A stretch of DNA of 64,000 nucleotides. It comes from Candidatus Heimdallarchaeota archaeon. Its GTDB lineage: Archaea; Asgardarchaeota; Heimdallarchaeia; Heimdallarchaeales; Heimdallarchaeaceae. Positions 1-64,000 of this stretch are shown here, piece by piece. Below the pieces are notes generated by a model. The model was not told where the DNA came from. It made no database searches and saw only the letters and a program-made list of their open reading frames with translations. The position numbers were made by a program, and so were the translations under genes. The stretch lies in assembly GCA_021399395.1 (NCBI GenBank), contig JAAFKJ010000047.1, forward strand, positions 8,447-72,446, in the 5' to 3' direction. Every line of letters begins with the position of its first letter. The first letter of the stretch is position 1.

Positions 1-1773
1 TAGTTCATCTACAAACCTTTCATATTGTTTCATACCTAGTTTCCAGAAGTCTGGTTTGGTAATATCCAACCCCATTATTTCACCAAATTCTTTTGGTGAT
101 TTGCTGCTACCAGATTTTAGAATTTCTTTTAATTTTGGTATGAAACTTTCTCCTTCATCTAAATACAGCTGATACATAGCATACACAAACATTTGAGCAA
201 AGACGTATGGATAATTGTAGAACCTGAAATTTGACATGTAATAGTGTGATTTCATTGTCCACTCCCAATCCATCTCCTCAAACCATTCAACTGTGTCCCC
301 GTAGATTCTATCTCTTGATGTTGTCCAAAGTTCTGAGATTGTCTTTCCATCCAATAGTTTTCCAGCTTTTATAGCATCATACATACCTTGTTCAAACCAA
401 ACACGAGCACTTACTTGGAAAGTAGCCATCCCCGCTCCATCCAGAACTCTACTTAGAATTGCTTTTTTCTCTTCATTTGTTTCTGCTTTTTCTAATAGAA
501 GGTCAGTTACTAGCAACTCACCGAAGATTGAAGCTACTTCAGCAATTACCATTGGATATCGAGTATTACTAAAGGTCTGTTCTCTTGTAACTAGATATCC
601 GTGAACAGCATGTCCCAATTCATGAGCTAGAGTATAAATATTTGATAATGCACCAGTAAATGTTTGTAAGATATAGGAAGTCTTTCCATTATACCAAGTT
701 GAACAAAAAGCTCCATTTCGTTTTCCAAATCTAGGACTTGCATCAATGTGATTACGTTCAAACATGTCCTTGGCAGTCGAATAGAAGCTTTCATCGAATT
801 TCCCATATGCCCCCAATATTATTTCTTGAGCCTGTTCCCAGTTATACTTTATATCAGGAGAATCTAAGAGGGGAGCTACTACATCTTCACACCCTAATTT
901 TGGTAAATCAAGTTGTTTTGCTTTTAACTTCAAGTATCTTTGGTAAATTCCCACATGCTCTTCTATTGCAATCATTAAATTGTCGATTGTCTGCTGATCA
1001 ACATCATTTGCGAGTAGACTCTGGTGCATTGGCGAATCATATTTTCTTCTTTCCGAGATTTTTACCCAATCTCCACATATACTTTGCATTGCAGAAGAAA
1101 ATAGCTCTTGATCCCTTCCTAACAGACCGTATATAGCTTTATTTGCTGATTTTCGAGTTGCTTTATCTGGGTGACCAAGGAGTCCATTAGCTTCTCCATA
1201 CGATAAAGATTTGAGTTCTCCTTCTACCTCTACATCAAACTTTCTCGTGTTTAACCATTTAGCTTGTAATTGCTGCCAAGCTACGATACCGTGCTGATCC
1301 TTTTCTAGTATAATCTGTTCTTCAAGTTCTGTTAACTTATGTGGATGAGCTCGTAGAATTCTTTCAATTGTATGTTTATAGTCAGCTAATATTGAATCTT
1401 GTAGAATATCTTGATTTTCATAAACATATTTGCTAATCTCTAATTCTAAGAAAGCTAATTTCTTCCTTATTTTAGTCGAAAACTCTTCTGTTTTATTCTG
1501 AAGAGCTCTAAATTCTGCATTAGTCATATTTCCAGCAAAAGATAATCTAGCAAATTGGTTTAACTCAGCCAAATCTGAAAAAAACTTCTCTTGTAACTGA
1601 AAGAGTTTGTGTAAATCCTCATGACTGAAATCAGATACATTGATTTTCCCCTTATATTTTTGAATCATATCTTCCGATCTCTTCTCTAAATCTACTATTG
1701 TTTCTTCTATTTTGGGGTCAGTTGTTCCTTTATATATCTCACTGAGATCCCAAGCAATTTCCTCTTGAGTCAT
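1..1773 (-). CDS. pepF: Oligoendopeptidase F (peptidase M3B), 3' end runs off the window
   Basis: Not in the ORF track. Manual translation from ATG 1773 gives MTQEEIAWDLSEIY; zinc motif AHELGHA near 605-627 and M3B-type segments GKRNGAFC and FYNYPYVFA. Confidence 0.9.
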   Translation of the reverse strand, partial: MTQEEIAWDLSEIYKGTTDPKIEETIVDLEKRSEDMIQKYKGKINVSDFSHEDLHKLFQLQEKFFSDLAELNQFARLSFAGNMTNAEFRALQNKTEEFSTKIRKKLAFLELEISKYVYENQDILQDSILADYKHTIERILRAHPHKLTELEEQIILEKDQHGIVAWQQLQAKWLNTRKFDVEVEGELKSLSYGEANGLLGHPDKATRKSANKAIYGLLGRDQELFSSAMQSICGDWVKISERRKYDSPMHQSLLANDVDQQTIDNLMIAIEEHVGIYQRYLKLKAKQLDLPKLGCEDVVAPLLDSPDIKYNWEQAQEIILGAYGKFDESFYSTAKDMFERNHIDASPRFGKRNGAFCSTWYNGKTSYILQTFTGALSNIYTLAHELGHAVHGYLVTREQTFSNTRYPMVIAEVASIFGELLVTDLLLEKAETNEEKKAILSRVLDGAGMATFQVSARVWFEQGMYDAIKAGKLLDGKTISELWTTSRDRIYGDTVEWFEEMDWEWTMKSHYYMSNFRFYNYPYVFAQMFVYAMYQLYLDEGESFIPKLKEILKSGSSKSPKEFGEIMGLDITKPDFWKLGMKQYERFVDEL

Positions 1774-1838
1774 TTCTATTCAAAACGAAATGATATATTA
1801 CTAATAAAAAAGTTATCTGATTTACTGAAGTCAGTTAT

Positions 1839-2945
1839 TTATTCAAGATAATAGTTTTTTTCTTCATAGATGAATCCTTTGATGTTTTCACCAATTTCCT
1901 TGTTGAGTGGTAAGCGTTTCAATACATCATCATAATTTTCATAATTGTCTAGTGCCATAATTGTAGCATTGACACCATCAGAGGAAACAAACATATATTC
2001 TCGACTTACAACTGAATCGCTTTTCTTTAATCCACGGTCTTTAATTCTTTTTCTATCAAAATTCTTCATCTCACGGTTTTCAAGTGATTCCAGCCTGATT
2101 TTCGCTTCAGTTATGTTTTTTACAACCCAGAAAATACCTTCAAATTCGAGTATGTCTCCAGAAGTATATTGTGGGAGTCTTACTAGGTAGGTGTTTTGGT
2201 AAAGATCGGTACCATCCCTTGATTTAGTTTTCAACTCATAAGCAACAGTTAATTTTCCAGCTGTAATGCTTTTTATTTCTCTCGCCATGGTTTCAGCAAG
2301 ATATTTTGTACTAGTTTTGCATGTTATTCCATCTTTATCTGCTTCATAATCAAGAATATACATCATCTTAGATTCTTCATATTTTTTCATTATCTGATCA
2401 ATATGACTCTCTAATCTTTCAAGTTCTAGCTCACCTAATTTCCTATTGTCAGCCCTGATTTGTAAAATACCCTCAAAGTAGCCTGATTTGTATTTAGAAC
2501 ATTCGTTACAACTCGCTCGAATTAATTTAATCCTAGTTGTGAATTCCTTTTCAAAATCTGAAAATTCCTCAAATGGAGTTGCTGTAACATTTGTTCGAAT
2601 CTCAAACGCCTTTACTCCATAATTCATTATTTTATCTTCTTCGATGTTATCTTCGAACTCACAATCATAAAATAACTCTGTTTGAATTTTCTCTATAATA
2701 GTTCTTCTAACAACTTCCCGAACTATGGGCTCTAATCCTTCTTCTTTATTCCAAGTTGATATACTAGTACCTTGAATTTTTAGATTCCCACATAAAGGAC
2801 AGATTTCTACATTGACCTGTTTAATAATTTCAATATCTAAGGGGTGTTCTTTTTTATAACATGTTTCACAAAGATTGTTTAGGAACGGACCAGTTTTGGT
2901 TCCACATACTGCACAAAAACGACCTCTTTGCGAAATTTTAATCAC
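1839..2945 (-). CDS. nmd3: NMD3 family ribosome-export/biogenesis protein
   Basis: Four CxxC pairs, CxxCSKYKSGYFEGILQIR motif; conserved neighbourhood with DUF424 and aIF2-beta. Confidence 0.9.
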   Translation of the reverse strand: MIKISQRGRFCAVCGTKTGPFLNNLCETCYKKEHPLDIEIIKQVNVEICPLCGNLKIQGTSISTWNKEEGLEPIVREVVRRTIIEKIQTELFYDCEFEDNIEEDKIMNYGVKAFEIRTNVTATPFEEFSDFEKEFTTRIKLIRASCNECSKYKSGYFEGILQIRADNRKLGELELERLESHIDQIMKKYEESKMMYILDYEADKDGITCKTSTKYLAETMAREIKSITAGKLTVAYELKTKSRDGTDLYQNTYLVRLPQYTSGDILEFEGIFWVVKNITEAKIRLESLENREMKNFDRKRIKDRGLKKSDSVVSREYMFVSSDGVNATIMALDNYENYDDVLKRLPLNKEIGENIKGFIYEEKNYYLE

Positions 2946-2989
2946 CTTTTAGTAATTCCTTCCCTACACCAAAATAAGAGTTGTTATCT

Positions 2990-3307
2990 TCAAGTTATTA
3001 AAATTGCATGACCAACTTTCTTTTTTTTATCTTCAGGATATTCCATCCACAATACAGCTTCTTCATGTATCAATCTATTTTTTACTAGAAGTTTTATAAT
3101 TCTGGTTCCTATTACATTTGCCGAGGTACAGCATTTAACAGCATCTAAGAATTCTTTTTCTGTTACAAGTTCATTTCCATAAAATTGAGAAGTTGCTTTG
3201 ATTTTTACACCATTACTGTAAAGTTCTACATCTAGAATTTCTTTATCACAAGCTGCTACAAGTTTCTCTCTTGTTTGTTCTCTTATTTTCATAAAGAAAT
3301 CCGTCAT
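2990..3307 (-). CDS. DUF424 family protein
   Basis: LVAACDKEIL, FYG and ANVIG motifs; typical position between aIF2-beta and nmd3; ATG 3307 preferred over GTG 3319. Confidence 0.85.
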   Translation of the reverse strand: MTDFFMKIREQTREKLVAACDKEILDVELYSNGVKIKATSQFYGNELVTEKEFLDAVKCCTSANVIGTRIIKLLVKNRLIHEEAVLWMEYPEDKKKKVGHAILIT

Positions 3308-3331
3308 CCAAATACACACTCTTCTTTTGTT

Positions 3332-3742
3332 TTACCTTCTTAGAGGTTTTACTGCCATTGATGCTCCACAAGCATCACATCTCTTCCTCAGAATTCGAAC
3401 TTCAGTAACAAGCACTGTATCTGGTTTTCCACATTCACCACAGATAACATATTCTTTGACATATCTCTCTAATAGATTTTGAAGTGTTACTTTTGCATGT
3501 TTTCCTGCAAAAACAGCTCTGGCTCCTTCCATAGTAACTGAAGTTGCTAATTCACCAGCGAAGAATTTAAGGAAATGGTTATCTTCTCTGTTGAGTATAG
3601 TTAAAACATCTCTTATATTTACAATAAATGTCTTATTTCCTTCAATTACGGAACTTATTTTAGGGATTTCTAATCGTGATTGTTCGAATACTTTTTCGGG
3701 GAGCTGTTTTCTTGCTCTATTGTATAGATCATTATAGTTCAT
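3332..3742 (-). CDS. eif2b: Translation initiation factor aIF-2 beta subunit
   Basis: GNKT, ELAT and YVICGECGKPDT...CDACGA zinc ribbon. Confidence 0.95.
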   Translation of the reverse strand: MNYNDLYNRARKQLPEKVFEQSRLEIPKISSVIEGNKTFIVNIRDVLTILNREDNHFLKFFAGELATSVTMEGARAVFAGKHAKVTLQNLLERYVKEYVICGECGKPDTVLVTEVRILRKRCDACGASMAVKPLRR

Positions 3743-3873
3743 TTCCGTACCTCATGTTCATCTGTATCCTATCCTTTTTGTTTGTTTCGTTCTAGAAGTT
3801 TTACGATTTTTCATGATTCCTTTAAACAAAAACTATTTTAACCTTAGGTAGTAGTCTAAATTGAGGTTAGCAC

Positions 3874-4248
3874 TTGAGCAAAAGGAAAAGACCGACTAAA
3901 CCAAAGAAAAAACCAAAAAAAGGTACTGGAGCCAGAAACTGGGTTACAGCTGACTCCGATGCAATTAGAGCACAACTTCCGAAAGAAGGAGAAGTGTTTG
4001 GTATTGTATTACAAATTCTAGGAGCAAGTATTCTTCTTGTTAAGTGCTTAGATGGATTTACAAGACAAATACGAATTCCTGGGAAGTATAGAAAACGAAT
4101 GTGGTGCAGAGTAGGAGATATTGTTATCATCATGCCATTTTACGGAATGAATCCAGATGAAAAAGGTGAACTTGTATATCGTTTCCGTAAGAATGAAGTA
4201 AGATGGTTAGTCAACAACAAACACATCCCTGATGACTTTGTTATGTAA
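3874..4248 (+). CDS. eif1a: Translation initiation factor aIF-1A with basic N-terminal tail
   Basis: LG...VKCLDG.TR..RIPGK.RKRMW...GD.V OB-fold signature; TTG start preceded by GAGGT. Confidence 0.93.
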   Translation: MSKRKRPTKPKKKPKKGTGARNWVTADSDAIRAQLPKEGEVFGIVLQILGASILLVKCLDGFTRQIRIPGKYRKRMWCRVGDIVIIMPFYGMNPDEKGELVYRFRKNEVRWLVNNKHIPDDFVM

Positions 4249-4396
4249 TGGAACAATCCCGTTCACCTCATTTTTAAACATCAACAATAGTTTTATTTAG
4301 TTTCAATTTGTTTTATTTTCATATATCAAGTATTTAATCGCCCCCTTGAGTATTTACTCTTTGCAAACAAAAACTCACTCTCAAAAATAAAATTAA

Positions 4397-5206
4397 GTGA
4401 AAACTATGTCAGACAAAGAAATTGACAGATTTGATGTAAAAGTTGATCAAGAACGTATCCGTGAAAAGGACAGGGATACCCTTAAAGTAATTGAGAGTGT
4501 ATTCGATTTTCAAACTAGTATGTTAATTGTTAAACTTATGAATAAAGGAATCATCAAGGATATAGGATTCTGCATTTCAACTGGAAAAGAAGCTAACGTT
4601 TACCATGGTGTAGGGTATAAGGGGGAAGAATTAGCAATTAAAATCTACCGTACTACAACAGCTGAATTCAAAAGAAACTGGATGTATGTTGAAGGAGACC
4701 CAAGATTCAAGGGGTATAAAAAAGGCACTTATTCTTTTATTTACACATGGGCGAGAAAAGAATACAAAAATCTAAAACGAATGAACAGTGCAAAGATAAG
4801 AGTCCCTGTTCCTATCATTGTTGAGAAGAATGTTCTGGTCATGGAATTCATCGGCAAAAAAGAGAGAGCAGCTCCTCTTATCAGGGAAGTTAATTTAAGA
4901 AAGCCTCATAAAATATATGCACAGGTTATTGATTTCTTTTTCAAACTTCATGAGGATGCTACAATGGTACACGCTGATTTAAGTGAATATAATATCTTAT
5001 TTTATCAGAAAAAACCCATTTTCATTGATGTATCACAAGCAGTTCTTCTTGGACACCCTTATGCACCAGTATTTTTGTATAGAGATATTGCTAACATAAA
5101 CAGATACTTTGGTAGTCTCAGAGTCGATGTTATACCAAATAAAGAACTTTATGAACAGATAACTGGAACAGTTCCAAGTCCAAAAATAATGTCAATGGAA
5201 TTTTAA
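4397..5206 (+). CDS. rio1: RIO1 serine/threonine kinase
   Basis: STGKEANVY, VHADLSEYN and IDVSQAV motifs; aIF1A-rio1-KH synteny. Confidence 0.95.
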   Translation: MKTMSDKEIDRFDVKVDQERIREKDRDTLKVIESVFDFQTSMLIVKLMNKGIIKDIGFCISTGKEANVYHGVGYKGEELAIKIYRTTTAEFKRNWMYVEGDPRFKGYKKGTYSFIYTWARKEYKNLKRMNSAKIRVPVPIIVEKNVLVMEFIGKKERAAPLIREVNLRKPHKIYAQVIDFFFKLHEDATMVHADLSEYNILFYQKKPIFIDVSQAVLLGHPYAPVFLYRDIANINRYFGSLRVDVIPNKELYEQITGTVPSPKIMSMEF

Positions 5207-5217
5207 AAGGTGAAAAA

Positions 5218-5871
5218 ATGTCTAGTGAGTTTCTTGTGAGAGTTCCTTTGGAAAGAGTTGCAGTGCTTATTGGTCCGAAAGGAAGTACTAAGAAGAGAAT
5301 TGAAGAATTAACAGATACAAATTTGGTTATAGATAGTCAAAGTGGAGACGTAATCATATTAGTTGAGGAAGAAGAGCTAGAAGATCCAATAAGCTTATGG
5401 AAGTCCAGAGACATGGTAAAAGCTATCGGGAGAGGATTTAGTCCACAAAAAGCTTATCAGATAAATAATCCAGGATTTGGGTTTGATTTACTCCAACTAA
5501 GAGACTTTGTTGGAACATCACATAATGCCCTTAGAGAAGTAAAATCCAGATTAATAGGAAAAAATGGTAGAACTAGACATATCATTGAACAGACAGCTTC
5601 TTGTTATATCTCTGTTTTTGGAAACACTGTTGGAATTATTGCAGAACAAAGGTCAATTCAAATAATTCGACAGGGGATTATTAGTTTAATAAACGGTTCA
5701 AAACAATCAACCATATACAAATATCTAGAAGAAAAAATGAGAGAGTTAAAGGGAGATAAAGATAAGTTGTGGGTTACAGGGGAGAAGGAAGAGGATTTGG
5801 TTGATATCACTGATCTTGACGAATTGGAAAGGCTGATTTTTGAAGAAGAAGAACAAGAAAATCAAGATTAA
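5218..5871 (+). CDS. KH-domain pre-rRNA processing protein (Dim2/Pno1/Krr1 family)
   Basis: Two KH GxxG loops (IGPKG, IGKNG), AIGRGFSP; follows rio1. Confidence 0.9.
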   Translation: MSSEFLVRVPLERVAVLIGPKGSTKKRIEELTDTNLVIDSQSGDVIILVEEEELEDPISLWKSRDMVKAIGRGFSPQKAYQINNPGFGFDLLQLRDFVGTSHNALREVKSRLIGKNGRTRHIIEQTASCYISVFGNTVGIIAEQRSIQIIRQGIISLINGSKQSTIYKYLEEKMRELKGDKDKLWVTGEKEEDLVDITDLDELERLIFEEEEQENQD

Positions 5872-5889
5872 GAAAATGGATCTGCTGAG

Positions 5890-6528
5890 ATGAATAAGTA
5901 TATCTTTGACCTTCACAGCCACAGTCATTACTCTAGCGACTGTAAGAGTCACCCAAAGGATATAATAAAACAAGCTATCCAACAAAAACTATCTGGAATA
6001 GCAATTACAGATCACAATACAACAAAATTTCATCACCAAAATTACAAAGACAACAGATTACTTATTTTAACTGGAGTGGAAGTTTCTACAAAAAGTGGCC
6101 ATATTATAGGTTTAGGTATTAAAGAGGCCGTAAAAAAGAGATTATCTATTGAAGAAACTATAGAGAAGATAATTGATATGAATGGTTTGCCAATTGCTCC
6201 ACATCCATTTGATTTTACTAGAAAGGGGATAGGAAAGAAAATCTATAGTTTAGAAGAAATTACAGTTGAGACATTGAATGGTTCTTCTCCTTTTGATTAT
6301 TTTAATGAGAAAGCAGAGAAATGGGCAACTCAAAATAATCTTCCAGTAACTGGGGGTTCAGATGCACATCGAATTAAAGATATAGGAATGGCTTACACAA
6401 TCTTTGAAAATGAAGTCAACAACATTGATGATGCTATTGAACAAATACGGAAAAGAAAAACAACTGTTGGTGGAACTCACTTAACTTTAGGTGAAAAATT
6501 TATCAGAGCTTTTCAGATTCACTTTTAG
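5890..6528 (+). CDS. PHP domain metal-dependent phosphoesterase
   Basis: DLHSHS, ITDHN, GVEVST..GH, PHP and GGSDAH motifs. Confidence 0.9.
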   Translation: MNKYIFDLHSHSHYSSDCKSHPKDIIKQAIQQKLSGIAITDHNTTKFHHQNYKDNRLLILTGVEVSTKSGHIIGLGIKEAVKKRLSIEETIEKIIDMNGLPIAPHPFDFTRKGIGKKIYSLEEITVETLNGSSPFDYFNEKAEKWATQNNLPVTGGSDAHRIKDIGMAYTIFENEVNNIDDAIEQIRKRKTTVGGTHLTLGEKFIRAFQIHF

Positions 6529-6558
6529 TATATCCTAAAAGAAGAGCTAGAAGTGGAA

Positions 6559-6714
6559 TTAAAAGGCATTAGTCTTATTCCACATTTCTTCCTTTAATAA
6601 ATCACGAATTGCGACTCTTATACATTCACTTCTGTTAGGGTATCTCTTTTGCCTGACTAGCTCATCAAGATCATGAAGGAACTCATCGGGCAGATGTACT
6701 GTGACCAATTTCAT
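6559..6714 (-). CDS. Small ribbon-helix-helix (CopG/CdrS-like) regulator, 51 aa
   Basis: Below the ORF-track cutoff. Manual translation: MKLVTVHLPDEFLHDLDELVRQKRYPNRSECIRVAIRDLLKEEMWNKTNAF; GAGGTG SD and TTTAAATA box upstream. Confidence 0.88.
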   Translation of the reverse strand: MKLVTVHLPDEFLHDLDELVRQKRYPNRSECIRVAIRDLLKEEMWNKTNAF

Positions 6715-6914
6715 ACTTTTTGCACCTCTGAATTTTCGACTGCAATGTCTATTTAAAGGAGATGTAATATTAGGGAAATATACTTCTCTATTTTCGCATG
6801 TTTTTCTGATATAGCGTTTATGAAATAATAATTGAAGAAAAATGGCTCAGAAAGCCGTATTATATCATCTATGAGTGTTTTACAGATATTACAATATTGT
6901 TTGTAAGTTCATAA

Positions 6915-8966
6915 CTATGCTATACCTGTTCCTGGTGGAACTTTTTTGTCAACATCAAGTAAAATTGGTTCACCATTAATATCTGCAGCCAATAACATTC
7001 CGTCAGATTTTTCACCCATCATAGTTGCGGGTACTAGATTGACTACAACAATTATTTGTCTTCCAACTAGATTTTCTGGTTTGTAATATTGCTTGATACC
7101 AGCAAGAATTTGACGCTTCTCATCCCCAAGATCAATCTGGAGTTTTATTAGGTTTTTACTTTTTTCAATGGTTTCTGCTTCTAATACGGTTGCAACTTTG
7201 AGAGTTACTTTTTTGAATTCATCAAAACTTATTCTTTCCATTTTTGTTTCACTTTTTGGTTTCTTCTTCTTTGCTTTAGATCTTATATCGCCCAGCTTTT
7301 GTTCAACTTCGCTTGCTTTAATTTTGTAAAAGACTGGCTTAATTTTCTCTATCTTCTGACCCACGTTTAGCTCTTCTAAATCAATCTGATCAATCCCCTT
7401 ATCTGGAGGACTTCCCTCAAATCCTAAAGCCAACCAGATCTTTTCTGCAGTTTTTGGCATTATAGGCCAAAGTAATATTGATATTATCTCCGATAATTTT
7501 GCAGAGAGATTGAGTACAGTTGCAGTTTTTTCTTTATCCTTTTTGACTAGATGCCAAGGTTCTTTTGTCGAGAAATATTGATTCCCTAATCGAGCAACAT
7601 TTATTGCAATATTTGTTGCATCTTTAATCTTGAAATTATCCATAGCCATAATATATTCATCAATTCCTTTCTTGATGTTTTCAATCAATGTTTTTTCTTC
7701 TTTGAACAATTCACCTCTCTCAGGTATTTTACCATCGAAATGTTGATTTACAAAAGTGATTGTTCGATGGATGAAATTTCCAGTAACATCATTTAAATCA
7801 ACATTAACGTTTGTAGCGAATACATCCCAATCGAAGAAGAAATCTTTGAGTTCTGCTCTATTAACACTAAGATAATATCGCCAGTAATCAGCAGGAAGGG
7901 TCTCTATAGCTTCATCACACCATATCCCTATACCTTGAGATTTTGAAAATGGTCCTTCCTTGAAATTTATGAAATTTGTAGTTGCTACGGCATAAGGTAG
8001 GGGATAGGGGTCTTTTGTTGCCAGAAGCATAGCTGGGAAGAGTAGTGCGTGAAAGATGATATTATCCTTACCTATGCAAAATACAGTTTTTGTGTTTTTA
8101 TCAAACCAATAATCTTCAAATTTCTCTGGTTTACCTTGTTCCTCAGCTAATAGTTTAACAGTACTAACATAGCCAAGAACATTTTCAAACCAAACATAGA
8201 GAACCTTATTTGCAAATTCATCTCCAAAAATTGGACTAATTGGAATGCCCCAAGTTAAATCCCTAGATATGGGCCTCTCCTTTAATCCTTCATCAATCAT
8301 GCTCAGAAGCTTTTGTTTTGCAAAGCTAGGAATATGAGGGTTTTTTGAAAGAAATTCTTGTAACTCATCAGTAAAGGCAGGAAGATCAAAATACCAATGG
8401 CTTGTTTTCCTAAGCGCTGGGGTCTTTTTACAAGTTACACAATAAGGGTCTTCTAATTCTGTAGGTTTCAGAATCATTTCACATTCAGGATTAGTACATT
8501 GATCGCCTCTTGCTCCCTCATGACCACACTTTGGACATTTTCCTTCAACAAACCTATCTGGAAGGAATCTTTTATCATATTCACAATAAAATTGTTCTGT
8601 TTCTCTTAAATTGAAATAACCATTTTCATGAATTTTTTTATGGAAATCTTGGACAAATGAGATATGAGTAGGATTACTTGTAACAGTGTATTTGTCAAAT
8701 TCAATGTTCCATTCATCTAATAGATGTACAACTTGATTATGATATTTGAGTGCTAACCCCTCGGGAGTTAGACCTTCAGATTCTGCTGCAACCATAATTG
8801 GGGTTCCATGAACATCAGAACCACTAACATAGATAACGTCATGTTTTTTTAATTTATGATAACGAGTAATTACATCACCCCATAATAATTGTGAAAAGGT
8901 TCCTAGATGTGGAACATTATTTACATATGGCCAAGCTGCTGTGATAACCCACTTTTCTTTAGACAT
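6915..8966 (-). CDS. metG: Methionyl-tRNA synthetase with C-terminal tRNA-binding domain
   Basis: AWPYVNNVPHLG (HIGH), SGSDVHGTP, zinc knuckles, FSKS (KMSKS), C-terminal Trbp111-like domain. Confidence 0.97.
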   Translation of the reverse strand: MSKEKWVITAAWPYVNNVPHLGTFSQLLWGDVITRYHKLKKHDVIYVSGSDVHGTPIMVAAESEGLTPEGLALKYHNQVVHLLDEWNIEFDKYTVTSNPTHISFVQDFHKKIHENGYFNLRETEQFYCEYDKRFLPDRFVEGKCPKCGHEGARGDQCTNPECEMILKPTELEDPYCVTCKKTPALRKTSHWYFDLPAFTDELQEFLSKNPHIPSFAKQKLLSMIDEGLKERPISRDLTWGIPISPIFGDEFANKVLYVWFENVLGYVSTVKLLAEEQGKPEKFEDYWFDKNTKTVFCIGKDNIIFHALLFPAMLLATKDPYPLPYAVATTNFINFKEGPFSKSQGIGIWCDEAIETLPADYWRYYLSVNRAELKDFFFDWDVFATNVNVDLNDVTGNFIHRTITFVNQHFDGKIPERGELFKEEKTLIENIKKGIDEYIMAMDNFKIKDATNIAINVARLGNQYFSTKEPWHLVKKDKEKTATVLNLSAKLSEIISILLWPIMPKTAEKIWLALGFEGSPPDKGIDQIDLEELNVGQKIEKIKPVFYKIKASEVEQKLGDIRSKAKKKKPKSETKMERISFDEFKKVTLKVATVLEAETIEKSKNLIKLQIDLGDEKRQILAGIKQYYKPENLVGRQIIVVVNLVPATMMGEKSDGMLLAADINGEPILLDVDKKVPPGTGIA

Positions 8967-9070
8967 TCTTAATCACCTGCTTACAATCTGTTGAAGATGT
9001 TCGATTCTCTTCTCTAGATTTCAGAAAAACTATAAGTTTTTGTGTCTTTTGGAAAGAATGCATTCTTGTT

Positions 9071-10225
9071 TCATTCATTTTTACGTGAAGCAAGATTGAA
9101 ATAAAGTTGCTCAATTTTATCAGTTATTTTTTCAAAGGAAAATTCAGAGCGTATTCTTGGTCTAGCATTTAGTGCTTTTTTGACAAGGCTTTCATAATCG
9201 TCTATCGATTTAAGTATCAATGTCTCAAGAGTTTTTTCATCACCTGCTTTGAATAACAAACCGCTTTTTCCATTTTCTAATAAACGTGGAATATCCCCTA
9301 TTTCTGCTCCAATAACTGGTATCCCCATAGCCATAGCTTCAATTATAGTAGTGGGGGAACCCTCCCAAAAACTAGGTTGTATTAGAATATTAGATTGAGC
9401 CAAAATTTCAGGAACTTGAGAGTGTTCAATAGCTCCAAAGATTTTTACTCTTTTCTCATTTTCAAATCTTGTTTTAAGAGAATCATAGAGAGAACCATAT
9501 CCTACAAACCAGAAGACTGCCTTGTTTGTACGTTTTAATACCCTTTGCACAACCCGAGCATAATATGGAATTCCTTTCCAAGGTTCTAAATCACCTACAA
9601 AAGTTATTATGCACTCCTTCGAATAAACAGGTTCAATTTCTGTAAATAGAAGAGGATCTATTGCATTATTAATTATAGTAATCCTTTCGGGATTTGAGTG
9701 AACAGTTTCCCTAAGTAAAGAAGCATCATAATCACTTACTGATGCTATTGAATCTGCCTGTGAGATTACAAATCGTCCAAGAGTATAATCAAAGAATAAT
9801 TTAGCAAACTCCTTCAAGAAGCCTGTTTTGTAAGGTGGTCTTCCAACTCCCCCATGAACATGCAGAAGCATTGGTATTCTTCTAATAAGTTTAGTTAAGG
9901 CAGCTTGAATTGTTGTAAAATAAATATAGGAATGTACATGAAAAACATCCACATCACCTAATTGAAGCATTTTATGCAGCATAAAACATGCAGGATTTAT
10001 CCCAAAAACGTTCCATGGGCTATAAAATCTATGGACTGTCATATTCTCATGGTATGTTTGGTAAGGGATTTTGGTACTTCGTTTGGTTGTAAATATATCT
10101 AGATGGTGTCCTCTTTTAACTAATTCTTCTGATAGATGACTAACATACCTCTCAGTTCCACCATAGCTTTTTGATCCAAAAAAAGGTGTAACTTGAACGA
10201 TATTTAGAGATTCCATTATATCCAC
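9071..10225 (-). CDS. Glycosyltransferase family 4
   Basis: GGTERYV N-terminal motif; PSFWEGSPTTIIEAMAMG (EX7E). Confidence 0.9.
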   Translation of the reverse strand: MDIMESLNIVQVTPFFGSKSYGGTERYVSHLSEELVKRGHHLDIFTTKRSTKIPYQTYHENMTVHRFYSPWNVFGINPACFMLHKMLQLGDVDVFHVHSYIYFTTIQAALTKLIRRIPMLLHVHGGVGRPPYKTGFLKEFAKLFFDYTLGRFVISQADSIASVSDYDASLLRETVHSNPERITIINNAIDPLLFTEIEPVYSKECIITFVGDLEPWKGIPYYARVVQRVLKRTNKAVFWFVGYGSLYDSLKTRFENEKRVKIFGAIEHSQVPEILAQSNILIQPSFWEGSPTTIIEAMAMGIPVIGAEIGDIPRLLENGKSGLLFKAGDEKTLETLILKSIDDYESLVKKALNARPRIRSEFSFEKITDKIEQLYFNLASRKNE

Positions 10226-11937
10226 CAGAAATTGTAAAGAAGAAAATTATTTCCATTATTTATCACAACATGATAAGATAGATCACCTACGTAATAGAAA
10301 TTTAATAGATACATCAGTTCATCTTGCGTTAGTTGATATGGTAATCCTAACCATTGATCCATAACTGTACCTATCACAAGGTAATCAAGTCCCGTATGTG
10401 TTAGATGATGGCCATTTTCAACCATTGTAAATCTTGAACTCAAAATAATGGGTAAAGTGTAGATATTAATTCCTTTGATAAATTTAGATATCGAAAAAGG
10501 TATACTTGCTCTAGAAGTATTGAAATCAATTAATGAATCCATTGTATTCGCTATGGTTAGGTTTTGATAGTTATTGGTTAGATTATAACTAGGCAGATAT
10601 TGTTGTCCAACATAAGCAATGCTTAGATATGAGTTGAAAACAAGTACGGTAAGGAAAATCATTTTCCAATTATTTTTTAATTTAGGTATCCAATCTGAAA
10701 TCGCTAGATAAGCCAAGAATGAAACAAAGATTATTGTGAAAACAAATGTTCTAGGTGCAACCCATGAGAGCTCTGGTTCAGATGAAAACAATAAGGAAAA
10801 TACAACAGTCATTCCATAGAAAAAGAAACCTAGTATAAATAATGATAATTTCAGGGTATTTCTAGAAATTAATGATATGCCACTTAGTACAAAAATAAGC
10901 ACTAATTCAGCTGAGATAAACCAGGAAGATAAGCTTGCAGAATATATGAAAAGACCAATCACTTCAACAATTATCAGAGCGGCTATTGTACCTAAATATG
11001 CAATTTTCTTTAAATTAACTCCTTTAGAAGCTTCATTGAGTTTTGTAATAATTTTTGTTTGTGTAATTTTATTTTTGAGTTTTCTAAATTGCGTTTTTAT
11101 GAACTCTTTTTGATAAGTTCTTAGATAATAACTAGTAAAAATGAGTATTATCCAGATTGAAAGAAATACAAATTTATTGCCAACAAAGACCTTGAATACA
11201 TTCTCATAAGCTGGATTCATGGATAGGAAATAATTCACCTTCTCAAACTCACTAGACCCTAAAATAGTGTTGATTATAATTACAGCTGGAATAGCATAAA
11301 TTAGAGAGATTACTGATTTTATGTCTTTAACTAGAAACAGACTTGCAAATATAATAACTGGAACTAGAAATAGAGCAGAAATATGATGGACTTGCACAGC
11401 GACAATTGCTAGAATACTCGCAATAATCTGAGCTCTGAAGCTTTTAGGCTTACACAGATAAAGATACAAACATAGACTGAACAAGCTAATTCCTAATGAA
11501 TTTGGTCTTCCCAAAAACATCTGAATGCCTATCATTGCAGGAAATAATAAGATAAGAGCAAGGTATTGAAACTTCAAGTTATGGGAAATATATCCGTTCT
11601 TTTTCTTCTCTGTATGACGTATAAAAGCTATAATAGTTAGATCAAAAATTAGAATTGGGATAACTATACTAATAAATTCATAAAGAATTTCTGAACTCAA
11701 TCCAGTCATTAAAGAAATGCCAGAAGCAAGTAAGTGAAAACCTACAAAGTCATAATATGATGGGGAAATTGAAAACTCAAATATGTGACGATTCTCAATT
11801 ATAGCATCAATATATTGCAAATGAATATATGAATCAAATCCAAACATTCCTAGATTAAAATACAGGATAAGGAAAATTAGAAGAATTTTCCCGAAAATCA
11901 AGGTAGGAACAAATAAGGATTTTTTAGCCACAATCAC
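10216..11937 (-). CDS. Polytopic membrane protein, GT-C-like
   Basis: About 13 hydrophobic segments; first external loop GFDSYIHL (DxxxH) then YY.F.GFH.L, plus a HH motif, a layout typical of GT-C-fold proteins; overlaps the GT4 start. Confidence 0.55.
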   Translation of the reverse strand: MIVAKKSLFVPTLIFGKILLIFLILYFNLGMFGFDSYIHLQYIDAIIENRHIFEFSISPSYYDFVGFHLLASGISLMTGLSSEILYEFISIVIPILIFDLTIIAFIRHTEKKKNGYISHNLKFQYLALILLFPAMIGIQMFLGRPNSLGISLFSLCLYLYLCKPKSFRAQIIASILAIVAVQVHHISALFLVPVIIFASLFLVKDIKSVISLIYAIPAVIIINTILGSSEFEKVNYFLSMNPAYENVFKVFVGNKFVFLSIWIILIFTSYYLRTYQKEFIKTQFRKLKNKITQTKIITKLNEASKGVNLKKIAYLGTIAALIIVEVIGLFIYSASLSSWFISAELVLIFVLSGISLISRNTLKLSLFILGFFFYGMTVVFSLLFSSEPELSWVAPRTFVFTIIFVSFLAYLAISDWIPKLKNNWKMIFLTVLVFNSYLSIAYVGQQYLPSYNLTNNYQNLTIANTMDSLIDFNTSRASIPFSISKFIKGINIYTLPIILSSRFTMVENGHHLTHTGLDYLVIGTVMDQWLGLPYQLTQDELMYLLNFYYVGDLSYHVVINNGNNFLLYNFWWI

Positions 11938-12019
11938 ACCTAACTGTATTCTTCTAAATAAACTTTTATTGCATTTTCAGGTTCAATTATACTGTATATT
12001 CTCTATTAGAGTTTTAAAG

Positions 12020-13180
12020 TCATTCCATCTTATTCTCTTGTTTCTTTAAAAACTTAAAATTACTACACTGAGTACAGCCTTGATTTTTCAACTGTTCAAT
12101 AGTCACAAATTCTTTATTCTTACCAACAATATACTCGGTCTTACAATTTTTACATAAATAGGTACGAAGAATGGGATTTACATCACCAGTGTACAGCGGT
12201 CCTTCAAAATTATCTTGAATTAAAGGAGTCGCTGAAGCACCCACAGACAATCTGTACAAGTTAGAAATCCCACCTAACTTCTGTGCGCCTATATATTCGT
12301 TAAAACCATGTAAAATGTTAGTTAACAAGCCGCCCATATCAGTTAAATCCTTTTGAATGGCTAACATTTGTTCTGGGGGTTTACTACCAAAAGAAAGATA
12401 GAAAATGCCATTTGTCTTTTTCTTGAGTAATTGAATACCACGAGAAACAAACAGCTGCACTCCAGTCTGAGTATATGGTGGATCTGTAATAAAACAATCA
12501 AATAGACTGGAATACTCTTCAGGAAGAGTTTTCCTAAGGTCAAGTTCTATGAACTCGATACTAAGATCTAATTCACTGTTTGCCAAATCAATAATCTCTT
12601 TTAATTTTGGATCAATATCAAAAACAACGATTCTTGACGAAGAAGGAAGGAACAGAGCCAATGCAATACTGGTTAAATCACTGTCTCCTACAAGTGCATA
12701 AGTGCTATAAAATAAATCATAGTTATGACTCATTGTAAGAACTCGGAGAAGGCTAGTTTGAGGTGTCGCAAACGATTGATCAATAACTGTATTTGGTTGT
12801 CCTCTTAGATCCGAATACTTTTTGATTATGTCTAATTGTGTTGAGTATCCATCCAGAGGAAAGTGCAAACCAGATTTTGTACAATTTTTACAAGAGAAGT
12901 CTACATTTGTCTTGCTTATCGAAGAAATTATTTCCTGCCCTTGAGATGTTAACACAGTTCCTTTGTTCGTTCTTTTGCACCAACCTAGTTTCTCAAATTC
13001 ATTTCTTATGGCAACACATAAAGGAATAGGAAAACTAGCTTTTTGTGATAACTTCTGCATGGGAGAATCAGGAAATCTATCAAGTACTGCGAAGAATTTT
13101 ACTATTCCATTGATACCTTCTTTCAATTTGACCTTATTTTGGACAGCAGAGAATGAATCAAAAATAGTGTCTCTATCCAT
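12020..13180 (-). CDS. BpsA-like (branched-chain polyamine synthase / DUF43) SAM-dependent transferase with extra C-terminal zinc finger
   Basis: N-terminal wHTH-like region PIPLCVA...LT..G, CxxC, DQSFATP.T...R, VGDSDLTSIALA, DIDPKL, DLRK.LP, FDCFITDPPYT, FNEY; C-terminal CKNC...CTQC. Confidence 0.85.
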   Translation of the reverse strand: MDRDTIFDSFSAVQNKVKLKEGINGIVKFFAVLDRFPDSPMQKLSQKASFPIPLCVAIRNEFEKLGWCKRTNKGTVLTSQGQEIISSISKTNVDFSCKNCTKSGLHFPLDGYSTQLDIIKKYSDLRGQPNTVIDQSFATPQTSLLRVLTMSHNYDLFYSTYALVGDSDLTSIALALFLPSSSRIVVFDIDPKLKEIIDLANSELDLSIEFIELDLRKTLPEEYSSLFDCFITDPPYTQTGVQLFVSRGIQLLKKKTNGIFYLSFGSKPPEQMLAIQKDLTDMGGLLTNILHGFNEYIGAQKLGGISNLYRLSVGASATPLIQDNFEGPLYTGDVNPILRTYLCKNCKTEYIVGKNKEFVTIEQLKNQGCTQCSNFKFLKKQENKME

Positions 13181-13298
13181 AAATTAAGTTATATAATATA
13201 TTCAAAAATCTGATGGATATAGACAAAAACATGCCATTAATGTGATATTGAGCGATAATATTTTTTAAAGAAGAAAATATTGTACGAACAAGAGCGTT

Positions 13299-14561
13299 AT
13301 GTTTGATACTATAGAAAACTACCCCTATCTTGAATATAAGAACAAAGAACTTCATTTAAATGGAAAAACAATTGATTCCGTTCTTTCAAAAAAAGAAACT
13401 CCAATTTTCATATTTTTAGAAGAAAGATTTCTGAATAATGCTACTGAATTAGAACAGAATCTCAAAAAGTCCATTCCAAATTTGTTTATATCCTATGCAA
13501 TTAAAGCAAATTACCTAGGTAGAATTTTACATAGTGCTAAGAAAATTGGTTTGGGGATTGAAGTCATGTCACTTTTTGAGCTAAAATTGGCACGCGAAGC
13601 TAAAATCCCAAACAAAGATATCATCTTTAATGGACCCGCTAAAACAACAGAAGAGCTGGAATATGCACTTGGTGAGGGAATCGAGAACATAAATGTCGAT
13701 TCTATGAATGAACTGATTCTTATTGAAAAACTAGCTAAGAAAAGAAATATGGTCCAACCCATCACTGTACGTATTCATCCGAAGCTAGATGAAAAAACAG
13801 AAAGGAAGATGTTAATCAAGAAAAACAGCAAACTTGGAATAGATTACTCAAGAGGAGTAAAGTTATTTGAGTTCGCAAAGAAGAGTGAAAATCTAAATCC
13901 AGTAGGAGTTCATACTCATATTGGGACAAACCTAACTTCTCACAATTTCTACGAAGAGTTATTAGAGTTCATGAATAAATATATTAGTGATCTCGAAAAG
14001 AAGCATGGTATTTCAATTGAGAACATAAATCTAGGAGGAGGTTTAGCTAGTAAATCCACATTAGACAAGAGTGGATTTCAGATAGCAAAATTAGGCGAAC
14101 AAATTTCTTCACATATATCTAACATTGAAGATAAAACGATCATCTTTGAACCTGGAAGATACTTAATAGAAGATAGTTTCGTTGCTATCACTAAAGTCCT
14201 TAGAACAAAGAAATCTTGGGGAAGGAAATGGGCTTTCACCGATATAGGAGCTAATTCATTAATCCCTATGAGATATACTCATTACAAAGTTATTCCTCAG
14301 AATTTCAAAGGAAAAGGTCAATATACAAATATCGGAGGCCCTTTGTGTTTACCCGTAGATGTATTGACTGATGAATCTGTAGACTTTGAAATAGAGGAAG
14401 AGGATCTTTTAATGGTTTTAAACTGTGGAGCCTATACTATTTCAATGAGTGAACAATTCGGATATCCAAGGCCTGCGGTTTATGCTTTGAATCAAGAGAA
14501 AGAGTTGGAATTAATCAAACCAGCTGATGACATAGATAAAATGGTAAGAGAATCTTTTTAG
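13299..14561 (+). CDS. Fold-type III PLP-dependent decarboxylase (LysA/ODC superfamily, MccE/BtrK-like)
   Basis: YAIKANY (PLP Lys), IIFNGPAK, HTHIGT, NLGGG, EPGRY, GPLCLPVD, GAY..SM. Confidence 0.9.
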   Translation: MFDTIENYPYLEYKNKELHLNGKTIDSVLSKKETPIFIFLEERFLNNATELEQNLKKSIPNLFISYAIKANYLGRILHSAKKIGLGIEVMSLFELKLAREAKIPNKDIIFNGPAKTTEELEYALGEGIENINVDSMNELILIEKLAKKRNMVQPITVRIHPKLDEKTERKMLIKKNSKLGIDYSRGVKLFEFAKKSENLNPVGVHTHIGTNLTSHNFYEELLEFMNKYISDLEKKHGISIENINLGGGLASKSTLDKSGFQIAKLGEQISSHISNIEDKTIIFEPGRYLIEDSFVAITKVLRTKKSWGRKWAFTDIGANSLIPMRYTHYKVIPQNFKGKGQYTNIGGPLCLPVDVLTDESVDFEIEEEDLLMVLNCGAYTISMSEQFGYPRPAVYALNQEKELELIKPADDIDKMVRESF

Positions 14562-14569
14562 GGGAAAAC

Positions 14570-15097
14570 ATGAAGAAGCCTTCTGATAGTCTAGAAATTT
14601 GTTCGAAACATTGCGGGAGTAAATGTTGTAGAAGCACACCTCCAGCATTAACCAAAGAGGATATTGACAGAATAGAAGAAAAAACTAACATTGAGAATTG
14701 GTACACTACAATTGAGTTTAATCAAAAAACTGCAAATGTTGTTGCCAAAAAAAATGATACAGATGATTGTTTTTTTCTATCAGATAATGGGTTGTGTGGT
14801 GTTTACGATTACAGACCACTAGATTGCAAGTTATTTCCTTTATTTGTACAAATCAAAAAACAAGGTGAGAAAGAGTATAATGTTAGATGGTTGGTTTGGT
14901 ACTGTCCTTTAACCGAGAATAAAGGGATAGAGGTTCTGAAAGTAGAATCAGAGAAACTTTTGATATCAATTTTATCGGAAAATCCAGATCAAATATTTGA
15001 TTATCAAGAAGCAATGTATACTTCAAGAGGTTACAAAAAGAAACACTTCTTTAAGGAAGAATGTTTAAAGATACAAAAGAGTGATTCAGAATCATGA
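14570..15097 (+). CDS. YkgJ/UPF0153 (FliB-like) cysteine-cluster protein
   Basis: CxxxCxxxCC plus CFFL....LC.VY..RPLDC..FP pattern. Confidence 0.85.
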   Translation: MKKPSDSLEICSKHCGSKCCRSTPPALTKEDIDRIEEKTNIENWYTTIEFNQKTANVVAKKNDTDDCFFLSDNGLCGVYDYRPLDCKLFPLFVQIKKQGEKEYNVRWLVWYCPLTENKGIEVLKVESEKLLISILSENPDQIFDYQEAMYTSRGYKKKHFFKEECLKIQKSDSES

Positions 15098-16083
15098 CCA
15101 CAATCTCCCTTATAATTCCAACTTACAATAATGCCTCCACTTTGAGAGCTTGTTTAGATTCTGTAAAAAAACAAACACTAACTCCAACAGAAATAATCAT
15201 CGCTGATGGTCATTCAAGTGATGACACTGTCAATATTGCAAAGGAATTTGGCTGTAAAATAGTATACGAAGAAGGGGGAACAAGAGCTGCTGCATGTAAT
15301 GTAGCGCTTGAAAAAGCCGAAGGAGAATTGATAGCTTTTACAGATTCTGATGTAATTGCTAAAGAAGATTGGCTGGAAAAACTTGTATCTACTCTAGACA
15401 CAATAGAATACGAAAATGTTGTTTGCATAACAGGACCAAATATTGAATATCCTAATGAGAGTTTGTTCGGAAAAGCTGTCACTGCGATTTACAATACCTT
15501 TCTAGGAGGAGGCTGGTCAGAGCAAGCTAGAAGCATATTTAACAAAGAGGGTAGATTTGTTGAAAGTGCTGCGGGGTGTAATGTACTATATAGAAGAGAA
15601 GCATTGAATGAAGTTCTTCCATTTGATGAAGATTTATTAACTGCGGAAGATACTGACATCAATTTCAAACTTCTGAAAAGAGGGTTCAAACTTTACTTTA
15701 CCCCAGAAGCAATTGTTTATCATCAACGTCCTCAAAATCACAAATCATTCCGTTCTAAGTCAAAGAAATATGCAATAGGAAAAATTCAGTTTTTCAAAGA
15801 GCATAAAACAGGTCTTGAGCTATGGCATTTATTACCATCTTTCTATTTTATAACTGGAATCTTTCTAATTTTTGGTTTGTTTGCTAGCCTTTGGATCTGG
15901 ATTGGTATTGTAGCATATTTTGGTTTTTATCTTTTAGTAATAATATTAGCTTCTTTGATTCAAGCTATAAAGTTCAGACAGTGGAAGTTTATCTTCTTAT
16001 TACCTATCATGTTCATTGAAGGTCATATATCATGGAGTATTGGAATACTGAAAGAAATTTTCCTTCCAATGAAAAGAGAGTGA
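15094..16083 (+). CDS. Glycosyltransferase family 2 with C-terminal membrane helices
   Basis: SLIIPTYN, DGHSSDDT, FTDSD (DXD), AEDTD; three C-terminal hydrophobic segments. Confidence 0.9.
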   Translation: MTTISLIIPTYNNASTLRACLDSVKKQTLTPTEIIIADGHSSDDTVNIAKEFGCKIVYEEGGTRAAACNVALEKAEGELIAFTDSDVIAKEDWLEKLVSTLDTIEYENVVCITGPNIEYPNESLFGKAVTAIYNTFLGGGWSEQARSIFNKEGRFVESAAGCNVLYRREALNEVLPFDEDLLTAEDTDINFKLLKRGFKLYFTPEAIVYHQRPQNHKSFRSKSKKYAIGKIQFFKEHKTGLELWHLLPSFYFITGIFLIFGLFASLWIWIGIVAYFGFYLLVIILASLIQAIKFRQWKFIFLLPIMFIEGHISWSIGILKEIFLPMKRE

Positions 16084-16088
16084 AATAG

Positions 16089-17306
16089 ATGTCCTTAAAC
16101 ATAGCAATGATTTTCGAATTAGGTCCTCACGATGATGGCTTAATCGGAGGTGGTGTAGAACTTCATGCGTTAAACCTTTCAAAGGCACTTGTTAAAAGAG
16201 GACATAAAGTGACATATATCACAGGTTCCATACCCAATAATGAGAATAAAACAAATATTGAAGGGGTGGAGATTAAAAGAGTTGATCTTTTATCTATTAT
16301 AAAACGAGGTTATAACGCTCAAGAATTAAAATTTTCTCGGCAATTCTTTTTCTTGTTGAAAAACACATTACCAATATTGAGAAGAGAGATAGATAGTAAA
16401 GCGTATGATCTCTTTCATGGTCATGTTTATTCTTCAGGTTTAGTAGCGACGGCTTTAGGAAAGAGAAATCAAAAGATAATTATCAACACAATGCATGGAT
16501 CCTACTATAAATATTGGAGTCAGTTGGTAAAGAATCGAATCAAGGCTGGATTCTATAGAGGAATGGAAAGAAAACTAGCTCCATATTTAGCAAAAAAGGC
16601 TCATTGTCAGATTCATACAGATTATGATTATGCTCAGATAGTTAAAAACTGGTGTAAAGAAGAAACAAAAACTAAAATCCATACGGTGTTAAATGGAGTT
16701 GATATAGAAAAGTTTCATCCCGAAATATCTCCTGAAACTAGTATTATAGAAGAGGATGGACCAATCATTATGACTACCAGAAGATTAGTAGTGAAGAATG
16801 GTGTGATTCACTTAGTTAGAGGTTTTGAAAAAATCTTAAAGAAACACTCATCGGCAAAACTACTGATTGTAGGTGATGGTCCAGAAAGGTCCCCCATTGA
16901 GAGAGAAATAAAACAAAGAGAATTATCTAGTAGTGTTAAATTAACAGGGATGGTCCCCAATGACAAAATACCTTCATATTTGGCCCTAGCTGATGTAGTT
17001 GTTGTGCCAAGCATAGTTGAAGCATCTAGCATAAGTGTACTTGAAGCGATGGCAATGAGAAAGGCGATAGTAGCTTCAGACATTCCAGGTATTAGGGAAA
17101 TAACAAACCAAGGAAAAAATTGTGTGTTAGTCCCGCCTAAAGACCCCAAAGCTTTAGCAGATGGTGTGATAAAACTATTGGATTCAAAAGAACGTGCAAT
17201 TAAATTAGCAAAATTAGCTTATGATAATGCAGTTAAAGACTTCAGTTGGGAGAAAAAAGCACAAGAAATAGAAGCCCTCTATTTGAGAGAGCTTGATAGG
17301 AGTTGA
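16089..17306 (+). CDS. Glycosyltransferase family 4
   Basis: GGGVE, NGVD, KNG, PSIVEASSISVLEAMA. Confidence 0.9.
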   Translation: MSLNIAMIFELGPHDDGLIGGGVELHALNLSKALVKRGHKVTYITGSIPNNENKTNIEGVEIKRVDLLSIIKRGYNAQELKFSRQFFFLLKNTLPILRREIDSKAYDLFHGHVYSSGLVATALGKRNQKIIINTMHGSYYKYWSQLVKNRIKAGFYRGMERKLAPYLAKKAHCQIHTDYDYAQIVKNWCKEETKTKIHTVLNGVDIEKFHPEISPETSIIEEDGPIIMTTRRLVVKNGVIHLVRGFEKILKKHSSAKLLIVGDGPERSPIEREIKQRELSSSVKLTGMVPNDKIPSYLALADVVVVPSIVEASSISVLEAMAMRKAIVASDIPGIREITNQGKNCVLVPPKDPKALADGVIKLLDSKERAIKLAKLAYDNAVKDFSWEKKAQEIEALYLRELDRS

Positions 17307-18198
17307 CTTGGAAATGGAGACGAGTTTTTGTTTTAGAGTAGATATAGACACTTGGGAAGGATTACATAAAGGAATTCCGGAATGCTTGAGACTCTCTAAG
17401 GAAAATTCATTTCCGTTTACATATTATTTGAGTTTAGGAAAATATGCAACGGGTAGGAATCTCTTTCGAATTATAAAGAAGAATGAGCCCATTAGAAGAA
17501 ATATTCCAATATGGAAAAGAAATCATTGGAAAGATCTATTCCGTGGCATTTTACTTCCACCTAAAAAAATAGGAAGTAATACAATAAAGATACTTCAAGA
17601 ATATCAGGCAAATGAACATACTGAGTTTCATTCTCATGGGTATAATCATGTGCATTGGGCAAATTCATTTGATCATTTCAGTGAAAATGAAACTTCTAAT
17701 TATCTTGATTTGATGAAAACAGAATATACTAAGATTTTTGGAAAAGAACCTCAAGCTAATGCTGCACCCAATTTCAAAGTAAACCCTTTCTACTTGGCAA
17801 TATTATCATCAAAGCAATTCAAATTCGCTTCAGATTTTGTTTATCATTCACCCTTTTTACTTTCTTCCAGTGATAAGAGTAAAAAAACAGAAGAATCTAT
17901 AGTACAGTTACCTGTTACTGAGGAAACAATTGAAAGTTTAGTGATGCAAGGTAAAAATAAAAGTGAAATTATTGAGTACTACAAACAAAGGTTTCAGAAA
18001 CAAATTGATAATGGTATTTCTTATGTGTGTTTGTATATTCATGCAATATATGAACCATTAAAGCTATATTCTATTATTGAGGACATAATCAAATTAACTG
18101 AACAATATGACATGAAACCTCTAACACACTTAGAATATTATAATCAAAGAAAACAATATCCAACAATCAAAATCAAGAACATCTTACCGGAGATATAA
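17293..18198 (+). CDS. ArnD-like CE4 deformylase/deacetylase
   Basis: RVDIDT.EG...GIP, S.G...TGRNLFRI, G.LLP...IG, HSHGYNH..W and a late YIHA, matching the ArnD pattern (RIDVDT...GVP...HAWDH). Confidence 0.8.
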   Translation: MIGVDLEMETSFCFRVDIDTWEGLHKGIPECLRLSKENSFPFTYYLSLGKYATGRNLFRIIKKNEPIRRNIPIWKRNHWKDLFRGILLPPKKIGSNTIKILQEYQANEHTEFHSHGYNHVHWANSFDHFSENETSNYLDLMKTEYTKIFGKEPQANAAPNFKVNPFYLAILSSKQFKFASDFVYHSPFLLSSSDKSKKTEESIVQLPVTEETIESLVMQGKNKSEIIEYYKQRFQKQIDNGISYVCLYIHAIYEPLKLYSIIEDIIKLTEQYDMKPLTHLEYYNQRKQYPTIKIKNILPEI

Positions 18199-18201
18199 CA
18201 T

Positions 18202-19350
18202 ATGAATAAAAACACATCGTGCATACTCACTCAAGAATATAAAAGAGGAGCTACATGGATTTACAGTGAAGAGTTAGCTAAAGCAATTAAGAGACAAAGT
18301 GACTGGAATCCTGTTTTAGTTACAGCATTAAGGGATGAAAAACTTACCCCTAAACCTGAAAAATCAGAGATTGAAATTGAATTTATAAATACAATTTCGT
18401 CAAGATTTTTCTATTCTAATAGTTATTGGAGAGGAACTGGTTCTGTTGTTGAAGCAATAAAACCGTCAATTATACACGGTAATCTCCCTATGCTATCCAC
18501 TCGAAAAATAAAAACAAACAAACCCATAGTTGAAACAGTTCATACAACATTTTATGGAGAACAAAAATCTATTATCCAAGAACCATCAGTTACATTGAAC
18601 TGGGTCGAAAGAAGATTGTTATTGGCTTTTCCCTTTTTGCAAAGAATTGAAACTAAGCTTATGAAACAAGCTGATCATCTTATTGCCGTTAGCGAACCTA
18701 TTAAACAGGAAATAATGGAAAACTATCCAATTGAAGATTCTAAGATTTCTGTTATACCAAATGGGGTGGATATAACAAAATATACTAAAGATGAGAACAA
18801 AATTTACGAGAAAAATGATGATGAGTTTGTTTTAGGATTTCTGGGAAGGATGATGATTAGAAAAGGTTCTGAATTACTTGCTCCATTATTAAAGAGAGTA
18901 AAGGATGTGAATCCAAATGTCAAATTACTGTTCGCTGGAGATGATCTGAAACAGAAAAAGAATTTTGCTAGAACATTGAAGAATTATGATCTTACAGAGT
19001 CAGTTGTAGATTTAGGTTATATTGATGACAATATGAAAAATAGTTTCTTCAGCTCTGTCGATTTGTTCTTACTTCCTTCAAACTATGAAGGCATGAACCT
19101 AACTTTGCTTGAAGCGTTATCATGTCAAACACCTATTCTAGCTGCACCTGAAGCAGTTACATTTGAACATGATGATACAATTTTCACAGCACAGCGAAAC
19201 GTTAAATCTTTTGCAGATAAGATAGTTGAGTTAATGGAAAATAAACAATTACTATCCTCAATAGCAAAGAAATCTAGAGGGATAGCTGAAAAATACACTT
19301 GGGATAACACTGCTGAACAAACCCTTGAAGTCTATGAAAAACTCTTATGA
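18202..19350 (+). CDS. Glycosyltransferase family 4
   Basis: IAVS, IPNGVD, GR...RKG, PSNYEGMNLTLLEALSC. Confidence 0.9.
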   Translation: MNKNTSCILTQEYKRGATWIYSEELAKAIKRQSDWNPVLVTALRDEKLTPKPEKSEIEIEFINTISSRFFYSNSYWRGTGSVVEAIKPSIIHGNLPMLSTRKIKTNKPIVETVHTTFYGEQKSIIQEPSVTLNWVERRLLLAFPFLQRIETKLMKQADHLIAVSEPIKQEIMENYPIEDSKISVIPNGVDITKYTKDENKIYEKNDDEFVLGFLGRMMIRKGSELLAPLLKRVKDVNPNVKLLFAGDDLKQKKNFARTLKNYDLTESVVDLGYIDDNMKNSFFSSVDLFLLPSNYEGMNLTLLEALSCQTPILAAPEAVTFEHDDTIFTAQRNVKSFADKIVELMENKQLLSSIAKKSRGIAEKYTWDNTAEQTLEVYEKLL

Positions 19351-20433
19351 TTCATCTATATTTTGACTAGATTTCTTCTTTTTCCTTTCTTCTTTCTTTG
19401 CTATCTTTCTTTGTTTTCTTTCTTGTTTTACTTCTTTTGTTTCAGCAAGAGGGAGAATATACATCCAGAAAATAGGAAGCCAAATAATTAAAATTACATA
19501 CCCTAGGTAATTGTGTACTGGTCCAGCAATTGAGCCACCTTGATAGTAATATAATGAGATGATAATCATAATTCTAATCAGATTCATGATATAAGTTCCA
19601 ATAATACCAAGCAGAGTTACTAAAATTGTTTTATAATTCCATTGAAGTCGCTTACGTGCTTCAAAAAGCATAAGAAGGAATACAGCTGCAAAAACAGTTA
19701 GAGAATGTATACCACTACAAGCAGCATCAACATAGAGAGAACCTTGCCCACTGGGGGCATTGGAAAAAATAATTCTAATCATCCATTTTGTGTCAATTAG
19801 GTTGCGTAGTTCAAACGGTGAGCTAAGGAAAAATGTAGTTCGATTTACTCCCGCTAATTGTGTATATGTATAGAAGGGTACCCAACTAACATCCAGTAAA
19901 TTCACTCCAAAAGCCATAACAATTGAAGAAGTAATGACACCAGTTGACCTTGTTAACCATTTTGCTAGGGTTGTACTAAACAATAGTTCAGAAATATCAG
20001 TAAATATGAAAATGTAGAAAATAGTAGTTAACACTACAACATATATTCCTGGAGAGCGATACTTCTTGAAAAATGGATCATCCCAAGTTATATAGAAGAC
20101 CAGAATTGTAGCGAGTACCAAACCTATTGGAACAAGAGTAGCCCGTAATGCTTTATTTTCTGCTTCAGGATATGTTTCATACAGAACATAAAGTGTAACA
20201 ACTAAACCAAAAAGGATTGCAGAAAGAGTATATCTTACATATTTATTTTTAAGAGGAAGAATAATTGGTTCAAGTTTCGAATAAGTTTTAGACGAGAAAG
20301 TAGAGAGATCCTCTTTTGATTTAGAAACGAATCTAGATAGTTTTGTTTGAGGTTTATCATCAGATGATTCCTCAGTTGAAGTTTTCACTTCTTTACTATC
20401 TTTAGAATCAACCTCATCTGCCATTTGAATCAA
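19345..20433 (-). CDS. Exosortase/archaeosortase family transpeptidase
   Basis: Multi-TM protein with catalytic triad V.AACSGIHS (Cys), NLIRI (Arg), VHNYLG (His). Confidence 0.88.
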   Translation of the reverse strand: MIQMADEVDSKDSKEVKTSTEESSDDKPQTKLSRFVSKSKEDLSTFSSKTYSKLEPIILPLKNKYVRYTLSAILFGLVVTLYVLYETYPEAENKALRATLVPIGLVLATILVFYITWDDPFFKKYRSPGIYVVVLTTIFYIFIFTDISELLFSTTLAKWLTRSTGVITSSIVMAFGVNLLDVSWVPFYTYTQLAGVNRTTFFLSSPFELRNLIDTKWMIRIIFSNAPSGQGSLYVDAACSGIHSLTVFAAVFLLMLFEARKRLQWNYKTILVTLLGIIGTYIMNLIRIMIIISLYYYQGGSIAGPVHNYLGYVILIIWLPIFWMYILPLAETKEVKQERKQRKIAKKEERKKKKSSQNIDES

Positions 20434-20518
20434 CTATTTATTACTAAAAATTAAAGTTCCCCATTTGTTAAACCTAACGTTTCTTCAAATGGAAATTAAG
20501 CATTGAAATGAGATGAAC

Positions 20519-20728
20519 TCATTCGTCTTCATAGATAATGTTGTTAAAGGCATTATCAACATTTGGAAAACGAAAGTCTGTTGATTGCTTTGAAGCATAA
20601 TGTTCTCTGTAAAAATCTCTTAATGCCAATCTTATTGCCTCTGATCTCGATGCATATCGCCCTTGAAGAACCATTTCATCTAAAATTTCTACAAATTGAC
20701 TAGGAAGTCTTATTGAAATCAAGTTCAT
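20519..20728 (-). CDS. Ribbon-helix-helix (CopG/NikR-type) regulator
   Basis: ISIRLP...LDEMV..GRYASRSEAIRLALRD. Confidence 0.85.
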   Translation of the reverse strand: MNLISIRLPSQFVEILDEMVLQGRYASRSEAIRLALRDFYREHYASKQSTDFRFPNVDNAFNNIIYEDE

Positions 20729-20934
20729 TTTTTAACCCCAAACAAGTATTGTATTATTCTAGTAATAGTGCTTAACCCATTTATAGATTTGTAACACTTT
20801 TTGTTCAAGAATACCCAATACTTTGATTCCAATCTCACAAGTTTTTAAGGTTTACCTCACCGACAATAAAACCCTAACTTGATAAGAGGAAAACTTAGAG
20901 AAATAGTAAAAAACTTGATTTTCTGAAAAAGGAA

Positions 20935-21519
20935 TTAGATTGAAACCAACTTCTTGCACTTTTCACATTCCAAAATCGTACTGTCAGGTAAAGGATCCTT
21001 TGTCTTCTTTAGAACATTACCGCAATAGCAAACGTATCCTTGCAATCGAGCAGGATTTCCATACACCAATTCATGGTGTTGAACATCTTTTGAGACCAAA
21101 CTTCCTGCACCAATCATTGCATACTCTCCAATTGTAATTCCACAAACAATTGTTGCGTTTGCTCCTATTGAAACGCCCTTCATAACTTGTGTTTTTACCA
21201 ACTCCCAATCAGGATTTGCTGCTCTTGGTAGAAAATCATTTGTAAAACATACATGTGGTCCAACAAAAACATCATCGCCTATTGTTACACCATGATACAC
21301 AGACACAAAATTTTGTATCTTAACATTGTTACCTATGGGAACTTTAGTATCAACAAAGACAGATTTTCCAAATATGCAGTTTTTACCTATTCTTGCTCCT
21401 TTTCTTATCTGAACCAGATGCCATATCTTAGAACCTTCACCAATAAATACGTCGTCTTCAATAAAAGCAGAAGGATGAACATAGTAGTCTTTATCCGCAT
21501 TCATAATTCTATAATTCAT
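20935..21519 (-). CDS. Hexapeptide-repeat sugar N-acetyltransferase (WbpD/WlbB-like) with C-terminal zinc ribbon
   Basis: IG.GSKIWH, IGNNVKIQNFVSVY.GV, FTND..PR, GNPAR..GYVC.CG. Confidence 0.85.
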   Translation of the reverse strand: MNYRIMNADKDYYVHPSAFIEDDVFIGEGSKIWHLVQIRKGARIGKNCIFGKSVFVDTKVPIGNNVKIQNFVSVYHGVTIGDDVFVGPHVCFTNDFLPRAANPDWELVKTQVMKGVSIGANATIVCGITIGEYAMIGAGSLVSKDVQHHELVYGNPARLQGYVCYCGNVLKKTKDPLPDSTILECEKCKKLVSI

Positions 21520-21555
21520 TTAAAATAATAAAAAAGTTTACTACAGATGGTAGTT

Positions 21556-22323
21556 TTACAATTGCGAACAGCTTTTACAGTTATTGTCTTGTTCAATTTG
21601 AAATGTTTCATACGAATTATATTGTAAATCTACATACATAATCTTGTTTACCAGTAGTTTTTGATTATCTCTAAATACAAGGTATTTGATAGCTTCATTT
21701 GCTTCAATTATTCCAAAAAAACCAGCAATAGTACCAATAACACCATCTTCACTTGTTGTAGGATATGAACCAGGGGTCGGTATTTCTTTAAACATACATC
21801 TATAGCAAGCTGTTTTGCCAGGAATCACGGTCATCATCTGACCCTCAAATTGATAAACACCACCAATAACAAAAGGAATCCCAAGTTTACAGCACATATC
21901 GTTTACGAGGAATTTAGTTTCGAAGTTATCACTGGCTTCAACAACAAAGTCATAACCCGCTAATAATTCTTCAATATTTGAAGAATTCAGAGTTACAGAA
22001 TGTTCTACAATCTTTACATCAGGATTAAGTTTAGTAATCTTCTCAAAAGCTGACAAAGTTTTAGCTTTACCTTTATCTTCTTCATAATGTAAAATTTGCC
22101 TGTTCAAATTGGATAATTCTATCTGATCTTGGTCAACAAGTCCAAGAGAACCTACACCAGCTGTAGCCAAATAATAAACAATACTTGAACCCAGACCCCC
22201 TAAACCAATAACGCACACTTTACTTGATTTTAGTTTTTCTTGTCCCTGTATTCCGAAATTCGATATTATTATTTGACGATTATACTTCTCAAGTTCTCTC
22301 TCATCTAACATTTTACCTATCAA
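21556..22323 (-). CDS. ThiF/MoeB/UbaA-family E1-like adenylyltransferase
   Basis: Y.RQI, GLGGLGS, D..ELSNLNRQ, CYRC and C-terminal CxxC. Confidence 0.9.
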   Translation of the reverse strand: MIGKMLDERELEKYNRQIIISNFGIQGQEKLKSSKVCVIGLGGLGSSIVYYLATAGVGSLGLVDQDQIELSNLNRQILHYEEDKGKAKTLSAFEKITKLNPDVKIVEHSVTLNSSNIEELLAGYDFVVEASDNFETKFLVNDMCCKLGIPFVIGGVYQFEGQMMTVIPGKTACYRCMFKEIPTPGSYPTTSEDGVIGTIAGFFGIIEANEAIKYLVFRDNQKLLVNKIMYVDLQYNSYETFQIEQDNNCKSCSQL

Positions 22324-22449
22324 AATACAGTTAAAAATGAAAGTAAAATAATCTTTCTAATAGTAAATCATAAAATGTATAAGATGCCAAAATATTTAAA
22401 ATCGTTTCATCTCATTGGCACAACGACTAGAAACACCGAGGTTTCAACA

Positions 22450-24543
22450 ATGAAAAAGATAAGAAGTACAATTGTTACTTTGGCTGTGCTATTTACAATA
22501 TCCATGTTATTTTCAGTAATGTATGGAATAGTACAAGCTAACCAATCAGCAGATTTACCTATAATCCAACCAGAAAGAATAAACACATCAATTCCTTCAA
22601 CAGAAGAATTGTCCCTAACAGATGATATTGTGTTCGAATATAACTATGGAATAAATGTCACTGCTATAGCTAATAGATCTATAGAAATTCAAACATTCGG
22701 TGTATTATCACTGGTTGACTCAATAAAACTTGAAATTGTTGGAAATGTGAATTTAACATATTTCAATTATACTTTACCAAATATTCACACTAGTAATATT
22801 ACATTTGCAAGTTTCCGTGTTTCAAATGATTCTTATGAGGCAGTAGGCAACTCATCAGCTATGCGTTCTTACACTTATCAGAAGAAGATAAATTATACAA
22901 CCTTTATAATACCTTTACATGTCAATAGAACAAGTTTTGGGCAAGGTCAAGTAATTTACATCAGTACTTATCTAGAATTTTCTTCCCCCTATTTGTTTTG
23001 GTTAGAAGGAGGAGAGCAAGTAATTCATTATGAAGAGTTAATTTATCCTTTAATCAATAACATCCCAATAGTAAATGGTTCAACGTGGGTACAGAAACAG
23101 GGTGGTGATGTTTTCTTATTGGATAGACTTACCCCAACTAATGGTACTAATGGAATTTTCAATTCAGTTGATACAAATCAAGGAGTAATAAAATGGACAA
23201 ATATTACAAGACAGCCATTTAATTACTCACAATCATACGATGAAGACATATACATGCATGTCTATCTAACAGCAGTTTCAGTAGGTGGAGAAGTAGAAAA
23301 TCCAGCTAATACTATGCTGTTCAAATCTACAGAGATAAATCGTAGAATTGAAATAGATCCTTATGGATTAATTAAAATTACCGAGCAACAAACACTTCAC
23401 TACTTTGGACCTGAGAGACCAGAAGGTAATTTGTATGAACTTAAATTATGGGCATTGAACTCTTTTCCAGTTATCTTACCAATAAATGCTACAGTTCTTG
23501 AGCTCTATGATGAAATAGGTGGATTGAATCAGCAATACCAAATAAGTGACGACCTATTTTTTGAGCCAGGAGCATATAATCAACGTCCTAGTGTATTTCT
23601 TGGTCATGATGCATTAGTCATTTTTCCACGAGCACCTTTATTCAATGGAGATGAATTTACTTTTACAATGATTTACACAGTACCTATGGAAGTATATATT
23701 GAGAAAGAACAAGGAAGCATCAATTATAGGATGAAATTTGAGCCTTGTTCAATTATTAATTGGACAGTAGAACAACTGAATGTGGATTTAGTTCTTCCCA
23801 AAGGAGCTGTATATCATACAATTAGATACAATAATCCTGATCCTTACCAAGATATGATACTCAACTATAATAAAAAATTCGATTTTGTTTCTCTAGGATT
23901 CAGGAGAATTCTCAGTTTCTCATTTACTACTTTCACAGGGAATGATAATGCTCCACTAGTGGTTGAATTTAGTTATTCAAGGTTAAATGTTCTCATCACT
24001 TACTTCTTCCAAGTACTTACAGTTGGTATCGTATTTGCTATATATCTTGGAATTAGATGGTCAACAAAGAAAACTAAAGATCTAGTGGTGAGTGAATCTG
24101 AGAAAGAATTTATTCCAATCGAAGAAATTGAGGAATTTGTTAAACAGTACGAAGAAGTTCTATCTATAAAAGAAAGGCTCAGAGAAACTAGAAGTAAAGT
24201 CGCAGCAAAGAAAATGAAAGCTAAAGAAGGAAAAGACGTGATTGCTAAATTAGAGACACGTATGAGATCTGAAGAAATCAATCTCAAACAAACTAAGGAA
24301 ACTCTAGTTAAACATGGTGGAAGATATAAGCAATCCGTTCAAAAAATTGAAATTGCTGAAAGAAAACTCTATGAAGAAAGAAGAAATCTACGTGTTCTTC
24401 AACAAGAATATAGAGTAAAGAAGACTATTATGACTAGAGAGTCTTACGTAAAGATGTTCCAAGACAGACAGCAAACCATTGAAAAACTCAGAAATGACAT
24501 CGATGGTGAGTTACTATACCTTAGAATGTTATTGGAACCTTAA
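22450..24543 (+). CDS. Ribophorin I (OST1/RPN1)-like oligosaccharyltransferase accessory subunit
   Basis: Signal peptide from ATG 22450 (GAGGT SD); RRIEIDPYG.I.ITE, DEIGGL, PRAPLFNG..F.F...Y..P and V.LVLPKGA motifs; one TM; coiled-coil C-terminus; many NxS/T sequons. Confidence 0.75.
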   Translation: MKKIRSTIVTLAVLFTISMLFSVMYGIVQANQSADLPIIQPERINTSIPSTEELSLTDDIVFEYNYGINVTAIANRSIEIQTFGVLSLVDSIKLEIVGNVNLTYFNYTLPNIHTSNITFASFRVSNDSYEAVGNSSAMRSYTYQKKINYTTFIIPLHVNRTSFGQGQVIYISTYLEFSSPYLFWLEGGEQVIHYEELIYPLINNIPIVNGSTWVQKQGGDVFLLDRLTPTNGTNGIFNSVDTNQGVIKWTNITRQPFNYSQSYDEDIYMHVYLTAVSVGGEVENPANTMLFKSTEINRRIEIDPYGLIKITEQQTLHYFGPERPEGNLYELKLWALNSFPVILPINATVLELYDEIGGLNQQYQISDDLFFEPGAYNQRPSVFLGHDALVIFPRAPLFNGDEFTFTMIYTVPMEVYIEKEQGSINYRMKFEPCSIINWTVEQLNVDLVLPKGAVYHTIRYNNPDPYQDMILNYNKKFDFVSLGFRRILSFSFTTFTGNDNAPLVVEFSYSRLNVLITYFFQVLTVGIVFAIYLGIRWSTKKTKDLVVSESEKEFIPIEEIEEFVKQYEEVLSIKERLRETRSKVAAKKMKAKEGKDVIAKLETRMRSEEINLKQTKETLVKHGGRYKQSVQKIEIAERKLYEERRNLRVLQQEYRVKKTIMTRESYVKMFQDRQQTIEKLRNDIDGELLYLRMLLEP

Positions 24544-24568
24544 TCCTTTTTTCCTTCTCCTTTTTTTA
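24544..24568 (+). terminator. Oligo-T archaeal terminator
   Basis: TCCTTTTTTCCTTCTCCTTTTTTT immediately after the ribophorin-like stop codon. Confidence 0.5.
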
Positions 24569-24639
24569 TCCAAAAGGCAATCTGAAAAAACTTATAAGAA
24601 CATGCAATATCTTTAATTTACAAACTCTTAGGGTTAACT

Positions 24640-25044
24640 ATGCATCTTGAAAGTATAACAGAAAGTGCCGAAACAATTGGTAAAGAAGTTCCCGGACTCT
24701 CTGACGTAGCAGAAGAACTTGCACAAGTCCTAAAGAAAGGAAGGCTTATGCTCAATAAGTTGTTTGATCTATGTAATCGAGTTGGATTAAATATAGATTT
24801 AAGTCCAGAGGAGCAAAATGAAATTTCTCTTAAGGTAGCCTTAGTTACGGATCCTGACCAAGTATTTCAATATGCAAGAGTAGTCCAACTGGTTTTTCAA
24901 CTGAATTATTTTTCTAAGTGTTATGAAAAAGCTCTTGGTTATGGTAAACTTCCAAATATCGTTAAGAAAGAGGCAGTTTCACTTCACAAAAAAATCGATG
25001 AGTTCAGAAGAATAATTGAAAAGGAATATGTTGCCAGCATCTAG
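24640..25044 (+). CDS. Hypothetical alpha-helical protein
   Basis: 134-aa ORF co-oriented with deoC-mutS-mutL; no motif recognised. Confidence 0.7.
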   Translation: MHLESITESAETIGKEVPGLSDVAEELAQVLKKGRLMLNKLFDLCNRVGLNIDLSPEEQNEISLKVALVTDPDQVFQYARVVQLVFQLNYFSKCYEKALGYGKLPNIVKKEAVSLHKKIDEFRRIIEKEYVASI

Positions 25045-25052
25045 GCTGAATA

Positions 25053-25922
25053 TTGATTTTACCAAACTTTCGCAATGTTTTTTTATTCAAATTACAAACT
25101 AATATTGTGTATTCCCTAAGAATTTCTCCTGAAAAACTTGCGAAAATGATTGATCACACAAATCTTAAACCATTTTCTTCTAAGAAAGAAATCAATAAAT
25201 TATGTGTAGAAGCACTTGAATTCAATTTTGCAGTTGTGTGTGTTAATTCAAACCACGTTTCATTTTGTAAAGAAATTCTAAAGAAATCTGAGGTTGGTGT
25301 AGCATCTGTTGTAGGATTTCCTTTAGGAGCATGTACTACTAAGACAAAAGAATTTGAAACAGCTGAAGCTGTAAAGAATGGTGCTAACGAAATTGACATG
25401 GTCATGGATGTCGGTAGTTTTAGAGAAGGAAATTATTTTGCCGTAGGAAATGATATTGCTAAAGTTGTACAAGCAGCTGACGGTGTTTGTGTTAAAGTCA
25501 TCCTTGAAACAGGTTTCTTAACAGACGATCAAATCGTTAAAGCATGTGAAATTTCTAAGAATTCTGGGGCTCATTTTGTCAAGACTTCAACAGGTTTCGG
25601 ACCAATGGGAGCTTTTTATGATCACATTGTTCTTATGCGTCATACTGAAGGTAAAGATTTAGGCGTAAAAGCTTCTGGAGGAATTCGGGATGCTAGAACT
25701 TCTGTTAGACTAGTTAATGCTGGTGCAGACAGATTGGGGGTTAGTGCCGGAGTAACTATTGTTAAACAATTAGCTCAAATAGTAGAAGAAGGTGGATGGT
25801 TTCTAACAAGTGAAGACAAACCTGAGAGTTTATACTCATGGGGAGCTGCTGACTCTAAGAAACAGCCTAAAGATGTGTACGATTTTTATATGCAAAAGAG
25901 GAAAGAGTTTAAGAGAAGTTAG
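25053..25922 (+). CDS. deoC: Deoxyribose-phosphate aldolase (start uncertain)
   Basis: IDHTNLKP, VVGFPLG, EIDMV, VKVILET, FVKTSTGF, VKASGGIR. Confidence 0.95.
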   Translation: MILPNFRNVFLFKLQTNIVYSLRISPEKLAKMIDHTNLKPFSSKKEINKLCVEALEFNFAVVCVNSNHVSFCKEILKKSEVGVASVVGFPLGACTTKTKEFETAEAVKNGANEIDMVMDVGSFREGNYFAVGNDIAKVVQAADGVCVKVILETGFLTDDQIVKACEISKNSGAHFVKTSTGFGPMGAFYDHIVLMRHTEGKDLGVKASGGIRDARTSVRLVNAGADRLGVSAGVTIVKQLAQIVEEGGWFLTSEDKPESLYSWGAADSKKQPKDVYDFYMQKRKEFKRS

Positions 25923-25939
25923 CTAAGAGAGTAGAGATA

Positions 25940-28582
25940 ATGAAGCAGTTTGATGATCGAAAGCTAAAGCCAACGTTAACTCCTATGATGCAACAGTGGC
26001 AGGATATTAAAATACAACATTCAGATTACATAATATTCTTCCGAGCAGGAGATTTCTATGAAACCTTTAATGAAGATGCAAAGATTGCTTCAGATGTTTT
26101 GAATATCACTCTTACAGCAAGAACAATCGGAGAAAGAAAGTTTCCATTAGCTGGTGTTCCGTTTCATGCTGTAGACGCATATATTGCTAAAATGGTTGAA
26201 AACGGTTACAAAGTGGCTATAGTTGAGCAGCTTGAAGACGCTAAAGCTACTAAGAAGATTGTTAAACGTGGAGTTGTACAATTAATAACAAGAGGTACAA
26301 TAACGATCCCAGAATCTCTAAGCAAGGGACATAATAATTATCTTGTTGCTATCAATAAAGTAGGCGATATCTATGGTTTAGCTGCTCTCGATTTATCCAC
26401 TGGTGAGTTTTTGGTTTCGGATTTCGAAGGAGATAAAGCTCTAGATCTTCTAAATGTTGAACTAACTAGATTAAATCCCTCTGAGATAATAATGGAGGAG
26501 CAATTAAACAAAGAACTAAAAGAATTTGGAGAACAAAGCAAAACTACTAAAACCTACAGAGAGTTTTACTATTTTGATATCGATCAAGGGTCAAGGGATC
26601 TTTGTACCCTCTTTGAAGTTCTTAGCTTAGATGGATTTGGAGTCAATGAAACATATCCCTCAATAGGAGCTGCAGGTGCAATTATTAGGTATATCAAAGA
26701 AACCCAAATGAGGGAAAACTTTCCTAATATAACAAAAATCAGTCAAATTATTAGTCAGGATTACATGCTTTTAGATTCAAGTACTATTCGAAATCTAGAA
26801 CTTATCGAAAACTTACAAGCTAGAACAGAGTACGGAACTTTGAGACAGGTTCTGGATAATACAAAAACATCTCCTGGATCTCGACTTCTAACTTCATTTA
26901 TCTTGAGACCTAGTTTGAACGAAACAATCATTCAAGGAAGATTAGATGCGACTGAAGAATTAGTAAGTGACAGTGTTTCAAGAGAAGAATTTCGAAGTAT
27001 TCTGAACAAAATGAGTGACATTGAAAGAATTACAGGAAGGATATGTCTTGGAAGGAGTAAACCAAGAGATTTGGTTGCATTAAAAAACTCACTCGAACTA
27101 ATTCCAGAAATCCTTACAATTCTTTCAAAATTCAAATCATCACTTCTTACTGATATACACAAGAACTTAGATCCCTTGAAGGAGGTAGTAGAGATTATAA
27201 CAAAGGGCATAGAAGATGAAGTTCCAGTAAATATCAAAGATGGAGATGTCATTCGAGACGGTTACAACGAAGATTTAGATGAATTAAGAAAAATCCAAAG
27301 AGGAGGCAAATCTTTTCTAACATCTTTAGAAGCAAGAGAGAGAGTTAATACAGGCATTAAGAATCTTAAAGTTCGCTTTAACAAGGTTTTTGGTTACTAT
27401 ATTGAAGTCCCAAGAGCTTCATCAGACAAAGTTCCAATACAATATGAAAGAAAGCAGACATTAGTCAATGCTGAACGATTTATCACTCCTGAATTGAAAG
27501 AATATGAGGAGAAAATTCTCAATGCCGAGGAAAGAATCTTAGTCTTAGAAGAAGAATTATTTTATAATCTATTAATGCAAATAGCTGAATATGCAACGAC
27601 AATTCAACAAGATGCATATCTCACTGCGCTCCTAGACGTTATTGCCACATTTGCTCAAAATGCCGTATATTATAATTATACAAAGCCCGAGATAACAAAT
27701 GATGACATAATTGAGATAAGAGAGGGGAGGCACCCTGTTGTTGAAAGATTATTACCTCAGTCAACTTTTATCTCCAATAATACTACAATCAAGAAGAATG
27801 AAAATAGGATATTGATAATAACGGGGCCAAATATGGGCGGAAAATCGACACTTCTCCGACAAGTTGCACTTATTACGTTAATGACACAAATAGGTAGTTT
27901 TATACCAGCTGATTCTGCAACAATTGGGTTAGTTGACCGGATTTTTACTCGTATTGGAGCTCATGATGTGTTAGTTGAACGTAGATCAACTTTCATGGTT
28001 GAGATGTATGAATGTGCTAACATCCTCAATAATGCAACTGAAAGAAGCTTAGTTATTTTGGATGAAGTTGGTAGAGGAACATCAACTTATGATGGAGTTT
28101 CAATTGCATGGTCAATTACAGAGTATTTGCATGATAAAATTGGTAAAATAGGTCCTAGAACTCTATTTGCTACCCATTACCATGAATTAATAGAATTGGA
28201 AACTAAACTACCAAGAGTGAAAAATTATCACGCCTCTATCAAAAATGTAAATGGGGATATTCACTTCTTGTACAAACTTCAAGAAGGAGGGATCAGTGAA
28301 AGTTTCGGTATTCATGTTGCATCTTTAGCAGGATTACCAAAGGATGTAATTGATAATGCAAATAGCTTGCTTTCGCAATTCCATAAAAGTGGGGAAGAAA
28401 AAGACAAAGCAATTATTCCTGCAAAAACAGATGAAGAAACCCTTTCTAGAAAATTGGACAGATTTGAAGAGCTAATTAAAGAAATTTCAAAACTAGATTT
28501 AGATGAAATAAAACCGATTGATTCTCTTAACAAGCTAGATGATCTTAAAGAAAGAAGTAAAAAGATTCTAAAGGACAAATAA
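25940..28582 (+). CDS. mutS: DNA mismatch repair protein MutS (MutS1)
   Basis: TPMMQQW, GDFYETF, GPNMGGKST, STFMVEM, DEVGRGTS, FATHYHEL. Confidence 0.97.
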   Translation: MKQFDDRKLKPTLTPMMQQWQDIKIQHSDYIIFFRAGDFYETFNEDAKIASDVLNITLTARTIGERKFPLAGVPFHAVDAYIAKMVENGYKVAIVEQLEDAKATKKIVKRGVVQLITRGTITIPESLSKGHNNYLVAINKVGDIYGLAALDLSTGEFLVSDFEGDKALDLLNVELTRLNPSEIIMEEQLNKELKEFGEQSKTTKTYREFYYFDIDQGSRDLCTLFEVLSLDGFGVNETYPSIGAAGAIIRYIKETQMRENFPNITKISQIISQDYMLLDSSTIRNLELIENLQARTEYGTLRQVLDNTKTSPGSRLLTSFILRPSLNETIIQGRLDATEELVSDSVSREEFRSILNKMSDIERITGRICLGRSKPRDLVALKNSLELIPEILTILSKFKSSLLTDIHKNLDPLKEVVEIITKGIEDEVPVNIKDGDVIRDGYNEDLDELRKIQRGGKSFLTSLEARERVNTGIKNLKVRFNKVFGYYIEVPRASSDKVPIQYERKQTLVNAERFITPELKEYEEKILNAEERILVLEEELFYNLLMQIAEYATTIQQDAYLTALLDVIATFAQNAVYYNYTKPEITNDDIIEIREGRHPVVERLLPQSTFISNNTTIKKNENRILIITGPNMGGKSTLLRQVALITLMTQIGSFIPADSATIGLVDRIFTRIGAHDVLVERRSTFMVEMYECANILNNATERSLVILDEVGRGTSTYDGVSIAWSITEYLHDKIGKIGPRTLFATHYHELIELETKLPRVKNYHASIKNVNGDIHFLYKLQEGGISESFGIHVASLAGLPKDVIDNANSLLSQFHKSGEEKDKAIIPAKTDEETLSRKLDRFEELIKEISKLDLDEIKPIDSLNKLDDLKERSKKILKDK

Positions 28583-28641
28583 CAATAAAAACTAGGAATG
28601 TCTTCTAAGATTTAGCAAAAACAATAATTATCTGTGGTTCT

Positions 28642-30459
28642 ATGAAGCTGAAAATACTTGAACTCGATACTCTTACGATAAACAAAATTGCTGCAGGAGA
28701 AGTAATAGAAAGACCTGCTTCCGTAGTCAAAGAGCTAGTAGAAAATTCACTAGATGCTCAAAGTGACCAAATAACAATAAATATTCATGAGGGAGGTAAG
28801 AGTCTCATTGAAATTATTGATAATGGCATGGGAATGAACCCCGAAGATGCAATTTTATCCATTAAGCGTCATACAACAAGCAAAATAACAAATGCAGATG
28901 ATCTCTTCTCAATCTACAGTTTAGGATTTAGAGGAGAAGCTCTAGCAAGTATAGTTAGTGTTGCTCAAGTGGAAATATTCTCCAGAACCAAGGAAAATGA
29001 AATTGGTACTCATATCTCTGTTGAAGGAGGTAAACTAATCTTTAACAAGAACATATCAACACCCGTAGGAACACGAATAGTTGTGAAAAATCTTTTTTAC
29101 AATGTTCCTGTTAGAAGAAACTTCCTCAAAACAATTTCAACTGAAATCAACCATATAACTGAATTTGTTACCCGTTTAGCTCTTTCTCAGCCTGATGTTG
29201 CTTTTTCGTTAAAACATAATGGAAAAGATATACTGACAGCACCAAAAGGGGATTTGCTTGCACAAATTACAGCCATCTTCGGAGAACAAATAGCTAAAGG
29301 ATGTATTGCATTAGATAAAGATGAAGACAACTATAAGATTAAGGGATTCATTACCAAACCCGAATTTTCTAGGAAATCCAAAGATTATCTTTATACTTTT
29401 GTGAATATGAGATCTATTTCAAATAAAACAATTTCAGATGCCACATCACGTGGTTATGGTACTTCTATCCCACATGGCAGATTTCCCATTATTTTTCTCT
29501 ATCTTACTCTACCAGCTGAAGAAGTCGATGTGAATGTTCATCCCACCAAAAGAGAAGTAAGGTTTAGCAAAGAATCAAAAGTATACAGTTTGATTGAATC
29601 TGCGGTTAGACAAGCTTTAGAAAAAAGTGGATTGGAAATCTTCGAAAGAACATTAGAAACAAGATTCAAACCAACAACTCTAACAAATATTGGAAAACTG
29701 AAAACTAAATCAGATACAAGTAAAAGAACAACACCAACTTCAACTATTGCAAAGCAACCAAAGTTTCAGATCATAAAAAGTAAAGAACAAAGAATTGATT
29801 CCTTTCTCCCTTCATCTATGACTGGAGTTTCTGACTTGGATAAGACTGCACAGCAGAAGGTTGGTATCAAGGTTCTTGGAATCATCAAAGACACCTATAT
29901 TGTAGCAGAGACTGAAGCAGGGTTATTTCTAAGTGATCAACATGCGGCTCATGAAAAGGTGAATTATGAGAGATATATCAATCAGCTTAAGAATAAAAGA
30001 GTGAATGTTCAACAATTACTTGCACCAGTTAATATTGCTCTCAAACCTTCTGAATTTGCAAGCTTTGAAGAAATTCGTGAGAATATGGGATTATTTGGAT
30101 TTGAAATTGATGTCTTTGGCAAAAATGAAATTATTCTGCGCTCAATACCTTCAATTATGGGGGTTTCGATTGATTTCACAATCGCAAAGGATATCATCGA
30201 TATAATTAAAGAAAATGTATCTGAAATAAAGAACAATCTTCAAGTTGAAGATTTGAAATTCATCAAAGATCTTGTTTCTATTTTCGCATGTAGAAGATCG
30301 ATAAAAGCTGGTGATAAGATCGCAATAGAACAAGCAGAAACGTTACTGAAAAACCTTCTATCACTCAAAGAACCTTTCACTTGTCCTCATGGCAGACCCA
30401 CTATCATTATTCTTAATGAAGATTATATCGAAGAACTTTTCAAAAGAGATTATAGATGA
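28642..30459 (+). CDS. mutL: DNA mismatch repair protein MutL with endonuclease motif
   Basis: IAAGEVIERPASVVKELVENSLDA, GFRGEAL, DVNVHPTK, DQHAAHEK, ACR, CPHGRP. Confidence 0.97.
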   Translation: MKLKILELDTLTINKIAAGEVIERPASVVKELVENSLDAQSDQITINIHEGGKSLIEIIDNGMGMNPEDAILSIKRHTTSKITNADDLFSIYSLGFRGEALASIVSVAQVEIFSRTKENEIGTHISVEGGKLIFNKNISTPVGTRIVVKNLFYNVPVRRNFLKTISTEINHITEFVTRLALSQPDVAFSLKHNGKDILTAPKGDLLAQITAIFGEQIAKGCIALDKDEDNYKIKGFITKPEFSRKSKDYLYTFVNMRSISNKTISDATSRGYGTSIPHGRFPIIFLYLTLPAEEVDVNVHPTKREVRFSKESKVYSLIESAVRQALEKSGLEIFERTLETRFKPTTLTNIGKLKTKSDTSKRTTPTSTIAKQPKFQIIKSKEQRIDSFLPSSMTGVSDLDKTAQQKVGIKVLGIIKDTYIVAETEAGLFLSDQHAAHEKVNYERYINQLKNKRVNVQQLLAPVNIALKPSEFASFEEIRENMGLFGFEIDVFGKNEIILRSIPSIMGVSIDFTIAKDIIDIIKENVSEIKNNLQVEDLKFIKDLVSIFACRRSIKAGDKIAIEQAETLLKNLLSLKEPFTCPHGRPTIIILNEDYIEELFKRDYR

Positions 30460-30827
30460 ATGTGAGGATTATGGAAAACATAATTATAGTTAAACTGAAA
30501 GATTTCATTAATAAGATTGACAGAGCAGCAGGTATTCAACTAGTTATGATTTTCATGACTCTTGTTGCTTTTATTATACTATTATATATTCAAAAGTATC
30601 TGCCAAGTTTTGAAGGCTCTCAAACCAAATTAATTATTGTTGATATTCTTTTAGGGGTTGGTTTGTTAATTGAATTTGGTTATTTCATATGGCATACCAA
30701 TAAACAAGGAAAAGAGGAAAGCACTAAAAAGGCAGAAAACAAAGAATCCACAGCAGAAAACTCAGTGGAAATAGAGAATTTAGTAGAAACAGAAAATAAG
30801 GAAGTTATTCCAGAAAAGGACAAATAA
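30456..30827 (+). CDS. Hypothetical two-TM membrane protein
   Basis: Two hydrophobic helices and a charged tail; overlaps the mutL stop. Confidence 0.65.
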   Translation: MNVRIMENIIIVKLKDFINKIDRAAGIQLVMIFMTLVAFIILLYIQKYLPSFEGSQTKLIIVDILLGVGLLIEFGYFIWHTNKQGKEESTKKAENKESTAENSVEIENLVETENKEVIPEKDK

Positions 30828-30831
30828 ATCT

Positions 30832-31236
30832 CTACTTCTTATTTTTACTCTTTCGTTTTCCATAAATTTCTTCTATTTTTTCTTTTGACAACATAACAGG
30901 GATTCCTTCTTTTATCGCATATTCATGGTTTTTATCTTCACTACAAAAGATTTTACCGTTCAGAATATCAATTTGAAAACATTGTTTACAGTCGTCTAGA
31001 TTTACATATTCTTTAATTTGTGTTATCGATTTAGCTGCTTCCTCACCTTTGCCATCTACTGTAACTAACATGAATTGTTTAAAATTGCAGAAAAATCCAC
31101 AAATTACACCAGTGTCTGGGTTTTCTAAAGGTAATGATATAATTTCATCTTCCTTCACTTCTTGAGTAATTTCCAACTTCAAAGGCCAAGATTTGTCAAT
31201 AGGACAAGCCAATAAATCCATCAATCTATGTTTCAT
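30832..31236 (-). CDS. trm112: Trm112 family methyltransferase activator
   Basis: MK..LMDLLACP.DK..PL.L and C...Y.IKEGIPVML termini; GGAGG SD. Confidence 0.85.
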   Translation of the reverse strand: MKHRLMDLLACPIDKSWPLKLEITQEVKEDEIISLPLENPDTGVICGFFCNFKQFMLVTVDGKGEEAAKSITQIKEYVNLDDCKQCFQIDILNGKIFCSEDKNHEYAIKEGIPVMLSKEKIEEIYGKRKSKNKK

Positions 31237-31281
31237 TAACCTCCTTTAGAAGAGCATGAATAATAATTTTACTATCAAAAA

Positions 31282-32013
31282 TCATTTTTCCATAATTGAT
31301 GTAATATAATTATGATCTAATTTCTCATAGCGTTCTATAGAACCAATGTCTTCCCAATAAACATCTTTTGGCACATAAGCAGACATCTGCTCTTGTTTTG
31401 CAAACTGAGGAAAGATATCTCTTGATAAATCCACACTTATATTCTCGTTGAAATCATTGAGATAATTAAATATAACTGGTTCCAAAACACTAATTCCTGT
31501 ATTCACAAAAAGTGGAATCTCAGGTTTCTCTACAAATTTTGTCACCTTATTTTCTAAGTTAATCTCAGCTGTTCCAACTCTTAATTTCCATCCTTTTGAT
31601 GCCAAAATTGTTGCCCAAGTTTTTTGTTTATGATGGTAAGATAACATATCTGTAAAATCAACATTAGTAATTATATCAGAAAAATATATTATCAATCTTT
31701 TATTTTCTAAAAACTCTCTTGCATTTAACAATGCAGTACCTGTCCCCACAGGACCAGGTTTATCGGGAACATAAGTCAAGTTCATACCAAGTTTGTTTCC
31801 GTCCCCAAAATAACCTTCAATTTGCTCCTTCTTATAATTCACTAGAAGAACGACATCATTTATTTTATGTCTCTTGAAATGTTTTAAAACATACTCCAAT
31901 ATAGGAACTTGATTTACTCCAATAGGCAGCATTACTTTTTGCATGTAGTAGGTTAATGGTCGCATTCTTGTCCCTTCCCCACCACAGAAAAGAACTCCAG
32001 TAGTATCCGACAT
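31282..32013 (-). CDS. Sugar-phosphate nucleotidyltransferase
   Basis: GGEGTRMRPLT...KVMLPI, YFGDG, GTG.AL, FVEKP, WEDIG; ATG 32013 preferred. Confidence 0.9.
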   Translation of the reverse strand: MSDTTGVLFCGGEGTRMRPLTYYMQKVMLPIGVNQVPILEYVLKHFKRHKINDVVLLVNYKKEQIEGYFGDGNKLGMNLTYVPDKPGPVGTGTALLNAREFLENKRLIIYFSDIITNVDFTDMLSYHHKQKTWATILASKGWKLRVGTAEINLENKVTKFVEKPEIPLFVNTGISVLEPVIFNYLNDFNENISVDLSRDIFPQFAKQEQMSAYVPKDVYWEDIGSIERYEKLDHNYITSIMEK

Positions 32014-32148
32014 CTCAGATGAAAGACTAAAATAACATTGATATTTGTTGTGATTTGCACAAAATGTAATAATATTTTTCCTCAAATGCTATTAAGTCAT
32101 TTTCAGCTTAAGAAATTCTTATTAACTCTGAAAGCATGTATATTAAAC

Positions 32149-32805
32149 ATGGATACGTCTAGAACATCTACTTTAGATGAGATTTCGCAGAAGCTCAAAG
32201 ATAATATTGCATTGAACTACTGGAAAGGCAGAGGAAACAGACAAACTTTCCGAGAGGATGTTAAAAAACTTGTAGCTAATGAGATATTAACGAAAGATGA
32301 GTATAATTATTTGTTAAAGAATGAACGTAGAGTGTTAGTAAAAACTCAACTTATTCATCTTATACCCGAATTACAATCGCAAGAGGTTGTAGAAAAAACG
32401 CTCAAACATCTTTCCAACGTTGTTTTTAGTAAGAAATACAAAGAAGCAGAAACAAGAAAAGAGGAACTAGAAAATCAATTAATATCCCAAATATCTGAAC
32501 ATCTCCATTCAACACTTCATCCAAAAGTAACTACAATTAATGAAGCATTTTCTTTTATTAAAAGTTTAATAGAAGAAAGTTCAGATCTTACAAAAGAATA
32601 TCTAAAAATCTCAAATCAACTTTTAGAGATAAGAGATGTCTTTCTTGAACAAGGGAAAAGTCCTATGCTTCTGCACGATTTAGAGAAACTGTCAACCAAG
32701 ATGATTTTTGCTTCAAAAAGCAATGAACCAGCAGAACAACCAACAAAAGAAGAGTTGATTTCTATATTAACTGATATACAAATTAGCTCAGGTGTTTCTC
32801 AGTAG
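32149..32805 (+). CDS. Hypothetical helical protein
   Basis: Long ORF; ATG 32149 avoids overlap with the divergent gene; no motif recognised. Confidence 0.65.
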   Translation: MDTSRTSTLDEISQKLKDNIALNYWKGRGNRQTFREDVKKLVANEILTKDEYNYLLKNERRVLVKTQLIHLIPELQSQEVVEKTLKHLSNVVFSKKYKEAETRKEELENQLISQISEHLHSTLHPKVTTINEAFSFIKSLIEESSDLTKEYLKISNQLLEIRDVFLEQGKSPMLLHDLEKLSTKMIFASKSNEPAEQPTKEELISILTDIQISSGVSQ

Positions 32806-32903
32806 AGGAATCTATTTCATCCCCATATTTCGCTCTTTTCTTCTATACTTGGTAAAGCAAAATATTTTATAATGAAGCATAGTTTAGTTTTTAGAACCAA
32901 TTT

Positions 32904-34088
32904 TTGGAGAGAAAGCGTTTGAACAGAATTAAAACAATTGCATCAGAATCAGTAACAGAAGGTCATCCAGATAAAATCTGTGATCAGATATCAGATGCGA
33001 TTTTAGATGAACTTATCAAAAAAGATCCTGATGCTCATGTTGCTTGTGAGTGCTTTGTAACAACAGGACTTGTGTTATTGGGTGGAGAGATAACAACCAC
33101 TAAACCAGTTATTATAGATTACGAGAAAATTGTTCGTTCAACAATCAAAGAGATTGGTTATGATGATTCTAGTATAGGATTTGATTACAGAGGTTGTGCG
33201 ATTATTAACACTATACATTCCCAATCTCCGGACATTGCACAAGGAGTGAGAAAGGATGAAGTTGAAGAGCAAGGTGCTGGGGATCAAGGAATTATGTATG
33301 GTTATGCAACTAATGAAACACCAGAGTTTATGCCTCTCCCCATTGTTTTAGCACATAAACTTACACAAAAACTTACAGATGTTCGCAAAAAGGGAATTCT
33401 ACCTTTTCTTAGACCTGATGGTAAATCATTGGTAGCAGTTGAGTATAAAGATGATAAACCCTTCAGAATCGCAGCGATTGTAATAGCAGCTCAACATACA
33501 CAAGAAGCTACTAACGAAGAAATAGATAAAGGAATTAGAAAAGAAGTTATTGAAACTATTGTCGATAAGAAATTAGTAGATGAAAAAACAAAAATATTCA
33601 TTAACAGAACTGGCAGATTCGTCACAGGTGGCCCTCATGGAGATGCGGGGTTAACAGGTAGAAAAATTATTGTAGACACTTATGGTGGCGTTGATTCCCA
33701 TGGAGGAGGAGCTTTCTCTGGGAAAGACCCTTCAAAGGTTGATCGTTCTGCGTCTTATGCGGCTAGATATATGGCCAAGAATGTTGTTGCAGCAGGTTTA
33801 GCAGATAAATGCGAAATTCAGGTTTCCTATGCGATAGGAGAACCCCAACCTCTAGCTGTCAACGTTGAGTGTTTTGGAACAGAAAAAGTAGATAAAGACA
33901 AACTACAAAAAGCAGTTTTAAACGTATTTGACTTTAGACCTGGAAAAATAATCAAGCATCTTGATTTGAAAAAACCAATTTACAAAAAGACATCTTGTTA
34001 TGGTCATTTTGGAAGAAACTTGCCAGAATTTACTTGGGAAAAGACAGACAAAGTTGATGAGCTGAAAAGAGCTTTAAATATCGAATAA
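32904..34088 (+). CDS. metK: Methionine adenosyltransferase, bacterial/eukaryal type
   Basis: [46 protein letters not shown]. Confidence 0.97.
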
Positions 34089-34150
34089 GAGATAATTCAT
34101 TATTTCTATTCACAAACATTTTTTATCTATAAATTGTTACGTCCGAAAGT

Positions 34151-34825
34151 ATGTGCGCAAATGAGAGCTCTAAGGTCAAAAAAATAATAATTAAAATTTT
34201 GACTGAAGAAAAGCCCAAAACTGTAAGAAAATTATCGGAAAGGGCAGTAGAGCTTTCTAAAAAGGATAAGAATCTTATATATAATTCAATCAGAGAGATG
34301 GAACAAGAGGGAGAGATTCGTTTAGGTTCTGAGAAAATTGAAAGAAAATTACCTAAAACAATTTCCCAGTATTTTCTACAAATTCATTATTATTCAATAG
34401 AATTTTGGACATTGATTGTACTAACTACTATTTTCTTTCTAACTGTCCTTCTAATTCCTCAAGGTTCCCCTTTCTACTTCCTAAGAGTTATCATGGGCGT
34501 CACCTATGGTTTTGTAATTCCGGGTTGGGCGATTAGTAGTATAATATTTCCTAAACTCTATGAAACAATTGACCAAATTGAAAGAACATTGCTTGCAATA
34601 GGAATAAATGTTGGAACTATGATATTTGGAGGTTTGATTTTAGATCAAATATGGGCGATAGATAATTTACCATTTGTAATTGTTCTTGGTTCTCTTACCA
34701 TAGTTTCTGCTATAGGATCAGGAATAATTAGAATATTGATTGGATCTGATAAGATAACCTTGTTACAGCTTAGAATAAAAGATAGAATATTCAAGAAGGA
34801 TGAGAGAGATGAAAAGGAAAATTAG
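34151..34825 (+). CDS. Membrane protein, wHTH-like N-terminus plus DUF1616-like TM domain
   Basis: Soluble helical N-terminus, then LR...G......PGW.....FP.....D.IER..L.IG TM pattern. Confidence 0.6.
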   Translation: MCANESSKVKKIIIKILTEEKPKTVRKLSERAVELSKKDKNLIYNSIREMEQEGEIRLGSEKIERKLPKTISQYFLQIHYYSIEFWTLIVLTTIFFLTVLLIPQGSPFYFLRVIMGVTYGFVIPGWAISSIIFPKLYETIDQIERTLLAIGINVGTMIFGGLILDQIWAIDNLPFVIVLGSLTIVSAIGSGIIRILIGSDKITLLQLRIKDRIFKKDERDEKEN

Positions 34826-35333
34826 ATTCATCATAATCACTATTTGTTGTTTTTTGATTGTAATAGCAATGTCAATGCCTATTACTTCACAAACTCAGCA
34901 AACTGCCCTTCTTGCCATTCAACAAGCTGATGATAAATTACTCGAGGTAGTTTCATCCTTGGAAGAAGCTTCAAGGTCTAACATAGATATTCGAGACCTG
35001 GTAATTACTACAGAGGATGCACGTCAATTAATTGCAATTGCAAAGGAGATGTATAATGAAGCAAGTTATACTGCAGCTTATAGCAATGCAATTAACGCAA
35101 ATGAAGAACTTGATTCAGTAGTTGATGAAGTCGAATTAAGAACTGACAATAATCAGCAGAATAGAACAATCTTATTTTCACTTCTTGGAGTATTTTCTGC
35201 CATTTTTACCGGTTTGGTTATCTTTCTAATCATTAGAAAAGGATACCCCTGGTATTTAGAGAAGCGCAATGAAGAATTTGGTAAGCTAGAAATACAGTAT
35301 ATTGAGAAAACTGAAGGTGTTAAAGATGAGTAA
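34800..35333 (+). CDS. Secreted helical protein with C-terminal TM
   Basis: Signal peptide, Ala-rich amphipathic helices, one C-terminal TM. Confidence 0.65.
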   Translation: MREMKRKIRFIIITICCFLIVIAMSMPITSQTQQTALLAIQQADDKLLEVVSSLEEASRSNIDIRDLVITTEDARQLIAIAKEMYNEASYTAAYSNAINANEELDSVVDEVELRTDNNQQNRTILFSLLGVFSAIFTGLVIFLIIRKGYPWYLEKRNEEFGKLEIQYIEKTEGVKDE

Positions 35334-35925
35334 AAAACTATTATCATCTCAAAAGAAGAGATTACTAACTGTAGCCATTTTTACAGTACTTATTATCTCA
35401 ATAATAGCCATAGCATCCAGCATTTTCTTCCCTACTACTAGTAGCGGATTCAGTGAACTATCTCTTTTAACCTATAATGATTCGTCACAAACATTTGAAG
35501 CAGATAGATATCCATATTCTCTTGAATCAGGAGTAAATAGAACTATTTTCTTTATGGTGAAGAACTTTGAAGATGTTGTAAAATATTATCAGATTCAGAT
35601 TAAGGTCACCAAAATCTCTCAGAACGCCACATATGAATATCCTTTGAATTCAGCCAAATCCCATCTACTTTATGAAAATGATACTTATGAAAAGATTCTC
35701 TCTCCTGCTACAAGAAATGAAAAAAGAGAAAGTGGAACTTTTTCAGGTGATTATATTTGGAGCCCTGTAAACGTTACTCTATATTCTAATGCACTTGTTG
35801 AAGCTGTATTAGAAGGAGATGATTTTATGAAAATAGTTTTTGAATTATGGGAATTTAACTCAACAAGTAATAGTTTTGAGTATTCAGGAATTTTCACATT
35901 TTTAGAGCTACTATATTACTATTAG
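35302..35925 (+). CDS. DUF1616-like membrane-anchored extracellular domain
   Basis: N-terminal TM then FSELSLL...YP...V.N.E...Y...KIVFELW. Confidence 0.6.
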   Translation: MRKLKVLKMSKKLLSSQKKRLLTVAIFTVLIISIIAIASSIFFPTTSSGFSELSLLTYNDSSQTFEADRYPYSLESGVNRTIFFMVKNFEDVVKYYQIQIKVTKISQNATYEYPLNSAKSHLLYENDTYEKILSPATRNEKRESGTFSGDYIWSPVNVTLYSNALVEAVLEGDDFMKIVFELWEFNSTSNSFEYSGIFTFLELLYYY

Positions 35926-35935
35926 GTGACTGAGT

Positions 35936-36583
35936 TTGGTGCTAAAATTACTAGTGTTGTCTGACATTCACAATCAAGATATAACTTTGAAAGCTATATT
36001 ACAAGCTGTAGAAAAATTTGGAGGTAAACCAGATTTCTGTTTGATTGCTGGAGATATAACTAATTTTGGAACCACCAGAAATTTAGAGGATATACTAAAT
36101 ATTATAGTTGACCAAATTCCTAATACATTCTATGTCATCGGAAATTGTGATCCAGTTACAGATGGTGTTAATCTAGAAACTTCTGCGATAGATGTTGAAG
36201 CTAAATCTCAGGAAATGGGCTCTTACTCAATCATAGGTTTTGGAACACACAAACCTAAATTGGACCAAAAGAAGCTGAAGAAACTCAAAAAGGTTAACAA
36301 ACAAGTATGTTTGCTTACACATGCACCGCCCTTCAAGACATCGACCGATATGGTGTACCCGAATAGGCATGTGGGATCTAAACAGCTTAGAGAATTTATT
36401 GAAAAAAATGAGCACATATTCTTATCAATTTCAGGACACATACATGATTCTCCAGCAATATCAAAACTAAATAATTGTACAATTGTAAACCCCGGTCCTG
36501 TAACTACAGGAAACTTTGCTATTATTGAAATTCAAAAGAATTTAAAGATTAAAGGAAAAATATACAACTTATACGAGCTGTAG
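35936..36583 (+). CDS. Calcineurin-like metallophosphoesterase
   Basis: SDIH, GDIT, GNCD, THAPP, GHIH. Confidence 0.9.
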   Translation: MVLKLLVLSDIHNQDITLKAILQAVEKFGGKPDFCLIAGDITNFGTTRNLEDILNIIVDQIPNTFYVIGNCDPVTDGVNLETSAIDVEAKSQEMGSYSIIGFGTHKPKLDQKKLKKLKKVNKQVCLLTHAPPFKTSTDMVYPNRHVGSKQLREFIEKNEHIFLSISGHIHDSPAISKLNNCTIVNPGPVTTGNFAIIEIQKNLKIKGKIYNLYEL

Positions 36584-36589
36584 GCAAAA

Positions 36590-37252
36590 ATGTCAAACAA
36601 GGAATACAAAATGAAATATATTCCTACAAAATCAGAATTTAGGAAGATTATTTCTAAAGCTCATATCATTGTTAAAAAAGAGCTTCATACAGAAACTAAC
36701 AAGAAATTTCACTCTCTTGAACATACACTTAGAGTTGTCAACACATGTTTATTTCTCTCTGAGAAGCTAGATGCTTATGTAGATGTTGTTGTACTTGCAG
36801 CAATATTTCATGACATAGGCCGACCAATTGAAAGTAAAACTGGCAGATGTCATGCTGAAATAGGTGCAGAACAAGCTGAGCAATTTCTAAATCAGGAAGG
36901 CTTGATTGACCTAACCAAGGATGTCTGTGATGCAATAAAATCACATAGATTCAGTAAAAATATTGAACCTATCTCTTTGGAAGCTAAAATCCTCCAGGAT
37001 GCGGACACTCTTGATGCCCTAGGGGCCTTAGGTCTTTACAGAACACTAGGTTTCAGTTTTGAAAGAGGATTGAATCTAGATGAATCCATAGAACACTTCC
37101 ATGATAAACTGTTCAAATTATCATCGAGGATGCATTTCCCAGAATCCAAAAAATTGGCTGAGGAAAAAGAAAAAATCCTATATGATTTTGTTGAAGGTGT
37201 TGATTTAGATAAAGAAAAATCCGATTTTAATAATATCTTGAATCAGTTGTAG
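36590..37252 (+). CDS. HD-domain phosphohydrolase
   Basis: H...HTLRV, FHDIGR, HRFS, QDADTLDALGA. Confidence 0.9.
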   Translation: MSNKEYKMKYIPTKSEFRKIISKAHIIVKKELHTETNKKFHSLEHTLRVVNTCLFLSEKLDAYVDVVVLAAIFHDIGRPIESKTGRCHAEIGAEQAEQFLNQEGLIDLTKDVCDAIKSHRFSKNIEPISLEAKILQDADTLDALGALGLYRTLGFSFERGLNLDESIEHFHDKLFKLSSRMHFPESKKLAEEKEKILYDFVEGVDLDKEKSDFNNILNQL

Positions 37253-37330
37253 AGAATATGGTAAAGAAGCAGAATCTTAAATATACCTTAAACCATAATT
37301 TTTACTTGAGCAGTAAAGCTAGGTGAATAT

Positions 37331-38029
37331 ATGACCACTCTCAATAATGGCGACATTGTAAATTTGAACTATACAGGTAGAACTAAGGAAGATGACAAAG
37401 TAGTTGATACTACAATAGAGAGCATAGCAAAAAAAGAAAATATCTTCGATGAGAAAGTTATCTATAGGCCTTTTACACTAATCGTTGGGAAGAAATGGCT
37501 ACCTAGTGGTTTGGAAGAAGCATTAATAGGCATGAAAGAAGGCCAGAAGAAAACTATTGAAATAGATGCAAAAAATGGTTTTGGACTCAGAGATCGTTCC
37601 AAAATCAGATTAATTCAAAGAAGAGAATTTCAAAGACATCAGATTAAACCAAAGGAAGACATGAAAGTAGAAATAGGGGGTCAAACAGGAAGAATCCTCA
37701 AAGTTTCAAGCAGTAGAGTCAAAGTCGATTTCAACCACGATTTAGCTGGTATGGATTTAATTTATGAGGTTGAGATCGTAAAGAAAATCACTGACATTAA
37801 AGAACAATTCATCTGTTTACTTGAAAAACGGTTACCAGGAGTAGATTTCTCACCAACAAAAATCAACATCAAAAATAAGGTTGTTGAAGTTGAGCTGCCT
37901 AAAGATACTCGATTCATGGAGTATATTCAATTTATCAGAAATGGCGTATCGAGAGATTTAGGAGAAATAACTAACAAGTTTGATAAGATAACCTTTATTG
38001 AGCATTATGATATTGAAAAGAAGAAATAA
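37331..38029 (+). CDS. FKBP-type peptidyl-prolyl isomerase (long archaeal SlyD type)
   Basis: GD.V..NYTG, DTT, GLEEAL, VDFNH.LAG. Confidence 0.9.
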   Translation: MTTLNNGDIVNLNYTGRTKEDDKVVDTTIESIAKKENIFDEKVIYRPFTLIVGKKWLPSGLEEALIGMKEGQKKTIEIDAKNGFGLRDRSKIRLIQRREFQRHQIKPKEDMKVEIGGQTGRILKVSSSRVKVDFNHDLAGMDLIYEVEIVKKITDIKEQFICLLEKRLPGVDFSPTKINIKNKVVEVELPKDTRFMEYIQFIRNGVSRDLGEITNKFDKITFIEHYDIEKKK

Positions 38030-38038
38030 TCTACTAAG

Positions 38039-38476
38039 TTATTTCGTTATTTTCTCTCCTTCTACCAATACTAGTTGATAGTTGAGAGGGCAATTTATTT
38101 TCCCTAAATTCTTTAGAATTTTAATCTTGGTTGTTTTACTGTACTTTTCTGAAACGCAATAATCATAGTTTTCACATAGAATTTCAACACAATCAATAGT
38201 TTCTCTTGTAACAACCACATTATCAAGATATTTCTGTTGTCTAACTGATATTTTATCATTTTTTTGTTTCAATTCACAAACAACCATCATACTATTATCA
38301 ATCAAACAAGGATGTTCTTTCTCCCTAACTTGTATAACTTCATATGTACTACCAGTTTCTAAAGAATTTACACATACAGAAAGTAGGTTGCATTTTTGAC
38401 AAGTTTGAGTACTGCCAAGATGCGTAAACTGATATCCTTTTTGCGCAACACCCTTAGGTACCAATGAGATTACCAT
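38039..38476 (-). CDS. UPF0179 family protein
   Basis: Cys pattern CxxC...C...H.C; conserved neighbour of egsA. Confidence 0.8.
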   Translation of the reverse strand: MVISLVPKGVAQKGYQFTHLGSTQTCQKCNLLSVCVNSLETGSTYEVIQVREKEHPCLIDNSMMVVCELKQKNDKISVRQQKYLDNVVVTRETIDCVEILCENYDYCVSEKYSKTTKIKILKNLGKINCPLNYQLVLVEGEKITK

Positions 38477-38524
38477 TTCGTGGTAAGTAAAGTCATAGTG
38501 TTTTTTAATATTCTCAATTAAGTG

Positions 38525-39592
38525 TCAGTTTATTACACCAGTAACTGTCGCTACTTTTACTGCAGCATCACTTGTTAAACCATCTTTTCCTAAAATAGTA
38601 TAACGTTCAGGCCTTATACTATGAGCAGTTTCTAGAGCTTTAATCACTTCCTCGTCCTTCAATCCTAAATCTTTAGCAGTCACAGGTAAACCTAAGTGAA
38701 TCATAATATTCTTTGTTGATTCCCAATCAAGATCGTGAAGATAACCCATCATAATACTACCCAGCGCACATTGTTCCCCATGCAATGCTGGTTTTTCTGC
38801 TATTGTGTCTAATGCATGACTGAACATATGTTCTGATCCACTTCCTGGTCTTGAAGACCCTGCTACACACATCGCAAGTGAGCTACTTATGAGGGCTTTT
38901 ACAACAATTCTACTATATCCCGAAACTTGACTTTTGATTACATTAGCTTTTTTAGTTATAAGTTGGACCGTCATATCTGATAAAGCAATTGAATATTCAC
39001 TGATCAGTTCATTCTTTAGTCGATGAGAAAGCATCCAATCAGCTATTGCTGTCCCTTTGGCTAATAAATCGCCACATCCAGCAGCTGTGAATCTGTAAGG
39101 TGACTTATCAAGTATGATAGTATCTGCTACAACTGCTATAGGGGGGAGCGCTTGAATTGAATGTCGCTTATCTGAACCCATAATTGAAGCTCTCGAACTA
39201 GCTACGCCATCATGGCTTGCAATAGTTGGTATAGAGATAAATCTCTGATTTGTTTTGTATGCTACAGATTTTGCGATATCTATGGGCCTTCCTCCGCCCA
39301 AACCTATAACAAAATCTGGTTTAATTTCTTTATGAACCCCAATTTGTTTTTCAACTTCATCCATTGTACTATTTTGTATGATACTGGTGAAAACCTCAAT
39401 ATTACCATCAATAAGAATATCCTCAACATCTTTTGCTATTCTAGTTCTGAGAAAATCATCAGTTAATAGTAATGCTTTTTTTCCAAGAGAAAGACGATCA
39501 ACCACTTTTGGAACACTTTTTAGCATATCTGCCCCTAAACAAAGTAGAGTAGGAAGTTCGATAAATTTGAATTCATTTATAACACTGTTCAT
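38525..39592 (-). CDS. egsA: sn-glycerol-1-phosphate dehydrogenase
   Basis: GGGRPIDIAK, PTIASHDG, SSRPGSGSEH.FSH, LHGEQC, RYTIL; ATG 39592 preferred. Confidence 0.95.
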   Translation of the reverse strand: MNSVINEFKFIELPTLLCLGADMLKSVPKVVDRLSLGKKALLLTDDFLRTRIAKDVEDILIDGNIEVFTSIIQNSTMDEVEKQIGVHKEIKPDFVIGLGGGRPIDIAKSVAYKTNQRFISIPTIASHDGVASSRASIMGSDKRHSIQALPPIAVVADTIILDKSPYRFTAAGCGDLLAKGTAIADWMLSHRLKNELISEYSIALSDMTVQLITKKANVIKSQVSGYSRIVVKALISSSLAMCVAGSSRPGSGSEHMFSHALDTIAEKPALHGEQCALGSIMMGYLHDLDWESTKNIMIHLGLPVTAKDLGLKDEEVIKALETAHSIRPERYTILGKDGLTSDAAVKVATVTGVIN

Positions 39593-39662
39593 CTTAAAGA
39601 TGAATTTTAATAGGTTACTTTTATATTTTAACCTAAAATAGTACAAAATAGCTGAGGAGTCA

Positions 39663-40628
39663 ATGAAAATGGTGAATGAATCTGGAGATATTCATCAATT
39701 AGGTAAAGACCTTGGATATCTTCCTTACATGATTGATAGATATATTACAATTTTTGGGGAGGAAGAAACTAAGGAACTTCTTCAGTTCAATGAAACCAAA
39801 CTACCTAAAACCATTAGACTAAATTCATTGAAAAACCCTCCAGAGGAAACAGAGAAATTACTGAGAAAAAAGCAAGTGGTAATGGAACGAGTAAAAAATC
39901 TTCCTGAGGCAAGAAGAATAATTAAATCCCCAATTCCCATCGGCGCATCTGAGGAGTATCTTAATGGTTATTATACCTTACAAGGAGAAAACTCTTTTTA
40001 TCCCACCCAAATACTTAACCCAAAAGAAGAGGATTTAGTTGCCGATCTTGCTGCAGCACCAGGAGGTAAAACATCACATCTAGCGCAATTAATGAAAAAT
40101 AATGGTACAATAATTGCAACCGAAATCAGCACAAATAGATGTAGAAGTTTAAAGTCCAACTTAGCGAGAATGGGTGTTGAGAATACAATAACAATCAACA
40201 TGGATGCCAACGATATTAGTTTATTAGATCTAAAATTTGATAAAATCCTTCTTGATGCTCCTTGTTCAGGATCAGGAATCATTATTTCTGACCCTAGTAG
40301 AAAATCAACAAAAACAAGCGATGATTTGCTTAATTATCACGAACTCCAAGTTTCGCTACTTACAAACGCTATTGATGTTTTAAAGCCACAAGGTGAAATA
40401 GTTTACTCAACATGTTCACTTGAACCAGAGGAAAATGAACTCGTTATCACCAAAATTCTGGATTCAAAACCTGTGAAAATAGAGGAAATAGGTGTTTTTG
40501 GAGAAAATGGTTTGTTGAAGTTTCAAAACTATAATTTTAATCCCGAAGTAGTAAAAGCTAAACACTTGTACCCGCACAAGAGTTGTGGTGAAGGATTTTT
40601 CATTGTAAAGATGGTGAAACAAAAATGA
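39663..40628 (+). CDS. RsmB/NOP2 family RNA m5C methyltransferase
   Basis: DLAAAPGGKT, DAPCSG and YSTCSL..EENE. Confidence 0.93.
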   Translation: MKMVNESGDIHQLGKDLGYLPYMIDRYITIFGEEETKELLQFNETKLPKTIRLNSLKNPPEETEKLLRKKQVVMERVKNLPEARRIIKSPIPIGASEEYLNGYYTLQGENSFYPTQILNPKEEDLVADLAAAPGGKTSHLAQLMKNNGTIIATEISTNRCRSLKSNLARMGVENTITINMDANDISLLDLKFDKILLDAPCSGSGIIISDPSRKSTKTSDDLLNYHELQVSLLTNAIDVLKPQGEIVYSTCSLEPEENELVITKILDSKPVKIEEIGVFGENGLLKFQNYNFNPEVVKAKHLYPHKSCGEGFFIVKMVKQK

Positions 40629-41173
40629 TAATGAATGATTTTACTTTCCGTAGAGCATCAAATTCAGAAAATGAATTGGTTAAAAAACACATTCAGGAAA
40701 AATTCGGTTCAAAAACCATTCAAATATTTTCTCATAAACAGATATGGATTAAGGAAGGAAGGATAAAAGAAGTTTTTCTGGTTCGTGAAAAACTAGAAAA
40801 TATCCTTGATAAACTATCAGAGTGGATATATTCTATGGGTATTCCAATTGGGAGTCTATGTGAAGATATGTTCCAGTTAGAAATAGAGGGTTCGTATCTA
40901 ATATTACCTTATACAAGTAATATAATCAAAGTTAAAACAAATCAATTTCTATATGGTAAACCTATTTTTGTGGAAAATGTTGACTCATTTACTTCCGATT
41001 TCAATAAGGGAGATCATCTAATAATAATTGGGAATAATGATATACATTATGGAGTTGGGAAGGCAGAAATTGGAGCGAGGGAGGCTAATAGTGCTCAACC
41101 AAATACCATACTTGTGAAAGGCTTACAAAATAAACCACTAGATCGAGGATGGTATTTACGTAAGGGAAATTAA
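40625..41173 (+). CDS. NIP7-like PUA-domain ribosome biogenesis protein
   Basis: FLYGK, G.G and C-terminal DRGWYLR; coupled to the NOP2 homologue. Confidence 0.8.
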   Translation: MIMNDFTFRRASNSENELVKKHIQEKFGSKTIQIFSHKQIWIKEGRIKEVFLVREKLENILDKLSEWIYSMGIPIGSLCEDMFQLEIEGSYLILPYTSNIIKVKTNQFLYGKPIFVENVDSFTSDFNKGDHLIIIGNNDIHYGVGKAEIGAREANSAQPNTILVKGLQNKPLDRGWYLRKGN

Positions 41174-41345
41174 TTGTACTTTGTCTCCAAAATTAAATAC
41201 TCTTACAATAAATGAACAGTTTTACTTCTAACAAAATCAAAAAGTATTTAAGTAATCTTTGAGGACGTAACTTAGTTTTAAAGCATGTTATATGCAAATT
41301 GTATTTATTTTGCAGTACATTTGTCTTTGATATAAACATACAGAG

Positions 41346-43265
41346 TTGAAGAATTTGAGCTTCAGAGAAGTATTAGACCAGATTTCCAAAGATATACATA
41401 AGGAACTACCATCTAATTCAGAAATTACACAGATAGAATTTGAGGGACCAGAAGTTGCTGTTTTCTCAAAAAACCCTCGTGTTCTAGTAGATGATGAAAC
41501 CATTGTAAAAGAATTAGCTAAGAAGCTTCGAAAGAGAATAGTCATACGTTCAGATCCCAGTGTTAGACTTCCAAAAGATGAAACAATATTCACCATAAAT
41601 GAATTGGTCGGAAAAGAAGGCGAAATAACTTCAATTGATTTTGATGAACTTGTTGGTGAGGTTATCATTGAAGCTTTGAAACCAGGTGTAATTATCGGTA
41701 AATCAGGTGAAATGTTGAGAACAATAATCGCTAAAACACTATGGCGACCTAGAGTGATGAGAACACCACCTATAGAATCCCGAGTTATTAAAACCATCAG
41801 ACATCTCTATCAAGAGCATTCTAAGAGAAGGCAAGAAATTCTCAGATTAATTGGAAAAAGAATTCATAGACCTGTAATCTACAGAGATGATACTATTCGT
41901 GTAACAGCACTTGGTGGTTTTGCTGAAGTTGGAAGAAGTTGTGCTCTAATACAAACTGGAGAAAGTAGAATTCTTGTAGATTGTGGGATCAATGTTGGAA
42001 GCAATACTCCAAACAATACATTTCCACGCTTTGATTTACCAGAGTTCAATATTGAAAATCTTGATGCAGTGGTCATTTCTCACGCACATCTTGATCATTC
42101 AGGATTCGTCCCCTATTTATTCAAGTATGGGTATAAGGGAGCAGTGTATACTACAAGACCAACAAGAGATTTGATGACCATGTTACAAATTGATTATCTC
42201 GATGTTGCTCAAAAAGAAGGTAAAACACAACCCTATGAACAGAAGGACATCAGAGAATCTGTTTTACACAATGTAGTATTAGATTATGGAGAAGTTACAG
42301 ACATAACTCCTGACATTAGATTAACATTCCACAACGCTGGGCATATTGTTGGAAGTGCAATTCCACACCTCCACATAGGAGAAGGGGTATACAATATGGC
42401 TTTTGCACAAGACATTAAATTTGCAAAGTCAAATCTTCTAGATTCTGCAAATTGCAGATTTCCAAGACTGGAGACATTATTTATTGAATCAACATATGGT
42501 AAACCACATGATATTCTTCCTTCCAGAGCTGAGTGTACAAAGTTGCTACGGAATATTGTTTTTGATACAATTAAAAAAGGTGGAAAGGTATTAATTCCAG
42601 TGTTAGCAGTAGGGAGAGCTCAGGAAATTCTTGTTATTCTCGAAAATTTAATGAAAGTAGGAGAATTACCATCTATTCCAATTTACACTGATGGTATGAT
42701 TAGAGAGGCTTCAGCTATTACAACAGCTCATCCTGAATTCCTTTCCAAAGGAGTAAGAGAAAGAATTTTCCATGATGGAGAGAACCCATTTTTAGCTGAA
42801 CAGATGAAACATGTTTCTTCTGCTGAAGAACGTGATTTGATTATAGTAGGTGATCCTGCCATAATTGTAGCAACTAGCGGAATGCTAAATGGTGGTCCCA
42901 GTGTTCAATACTTCAAAGCTCTTTGTATGGACCCAAACAATTCTATGGTTTTTGTGAGCTATCAAGGTAAAGGGACTCTAGGAAGTAAAATTCAGAAAGG
43001 CATTACTGAGATACAGATGGTAGAAAGAGGTAGAACTGTAATGCATCACATTGAAATGGCAGTTCACAGTATTTCAGGATTTACAGGTCACAGTGATAGA
43101 AGGGAACTTGAAAACTATATTAACAAAGTAACTCCAAAACCAGAAAGAGTGGTTGTAATTCATGGTGATGAGACAAAAGTAACAAAATTTGCTTCATGGA
43201 TTTATAAAACTACAAAAAGAGAAAGTCTTGCTCCACCTAACGGAACAACAATACGATTGAAATAA
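41346..43265 (+). CDS. fttA: beta-CASP ribonuclease aCPSF1 / transcription termination factor FttA
   Basis: N-terminal KH domains (EFEGP, KPG.IIGK.G), HAHLDHSG, AGHIVGS, ESTYG, SGFTGHSD, HGD. Confidence 0.95.
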   Translation: MKNLSFREVLDQISKDIHKELPSNSEITQIEFEGPEVAVFSKNPRVLVDDETIVKELAKKLRKRIVIRSDPSVRLPKDETIFTINELVGKEGEITSIDFDELVGEVIIEALKPGVIIGKSGEMLRTIIAKTLWRPRVMRTPPIESRVIKTIRHLYQEHSKRRQEILRLIGKRIHRPVIYRDDTIRVTALGGFAEVGRSCALIQTGESRILVDCGINVGSNTPNNTFPRFDLPEFNIENLDAVVISHAHLDHSGFVPYLFKYGYKGAVYTTRPTRDLMTMLQIDYLDVAQKEGKTQPYEQKDIRESVLHNVVLDYGEVTDITPDIRLTFHNAGHIVGSAIPHLHIGEGVYNMAFAQDIKFAKSNLLDSANCRFPRLETLFIESTYGKPHDILPSRAECTKLLRNIVFDTIKKGGKVLIPVLAVGRAQEILVILENLMKVGELPSIPIYTDGMIREASAITTAHPEFLSKGVRERIFHDGENPFLAEQMKHVSSAEERDLIIVGDPAIIVATSGMLNGGPSVQYFKALCMDPNNSMVFVSYQGKGTLGSKIQKGITEIQMVERGRTVMHHIEMAVHSISGFTGHSDRRELENYINKVTPKPERVVVIHGDETKVTKFASWIYKTTKRESLAPPNGTTIRLK

Positions 43266-43266
43266 T

Positions 43267-43758
43267 TTACAACTGAAATTTCCAAATATCATCTTTAAGA
43301 TGATGGATGGTCTTTATGACTTTCCCTTGTTTTGTTTTTTCAAATTTTTCAGAGTTTACAAGGGAAATTCCTACTCCTAACAAACTATCTGCTTTCTCTT
43401 CGTGAATAGACACAACTGACCCTTCAGTTATTTTTTCGTCGAAGTAAACTATTCCTGGAGCCATAACATCTGCTCCATTTGTTATAAAACGAATTGCTCC
43501 AGTATCAACGACTATTTTTGGAAGTCCAATTTTATTTTCTCTTAAGAAATGAATTGTTGGTGTTTGTTGTTTATCATAATCAAAAAACCATATTCTTCCG
43601 TCTTTCACTAGAAAGGTACCTTCATCTGTTCTTACTTCTTCTATAGCTAACGTTTTTTCAAAAGATAATATAATACCCTCACCATAGAACATCTCAAGAT
43701 TTTCTTTTAGGGTTTTTTTGTCTTTTTTTGATAACATGTTTCTTGATTTAATTTGCAT
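43267..43758 (-). CDS. PUA-domain RNA-binding protein (DUF1947/MCT-1/Tma20-like)
   Basis: VVD.GAI.FI.NGADVMAPGI and GKVIKTIHH..D.IW. Confidence 0.88.
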   Translation of the reverse strand: MQIKSRNMLSKKDKKTLKENLEMFYGEGIILSFEKTLAIEEVRTDEGTFLVKDGRIWFFDYDKQQTPTIHFLRENKIGLPKIVVDTGAIRFITNGADVMAPGIVYFDEKITEGSVVSIHEEKADSLLGVGISLVNSEKFEKTKQGKVIKTIHHLKDDIWKFQL

Positions 43759-43778
43759 GTAAAAACCTCTGAAGATAT

Positions 43779-44219
43779 TTATTTCTTCAACTTTTCAAGG
43801 ATTGATCCATAAGATTTTTTTATAGCCTCATATCTATCTTTTGAGGACATTCCTAGAACATACATTTGCTCTTCATTTTCTAATCGTCTGTTATACTCTT
43901 CCCTCAGTGTAGTGATGAATGTATCAATTGCATCCCCTATATTTGACAATAAATCGATACCAGGTGTGGGGATAGTGTAGATATATTTCAGAGTGGGATA
44001 TGTATCTGCTTTTCTCTCAATCAAACCAATTTCTAACATCTGTTTGAGGTGTTTTTCAACAGCTGGTCTAGAAATTTTAAGCTCTTTAGTAAGTTCGTCA
44101 GCAGTGAGTTTCATATTACTTAGGAGTTTTAGTACGGTTCTTCTTGTGGAATCTCTGAAAATAGAATAGATTGTATCAACAATAGGAGATTTTTCTTTCT
44201 CATCACCAAACTCTGACAT
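43779..44219 (-). CDS. ArsR-family winged-helix regulator
   Basis: TRR.VL.LL, ISRPAVEKHLKQM...GLI. Confidence 0.85.
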   Translation of the reverse strand: MSEFGDEKEKSPIVDTIYSIFRDSTRRTVLKLLSNMKLTADELTKELKISRPAVEKHLKQMLEIGLIERKADTYPTLKYIYTIPTPGIDLLSNIGDAIDTFITTLREEYNRRLENEEQMYVLGMSSKDRYEAIKKSYGSILEKLKK

Positions 44220-44365
44220 AGCATTTTAACAGGTTAACGTTCGATATAAATTGTTGTCGGTTAAACTGTAAGGTTAAAGCTTCAAACTATGGGCTTAAGT
44301 TTATATTCCGATTACTTAAAAAAAACATTATATAAAGAGATTATATTTATGAGGTAGGGAAAAGA

Positions 44366-45268
44366 ATGAGCCAAGACGACATAAGAATGTATGAAGAACT
44401 TCTTCAACTTCTAGAAGAGCGACGTAAGAAAGAAGAGATAGACGAATCAAGTTTCATTGAGTTAAAAGAAAGATATACTGAGAAACTAGAAAAAACAAAG
44501 GAAGCATTCAAATTCCAAGAAGATGCTCCTACTGTTAGAGTCGCAGGAGAAAAAATCTTAACTCAAGATGCTTTAACAGTTTCAGGTGCTGCCACAATTA
44601 CAGGAGGGAAGATTATGAGGGACATCAGAATATCAGGATCTGGAAGAATCACAAGTGCAGTTGAATGCAATTCTCTGCGATGTTCTGGAGTAGTAAAAGC
44701 TTTAGGCGACATTATTGCTCATGGAGAGGTAAAATGCTCTGGCTCATTTAAATGTGAGGGAAATCTTCATGGGGATGGGAATGCAACTTTTAGTGGATCC
44801 GCTAAAACTGCTGGGGAAGTTGTTATTCAAGGTAACCTTACAATTTCAGGATCATATAGAAGTGGAAAGAATACGCAAGCTGTAACTGGTGCATCGTTAA
44901 TTGGGTCAACAACAATAGAGGGGAATTTACTATCTGAAAATTCTATCAAGATTGGAGGGAAGGCGCGTATACGTAAAAATATACTGTGTGAAAACATACT
45001 AATTGAAGGCAGGAGGACAGTATTTGAATCTTGGTTCTTTAGAAGACAAAAGAAATTAGTTCACGTCGAGGGAAATATTATAGCGCAAAAAGATGTTGAT
45101 GTCCAAGATGTTCACGTTCGTAAGAATATCAAAGGAAGAACTGTCAAATTGGGACCAAATACTCAAGTTGAAGGAAAGGTTTACTATGTTGAAGATTTAT
45201 TTCTGAGTAAAAGTGTTAAGTTGTTGAAAGAGCCTGTAAAAATAAAACAGGAAGATCTCAAACTTTAA
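44366..45268 (+). CDS. Bactofilin-like beta-helix (polymer-forming) protein with N-terminal helical domain
   Basis: Repeated (I/V)SG..x.I.G units, V.GNI.A..V, IKGRTVKLGP...V.G.V.Y. Confidence 0.75.
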   Translation: MSQDDIRMYEELLQLLEERRKKEEIDESSFIELKERYTEKLEKTKEAFKFQEDAPTVRVAGEKILTQDALTVSGAATITGGKIMRDIRISGSGRITSAVECNSLRCSGVVKALGDIIAHGEVKCSGSFKCEGNLHGDGNATFSGSAKTAGEVVIQGNLTISGSYRSGKNTQAVTGASLIGSTTIEGNLLSENSIKIGGKARIRKNILCENILIEGRRTVFESWFFRRQKKLVHVEGNIIAQKDVDVQDVHVRKNIKGRTVKLGPNTQVEGKVYYVEDLFLSKSVKLLKEPVKIKQEDLKL

Positions 45269-45358
45269 TCGCGCCCTTTTCCCTATTTTTTCATAATTGC
45301 ATTTTAGACTAAAAATGCCATTAATTACACCTCAAGCCACGATAAAAATAGAGGAATA

Positions 45359-45392
45359 AGGATAAGAAGTACTTATCCTATTTTTTGTTTTT
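45359..45392 (+). terminator. Hairpin plus T-tract, possibly bidirectional terminator
   Basis: AGGATAAG-aagta-CTTATCCT followed by TTTTTTGTTTTT; T-rich run also on the minus side. Confidence 0.5.
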
Positions 45393-45399
45393 ACAAATT

Positions 45400-45670
45400 A
45401 TGATGGGTTTTTGTCATGTTGGCACGTTAACCAACATAGTTGAGCACATTTTATAGACGATGTATGTGTCATTCCTTATGGGTCTACGCACATTCTATAG
45501 GGGTACATCACGTACCCTCCTACCCCGTTCACACCATTTATGGTGCTTTCGGATCGCTTGTTCCCTTCGTGATGGGTATAATGGAAAGGATTCCATTTCT
45601 CTCGTAACTTGACTACAATCCCAGTGGGAGGTGGTCACATAGGCTACTTGAGCGGTAAACCCCGCTCCTA
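45400..45670 (-). ncRNA. Candidate structured ncRNA of unknown family
   Basis: No ORF in the track; about 49% GC over 45481-45670 (hand count) in an AT-rich genome; at least seven stems; minus-strand TTATATA box at 45691-45697. Confidence 0.55.
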
Positions 45671-45760
45671 CTTCTTCAAGACCTTTTGACTATATAATCT
45701 CCCGTAATATCTTACTTTCAGTCTTCTTTCAAACTGATTAGTAACCTATTTAAGATGACT

Positions 45761-47287
45761 TCAGGACAAAGTTCTTTCATAAATTTTTGAGAATTTTTCT
45801 TCAAGATATTTTAGATGATATTTTGGTGTTAAATCTTCTCCAGTTATACTCTTGACCATATCAAGGCAATCTAAGGTTCCACCTTTTTCATGAACATTAG
45901 TTTTAAGCCACTCTCGGATTGGTGTGAATTTACCTTTTTGCAAAGAGTTTTGCCATTCTGGAAGACTTTTATTCATTTTAGCTGTTATCTGAGAGGAGAT
46001 TAGATCCCCTATTCCATAACCGAAGAAGTAACCATAGTATTGAGAATACCAATGCAAATCTTGCATCAACCCCAAAGTATCATTTGGAACATCAACGCCT
46101 AGATATTGTTTGTATTTTTCATTCCAAACTTGAGGTAATTCGTTGGTTTTTATTTTTCCAGCAAACCAATCCCTTTCAATTTCAAAACGGATAATGATAT
46201 GCAAAATATAGGTCACTTCATCAGCTTGAATTCTTATAAACCCAGGAGTTACAGCATTAAGTGCAGAATAGAAATCATTTGAAGAGATATCATCAAAAAC
46301 CCCATCAGCATCCTTCTTAAACTGTTTATAATAATAGTCCCAAAACTCTTCTGAACTTGCGACAATGTTTTCAAATAATCTAGATTGTGACTCGCCAAAA
46401 CTGGGAGAAGACATTCGATAAATAGGTTGATTATACCACTCATCCTTTCCTTGTAAACTATGAATAGCATGCCCACATTCATGAGCTCCAGCAAGAAAAG
46501 CTGCTAGAATATTATCTTCATGATACTTGACTGTAACCCTAACATCTTTGTACCCACCACCTATAGTAAGTGGGTGTTCTACCTCAGCGATATTACCAGG
46601 AGCATCTTTTGAATAGAAATCATATTCCAAATATTTTGCCAGATTTTCCACCATTTTAACCTGTGTTGAACGTGATACATGTCTTGATAAAAAGGATCTA
46701 TCAGGTTTTACACCAGATTCTTTACATGTCTTGATAAATGGAACCAAGAATGATTTAGCTTCATCAAAAAGTTTGGTAAGTGAATCTACACTAAAACCCT
46801 TATCCCGACTATCGATTAGTGCATTAAAGGGGTCATTCATTTCTTTAGATTCAGCTAATAATGAAGCTGATTCCAAATTAAGATCAAACAATATCTCTAA
46901 GTCAGGAAGAACCATCTGAAAATCAATTTTTTCCTTAGCTTTTTTCCATACTTCTAGAGTTTTGTTTGATTGAGCCGCAAGCTTTCCTACAAGTTCAGAA
47001 GGTAAAATTGTTCTACTGTCATATGTTCTCCGTAGAAGTTCAACATTTCTTCTTTGAATCTCATTGAGAGAAGAGTCTTGTTCACAAGAATTCAGAAGAA
47101 TACCAACTTCAGGATCAGTAATTAAACCATGAGTTTTTTGGCTGATATATTGAAACTGTTTTGCTCGCTGACCTACAGCAGCTGGAGGCATGTAAGTATT
47201 CATATCCCAGTATAAAACCCCACTAATTGAATTTAATAGTTGTATTTCTTGATAACGATCAAGTAATGTTTTGTAAGCGGTTTTCAT
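45761..47287 (-). CDS. Carboxypeptidase M32
   Basis: WD..TYMP, HPLT, HECGHA, ESQSR, IRIQADEVTY, QDLHW. Confidence 0.95.
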   Translation of the reverse strand: MKTAYKTLLDRYQEIQLLNSISGVLYWDMNTYMPPAAVGQRAKQFQYISQKTHGLITDPEVGILLNSCEQDSSLNEIQRRNVELLRRTYDSRTILPSELVGKLAAQSNKTLEVWKKAKEKIDFQMVLPDLEILFDLNLESASLLAESKEMNDPFNALIDSRDKGFSVDSLTKLFDEAKSFLVPFIKTCKESGVKPDRSFLSRHVSRSTQVKMVENLAKYLEYDFYSKDAPGNIAEVEHPLTIGGGYKDVRVTVKYHEDNILAAFLAGAHECGHAIHSLQGKDEWYNQPIYRMSSPSFGESQSRLFENIVASSEEFWDYYYKQFKKDADGVFDDISSNDFYSALNAVTPGFIRIQADEVTYILHIIIRFEIERDWFAGKIKTNELPQVWNEKYKQYLGVDVPNDTLGLMQDLHWYSQYYGYFFGYGIGDLISSQITAKMNKSLPEWQNSLQKGKFTPIREWLKTNVHEKGGTLDCLDMVKSITGEDLTPKYHLKYLEEKFSKIYERTLS

Positions 47288-47361
47288 TTATTTCGCTTAA
47301 GTTTTCATTTTACTATTCAAAAATATTACCCAAAAATGTAAAAGAAAAAAGAGAAAAAGAA

Positions 47362-48609
47362 TTAATCTCCAAGATATTTAGCAGAACTGCCAAGTTGTTC
47401 TTCAATCCGCAATAATTGATTGTATTTTGCTGTACGTTCGCCTCTAGCGGGAGCACCAGTCTTTATCCTTTCGGCACCGATAGCAACAGCCAAATCTGCA
47501 ATGAATGTATCTTCAGTTTCTCCTGATCGATGTGATATATTTATACCCCACCCGTCAGTTCTAGCTAATTCAGCAGCCTGAATTGCTTCTGTCAATGTTC
47601 CGATTTGGTTTACTTTTAGAAGAAGGTAATTTGCTGCTTTTTTGTCAATTGCAGTTTTTATTCGGACTGGGTTAGTTACTGTCAGATCATCTGCCACTAC
47701 AGAGATATGAGGTAATTTAGCAAGTAATTTTGCGAATGAATCAAAATCGTTTTCATCAAATGGATCTTCAATTGAGATAATTGGATATTTCTCAACGAGG
47801 TCAACATAGTAGTCTACTAGTTGTTCTCCAGTTAGTTTTTTACCATCTACTTCATACAGATTGTTTTCATAAAATTCTGAAGCAGCTGAATCTAATCCTA
47901 TTGATATCTGTTTCCCTGGAGCATATCCTGCCTCGGTTATTGCTTCTACCAACATATTAAGTGCTTCAGGCGCAGTATCTACTGGACTACCAAAACCACC
48001 TTCATCACCTAGATTTATCGCAGAAGGACCGAATTTCTTTAGGTTATTTCTAAGGATTTGATAGACTTCACAAATAGATCTCAATGCCTCTTTGTATTGA
48101 GCAAAACCATGTGGAATTAACATGAACTCTTGTATTTTCAAATTACCACCAGCGTGTTCTCCACCATTAATTACATTGAGCATAGGGACTGGTAATGTCT
48201 TTGATTCCTTGTTTAAGTAAGCGTAAATTGGCAAATTGAGTTCATCCGCTGCAGCTTTACAAACAGCCATTGATACACCAAGTATGGCATTAGCACCTAG
48301 ATTTGATTTTGTGTCTGTTCCATCTAACTCAAGCATTAACTCATCGATTGCTTTCTGTTCTGTAGCTTCTAATCCAATTATCTTTGGTGCTATGATTTCG
48401 CGAATGTTTTTTACAGCCTTGAGAACCCCTTTACCTAGGAATCTTGAATCTTTATCTCTGAGTTCTAAAGCTTCGTGTTCTCCTGTTGATGCTCCTGAAG
48501 GAACAAGGGCTCTTCCAAACCCACCTTCTGTATATACATCGACTTCAACAGTTGGGTTACCTCTTGAATCTATAATTTCTCTTGGAATAACTTTTGTTAT
48601 CTTACCCAT
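47362..48609 (-). CDS. eno: Enolase
   Basis: DSRGNPTVEV, PSGASTG, GDEGGF, LLKVNQIGT, SHRSGETED, RTAKYNQLLRIEE; ATG 48609. Confidence 0.97.
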   Translation of the reverse strand: MGKITKVIPREIIDSRGNPTVEVDVYTEGGFGRALVPSGASTGEHEALELRDKDSRFLGKGVLKAVKNIREIIAPKIIGLEATEQKAIDELMLELDGTDTKSNLGANAILGVSMAVCKAAADELNLPIYAYLNKESKTLPVPMLNVINGGEHAGGNLKIQEFMLIPHGFAQYKEALRSICEVYQILRNNLKKFGPSAINLGDEGGFGSPVDTAPEALNMLVEAITEAGYAPGKQISIGLDSAASEFYENNLYEVDGKKLTGEQLVDYYVDLVEKYPIISIEDPFDENDFDSFAKLLAKLPHISVVADDLTVTNPVRIKTAIDKKAANYLLLKVNQIGTLTEAIQAAELARTDGWGINISHRSGETEDTFIADLAVAIGAERIKTGAPARGERTAKYNQLLRIEEQLGSSAKYLGD

Positions 48610-48654
48610 ATATATCAAGAGGAAAAACAAGAAGCAATTATTAAGGATTTTTAA

Positions 48655-49662
48655 TCAACTATGAAATGAAGAGAAATGTTCATATCCACCTTTTGGAATT
48701 TCGCATTCTCTGTATTCTTCATCAGTAATCTTAATTCCTTCAAATTTATCTGAAAAACTACCAATTCTTTGCAATTCCAAATTTTGTTTCTGAGCCTCCT
48801 TAATGAGTTGATGTTCCTTATCTGGTGATATTGCGAAAACAAGTTCAAACTCTTCTCCACCACTAAAAACCAACTCCAAAGGATTTTGTTTCCACTCTTT
48901 TGCATAGTCTGAGACATTAGGATGGATTGGTAATTTTGAAATCTCAATACCCATTCCATTTAATTTAGATAAATCATTTAAAGTTATAAACAACCCATCA
49001 GAACTATCCATACATATTTTCACTTGTATTTTTTGAAATAATGATAGGTATTGGATTTTTGCTTTAGGATTATAAACAGATTCAAGTGCAAGGTGTTTCA
49101 ATTCATCATTAAGATTTATGTTTCCTAAAAGAAATTGAAAACCAAGTGAAGTTAATCCAAAATATCCTGTTGTATAAAGAATATCTCCTACTTCAGCTCC
49201 CACTCTCGGAATCAGTGATTCTTTGGAACACGTACCAAATGAAATTGCATCTACAATGATATCAATACCCTCGTTAAGGTCTCCACCTAAGTATTGAATA
49301 TTATATTCAGAGCATTGATCTTTAATTCCTTCAATTATCTTTTTTGCAGACTCAACTTCTAAATCCTCTGGAAAAGCCACACTTGCCAAACAACCAAGTG
49401 GATTTACGCCTTTTGCGACTATATCGCTTACTGACATGGTAACTGCCTTCCTACCAATCTGATTATAGGTCATACCAGGTAGAACATCGGTCTGCTTGAC
49501 TAGCATGTCTGCATTTATTACCAGAATAGTATCTTCAGACAATTGTATAGCAGAAGCATCATCATTAAAACCTAACACTGGATTAGAAACGAGATTTGCA
49601 ATTTCAAGTAAGAATTGTCTTTCTCCTATATCACTCATAACTCTTTTTGGTTTCCTGTTCAT
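48655..49662 (-). CDS. thiL: Thiamine-monophosphate kinase
   Basis: GE..F, DDA, SDIVAKG, GGDLN, MDSSDGL, GGEEFELV, GYEHF. Confidence 0.92.
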   Translation of the reverse strand: MNRKPKRVMSDIGERQFLLEIANLVSNPVLGFNDDASAIQLSEDTILVINADMLVKQTDVLPGMTYNQIGRKAVTMSVSDIVAKGVNPLGCLASVAFPEDLEVESAKKIIEGIKDQCSEYNIQYLGGDLNEGIDIIVDAISFGTCSKESLIPRVGAEVGDILYTTGYFGLTSLGFQFLLGNINLNDELKHLALESVYNPKAKIQYLSLFQKIQVKICMDSSDGLFITLNDLSKLNGMGIEISKLPIHPNVSDYAKEWKQNPLELVFSGGEEFELVFAISPDKEHQLIKEAQKQNLELQRIGSFSDKFEGIKITDEEYRECEIPKGGYEHFSSFHS

Positions 49663-49746
49663 GATCTTTCTCTAAGAAGAATATTACTTTGTATTTCAAA
49701 AGAATTTCTAAAAGAATTAAAAGAAGAAAGAAATATGGGATTATCG

Positions 49747-50586
49747 TCAAGCAGCTGGGAGTAATCCTGCAAAATAGAAGAAATAAACGAATAATGCAAT
49801 AGGTACGGCAATAGCAACAAATGCATTTACCCAAGCCATTTTTCCTATTGTTCTTAATGCAATTGATGAGTATACTATGAAAGCCAACCACAATAATAAC
49901 ATTATAACTCTGTAAATCCACATACCTACTCCATTACTTACAGTAGCCATATGATTAGAAAAATCTGAAAACGTATAGCTTGTACCAGCCTCCAAATTAT
50001 CTATGAACAGCATAAAAAGTATCCCAAGTAATTCCCCAGCAGTAATAGCACCTAGCGAATAACCTATGATAGAACGGAATTGCTTTGTTGTTGCATCTGA
50101 TCCTAACATTGCTGCAAATTTTGCCATAAACCAAGTTGTAATGAAGATGAAAACCTTGAACATAAGCCAAATCACTAAAGGCATCAGCAATAGCGCAACA
50201 AAGAAAACTAGTAGATTAATCGGTATTATCATTGACCATTTGTCAGGTTCTGGATTAGCGGGTATCTGAATAATGGTATCAAAACCTATTCCAAACTTCA
50301 TCAAAACTACAAAGAATCTTAGAGAGAGAAACAACGACAATAATAATAGAATGATATTTGCACCTTTTGTCTCTGTTGCTACAGCTATTTCTTCACTTGT
50401 TCTGAATGGGTGACGGAAGAAATTGTACAACCTGATAAAAACTTCTTTTAATGAAGGTTTAAATGAGAATTTTCTAAGCTCATATTCTAAAAGTCCAAAT
50501 CCGCAAAACGGACAAACAGAATATTCTAAGGGGACAGTCTCAGAACAGCTTGGGCATTTTTGTGTGCTTTCACTCATGATTCTCAA
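49747..50586 (-). CDS. Zinc-ribbon plus Yip1-like membrane protein
   Basis: CPSC...CPFCG ribbon, then F.HP..T and about five TMs with LG......F...IGYS. Confidence 0.6.
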   Translation of the reverse strand: MRIMSESTQKCPSCSETVPLEYSVCPFCGFGLLEYELRKFSFKPSLKEVFIRLYNFFRHPFRTSEEIAVATETKGANIILLLLSLFLSLRFFVVLMKFGIGFDTIIQIPANPEPDKWSMIIPINLLVFFVALLLMPLVIWLMFKVFIFITTWFMAKFAAMLGSDATTKQFRSIIGYSLGAITAGELLGILFMLFIDNLEAGTSYTFSDFSNHMATVSNGVGMWIYRVIMLLLWLAFIVYSSIALRTIGKMAWVNAFVAIAVPIALFVYFFYFAGLLPAA

Positions 50587-50673
50587 TTCTTTATATTGAT
50601 TTATATTTAATATCTCTTGTGGCTAGTTAATGAAAACTTTTGTGTTAAATGTAATGGGGAAAAAAGATGGTTG

Positions 50674-51432
50674 TCACTTACTTTTTCTCTTCAGCATAGA
50701 AAGAGCTGGAAGTGAAATGATGGATAAGAGCAATATAAACATACTAACTGTTACAGTTTCAGTGTAAGGAGTTTCAGTGTAAGGATTTATTTCTAAGTTG
50801 GCAATATCTAGGGAGATTTCCAACTCGTATAAACCAAATGAAGTAAATGCTTTGAGCAGAACACCACTACTTTTGTGATAATAGAAACTAGAATATTGTC
50901 CATAGTAATTACTTGTATTAAAATGAATGACTGAGTAGGAATTTTGCATTCCAGCAATTGTAAGATTATAACTTTCAATTTGAGTGACAGTGGTATTAGT
51001 GTCAACAACAGATGAAAGAATATTATCCCAGTCTGTTGAGTTAGCAAGAAATCCCCCACTCCATGGGTAGATCCCTAATCCTAATCCAAAAGCAGTATCT
51101 ACATTTCGAACATCATAAAATGTTACATTATCCAACTCATTTCCGAAGAATAGTGTTCCATTAGTTACTCCATCATGTACAGATGTAATATTGAAAATTA
51201 TACTGTCGTCTGCGACAACTGACCATGCACCGTAGTATGTGCCTGGAGGAAAAGTACCATAGAAATCATTTACTGTATCACTTGCCGATACAACTTTGTA
51301 GGATAACCAATCTCCTGAACTCACCCCTACATTTGCTGAGACAGAGTAGTTGCTAAGGAAGATCACAAAGAGATAAGTAATTACAAGAATAAGGGGGCTC
51401 AACTTTCTCATATTATATTTCTTTTGTGTCAA
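50674..51432 (-). CDS. Secreted surface protein with C-terminal TM and basic tail
   Basis: Signal peptide, GV..GDW..Y.V start, many NxT/S sequons, YY.K.SGVLL, Thr-rich linker, TM, KRKSK. Confidence 0.7.
   Translation of the reverse strand: MTQKKYNMRKLSPLILVITYLFVIFLSNYSVSANVGVSSGDWLSYKVVSASDTVNDFYGTFPPGTYYGAWSVVADDSIIFNITSVHDGVTNGTLFFGNELDNVTFYDVRNVDTAFGLGLGIYPWSGGFLANSTDWDNILSSVVDTNTTVTQIESYNLTIAGMQNSYSVIHFNTSNYYGQYSSFYYHKSSGVLLKAFTSFGLYELEISLDIANLEINPYTETPYTETVTVSMFILLLSIISLPALSMLKRKSK
50756..50785. repeat. 15-bp tandem duplication (PYTET x2)
   Basis: gtttcagtgtaagga repeated twice. Confidence 0.8.
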
Positions 51433-51453
51433 AATGCATCACTTTATGGATTG

Positions 51454-51549
51454 TGGCGGACCAGGCAGGATTCGAACCTGCGACCTTCTCCTGTCTTCAG
51501 TTATAAACTTCCGAAGGGAGACGCCTTATCCATGCTAGACTACTGGCCC
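51454..51549 (-). tRNA. tRNA-Arg(TCG) with 18-nt intron at 37/38 and encoded CCA
   Basis: GGGCCAG/CTGGTCC acceptor stem, TCTCC/GGAGA anticodon stem, TTCGAAT T-loop; intron 51493-51510 forms a canonical BHB (CTTC/GAAG helix, bulges GGA and ACA). Confidence 0.95.
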
Positions 51550-51641
51550 ATTCTGTTATCTTGTTTTTCTTTTTGTTTTTATTTCTTCTGATGAGAGCTT
51601 AATGATGTATAAAATAGAAAAGTAAAATGAGAAAAGGTTGT

Positions 51642-52886
51642 TTATCTTGGTAGACCATTTTCCATCCAAGAGTTTAGAAGTCTTTCAAATTCCTTCTTCT
51701 TCTTTATAGATTGTGTCTGATATGAGTATATCTGAGACATCGCCAATCCACCTAATTCAACATAAGCTTCATCCATATCACAAATAGCTGAAATTCTTGC
51801 TTTCCAATTCTCGTCTGAATCAGCTTGTTGACCATAAGAAATGAACAATTTTAGTATCTTTTCAATTTTTGGAGACACAATGCTATCATCTGTTGATGGT
51901 TTTGCTCTAGTATCAACTTTTGTAGGTTTTGCCTTAGGTCTATGTTCTGTTTGGTCACGTGGTTCAGTTTTTGGAACAGGTGTTGGTTCAGGTTTTGATT
52001 CTGTTGGAGGTCGCGATTCTGGTTTTGTTTCTGGTTGTGATGTAGATACAGTTTTCTCCATTTCCTCAGGTTCAGCGAAGATATTCTCTTTTATCATTGG
52101 TTTTGCTGAACTAGAATTTGCTGGAGTAGGAGACGATTCTTGTTTAACTGTTGCGGGGGTGCTGATACGGGATGCAGTAGATGGCGTTTCTACTATTTTT
52201 GGTGCTTTACTGAACTTTATCTGCTCTGGAGATATAGTGTCAGAAGAGTTTTGAGCAGATATAGGTGCAGATTGTTGAGAAGCTGCAAGTAGTTCCTTAG
52301 GTACTGAGAAGTTGGTATCTTGAGGGATTTGTCTTGCTGAAATCACAGCATCTAAGCTTCTATGTATTGAATCTATCATTGAATTAAGAGAGGGGGTTTC
52401 AGAACTTATTCCTAATATTCTGTCCTTGAGAGTTTGACATCCTGCAGTCATGACTTCTATCTTTTTCTTTAGATCTTGGTTCTCTTCGGCAAGAGCTTCT
52501 TCTCCCTGGACAGCTTCAGTTTCGATTGATTCAATAGAACCCATTAAAGCATGCATTTGCATTTTTAGTTCTTCTCTTTCTGCATTGAATAAATCTTGTT
52601 GTAATCTTGTATCCTCAATTTCTTTGTCTAAATCAGATTTTTCTTTTTGTAAATCCTCTACTAGTTTAGAAAGATGATCAAGTTCTGTAGTAAGTTCTCT
52701 AACTTTCTCATCAGATTGTGTTTGAGACATTTTTTCTTGTAATTTTTCAAAAAGTTTTATTCTTCTCATTGCCAATTGAGGAGAGATACCTTCTTTTTGC
52801 ATGAAATTTAAAATATACTCTAAATCGTGAGATTGAATATTGTACTTCTTGAGAAGTTCATCTATAGAACCTATATTTTCTGACAT
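51642..52886 (-). CDS. Hypothetical protein: coiled coil, Pro/Ser/Thr-rich linker, small C-terminal helical domain
   Basis: Heptad-rich region (~aa 45-160), low-complexity region (~200-335), globular-looking C-terminus. Confidence 0.75.
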   Translation of the reverse strand: MSENIGSIDELLKKYNIQSHDLEYILNFMQKEGISPQLAMRRIKLFEKLQEKMSQTQSDEKVRELTTELDHLSKLVEDLQKEKSDLDKEIEDTRLQQDLFNAEREELKMQMHALMGSIESIETEAVQGEEALAEENQDLKKKIEVMTAGCQTLKDRILGISSETPSLNSMIDSIHRSLDAVISARQIPQDTNFSVPKELLAASQQSAPISAQNSSDTISPEQIKFSKAPKIVETPSTASRISTPATVKQESSPTPANSSSAKPMIKENIFAEPEEMEKTVSTSQPETKPESRPPTESKPEPTPVPKTEPRDQTEHRPKAKPTKVDTRAKPSTDDSIVSPKIEKILKLFISYGQQADSDENWKARISAICDMDEAYVELGGLAMSQIYSYQTQSIKKKKEFERLLNSWMENGLPR

Positions 52887-52991
52887 AACCCTCAGTAGTT
52901 TATAGTAGAAATTAATTTAATAAAGTTTAGTTGCTGGCTTTAAAAGGAAACGTTTTTTATTTAGCAAGTCACACTTTACCAAGGTGCTTAC

Positions 52992-54053
52992 ATGGTACAG
53001 TTAAGAGGACTAATGGTAAACAGATTGATAGTTTTACTGCAAATATTCATTTTTCCTGCATATTTCTATATCTGGATGTGGGTTGAACCCATGCGTTCAA
53101 TGACTCTTGATGGTTTCTTCTTTTGGGGAAGTAATCCCTGGACAGGAACACCAGAGCACATTATTCTAAGATGGGTAGCTCCTCTTATTTTTGCATTATC
53201 CTTTTCTTTAGCTTCGGCAATTAAAGCTACTAGGATAGCTAATTCATATGACCTAATGTGGAGAGCACTGGGAAAAGTAAGGATTGACACCAAAATCTTC
53301 TATATGGTAAATGCCATGTTTTGTTTGTTCTTCCTAATATTACCATTTGCTGGTCCATTGATTGCAGTATTTGGAGCCTTCTTTGCAGTTAAGTTAATAC
53401 TTTATGCTTTTGGTGTGAAGAAAAACGTACCAGCTATACTTATCGTTATTCCTGGATTATTTCTAGCTGCGATACCATTAATAATCACAATTGCATTTTT
53501 TGCCGAATATAATTTACTTCTAGGTCCAATATGGGAGATTTGGGCTAATTACTCACCTGTCTTTTACGGTATTGTCTTATGTCTTGCATGTGCGATAGCG
53601 GTTGGTAATTTCTTTGTTTTCCTTCGAGAAGGAGCATCTCAGGTATCCTATAAGAAGGAAGTAGGGGAGAGAATTGGGATCCTAATCAAAATTGTACTCT
53701 TTGCAGTTTTTCTAGTCTTGTATCTCTTTGTTGATAATAGTACTAGCGCCCCTATAACTAGTTGGACAACAACAGGCATAGCAATGTTTGTGATAAATAT
53801 AGTTGCAGTTTCACTAAGTGTTTTCGAAACCATCATTAGATGGAGAAAGAAAACACCAAAAGGTGGCAGTACAGGAGGAGCCGCAGGAACATTAATGGTG
53901 CCAATATTCATTGCCATGAATTTCTTCATTAAATTATTTGCACGACCTGATATCTTTGTTACCATCATAGTGGCACTCTCTGCTGTAATATTCTTTGGCT
54001 TATTCGTTGTAGCTTACAAATATGCTGAAGATGAGACTTTATTTGAGGAGTAA
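52992..54053 (+). CDS. Hypothetical polytopic membrane protein
   Basis: About 9-10 hydrophobic segments; no family recognised. Confidence 0.75.
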   Translation: MVQLRGLMVNRLIVLLQIFIFPAYFYIWMWVEPMRSMTLDGFFFWGSNPWTGTPEHIILRWVAPLIFALSFSLASAIKATRIANSYDLMWRALGKVRIDTKIFYMVNAMFCLFFLILPFAGPLIAVFGAFFAVKLILYAFGVKKNVPAILIVIPGLFLAAIPLIITIAFFAEYNLLLGPIWEIWANYSPVFYGIVLCLACAIAVGNFFVFLREGASQVSYKKEVGERIGILIKIVLFAVFLVLYLFVDNSTSAPITSWTTTGIAMFVINIVAVSLSVFETIIRWRKKTPKGGSTGGAAGTLMVPIFIAMNFFIKLFARPDIFVTIIVALSAVIFFGLFVVAYKYAEDETLFEE

Positions 54054-54108
54054 TCAACCATCAAATTTATGTTAAGAATCAAAATCAATTCCTAACCAAA
54101 ATTTTTAT

Positions 54109-54792
54109 ATGCCAACTTATGAAGTCCTTAACAAATTCTCCACCCATGAGAGGATTACAATGAACAAAGAGCAAACTAATCCCGAAATTACAAAGAAGAT
54201 TGAAGAAAATACTGAGAAGCTTATCAAAGAGATAGTTGCAGACCAGAAAAAATCTATCAACGAAATAAAAAAGGAAACTGCTACTAAAATGGATGGTGTT
54301 AAGGCAAAATTAGTTGAAACTGCTAAAACTAGAGCTGATTCAGATTTCATGAAAGAAAAAGCAAAACATGAATTAGACCTCAAGTTACAAATCACTAAAT
54401 ATCGTGATGAACTTGTCGAAAACTTCATTGTGAAAGCTCAAAAGAAAATAGCTACAGTAATTGGATCGGCAGAGTATGAAAAAAGCTTAGAAAATCTAGC
54501 AGTAGAAGCGGTTATTACTCTTAAACAACCAGAAATTGTTGTTTTATGCAGAGAGGAAGATAAAAAGATTTTTACAAGCCAATTCTTTGATAAGATTTCG
54601 AAACAGCTGAAAGAGCACAATCTAGATACAAAATTGAGTCTTGCAAAGGACCATATTAAAAGCATGGGTGGTATAAAGATAGTAACAACTGATAGAAAAA
54701 TCAGCATTGACAATACTTATGAAAAGAGAATAGAAAGGTCATTAAGAAACCTGAAAAGGGAACTTTCGTTACTACTCAAAGAAGAAGGATGA
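54109..54792 (+). CDS. atpE: A/V-type ATP synthase subunit E
   Basis: N-terminal coiled coil; C-terminal GGI......I.IDNTYE.R motif. Confidence 0.85.
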   Translation: MPTYEVLNKFSTHERITMNKEQTNPEITKKIEENTEKLIKEIVADQKKSINEIKKETATKMDGVKAKLVETAKTRADSDFMKEKAKHELDLKLQITKYRDELVENFIVKAQKKIATVIGSAEYEKSLENLAVEAVITLKQPEIVVLCREEDKKIFTSQFFDKISKQLKEHNLDTKLSLAKDHIKSMGGIKIVTTDRKISIDNTYEKRIERSLRNLKRELSLLLKEEG

Positions 54793-55394
54793 TTTCCATG
54801 AACAAAAAACATTTGATAAAAGCAAGTACCTTTTTGATATTTCTAACACTTGCACTAAATCCCGTTACAAGTTTAACTCAAGCTCAATCAGGTGAATATA
54901 TCGCTGCCTTTAATGGTAGAATGTCAGATACCCAAATCGTTCGAAACCAAGTAATTAGCATTTATGCAACTATTGTTAATTTTGGAGATCTAACCATAAA
55001 GGTTCAGTCATTAAAAGTAGATTTCGTTCATCTTGGAGGAAACATTAGACTCAACAGCACTTATACACAAAATTTCGATGTAGATCATTATAAACTTGAA
55101 CCAGGAGCAAGTCTGACAGGAACCATCCGTACTGAAATCACTAATGCAGAAGCAGATTATAATGTAACCATCTATTTCTGGGCAGTTGATGAATATCATC
55201 CTCATCCTGAGATTGGAGCTTTTGGGAAAAAGTATATAGCTGCTGAAAATATCACAGTTTCAATAGTTGATTATGGTGGTCCTTCTAACGTCATTATAGG
55301 GATTGGTATAGCATTTGCTGTAGCAGTCGTAGGAGTAATTGTTTTCATCCTATATGGTTGGATTAGAGACAAACTCAAAAAGAGGAAGTATTAG
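54789..55394 (+). CDS. Secreted Ig-like protein with C-terminal TM and basic tail
   Basis: Signal peptide, beta-rich domain (I.N.G...L.PG.S), TM, KLKKRKY. Confidence 0.7.
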   Translation: MISMNKKHLIKASTFLIFLTLALNPVTSLTQAQSGEYIAAFNGRMSDTQIVRNQVISIYATIVNFGDLTIKVQSLKVDFVHLGGNIRLNSTYTQNFDVDHYKLEPGASLTGTIRTEITNAEADYNVTIYFWAVDEYHPHPEIGAFGKKYIAAENITVSIVDYGGPSNVIIGIGIAFAVAVVGVIVFILYGWIRDKLKKRKY

Positions 55395-55403
55395 AGTAAA
55401 ACT

Positions 55404-55880
55404 CTAAATCAGGCGTATGAGCCACCCTTTTGGATGGTAAACCATCCCTTCATTTTTCATTCTCTTAATAATCTGTTCCATCTTTTTCAAGTTAATGTCA
55501 AAAAATTTGCAATGTCTTACTAATTCATCAAATGTCTCTGTGCTATTCTTTCTAAGAAGAAGTAGTATCGTATCTGGTAGAGAAGCAGCTGGCATATCCA
55601 AAAAACTTGATGAAAGATTCTCATGACGTTCAATAATAAGGGAAATTTGTTCTGTATGCTTGTCTGCGAGAAGAAAGAATTTTTCTGCTAATTCTGCTGA
55701 TAAAGTATTTGATTGCATGAATTCTAAGCAGCCATCGTCATTTTTATCCTCACACAATATTGATTCGCCCAAATCATATGTTATCAGAGTTGAACATCTC
55801 TTACATAGTCGGTATTGAAATTCACTTGGAATTTCATTTATAGTCTCACAATGACTACATCGAAAGACTATTTTCATCAT
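55404..55880 (-). CDS. Zinc-ribbon plus C-terminal wHTH protein
   Basis: CSHC...CKRC and a C-terminal MKNEGMVYHPK wing; coupled to trmI. Confidence 0.6.
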   Translation of the reverse strand: MMKIVFRCSHCETINEIPSEFQYRLCKRCSTLITYDLGESILCEDKNDDGCLEFMQSNTLSAELAEKFFLLADKHTEQISLIIERHENLSSSFLDMPAASLPDTILLLLRKNSTETFDELVRHCKFFDINLKKMEQIIKRMKNEGMVYHPKGWLIRLI

Positions 55881-56674
55881 TCGTTTTCCCCTAATAACTT
55901 ACGTGCAAATATCAGAAATCCCGTATGCCCTATCATTCTCGTATTAGGTCTTATTGCATTTCTTTTTAGTTGTATTCCCCTAAGGATTAATTCAAGGGCT
56001 TCAATATCACCAAAACTATATTCTTGGAGCTTTATGTAAACCCTTTCAACTTGATTATAGGTTGGCATGAATACGGTAAGAACTCCTCCTAGTTTCAGTG
56101 CAGCATATGCATGTGGAATAATTTCACATGGATCTCCTAAATCTAAAACAACAGCATCAACTTTCTCTTCATCAAAGCCTTCTGAAACATCCTTAAGTTT
56201 GATAGTCACTTGTGATTCTAGACCTAAACGTTCTAGATTTTTCTTTGATGTATTGTAAGCTTCTTCTCTATTATCATATGTATAAACATGACCTTCTGAA
56301 CCCACATATTTTGCCAATATAGAGGTTAATGCGCCACTTCCTGTTCCAGCTTCAATGACAAGACTACCAGGATGAATCCCTCCATTCAGTAAAATTAGAC
56401 CAGCGTCCTTAGTATAAATTATTTGAGAACTGTGAGGAATATGTTGCAGGAAATCACTAGGAATCGGCTTGTAGATTGTTAGATCTATTGACTTATTTGT
56501 TCTAACTTTAGAACCATAAGGTTGTCCTATAATTTGATCAAAGTCGAAGAATCCCTTGTGGCAATGGAATTGTTTACCACTTGTAACTTTTGATAACCAC
56601 CTTTTACGGGTATCTAAGACTATTAAAACGTCTGAACCATCCTCAATAGTTTCACTTGATCCTTTGGTAGACAT
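55877..56674 (-). CDS. trmI: tRNA (adenine-N1)-methyltransferase TrmI
   Basis: QIIYTKD, EAGTGSGALT, DAVVLDL..P, RP...MIGHTGFL. Confidence 0.93.
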   Translation of the reverse strand: MSTKGSSETIEDGSDVLIVLDTRKRWLSKVTSGKQFHCHKGFFDFDQIIGQPYGSKVRTNKSIDLTIYKPIPSDFLQHIPHSSQIIYTKDAGLILLNGGIHPGSLVIEAGTGSGALTSILAKYVGSEGHVYTYDNREEAYNTSKKNLERLGLESQVTIKLKDVSEGFDEEKVDAVVLDLGDPCEIIPHAYAALKLGGVLTVFMPTYNQVERVYIKLQEYSFGDIEALELILRGIQLKRNAIRPNTRMIGHTGFLIFARKLLGENE

Positions 56675-56739
56675 ATAGATTCACTATCAAATAATGGGAA
56701 CTGAATATAAAACTTGTTTTCATTAATCTAAAAAGAAAA

Positions 56740-57570
56740 TTATGGATGTAAAGTGAAGCAGTTAAATAACAACTTATACTTTCCATACATTCTGTAAGTA
56801 TTCTTACCAGTATAATAGCTTGTTTCCGAGATAGAAAATGTTTAACAAAGAAACTAGCCATTTTATTAGCAAATCCTGGAATCACATATGGTTTCTTTCC
56901 TAATTTCTTCAAAGTATTCTTGGCTACCGTTAGGTTTGAGAGGTTTAGGAACAAATAATCCAGGCTTATCTGGATCTGTAGCGACATAATTTGGTGTTGC
57001 AGTTGCCCCTGTAATACTAGTTATAACATCTACCCCGTAATCCTTCAATTCATACCACAATCCTTCAGCAAGAACTATATTGTAAGCTTTTGTTGCAGTA
57101 TAATGAACATTTATTGGTGTTCCTTGTAATCCAGCCATTGAACTAATCAAAACAATTGCACCTTTTCCATTGTCCTTCATCTTTCTTCCAAAGTAATCAA
57201 TAAGGTAAGTTGGCACTCTACAATTAATATTAAGTACTTTAAGCTGTTCTTCTAAATCAGATTTAAAGTAATCACCAATAGGTATTATTGCTGCATTGTA
57301 TACTAATACGCCTATTTTGAGGTCGCCTATTCCTTCTTGTATCTTAGGAACAATATCTTCTCGAGCAAGGTCCAAGGAAATACATTTTACCTCAACCCCA
57401 TAGTTTGCTTTAATTACTTCTGCTAACTTTTCTAATTGTTCAATTCTTCTAGCAATCAAAACTAAATTCAAACCCTTCTTAGCTAAGTTTAAAGCAAAAG
57501 CTTCTCCTATTCCTTGAGATCCTCCAGCGATTAAAGCCCAAGAACCGTATGTCATGAATGAAACTTTCAA
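56740..57570 (-). pseudogene. Short-chain dehydrogenase with two compensating frameshifts
   Basis: GGSQGIG, YNAA, SS, YTATK core; family-like sequence switches frame at ~56930 (TVAKNTLKKLGKKPYVIPG) and returns at ~56812 (TGKNTYRMYG, stop 56740); the original frame has TAA at 56866-56868. Confidence 0.7.
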
Positions 57571-57666
57571 TTAAGAGTGTTGATTAAAAATATTAAGTAT
57601 GTGAACTTTCTAAAATCTTATTAGAACAATTCTAAAAACACATAAAAAGAAAAAAAGAGAGTAGAA

Positions 57667-58992
57667 TTAAAGGAATCCTTTTTCTTTAAGGATGTCCTCT
57701 AATTTTGGATAACCAATTTCTTCAAGTTCATACTTAACTCTAACTATTGGCTTATCAATTTTAATCAAGCGAGTTATATCAATAGGTGTGGCGGATACTA
57801 CAACATCACATTCAGTGTTGCGTATTGTTTCTTCCATATCTTTCAGTTGTTGCTCAAAATAACCCATGGCAGGTAATAGAGTTCCGATGTCAGGATATTT
57901 ATCAAAAGTTTCTTTCATACTCCCAACAAGATATGGTCGGGGATCAACAAGCTCTTTTGCACCGTATCTTCTAGCTGCCACAACACCAGCACCATACTTC
58001 ATTTCACCATGTGTTAAGGTTGGTCCGTCTTCTATAACAAGCACTTTTTTACCTTTTACAAGTTCTGGTTTATCCACAAATATTGGAGATGCAGCTTCAA
58101 TAATGACAGCGTTAGGATTAGCATTTCTTATGTTCTCTTCAAGTTGCATGACATTTTCGTATGAGGTTGTTGTAATTTTATTTACTATAACCACATCTGC
58201 GAGATTCAAGTTTGTTTCTCCTGGATGATATGTGAGTTCATGACCGACTCTGTGAGGATCTGCTACTACAATACTTAGATCAGGTTTATAGAAGGAGAAA
58301 TCATTATTTCCACCATCCCATAGAATTACATCAGCTTCTTTTTCTGCTTCTCTCAAGATAGCTTCATAATCAACTCCGGAATAAATAACTAGACCTTTGT
58401 CAATATAAGGTTCATATTCTTCTCTTTCTTCTATAGTTGTTTCATGTTTATCTAAATCAGAATATTCAGCAAACCTTTGGACAGCCTGTTTAGCTAGATC
58501 CCCATATGGCATAGGATGACGAATGGCAACAATCTTCTTGCCTGAATCATGCAGAAGTTGTACTATTTTTCTTGAAGTTTGGGATTTTCCACTTCCTGTT
58601 CTAACTGCACAAACACTAATCAATGGTTTTGTACTTTTGATCATTGTTCCTTTTGTTCCCAAGAGTGAAAAAGCGGCACCAATTGCATTAACTAATGAAG
58701 CTTTATGCATAACATACTCGTGAGTAACATCAGAATATGAGAATACTACCTCATCCACATCAAACTTCTTTATGAGGTTAACAAGTTCGCTCTCATCATA
58801 AATTGGAATACCTTCAGGATATAAATCTCCAGAAAGTTCAGAGGGATATTTGCGGTCAACGATATCAGGGATTTGTGTAGCGGTAAAAGCTACTACTTCA
58901 AATGAATCATTATTTCTATAATAAGTATTAAAATTATGGAAGTCTCGACCGGCAGCACCCATTATAATAATTTTTCTTCTTTTTGTAGACAT
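57667..58992 (-). CDS. COG2403 P-loop protein (cDPG-synthetase-like), probable arginine synthetase ArcE
   Basis: IMGAAGRDFHNFN, AVRTGSGKSQ (P-loop), RHPMPYG, TIEEREEYE, WDGGNND, EDGPTLTHG. Confidence 0.8.
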   Translation of the reverse strand: MSTKRRKIIIMGAAGRDFHNFNTYYRNNDSFEVVAFTATQIPDIVDRKYPSELSGDLYPEGIPIYDESELVNLIKKFDVDEVVFSYSDVTHEYVMHKASLVNAIGAAFSLLGTKGTMIKSTKPLISVCAVRTGSGKSQTSRKIVQLLHDSGKKIVAIRHPMPYGDLAKQAVQRFAEYSDLDKHETTIEEREEYEPYIDKGLVIYSGVDYEAILREAEKEADVILWDGGNNDFSFYKPDLSIVVADPHRVGHELTYHPGETNLNLADVVIVNKITTTSYENVMQLEENIRNANPNAVIIEAASPIFVDKPELVKGKKVLVIEDGPTLTHGEMKYGAGVVAARRYGAKELVDPRPYLVGSMKETFDKYPDIGTLLPAMGYFEQQLKDMEETIRNTECDVVVSATPIDITRLIKIDKPIVRVKYELEEIGYPKLEDILKEKGFL

Positions 58993-59070
58993 TTTAAAAG
59001 CCTTCGAAGTCTGTACTTTGAACTACTTTACTGATTTTAAAAAATTTCCGCTTTACCAGCAAAAAAAAAC

Positions 59071-59355
59071 TTAACTCTCTTTTTTTTCTACTTTTCGATT
59101 AATATACCACTGCATAAGGAAAATCACGCCTATTGATACAAAGAGACCAATAAATGTTGCAACAATTAGAGCAATGTTCCTAGTTTTCTCTGGTAGATTT
59201 TTTGTTGCAAAAAATGCAATGATCATCCCCCCAACGCTAAATATGAATGGTGCTGTAAAACCCAATGCCAATATCTTATTAGTGATAATTGATGGTTTAT
59301 CTTCTTCCATTGGTGGTTTATCTTCTTCCATTTCATAGTAATTCAATATTTTCAC
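59071..59355 (-). CDS. Small two-TM membrane protein
   Basis: Two hydrophobic helices; N-terminal MEEDKP duplication. Confidence 0.6.
   Translation of the reverse strand: MKILNYYEMEEDKPPMEEDKPSIITNKILALGFTAPFIFSVGGMIIAFFATKNLPEKTRNIALIVATFIGLFVSIGVIFLMQWYINRKVEKKES
59293..59331. repeat. 21-bp period tandem duplication (MEEDKP x2)
   Basis: tggtttatcttcttccat occurs at 59293 and 59314. Confidence 0.8.
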
Positions 59356-59394
59356 TAATTAAGATTTTCGTCGAAGAACAGAGAAATATTATGA

Positions 59395-59964
59395 TTAAGG
59401 TAAAAATTGATAGCAAATGGTTGTGATAACATGAGAAGCGAGATAGTCTTGCTCCCCCAAACTAACATGGTGTGCTTTTATTTTGTATAATACTTGTTCT
59501 TGAATTTCAGACAAATCGTGTTGACTTCCTAATACAAAACACATGTTTGTATCTTTATCAAGCTGTTCCGAGAGTTTTGTGAGTGGGTCCCCATCAGGAT
59601 TTAAGTAGTATATTGTTGCAGATTTTGACAAATCCTCCATCAAATCCCCAAATTCTATATTTATGAATTTCGAGTTAGAGAGCTCTGGTTTAGAAAATAT
59701 ATTTATCAAACCAAATACCGAATCTAGTTCCCCATTTAATGTAGAAGGTAGCATTTTTAATGGGATGTTTAATGAGATTTGTTCTTCTGGATGAGAAAGA
59801 TAGATGATAAGATTCAGATCATGTTCTATTCTCTCTTTCCACCTATCTAGGTTTAGAAGACATCTAGCTAGTACATCAAATCGCTCTTGACCACCTACTA
59901 CAGACTTGATCGTTTTTTTAGAATCTTTCCTTATTGTTGAAGAAACAATCACAAACGTTAACAA
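59395..59964 (-). CDS. trmY: tRNA (pseudouridine54-N1)-methyltransferase-like SPOUT protein
   Basis: RFDVLARC, FVLG..HDL, VSLG...YLASHVIT. Confidence 0.75.
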   Translation of the reverse strand: MLTFVIVSSTIRKDSKKTIKSVVGGQERFDVLARCLLNLDRWKERIEHDLNLIIYLSHPEEQISLNIPLKMLPSTLNGELDSVFGLINIFSKPELSNSKFINIEFGDLMEDLSKSATIYYLNPDGDPLTKLSEQLDKDTNMCFVLGSQHDLSEIQEQVLYKIKAHHVSLGEQDYLASHVITTICYQFLP

Positions 59965-60021
59965 GAGAATTGGCTCCTAAAAATAAAAAGTAAGAGAACA
60001 AAAAATGAGTAAGAAGAAAAA

Positions 60022-60294
60022 CTAACCTCGTCGTTCTTTTTTTGCTCTAATATTTGTTCGTCCTCTGTGAATTGAGCAAGAAATACAGTAATAGACAATT
60101 TTCTTCTGTCTTGGTATTATTGCACCTTCATCTCTCAATTCTTTTGCTAGACGATAATCGACAGCGCTGGAGTAGATAGAGAACTTTTTCGCTTTATCAG
60201 TAGGAACAAGTTTTCCACATCCATGACATTGAATACCGGAAGCTCTTCCTCTTTTGCCTCCAGACCTTCCTCCCGATTTTCTTTTCTTAGGCAT
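60022..60294 (-). CDS. rps26e: 30S ribosomal protein eS26
   Basis: MPKKRKSGGR, C..CG..VP.DKA, YCISC.IH. Confidence 0.95.
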   Translation of the reverse strand: MPKKRKSGGRSGGKRGRASGIQCHGCGKLVPTDKAKKFSIYSSAVDYRLAKELRDEGAIIPRQKKIVYYCISCSIHRGRTNIRAKKERRG

Positions 60295-60376
60295 GTAAAA
60301 TATTCACCTTCATCATGCTACACCTAACTTCCTTGCATTATATTAACTTTTAAGTTTGTTGAAGAAAGAGCAACTT

Positions 60377-60760
60377 TTATTCTTCAATATTTCCTGAAAA
60401 TAATTTTCTATATATCTCTCCAATATATTTTTCGGCTTCATCCATTACTTCCTCCCCAAACTTAGTAATAATGTAGTATTTTCGGTCGATTCTTTCTACA
60501 CTATTAGTCATCCCTGTTTTCTCAACCAATCCTTCTTTTTCAAGTAGATATAATATGGTGTAATTAGTAACAGTTGCAGGGCTAAACCCAAAGTGCTCTT
60601 GAATTTCTTGTTTTAATTGATACGCATATTTAGGTTCAGTTCTAAGTAGTTTTAAAATCCAGATCCAAAGTAAATCTATAGTTAGATTCTTTTCCAGTCT
60701 CTGAAATGCCTTTGATTCTCTTGGATTTTGTGTATGTTCTATATCTGGGGGAGAATTCAT
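60377..60760 (-). CDS. PadR-family regulator
   Basis: LWIWILKLL...PKYAY.L, Y..LY.LE..GLV, RKYY.IT..G. Confidence 0.88.
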   Translation of the reverse strand: MNSPPDIEHTQNPRESKAFQRLEKNLTIDLLWIWILKLLRTEPKYAYQLKQEIQEHFGFSPATVTNYTILYLLEKEGLVEKTGMTNSVERIDRKYYIITKFGEEVMDEAEKYIGEIYRKLFSGNIEE

Positions 60761-60817
60761 CCAATAAGTGAATGCAAGCTTGTTTAAAAAATTTAAGGAA
60801 AATAATAGGAAAAAAGG

Positions 60818-61240
60818 TTATTTAAGAGGAACATAGAGAGAAGACCTTGTAGCACCAATTCCGGGAGCACCATGTCTTACAACTTTTGTACTTGGTGAGA
60901 ATTCTCCTAATAGGTGTCCTATCATTTGAGGTTGAATCTCAATTTCTAAGAATTCACGACCATTATAAATTCCAATTGTAGCACCTACCATTTCAGGTAA
61001 AATAGGCATATCCCTAACATGAGTTCGTACTATAGATTTTTCTCCTCGTTCATTGGCTTCCATTACTCTTCTTATATCTTCTAAGAGTTTTTTCCTTCTA
61101 GGAGTCCAAAATTCTTGACGAGATAAGCTTCTTCTTCTCCTTGAGGGTAATAAATCTAATATTTCATCCATGGACTTTTGTTTTAATTCTTCCAGTGTGA
61201 AACCTCTATATCTAAACTTTCGACTAGACACCTTATTCAA
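60818..61240 (-). CDS. rps19p: 30S ribosomal protein uS19
   Basis: F.YRG.TLEEL, RTHVRDM.ILPEMVG, MIGH.LGEF, HG.PGIGATRSS..VPLK. Confidence 0.97.
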   Translation of the reverse strand: MNKVSSRKFRYRGFTLEELKQKSMDEILDLLPSRRRRSLSRQEFWTPRRKKLLEDIRRVMEANERGEKSIVRTHVRDMPILPEMVGATIGIYNGREFLEIEIQPQMIGHLLGEFSPSTKVVRHGAPGIGATRSSLYVPLK

Positions 61241-61309
61241 CCGAGCTGTTAGCCTTATTTGTTATTTTAAACCTTTTGATTTTAGTTCTCATCAAGCAAG
61301 CTCAGTAGA

Positions 61310-62194
61310 TTAAAAGAACACTATATACTTAGAAACCACCCAACCAAATAATACTAACAAAAGAGAAAGGAAAACGGGTATAGGTAAACCGGGAAACCGC
61401 CCATATCTTATCAACATGTTTTCTGTCATTTTTATACCTACAAGTATCCCAACGATTGTTGTAAAACCAAGAATTGGTCCTAAATCCTTTGTAACGAACG
61501 TAACAAGTGACGAATAAAACACAAAATCCCCTATTCCTATTGCGATACTAGTTTTCATTGCTAGCGTTTTATCTGTGGATAACGACATATTTGTTTTCTT
61601 CAATAACTGGTTAATTGGGCCTTTAAAGACAGAGTATATATCGAAGAGAGAAATACAAATCAAAAGTGAAAGAAAAGAAGCTATTGGAAAAACAGAACCA
61701 AAAACTGTACCCATGGCAAGTCCAAGAATAAATATTAGAGAGTTTTTCAAAATAATACCGGATTTTTCTAATATTATCGCATAAACCGTAAATCCCCCAA
61801 CAATAAATCCTATTACAGCTAAAAGAATCTCTAACCAAAAAGAGCTCATCGAAAAAGATACCTCTAAAAGATATCCATGTATCCAGAAGATACTGACAGA
61901 GGAAATGAAGAAAATAAAAGCATAAATGATTTTTAACAGTTTAACAAGATTTTTTCTAATTGCAATGATAATCAGAAATGAACTCGCAATTGTTACAGAT
62001 ACAAGAATTACTCCCTCCAAGATCTGAAAGGAATATACTTCTCCACTAGATGGAAAAAGATATAGAAGAGGTTCTATTGATGAATAAATGATGCCCACAA
62101 TATAGCTGATAACTAAAAATGGCATCATCACAAGAATTGTGGGCCTGCTTGTTTTATATGCAATCAATAAGAAAATTCCTTTTTTATCAGTCAA
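61310..62194 (-). CDS. Presenilin-family intramembrane aspartyl protease
   Basis: About nine TMs; ISLFDIYSVFKGP, GIGDFVFYSSLV, PGLPIP. Confidence 0.88.
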   Translation of the reverse strand: MTDKKGIFLLIAYKTSRPTILVMMPFLVISYIVGIIYSSIEPLLYLFPSSGEVYSFQILEGVILVSVTIASSFLIIIAIRKNLVKLLKIIYAFIFFISSVSIFWIHGYLLEVSFSMSSFWLEILLAVIGFIVGGFTVYAIILEKSGIILKNSLIFILGLAMGTVFGSVFPIASFLSLLICISLFDIYSVFKGPINQLLKKTNMSLSTDKTLAMKTSIAIGIGDFVFYSSLVTFVTKDLGPILGFTTIVGILVGIKMTENMLIRYGRFPGLPIPVFLSLLLVLFGWVVSKYIVFF

Positions 62195-62239
62195 TTCTTA
62201 CACCTTCATTCTATGTTTTTTGCGTGTAAAATAGTACTG

Positions 62240-62662
62240 CTACCCGCTATAATGTAATTTTATCTTATCTCCTTCTTGTAAATAGTAGTGACTAACCCCC
62301 ACCGGGGAAATAACCCAATTTTCTTGATCATAATCATAATAATAGAATCTCCAATAGTCAGGAAGTTCCTCCAAATATCCATTAACTCCTACTATATAAG
62401 CTCCAAAAGAGTGGTTTTCAAGAGTCAATTCAACAACGAGAGCAAATGCTTCAAGGGCAGAACTGCCCTCAGTAACATTGATGTTATACTCTTCAGGGTT
62501 GGCATCTATTTTTAAACTTCCAAAATGAATGACCACTTGAATCTCAATTTCCTTGTCACTCTCGTTAACCTTTTGGAATTGAATATAGAAGGATAATAGT
62601 AAACTCAATGAAACAATGAGAATAATTGCAAGAATTAGAAAAAGTAATTTTGAGCGCTTCAT
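62240..62662 (-). CDS. DUF4430 (transcobalamin beta-domain-like) membrane-anchored protein
   Basis: N-terminal TM; G.YI.GVNG, YW.FY, SPVGVS.Y.L.EGD.I...Y. Confidence 0.8.
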   Translation of the reverse strand: MKRSKLLFLILAIILIVSLSLLLSFYIQFQKVNESDKEIEIQVVIHFGSLKIDANPEEYNINVTEGSSALEAFALVVELTLENHSFGAYIVGVNGYLEELPDYWRFYYYDYDQENWVISPVGVSHYYLQEGDKIKLHYSG

Positions 62663-63300
62663 CTGTTTTTCCTGTTTAAGTTCTCTTTACTTTCATCATT
62701 TCTGGTGAAAGAAGGCAACATCAACTGTTTGATTCCTCTTACTTGGAATGCAGACATAATCCAGTTAATTACTGTTATTGATAAACTGAACAGTACAAAA
62801 CTACTGATAACATGAGAAATAGTAAAAGGAACCCCAAGTATCAGAAGATCCAGATAGTAGGCAAAAGACTGATCTGGTATCAATACTACTTGAAACCCGA
62901 AAGTTACAACAAGATCATAGAATAATGCAAAAAGTGAACCAAATACACCTAATTCCCAGAAAGAAAGCTTTAGAAAACCCTTCCTAGCGATTCCCGCTAT
63001 AAGAGCAAGAATGACATAACATGCCAACTTGAAGACAATAAGATATGAGGCGGGTCCGACAAGTGCTGTAGCTACAAATTCAAACACTAATGTTGTAGAA
63101 ATAGCTGTCAATAAACCATAATTCACACCAAATAATATCGACACTAAGTAGATAGTCACTGATATAAATTCAAAGTTTGGAACAATAACTACAACTATTG
63201 ATAATACAATTCCTAAACTTCCTAATGAAGCTGATATAGCCATTTTCAATATAGTCTCAATTTTACTTGATTGAGTTTGTTCTTTATTTCTAATTTTCAT
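62659..63300 (-). CDS. ECF transporter S component (CbrT-like)
   Basis: About six TMs, VPNFE..S......FG...G and G.PF...H..S motifs; coupled to DUF4430. Confidence 0.75.
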   Translation of the reverse strand: MKIRNKEQTQSSKIETILKMAISASLGSLGIVLSIVVVIVPNFEFISVTIYLVSILFGVNYGLLTAISTTLVFEFVATALVGPASYLIVFKLACYVILALIAGIARKGFLKLSFWELGVFGSLFALFYDLVVTFGFQVVLIPDQSFAYYLDLLILGVPFTISHVISSFVLFSLSITVINWIMSAFQVRGIKQLMLPSFTRNDESKENLNRKNR

Positions 63301-63459
63301 CTTACGTTACCAGTGACTTCTGTTTCTTTTTCTATGAACCTTTAGTATCTGTAAAATTAAAAGATATTAGTGCTTTTCCTTCTTTAATATTCAGATATTG
63401 AGTTATCAATCAGTTGCGACTAACTCAACATTTTTCAACACAGCAGATGGTTTTATCTC

Positions 63460-63927
63460 ATGGAAAAGGAACCTTCTCCAAATACTCAGGAATTACATAA
63501 AGTAATCAAAATAGATGTTTTTACTGCAAGTCCTGATGTTTTCAGCACTGAAGAAGGTGCGGACGGTACATACCTAGTAGAGATGCCTTTACTTAATTTC
63601 GAGCTTGAAAATGGTGAGAATTTCCTTATGACTAGTATTCCTGCATCCATTGCCGTGGACATAGCTAGAAGACTAAATGGTGTTGAAGGAACAGATGATC
63701 GATTGACAATAGGTGAATTAGTACCAGAAGTTTGTATTGTTGAAAAGATTACAATAGATTCCATTGTTCCTTATTCCAATGCCTATCAAGCAACAGTTGA
63801 GATCAGACTTGAAGGTTTCTCCGAGATTCATCATTTTCAAATGATACCGAGTCATGCAACTCTTCTGGCACTAATAGCTAATGTAGATATATATATCGCC
63901 GATAGTCTGATACGATCACCAGAGTAA
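63460..63927 (+). CDS. Bifunctional nuclease (DUF151)-like protein
   Basis: A..IA..L, R.TI.EL, ITID, YQATV, PS.A..LAL......IYI pattern. Confidence 0.65.
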   Translation: MEKEPSPNTQELHKVIKIDVFTASPDVFSTEEGADGTYLVEMPLLNFELENGENFLMTSIPASIAVDIARRLNGVEGTDDRLTIGELVPEVCIVEKITIDSIVPYSNAYQATVEIRLEGFSEIHHFQMIPSHATLLALIANVDIYIADSLIRSPE

Positions 63928-64000
63928 TCTCTGAAAAATCAATTTCAGTCTTCTCAGTTTAATAAAATATTTAAATTATAGGCTAATCATTAGTTTAACA

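Follow-up and report, generated by a model that had tools for sequence, protein, structure and literature searches.

Here we address whether a gene cluster of Candidatus Heimdallarchaeota archaeon, in which a transferase and a decarboxylase lie among glycosyltransferase (GT) genes, forms one system that places an aminopropyl arm on a cell-surface amino sugar, as a preliminary description proposed, or consists of parts that can be separated. The window, i.e. the whole stretch of DNA that was analysed, comprises 64,000 nucleotides, and its source genome (G000) is 81.8% complete. We favor, as moderately likely, a composite locus, in which a housekeeping trio predicted to transfer the 3-amino-3-carboxypropyl (acp) group of SAM, with later decarboxylation, stands beside an accessory surface-glycan island. 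The observed basis of this explanation is the gene content, the separability of the two parts, the covariation of a transferase motif with its decarboxylase partner, and the unsuccessful searches for a SAM decarboxylase and for the DAP pathway.

Gene content and separability of the locus

All 11 gene calls of the preliminary description are present at the coordinates given there, and Pfam and NCBIfam scans recovered the reported family signal for 10 of them. The features of the locus are as follows.

9071..10225, minus strand: GT4 glycosyltransferase a (PF00534 2e-27; GT4 set PF00534/PF13439); accessory block, by synteny
10216..11937, minus strand: orphan polytopic membrane protein, 573 aa; accessory block
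12020..13180, minus strand: BpsA-family transferase, 386 aa (PF01861 1e-42); core trio
13299..14561, plus strand: LysA-like fold-III PLP decarboxylase, 420 aa (PF02784 and PF00278); core trio
14570..15097, plus strand: YkgJ-family Cys-cluster protein, 175 aa (PF03692 2e-10); core trio
15094..16083, plus strand: membrane GT2 with a GT-A domain and two C-terminal hydrophobic segments (PF00535 9e-30); accessory block
16089..17306, plus strand: GT4 glycosyltransferase b (PF00534 4e-37); accessory block, by synteny
17293..18198, plus strand: ArnD-like (CE4-type) deacylase (NF011923 75.8 bits, equivalog cut-off 382; PDB 8t0j E 1.2e-9); accessory block
18202..19350, plus strand: GT4 glycosyltransferase c (PF00534 2e-23); accessory block, by synteny
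19345..20433, minus strand: unclassified archaeosortase-family paralogue, 362 aa (TIGR04178 50.3 bits, cut-off 23); accessory block
20935..21519, minus strand: hexapeptide-repeat acetyltransferase (PF00132); backbone neighbor, outside the variable block
21556..22323: ThiF; retained where the GT block is missing (L028), absent from the preliminary description
22375..24543, plus strand: ribophorin I-like protein (PF04597 54.7 bits, cut-off 25); backbone neighbor

The tight packing of the six genes from the decarboxylase to GT4c agrees with the measured gaps, which are +8 bp (decarboxylase/YkgJ), -4 bp (YkgJ/GT2), +5 bp (GT2/GT4b), -14 bp (GT4b/ArnD-like), and +3 bp (ArnD-like/GT4c). The transferase and decarboxylase genes are divergent and 118 bp apart, and the GT4a and membrane protein genes overlap by 10 bp.

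The locus was compared among 31 genomes of the window's family, Heimdallarchaeaceae (f1), and in other families (f2-f6); g1-g3 denote the three f1 genera with the glycan block, and g4 and g5 f1 genera without it. The core trio (12020-15097) of BpsA-family transferase, LysA-like PLP decarboxylase, and YkgJ protein is kept in every f1 genus sampled, even where the sugar genes are absent from the genome. No GT genes accompany it at the locus in the single-contig Heimdallarchaeum genomes G027 and G030 or in G028; it stands alone at loci L026, L027, and L028, and in g4 its neighbors are the CysRS, TrmI, and gyrase genes. Genome searches of G027, G030, and G028 found neither the ArnD-like protein (0/3) nor the membrane protein (0/3), and of the archaeosortases only a short heimdallarchaeosortase-type gene, not the long one. 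The ArnD-like protein was also not found in G054 or G059, and in g4 and g5 no GT2 is present where the trio is encoded. Around the trio, the GT genes of either flank are gained and lost together with the genes for the ArnD-like protein, the membrane protein, and the long sortase.

The hexapeptide acetyltransferase (adjoining YkgJ), ThiF, and ribophorin I genes remain at L028, where the GT block is missing, so that the locus does not behave as the one contiguous system originally described; the acetyltransferase and ribophorin I are part of a conserved backbone outside the variable block. Of the genes whose co-occurrence and synteny were proposed for testing, the transferase-decarboxylase pair is conserved in the family, and the ArnD-like and long sortase genes are missing in g4 and g5. 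Of the WbpD-like N-acetyltransferase, the hexapeptide acetyltransferase assignment holds in generic form only, at 101.6 bits against a NeuD/PglB/VioB cut-off of 160.8.

In g1-g3 the trio shares its operons with GT genes, with overlaps of 4-14 bp, and the two modules may therefore be linked. The trio heads both GT operons at 8/8 g1-g3 loci uncut by a contig end, as well as at L143 and L148; in these three genera the glycan island is attached to each of the two trio operons at its 3' end.

The glycan block and its relation to the trio

The GT2, the three GT4s, the ArnD-like enzyme, the orphan membrane protein, and the extra archaeosortase are, judged by family assignment and synteny, an accessory surface-glycan island, which, in the style of bacterial exosortase/EPS loci, would plausibly make a lipid-linked glycan containing an amino sugar that has been deacylated. 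Bacterial exosortase (PEP-CTERM/EpsH) polysaccharide loci likewise hold a sortase-family membrane protease amid GT2 and GT4 genes, and NCBIfam includes an exosortase-A-associated LysA-like decarboxylase, TIGR03099. Unlike these loci, the window is archaeal, its decarboxylase scores 155 bits against the TIGR03099 membership cut-off of 478, its sortase subtype is unclassified, and no cognate sorting signal was identified among the G000 ORFs. ArnC/ArnD/ArnT-type amino-sugar addition is a lipid A modification, and the block resembles that system in that its membrane GT2 is accompanied by a deacylase of ArnD-like type and by a polytopic membrane protein of large size; it differs in that the GT2 has no specific ArnC match and the deacylase, which is ArnD-like at the family level as described earlier, stays below the ArnD equivalog cut-off.

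The Cys-Arg-His exosortase-family assignment was confirmed by the TIGR04178 score and by the triad Cys240, Arg289, and His307, retained in 11/11 aligned orthologs. The paralogue falls into no named subtype among ArtA-H and heimdallarchaeosortase (best ArtC, 41 bits against 100), and a separate heimdallarchaeosortase is encoded elsewhere in G000, on contig C52 (252.9 bits, cut-off 130). In this genome 110 ORFs show loose (V/I)P(E/F/Y) motifs at an end made up of a hydrophobic stretch and a basic tail, none of these ORFs being assignable to the paralogue.

The membrane protein has about 11-13 hydrophobic segments and a C-terminal soluble part, with an invariant Asp35 after TM1, and is possibly GT-C-like. 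It matches no Pfam family, and its AlphaFold model has a mean pLDDT of 48.9. Its 39 homologs all share at least 50% identity, the named sources all being of the Heimdall or Asgard group, and a profile search gave seven matches in 1.84 billion representatives, with no outside relatives. DUF6541 is detected in 4/26 family members (best E 2.3e-5), the window protein not among them, and among its Atlas neighbors, which serve as leads only, PMT_2 occurs in 12% of members and DUF6541 in 13%.

The trio might add an aminopropyl arm to the amine freed by the ArnD-like enzyme on a lipid-linked amino sugar, yielding a cationic modification or a sortase acceptor analogous to GPI. The overlapping operons headed by the trio in g1-g3, and the joint coming and going of the flanking GT, ArnD-like, and long sortase genes around it, speak for such a role. 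However, the orthologous trio is kept in g4 and g5, where none of these genes accompanies it, and another acceptor is therefore needed there; transferase relatives with a GDDD motif that are paired with a SAM decarboxylase (AdoMetDC) have no GT neighbors; and a general heimdallarchaeosortase is available elsewhere in the genome. We consider this explanation unlikely, and the lipid-linked amino sugar lacks support as the acceptor because the trio persists without GT, ArnD-like, and membrane protein genes in G027, G030, and G028. The suggested GPI-like anchoring role fares no better: Pfam and NCBIfam scans revealed no PIG-L/LmbE-type deacetylase and no C13-type (GPI8) transamidase among the locus proteins, and in contrast to the GPI pathway (PIG-A, PIG-L, GT-C mannosyltransferases, and GPI8) the window has a CE4/ArnD-like deacylase and a sortase-family protease. 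It is quite improbable that both hold together, i.e. that a transfer-first route replaced the SAM decarboxylase in Heimdallarchaeaceae and that three genera recruited it by operon fusion to aminopropylate the deacylated hexosamine of a lipid-linked glycan, as a cationic glycan or an anchor acceptor for the extra archaeosortase.

Covariation of the transferase motif and the decarboxylase partner

The transferase consists of an N-domain, a Rossmann domain in which the motifs GDSD and DPPY lie, and a C-terminal CxxC...CxxC ribbon. It carries the BpsA domain PF01861 (146.6 bits, cut-off 27), and residues 47-298 match the N4-bis(aminopropyl)spermidine synthase of Thermococcus kodakarensis, Tk-BpsA (PDB 5xnc/6j26; E 1.5e-36 to 5xnc), the alignment covering N-domain and Rossmann domain alike, with Asp160 and the DPP and FNEY motifs retained. 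The Tk-BpsA stretch 'VLGDDDLT' is aligned to 'LVGDSDLT', so that the second Asp of the GDDD motif of dcSAM-dependent BpsA is lost; GDSD is found in the window protein and in 14/14 family orthologs, as against GDDD in 7/7 f5/f6 relatives. [quoted passage not shown] The window protein further differs in having DPPY for DPPE; the alignment stops at residue 298, and at the C-terminus the Zn-ribbon-like CxxC...CxxC appears to replace the acidic aminopropyl-carrier cluster of BpsA. The window genome yielded no SAM decarboxylase, and its lineage, unlike Thermococcus, was sampled from mesophile-type MAGs.

The motif was then related to gene neighborhood (within 2.5 kb) in 92 distinct homologs from 100 loci (L021-L120), with AdoMet_dc detected by a purpose-built HMM. 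The GD(S/G)D homologs adjoin a PLP decarboxylase in 20/20 cases, YkgJ in 19/20, and AdoMet_dc in 0/20; among the 72 GDDD/GEDD homologs, an AdoMet_dc homolog is nearby or fused in 48 and missing in 24, and neither the PLP enzyme (0/72) nor YkgJ (0/72) was detected. The switch from GDDD to GD(S/G)D thus partitions perfectly with the decarboxylase partner, and all 22 GD(S/G)D loci counted keep the AR-fold PLP decarboxylase beside the transferase. The AdoMetDC equivalog TIGR03330 (cut-off 75.65) recognizes the f6 neighbor at 116 bits and the f5 fusion at 90.3 bits, the latter transferase-AdoMet_dc fusion being confirmed by Pfam. In a more distant Heimdall lineage (L127), a GDGD transferase lies 3.5 kb from a 43%-identical decarboxylase, with no YkgJ nearby and no PF02675 found in the genome. 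In a quick tree, all GD(S/G)D proteins group in a single clade (SH-aLRT 97), and the covariation therefore represents one evolutionary event rather than many independent ones.

The SAM decarboxylase family PF02675 was found in 0/31 f1 genomes, two single-contig genomes among them, and in 7/7 f5 and 6/7 f6 genomes, in a search whose controls were positive in 7/14; PF01536 was found in 0/61 genomes, its control being likewise silent. The PLP decarboxylase was found in 30/31 f1 genomes, and its matches elsewhere do not exceed 28% identity. Families f2-f4 mostly have neither route, so that the absence of AdoMetDC alone does not demand a replacement, and some PF02675 homologs are reported to be arginine or ornithine decarboxylases (PMC10407285).

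The decarboxylase scores 253.6 bits against the LysA equivalog TIGR01048, below its cut-off of 297.9, with another family-level match to DokD (152.8 bits). The 'CES' of DAPDC reads 'CLP', a change of the Glu after the catalytic Cys to Leu that is invariant within the family, and the specificity-helix Arg (Arg343 of MjDAPDC) aligns to a gap; this Arg and the acidic residue after the catalytic Cys are described as binding the distal end of DAP (PMC7857480). It is the sole PF02784 gene of G000, G001, and G025; DAP epimerase (PF01678) was found in 0/5 genomes and DHDPS (PF00701) in 0/3 of g1/g2, with weak matches in g4. Plain LysA, named beforehand among the outcomes that would count against the proposed surface system, was rejected on the score, the altered DAP-binding residues, and the DAP-pathway genes that were not found.

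The LysA-like enzyme might alternatively be a new PLP-dependent SAM decarboxylase that substitutes for the pyruvoyl enzyme, with the BpsA-like protein remaining a dcSAM aminopropyltransferase. To our knowledge, no such PLP enzyme has been described. That the two decarboxylases replace each other beside the same partner gene, and that the DAP-binding residues are remodelled, would fit this explanation; the loss of the Asp that binds the dcSAM amine, exactly and only in the PLP-paired proteins, would be left unexplained, and we regard it as improbable.

Proposed chemistry and its acceptor

For the composite locus that we favor, we infer the donor, the order of steps, and the acceptor, as well as all that concerns the glycan. 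The trio probably aminopropylates directly from SAM, with the carboxyl removed later: the GDSD transferase, a proposed SAM:amine 3-amino-3-carboxypropyl transferase, would bind SAM itself and move the acp group to an amine with release of MTA, and the PLP enzyme, a proposed decarboxylase of the acp adduct, would then remove its carboxyl. Decarboxylation after acp transfer would give a net aminopropylation without a SAM decarboxylase. The MccD/MccE-like chemistry suggested in the preliminary description is thus supported by comparative evidence, namely the motif/partner split, the 0/31 count for AdoMet_dc, and a decarboxylase other than LysA.

By analogy, the MccD/MccE pair of microcin C in Escherichia coli, encoded by adjacent genes as here, would share acp transfer from SAM followed by AR-fold PLP decarboxylation to aminopropyl; MccE is described as an AR-fold decarboxylase that acts on acp-modified microcin C (PMC7857480). 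In the window, the transferase belongs to the BpsA family PF01861; the decarboxylase is LysA-like and free-standing, whereas the PLP domain of MccE is N-terminal; and YkgJ is added, in the primary metabolism of an archaeal family rather than a peptide-nucleotide antibiotic. In the carboxyaminopropylagmatine (CAPA) and carboxyspermidine pathways (CAPADH or CASDH with a fold-III decarboxylase), a fold-III PLP enzyme is reported to decarboxylate a carboxylated aminopropyl intermediate to the polyamine (PMC10599626). A carboxylated intermediate and fold-III decarboxylation are proposed here as well, with SAM alkyl transfer in place of a dehydrogenase acting on aspartate semialdehyde, and with a decarboxylase that is LysA-like rather than NspC-like (44 bits against 409).

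As a guess, the acceptor is agmatine, putrescine, or a longer polyamine, and the product would be the spermidine-type donor needed by the genome's deoxyhypusine synthase (DHS), which is present in 5/5 genomes. The best SpeE match was 36.5 bits, and no nspC was found at cut-off; a saccharopine-dehydrogenase-family gene, in 27/31 f1 genomes, scores 33 bits against the carboxynorspermidine synthase cut-off of 800. The acidic residues with which ODC, ADC, and CASDC hold a cationic tail are missing from the decarboxylase pocket, which has an invariant Arg325-Tyr326 and is therefore a poor fit to a simple polyamine adduct.

SAM binders typically have Gly or Ser in motif I, and the window DPPY resembles (D/N)PP(Y/F), a motif found in amino-methyltransferases. 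The GD(S/G)D protein could accordingly be an N-methyltransferase that binds SAM and methylates the amine made by the decarboxylase, in line with a faint METTL5 match (E 0.33) and with a Ser or Gly at the switched position, which suits a methyltransferase equally. However, DPPY occurs in all 100 BpsA-like ORFs of L021-L120, including GDDD proteins, many of them beside AdoMetDC homologs, and so is not peculiar to the switched proteins; moreover, DHS would have no source of aminopropyl groups in this lineage. We hold methylation to be very unlikely.

It is equally doubtful, to the point of being very improbable, that the decarboxylase acts on ornithine, lysine, arginine, or DAP and supplies a diamine for ordinary polyamines, with the donor made elsewhere and the glycan genes unrelated. 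The family-level matches to DokD and LysA agree with such a role, as does the report that genes for polyamine decarboxylases and transferases commonly occur together in operons (PMC8503589). Against it, the enzyme has no acidic residue after the catalytic Cys and no Asp on the specificity helix, agmatine is already provided by PvlArgDC (g1/g2) or an approximately 596-aa PF02784 protein (g4), and the searches for DAP epimerase and, by PF02675 and PF01536, for a donor-making enzyme were negative within the scope given above.

The YkgJ protein, with eight Cys residues invariant across 10 orthologs, has no place in the proposed chemistry; its gene follows the motif of the transferase, lying within 2.5 kb of nearly all GD(S/G)D homologs.

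Gene content and separability of the locus

In the window, G000:C136:8447-72446 of a Heimdall-group archaeon, the ORF listing, together with Pfam and NCBIfam scans, gave the following genes.

Genes of the locus (window positions, strand, product)
9071-10225, minus, GT4 protein (GT4a)
10216-11937, minus, 573-aa membrane protein, no family
12020-13180, minus, BpsA_C protein (transferase)
13299-14561, plus, fold-III PLP decarboxylase
14570-15097, plus, YkgJ Cys-cluster protein
15094-16083, plus, GT2 protein
16089-17306, plus, GT4 protein (GT4b)
17293-18198, plus, ArnD-like protein
18202-19350, plus, GT4 protein (GT4c)
19345-20433, minus, archaeosortase-family protein (362 aa)
20935-21519, minus, hexapeptide acetyltransferase
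21556-22323, minus, ThiF/UbaA-like protein
22375-24543, plus, ribophorin I

The intergenic spacings from GT4a through the sortase gene are -10, 82, 118 (divergent), 8, -4, 5, -14, 3 and -6 bp. Spaced in this way, the transferase, decarboxylase and YkgJ genes (the trio) head two tightly packed operons. The interval between the sortase and acetyltransferase genes holds a 69-aa ORF (20519-20728, minus strand) that resembles, by eye, a ribbon-helix-helix regulator.

Of the 30 further genomes in the family Heimdallarchaeaceae, 29 carry a full-length orthologue of the BpsA-like transferase (47-74% identity); the best match in the thirtieth, G020, is weak (E 1.8e-31). We compared 20 kb around the BpsA-like gene in 20 genomes, with the window proteins placed by tblastn. 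The whole arrangement is intact in eight loci of genera g1 and g2 that are uncut by contig ends, it is present as far as the contig end in two further loci (L022, and L032 of genus g3), and loci L143 and L148 likewise carry it whole. Only the transferase and the decarboxylase-YkgJ pair are kept in the single-contig Heimdallarchaeum genomes G027 and G030 (genus g4) and in G028 (genus g5). The G028 trio sits in the same backbone as in the window, with MetRS on one side and the acetyltransferase, ThiF and ribophorin I genes on the other; its g4 neighbours are CysRS, TrmI, enoyl-CoA hydratase, amino-acid kinase and gyrase genes. Searches of these three genomes returned no ArnD-like protein (0/3, a search without positive control) and no 573-aa membrane protein (0/3, with G001 as positive control), and each genome has one sortase-family gene, of ~240-247 aa, without a second.

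On this comparison, one accessory block is inherited together, made up of the GT2 and GT4 genes, the genes for the ArnD-like enzyme and the membrane protein, and that for the 362-aa sortase; the trio is independent of this block, and the acetyltransferase and ribophorin I are backbone neighbours. The preliminary description was largely right about the genes, which the scans bear out, and the transferase-decarboxylase linkage is kept; the unity that it saw in a single locus splits among relatives, the ArnD-like enzyme and the long sortase being separable from the trio. Its suggestion of a GPI-like anchor is unsupported, given that the trio persists without the glycan genes. The operon fusion with the trio makes its aminopropylated glycan conceivable as a secondary use in g1-g3, though to us an improbable one.

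In other genera the next gene after the BpsA-like one has a metallo-beta-lactamase fold (L025:10649-11326, L028:10667-11335); it is absent from the window, where the transferase and membrane protein genes lie 82 bp apart. The gyrase A gene of G027 (L026:15783-19592) contains an intein bearing a LAGLIDADG homing-endonuclease domain. For YkgJ no PDB relative was found, the literature found mentions the protein only incidentally, by titles and abstracts, and the tblastn-mapped orthologue stretch in G001 (L021:7473-7997) has one in-frame stop.

Transferase motif and SAM decarboxylase partner

The window transferase aligns with both domains of T. kodakarensis BpsA (E 1.5e-36), and at the GDDD motif of that enzyme the window protein has GDSD. 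According to the review PMC12979288, Asp159 and Asp160 of BpsA are essential and salt-bridge the aminopropyl amine of decarboxylated SAM (dcSAM). GDSD is found in all 14 family orthologues examined, as against GDDD in all seven class-level relatives (families f5 and f6). A Pfam search for SAM decarboxylase (AdoMet_dc, PF02675) matched none of the 31 family genomes; the same search was positive in 7/7 genomes of f5 and 6/7 of f6, where AdoMet_dc directly adjoins the BpsA-like gene or shares its ORF. The BpsA_C-AdoMet_dc fusion is borne out by Pfam, and neighbour and fused forms both pass the NCBIfam AdoMetDC equivalog. The eukaryote-type AdoMetDC (PF01536) matched 0 of 61 genomes in a search whose positive control was equally silent.

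A further 80 loci from species-representative genomes were recruited by BpsA-like alignment, bringing the total to 92 distinct homologues, and their neighbours were scored using, for AdoMet_dc, our own HMM built from four f6 ORFs. Among the GDDD/GEDD transferases (n=72), 48 have AdoMet_dc within 2.5 kb or fused and none has a PLP decarboxylase or YkgJ; among the GD(S/G)D transferases (n=20), AdoMet_dc is so placed in none, the PLP decarboxylase accompanies all 20 and YkgJ 19. A decarboxylase-alignment search added L127, a locus from a more distant Heimdall lineage with a decarboxylase 43% and a transferase 35% identical; the motif of this transferase is GDGD, 3.5 kb separate the two genes, AdoMet_dc was not found in the genome, and the ORFs near the two genes include no YkgJ. 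In a quick ML tree all 22 GD(S/G)D proteins fall into a single clade (SH-aLRT 97) that sits among GDDD proteins of archaea, namely Bathyarchaeota, Methanocaldococcus and Heimdall family f6; the motif switch therefore took place a single time.

As read from these comparisons, the Asp and AdoMetDC were lost and the PLP partner was gained together, as one switch. This clean evolutionary change supports the order of events proposed in the preliminary description, in which the transferase would transfer a 3-amino-3-carboxypropyl (acp) group and the PLP enzyme would then decarboxylate it. As a single-residue hypothesis, donor choice may depend on the replacement of Asp by Ser or Gly. The aminopropylated-polyamine routes in the accessible parts of the literature found draw on two sources only, dcSAM or aspartate semialdehyde, and no paper in the literature searched, whose coverage leaves out most subscription journals, describes direct acp transfer from SAM in polyamine synthesis. 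If true, transfer-first chemistry by BpsA-family enzymes would be a third logic in primary polyamine metabolism. It would also explain how this family of Heimdall archaea, which are closely related to the eukaryotic stem, can supply deoxyhypusine synthase (DHS) without AdoMetDC.

A shorter BpsA_C-like paralogue in the source genome (L126, G000:C55:1271-2134, minus strand, 287 aa) has GDMD for GDDD, EPPL for DPPY and a C-terminal CxxC ribbon; because of GDMD and EPPL we rejected it as a second catalytic transferase, and no NCBIfam family matched it. Thirty of the 31 family genomes have a listed match like this one, about 100-313 aa long and in some cases truncated at a contig end. One f5 fusion of BpsA_C and AdoMet_dc (L037:7624-9003 in G059, 459 aa) lies in a lipid-type context, beside UbiA prenyltransferase, inositol-1-phosphate synthase and CTP-transferase-family genes.

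Decarboxylase identity and candidate acceptor

Plain LysA is ruled out by the score, the missing DAP-pathway genes and the altered distal-group residues. Against the LysA model the decarboxylase scores 253.6 bits, below the cut-off of 297.9; DAP epimerase was found in 0/5 genomes and DHDPS in 0/3 genomes outside g4. In the alignment to M. jannaschii DAPDC, 'CES' after the catalytic Cys becomes 'CLP' and the specificity-helix Arg meets a one-residue gap; the acidic residue after the catalytic Cys and this Arg bind the amino and carboxyl groups at the distal end (PMC7857480, section 8). The source genome, G001 and G025 have no PF02784 gene besides the decarboxylase, which occurs once per genome in 30 of 31 members of the family, and homologues in other families are at most 28% identical. 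MccE, an alanine-racemase-fold enzyme, decarboxylates acp-modified microcin C (PMC7857480) and thereby offers a precedent for transfer first and decarboxylation after.

Our guess for the acceptor or product of the trio is a polyamine. It draws on DHS and arginase-family genes, both present in 5/5 genomes, on an agmatine source (PvlArgDC in g1/g2, a ~596-aa PF02784 protein in g4), and on the finding of no convincing SpeE, NspC or CASDH in the genomes searched. It is weakened by a decarboxylase pocket that has an invariant Arg325-Tyr326 and no counterpart of the Asp residues with which ODC, ADC and CASDC accommodate a cationic tail, and by families f2-f4, mostly without either route. PvlArgDC was not found in Heimdallarchaeum G027 and G030, the reverse of the g1/g2 pattern. 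These genomes carry long PF02784 decarboxylase genes (G027:C1:1149906-1153648, G030:C1:1263721-1264446; ~596-886 aa open frame), with two copies in G027.

A saccharopine-dehydrogenase-family gene, considered as CASDH of the aspartate-semialdehyde route, scores 33 bits against a carboxynorspermidine synthase cut-off of 800 and occurs in 56/61 genomes irrespective of the trio, and was therefore rejected as CASDH; in the source genome it adjoins a 442-aa ORF (G000:C131:9193-10521, minus strand) that looks, by eye, like a TnpB/IS200-605-type transposon protein. The PF01564 matches, to proteins of ~280 aa, are weak and do not exceed 36.5 bits; we read them as generic methyltransferases and rejected them as spermidine synthase. 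No polyamine context was found in the arginase-family gene neighbourhoods.

Proteins of the accessory block

The ArnD-like protein matches ArnD 8t0j (E 1.2e-9) but is not an equivalog, and the GT2 match is generic only. The membrane protein is, by homology search, an orphan: its 39 homologues are all at least 50% identical, with every given source name Heimdall- or Asgard-group, and its profile drew only seven matches from 1.84 billion representatives, six from its own family and the seventh a 671-aa protein (E 4e-4) without a Pfam family. The AlphaFold2 model from a 26-row alignment is poor, with pLDDT 48.9 and pTM 0.34; Atlas neighbours, DUF6541 in 4 of 26 family members and an invariant Asp35 are only leads toward a GT-C-like protein.

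The 362-aa sortase keeps Cys, Arg and His and fits no named subtype. A second sortase of the source genome (L122, G000:C52:1589-2323, minus strand) matches NCBIfam heimdallarchaeosortase NF045528 (252.9 bits, cut-off 130) and is of the same ~240-247-aa type as the sole sortase of G027, G030 and G028. We read the accessory block, by analogy, as a possible archaeal counterpart of exosortase/EPS loci; this glycan island, which has an archaeosortase paralogue to itself, is a separate lead on the cell surface of Asgard archaea, and a more ordinary one. Genome-wide, the source genome has 110 ORFs ending in a hydrophobic stretch and a KRKR-type tail, often preceded by loose (V/I)P(E/F/Y) motifs and by linkers rich in Thr and Pro.
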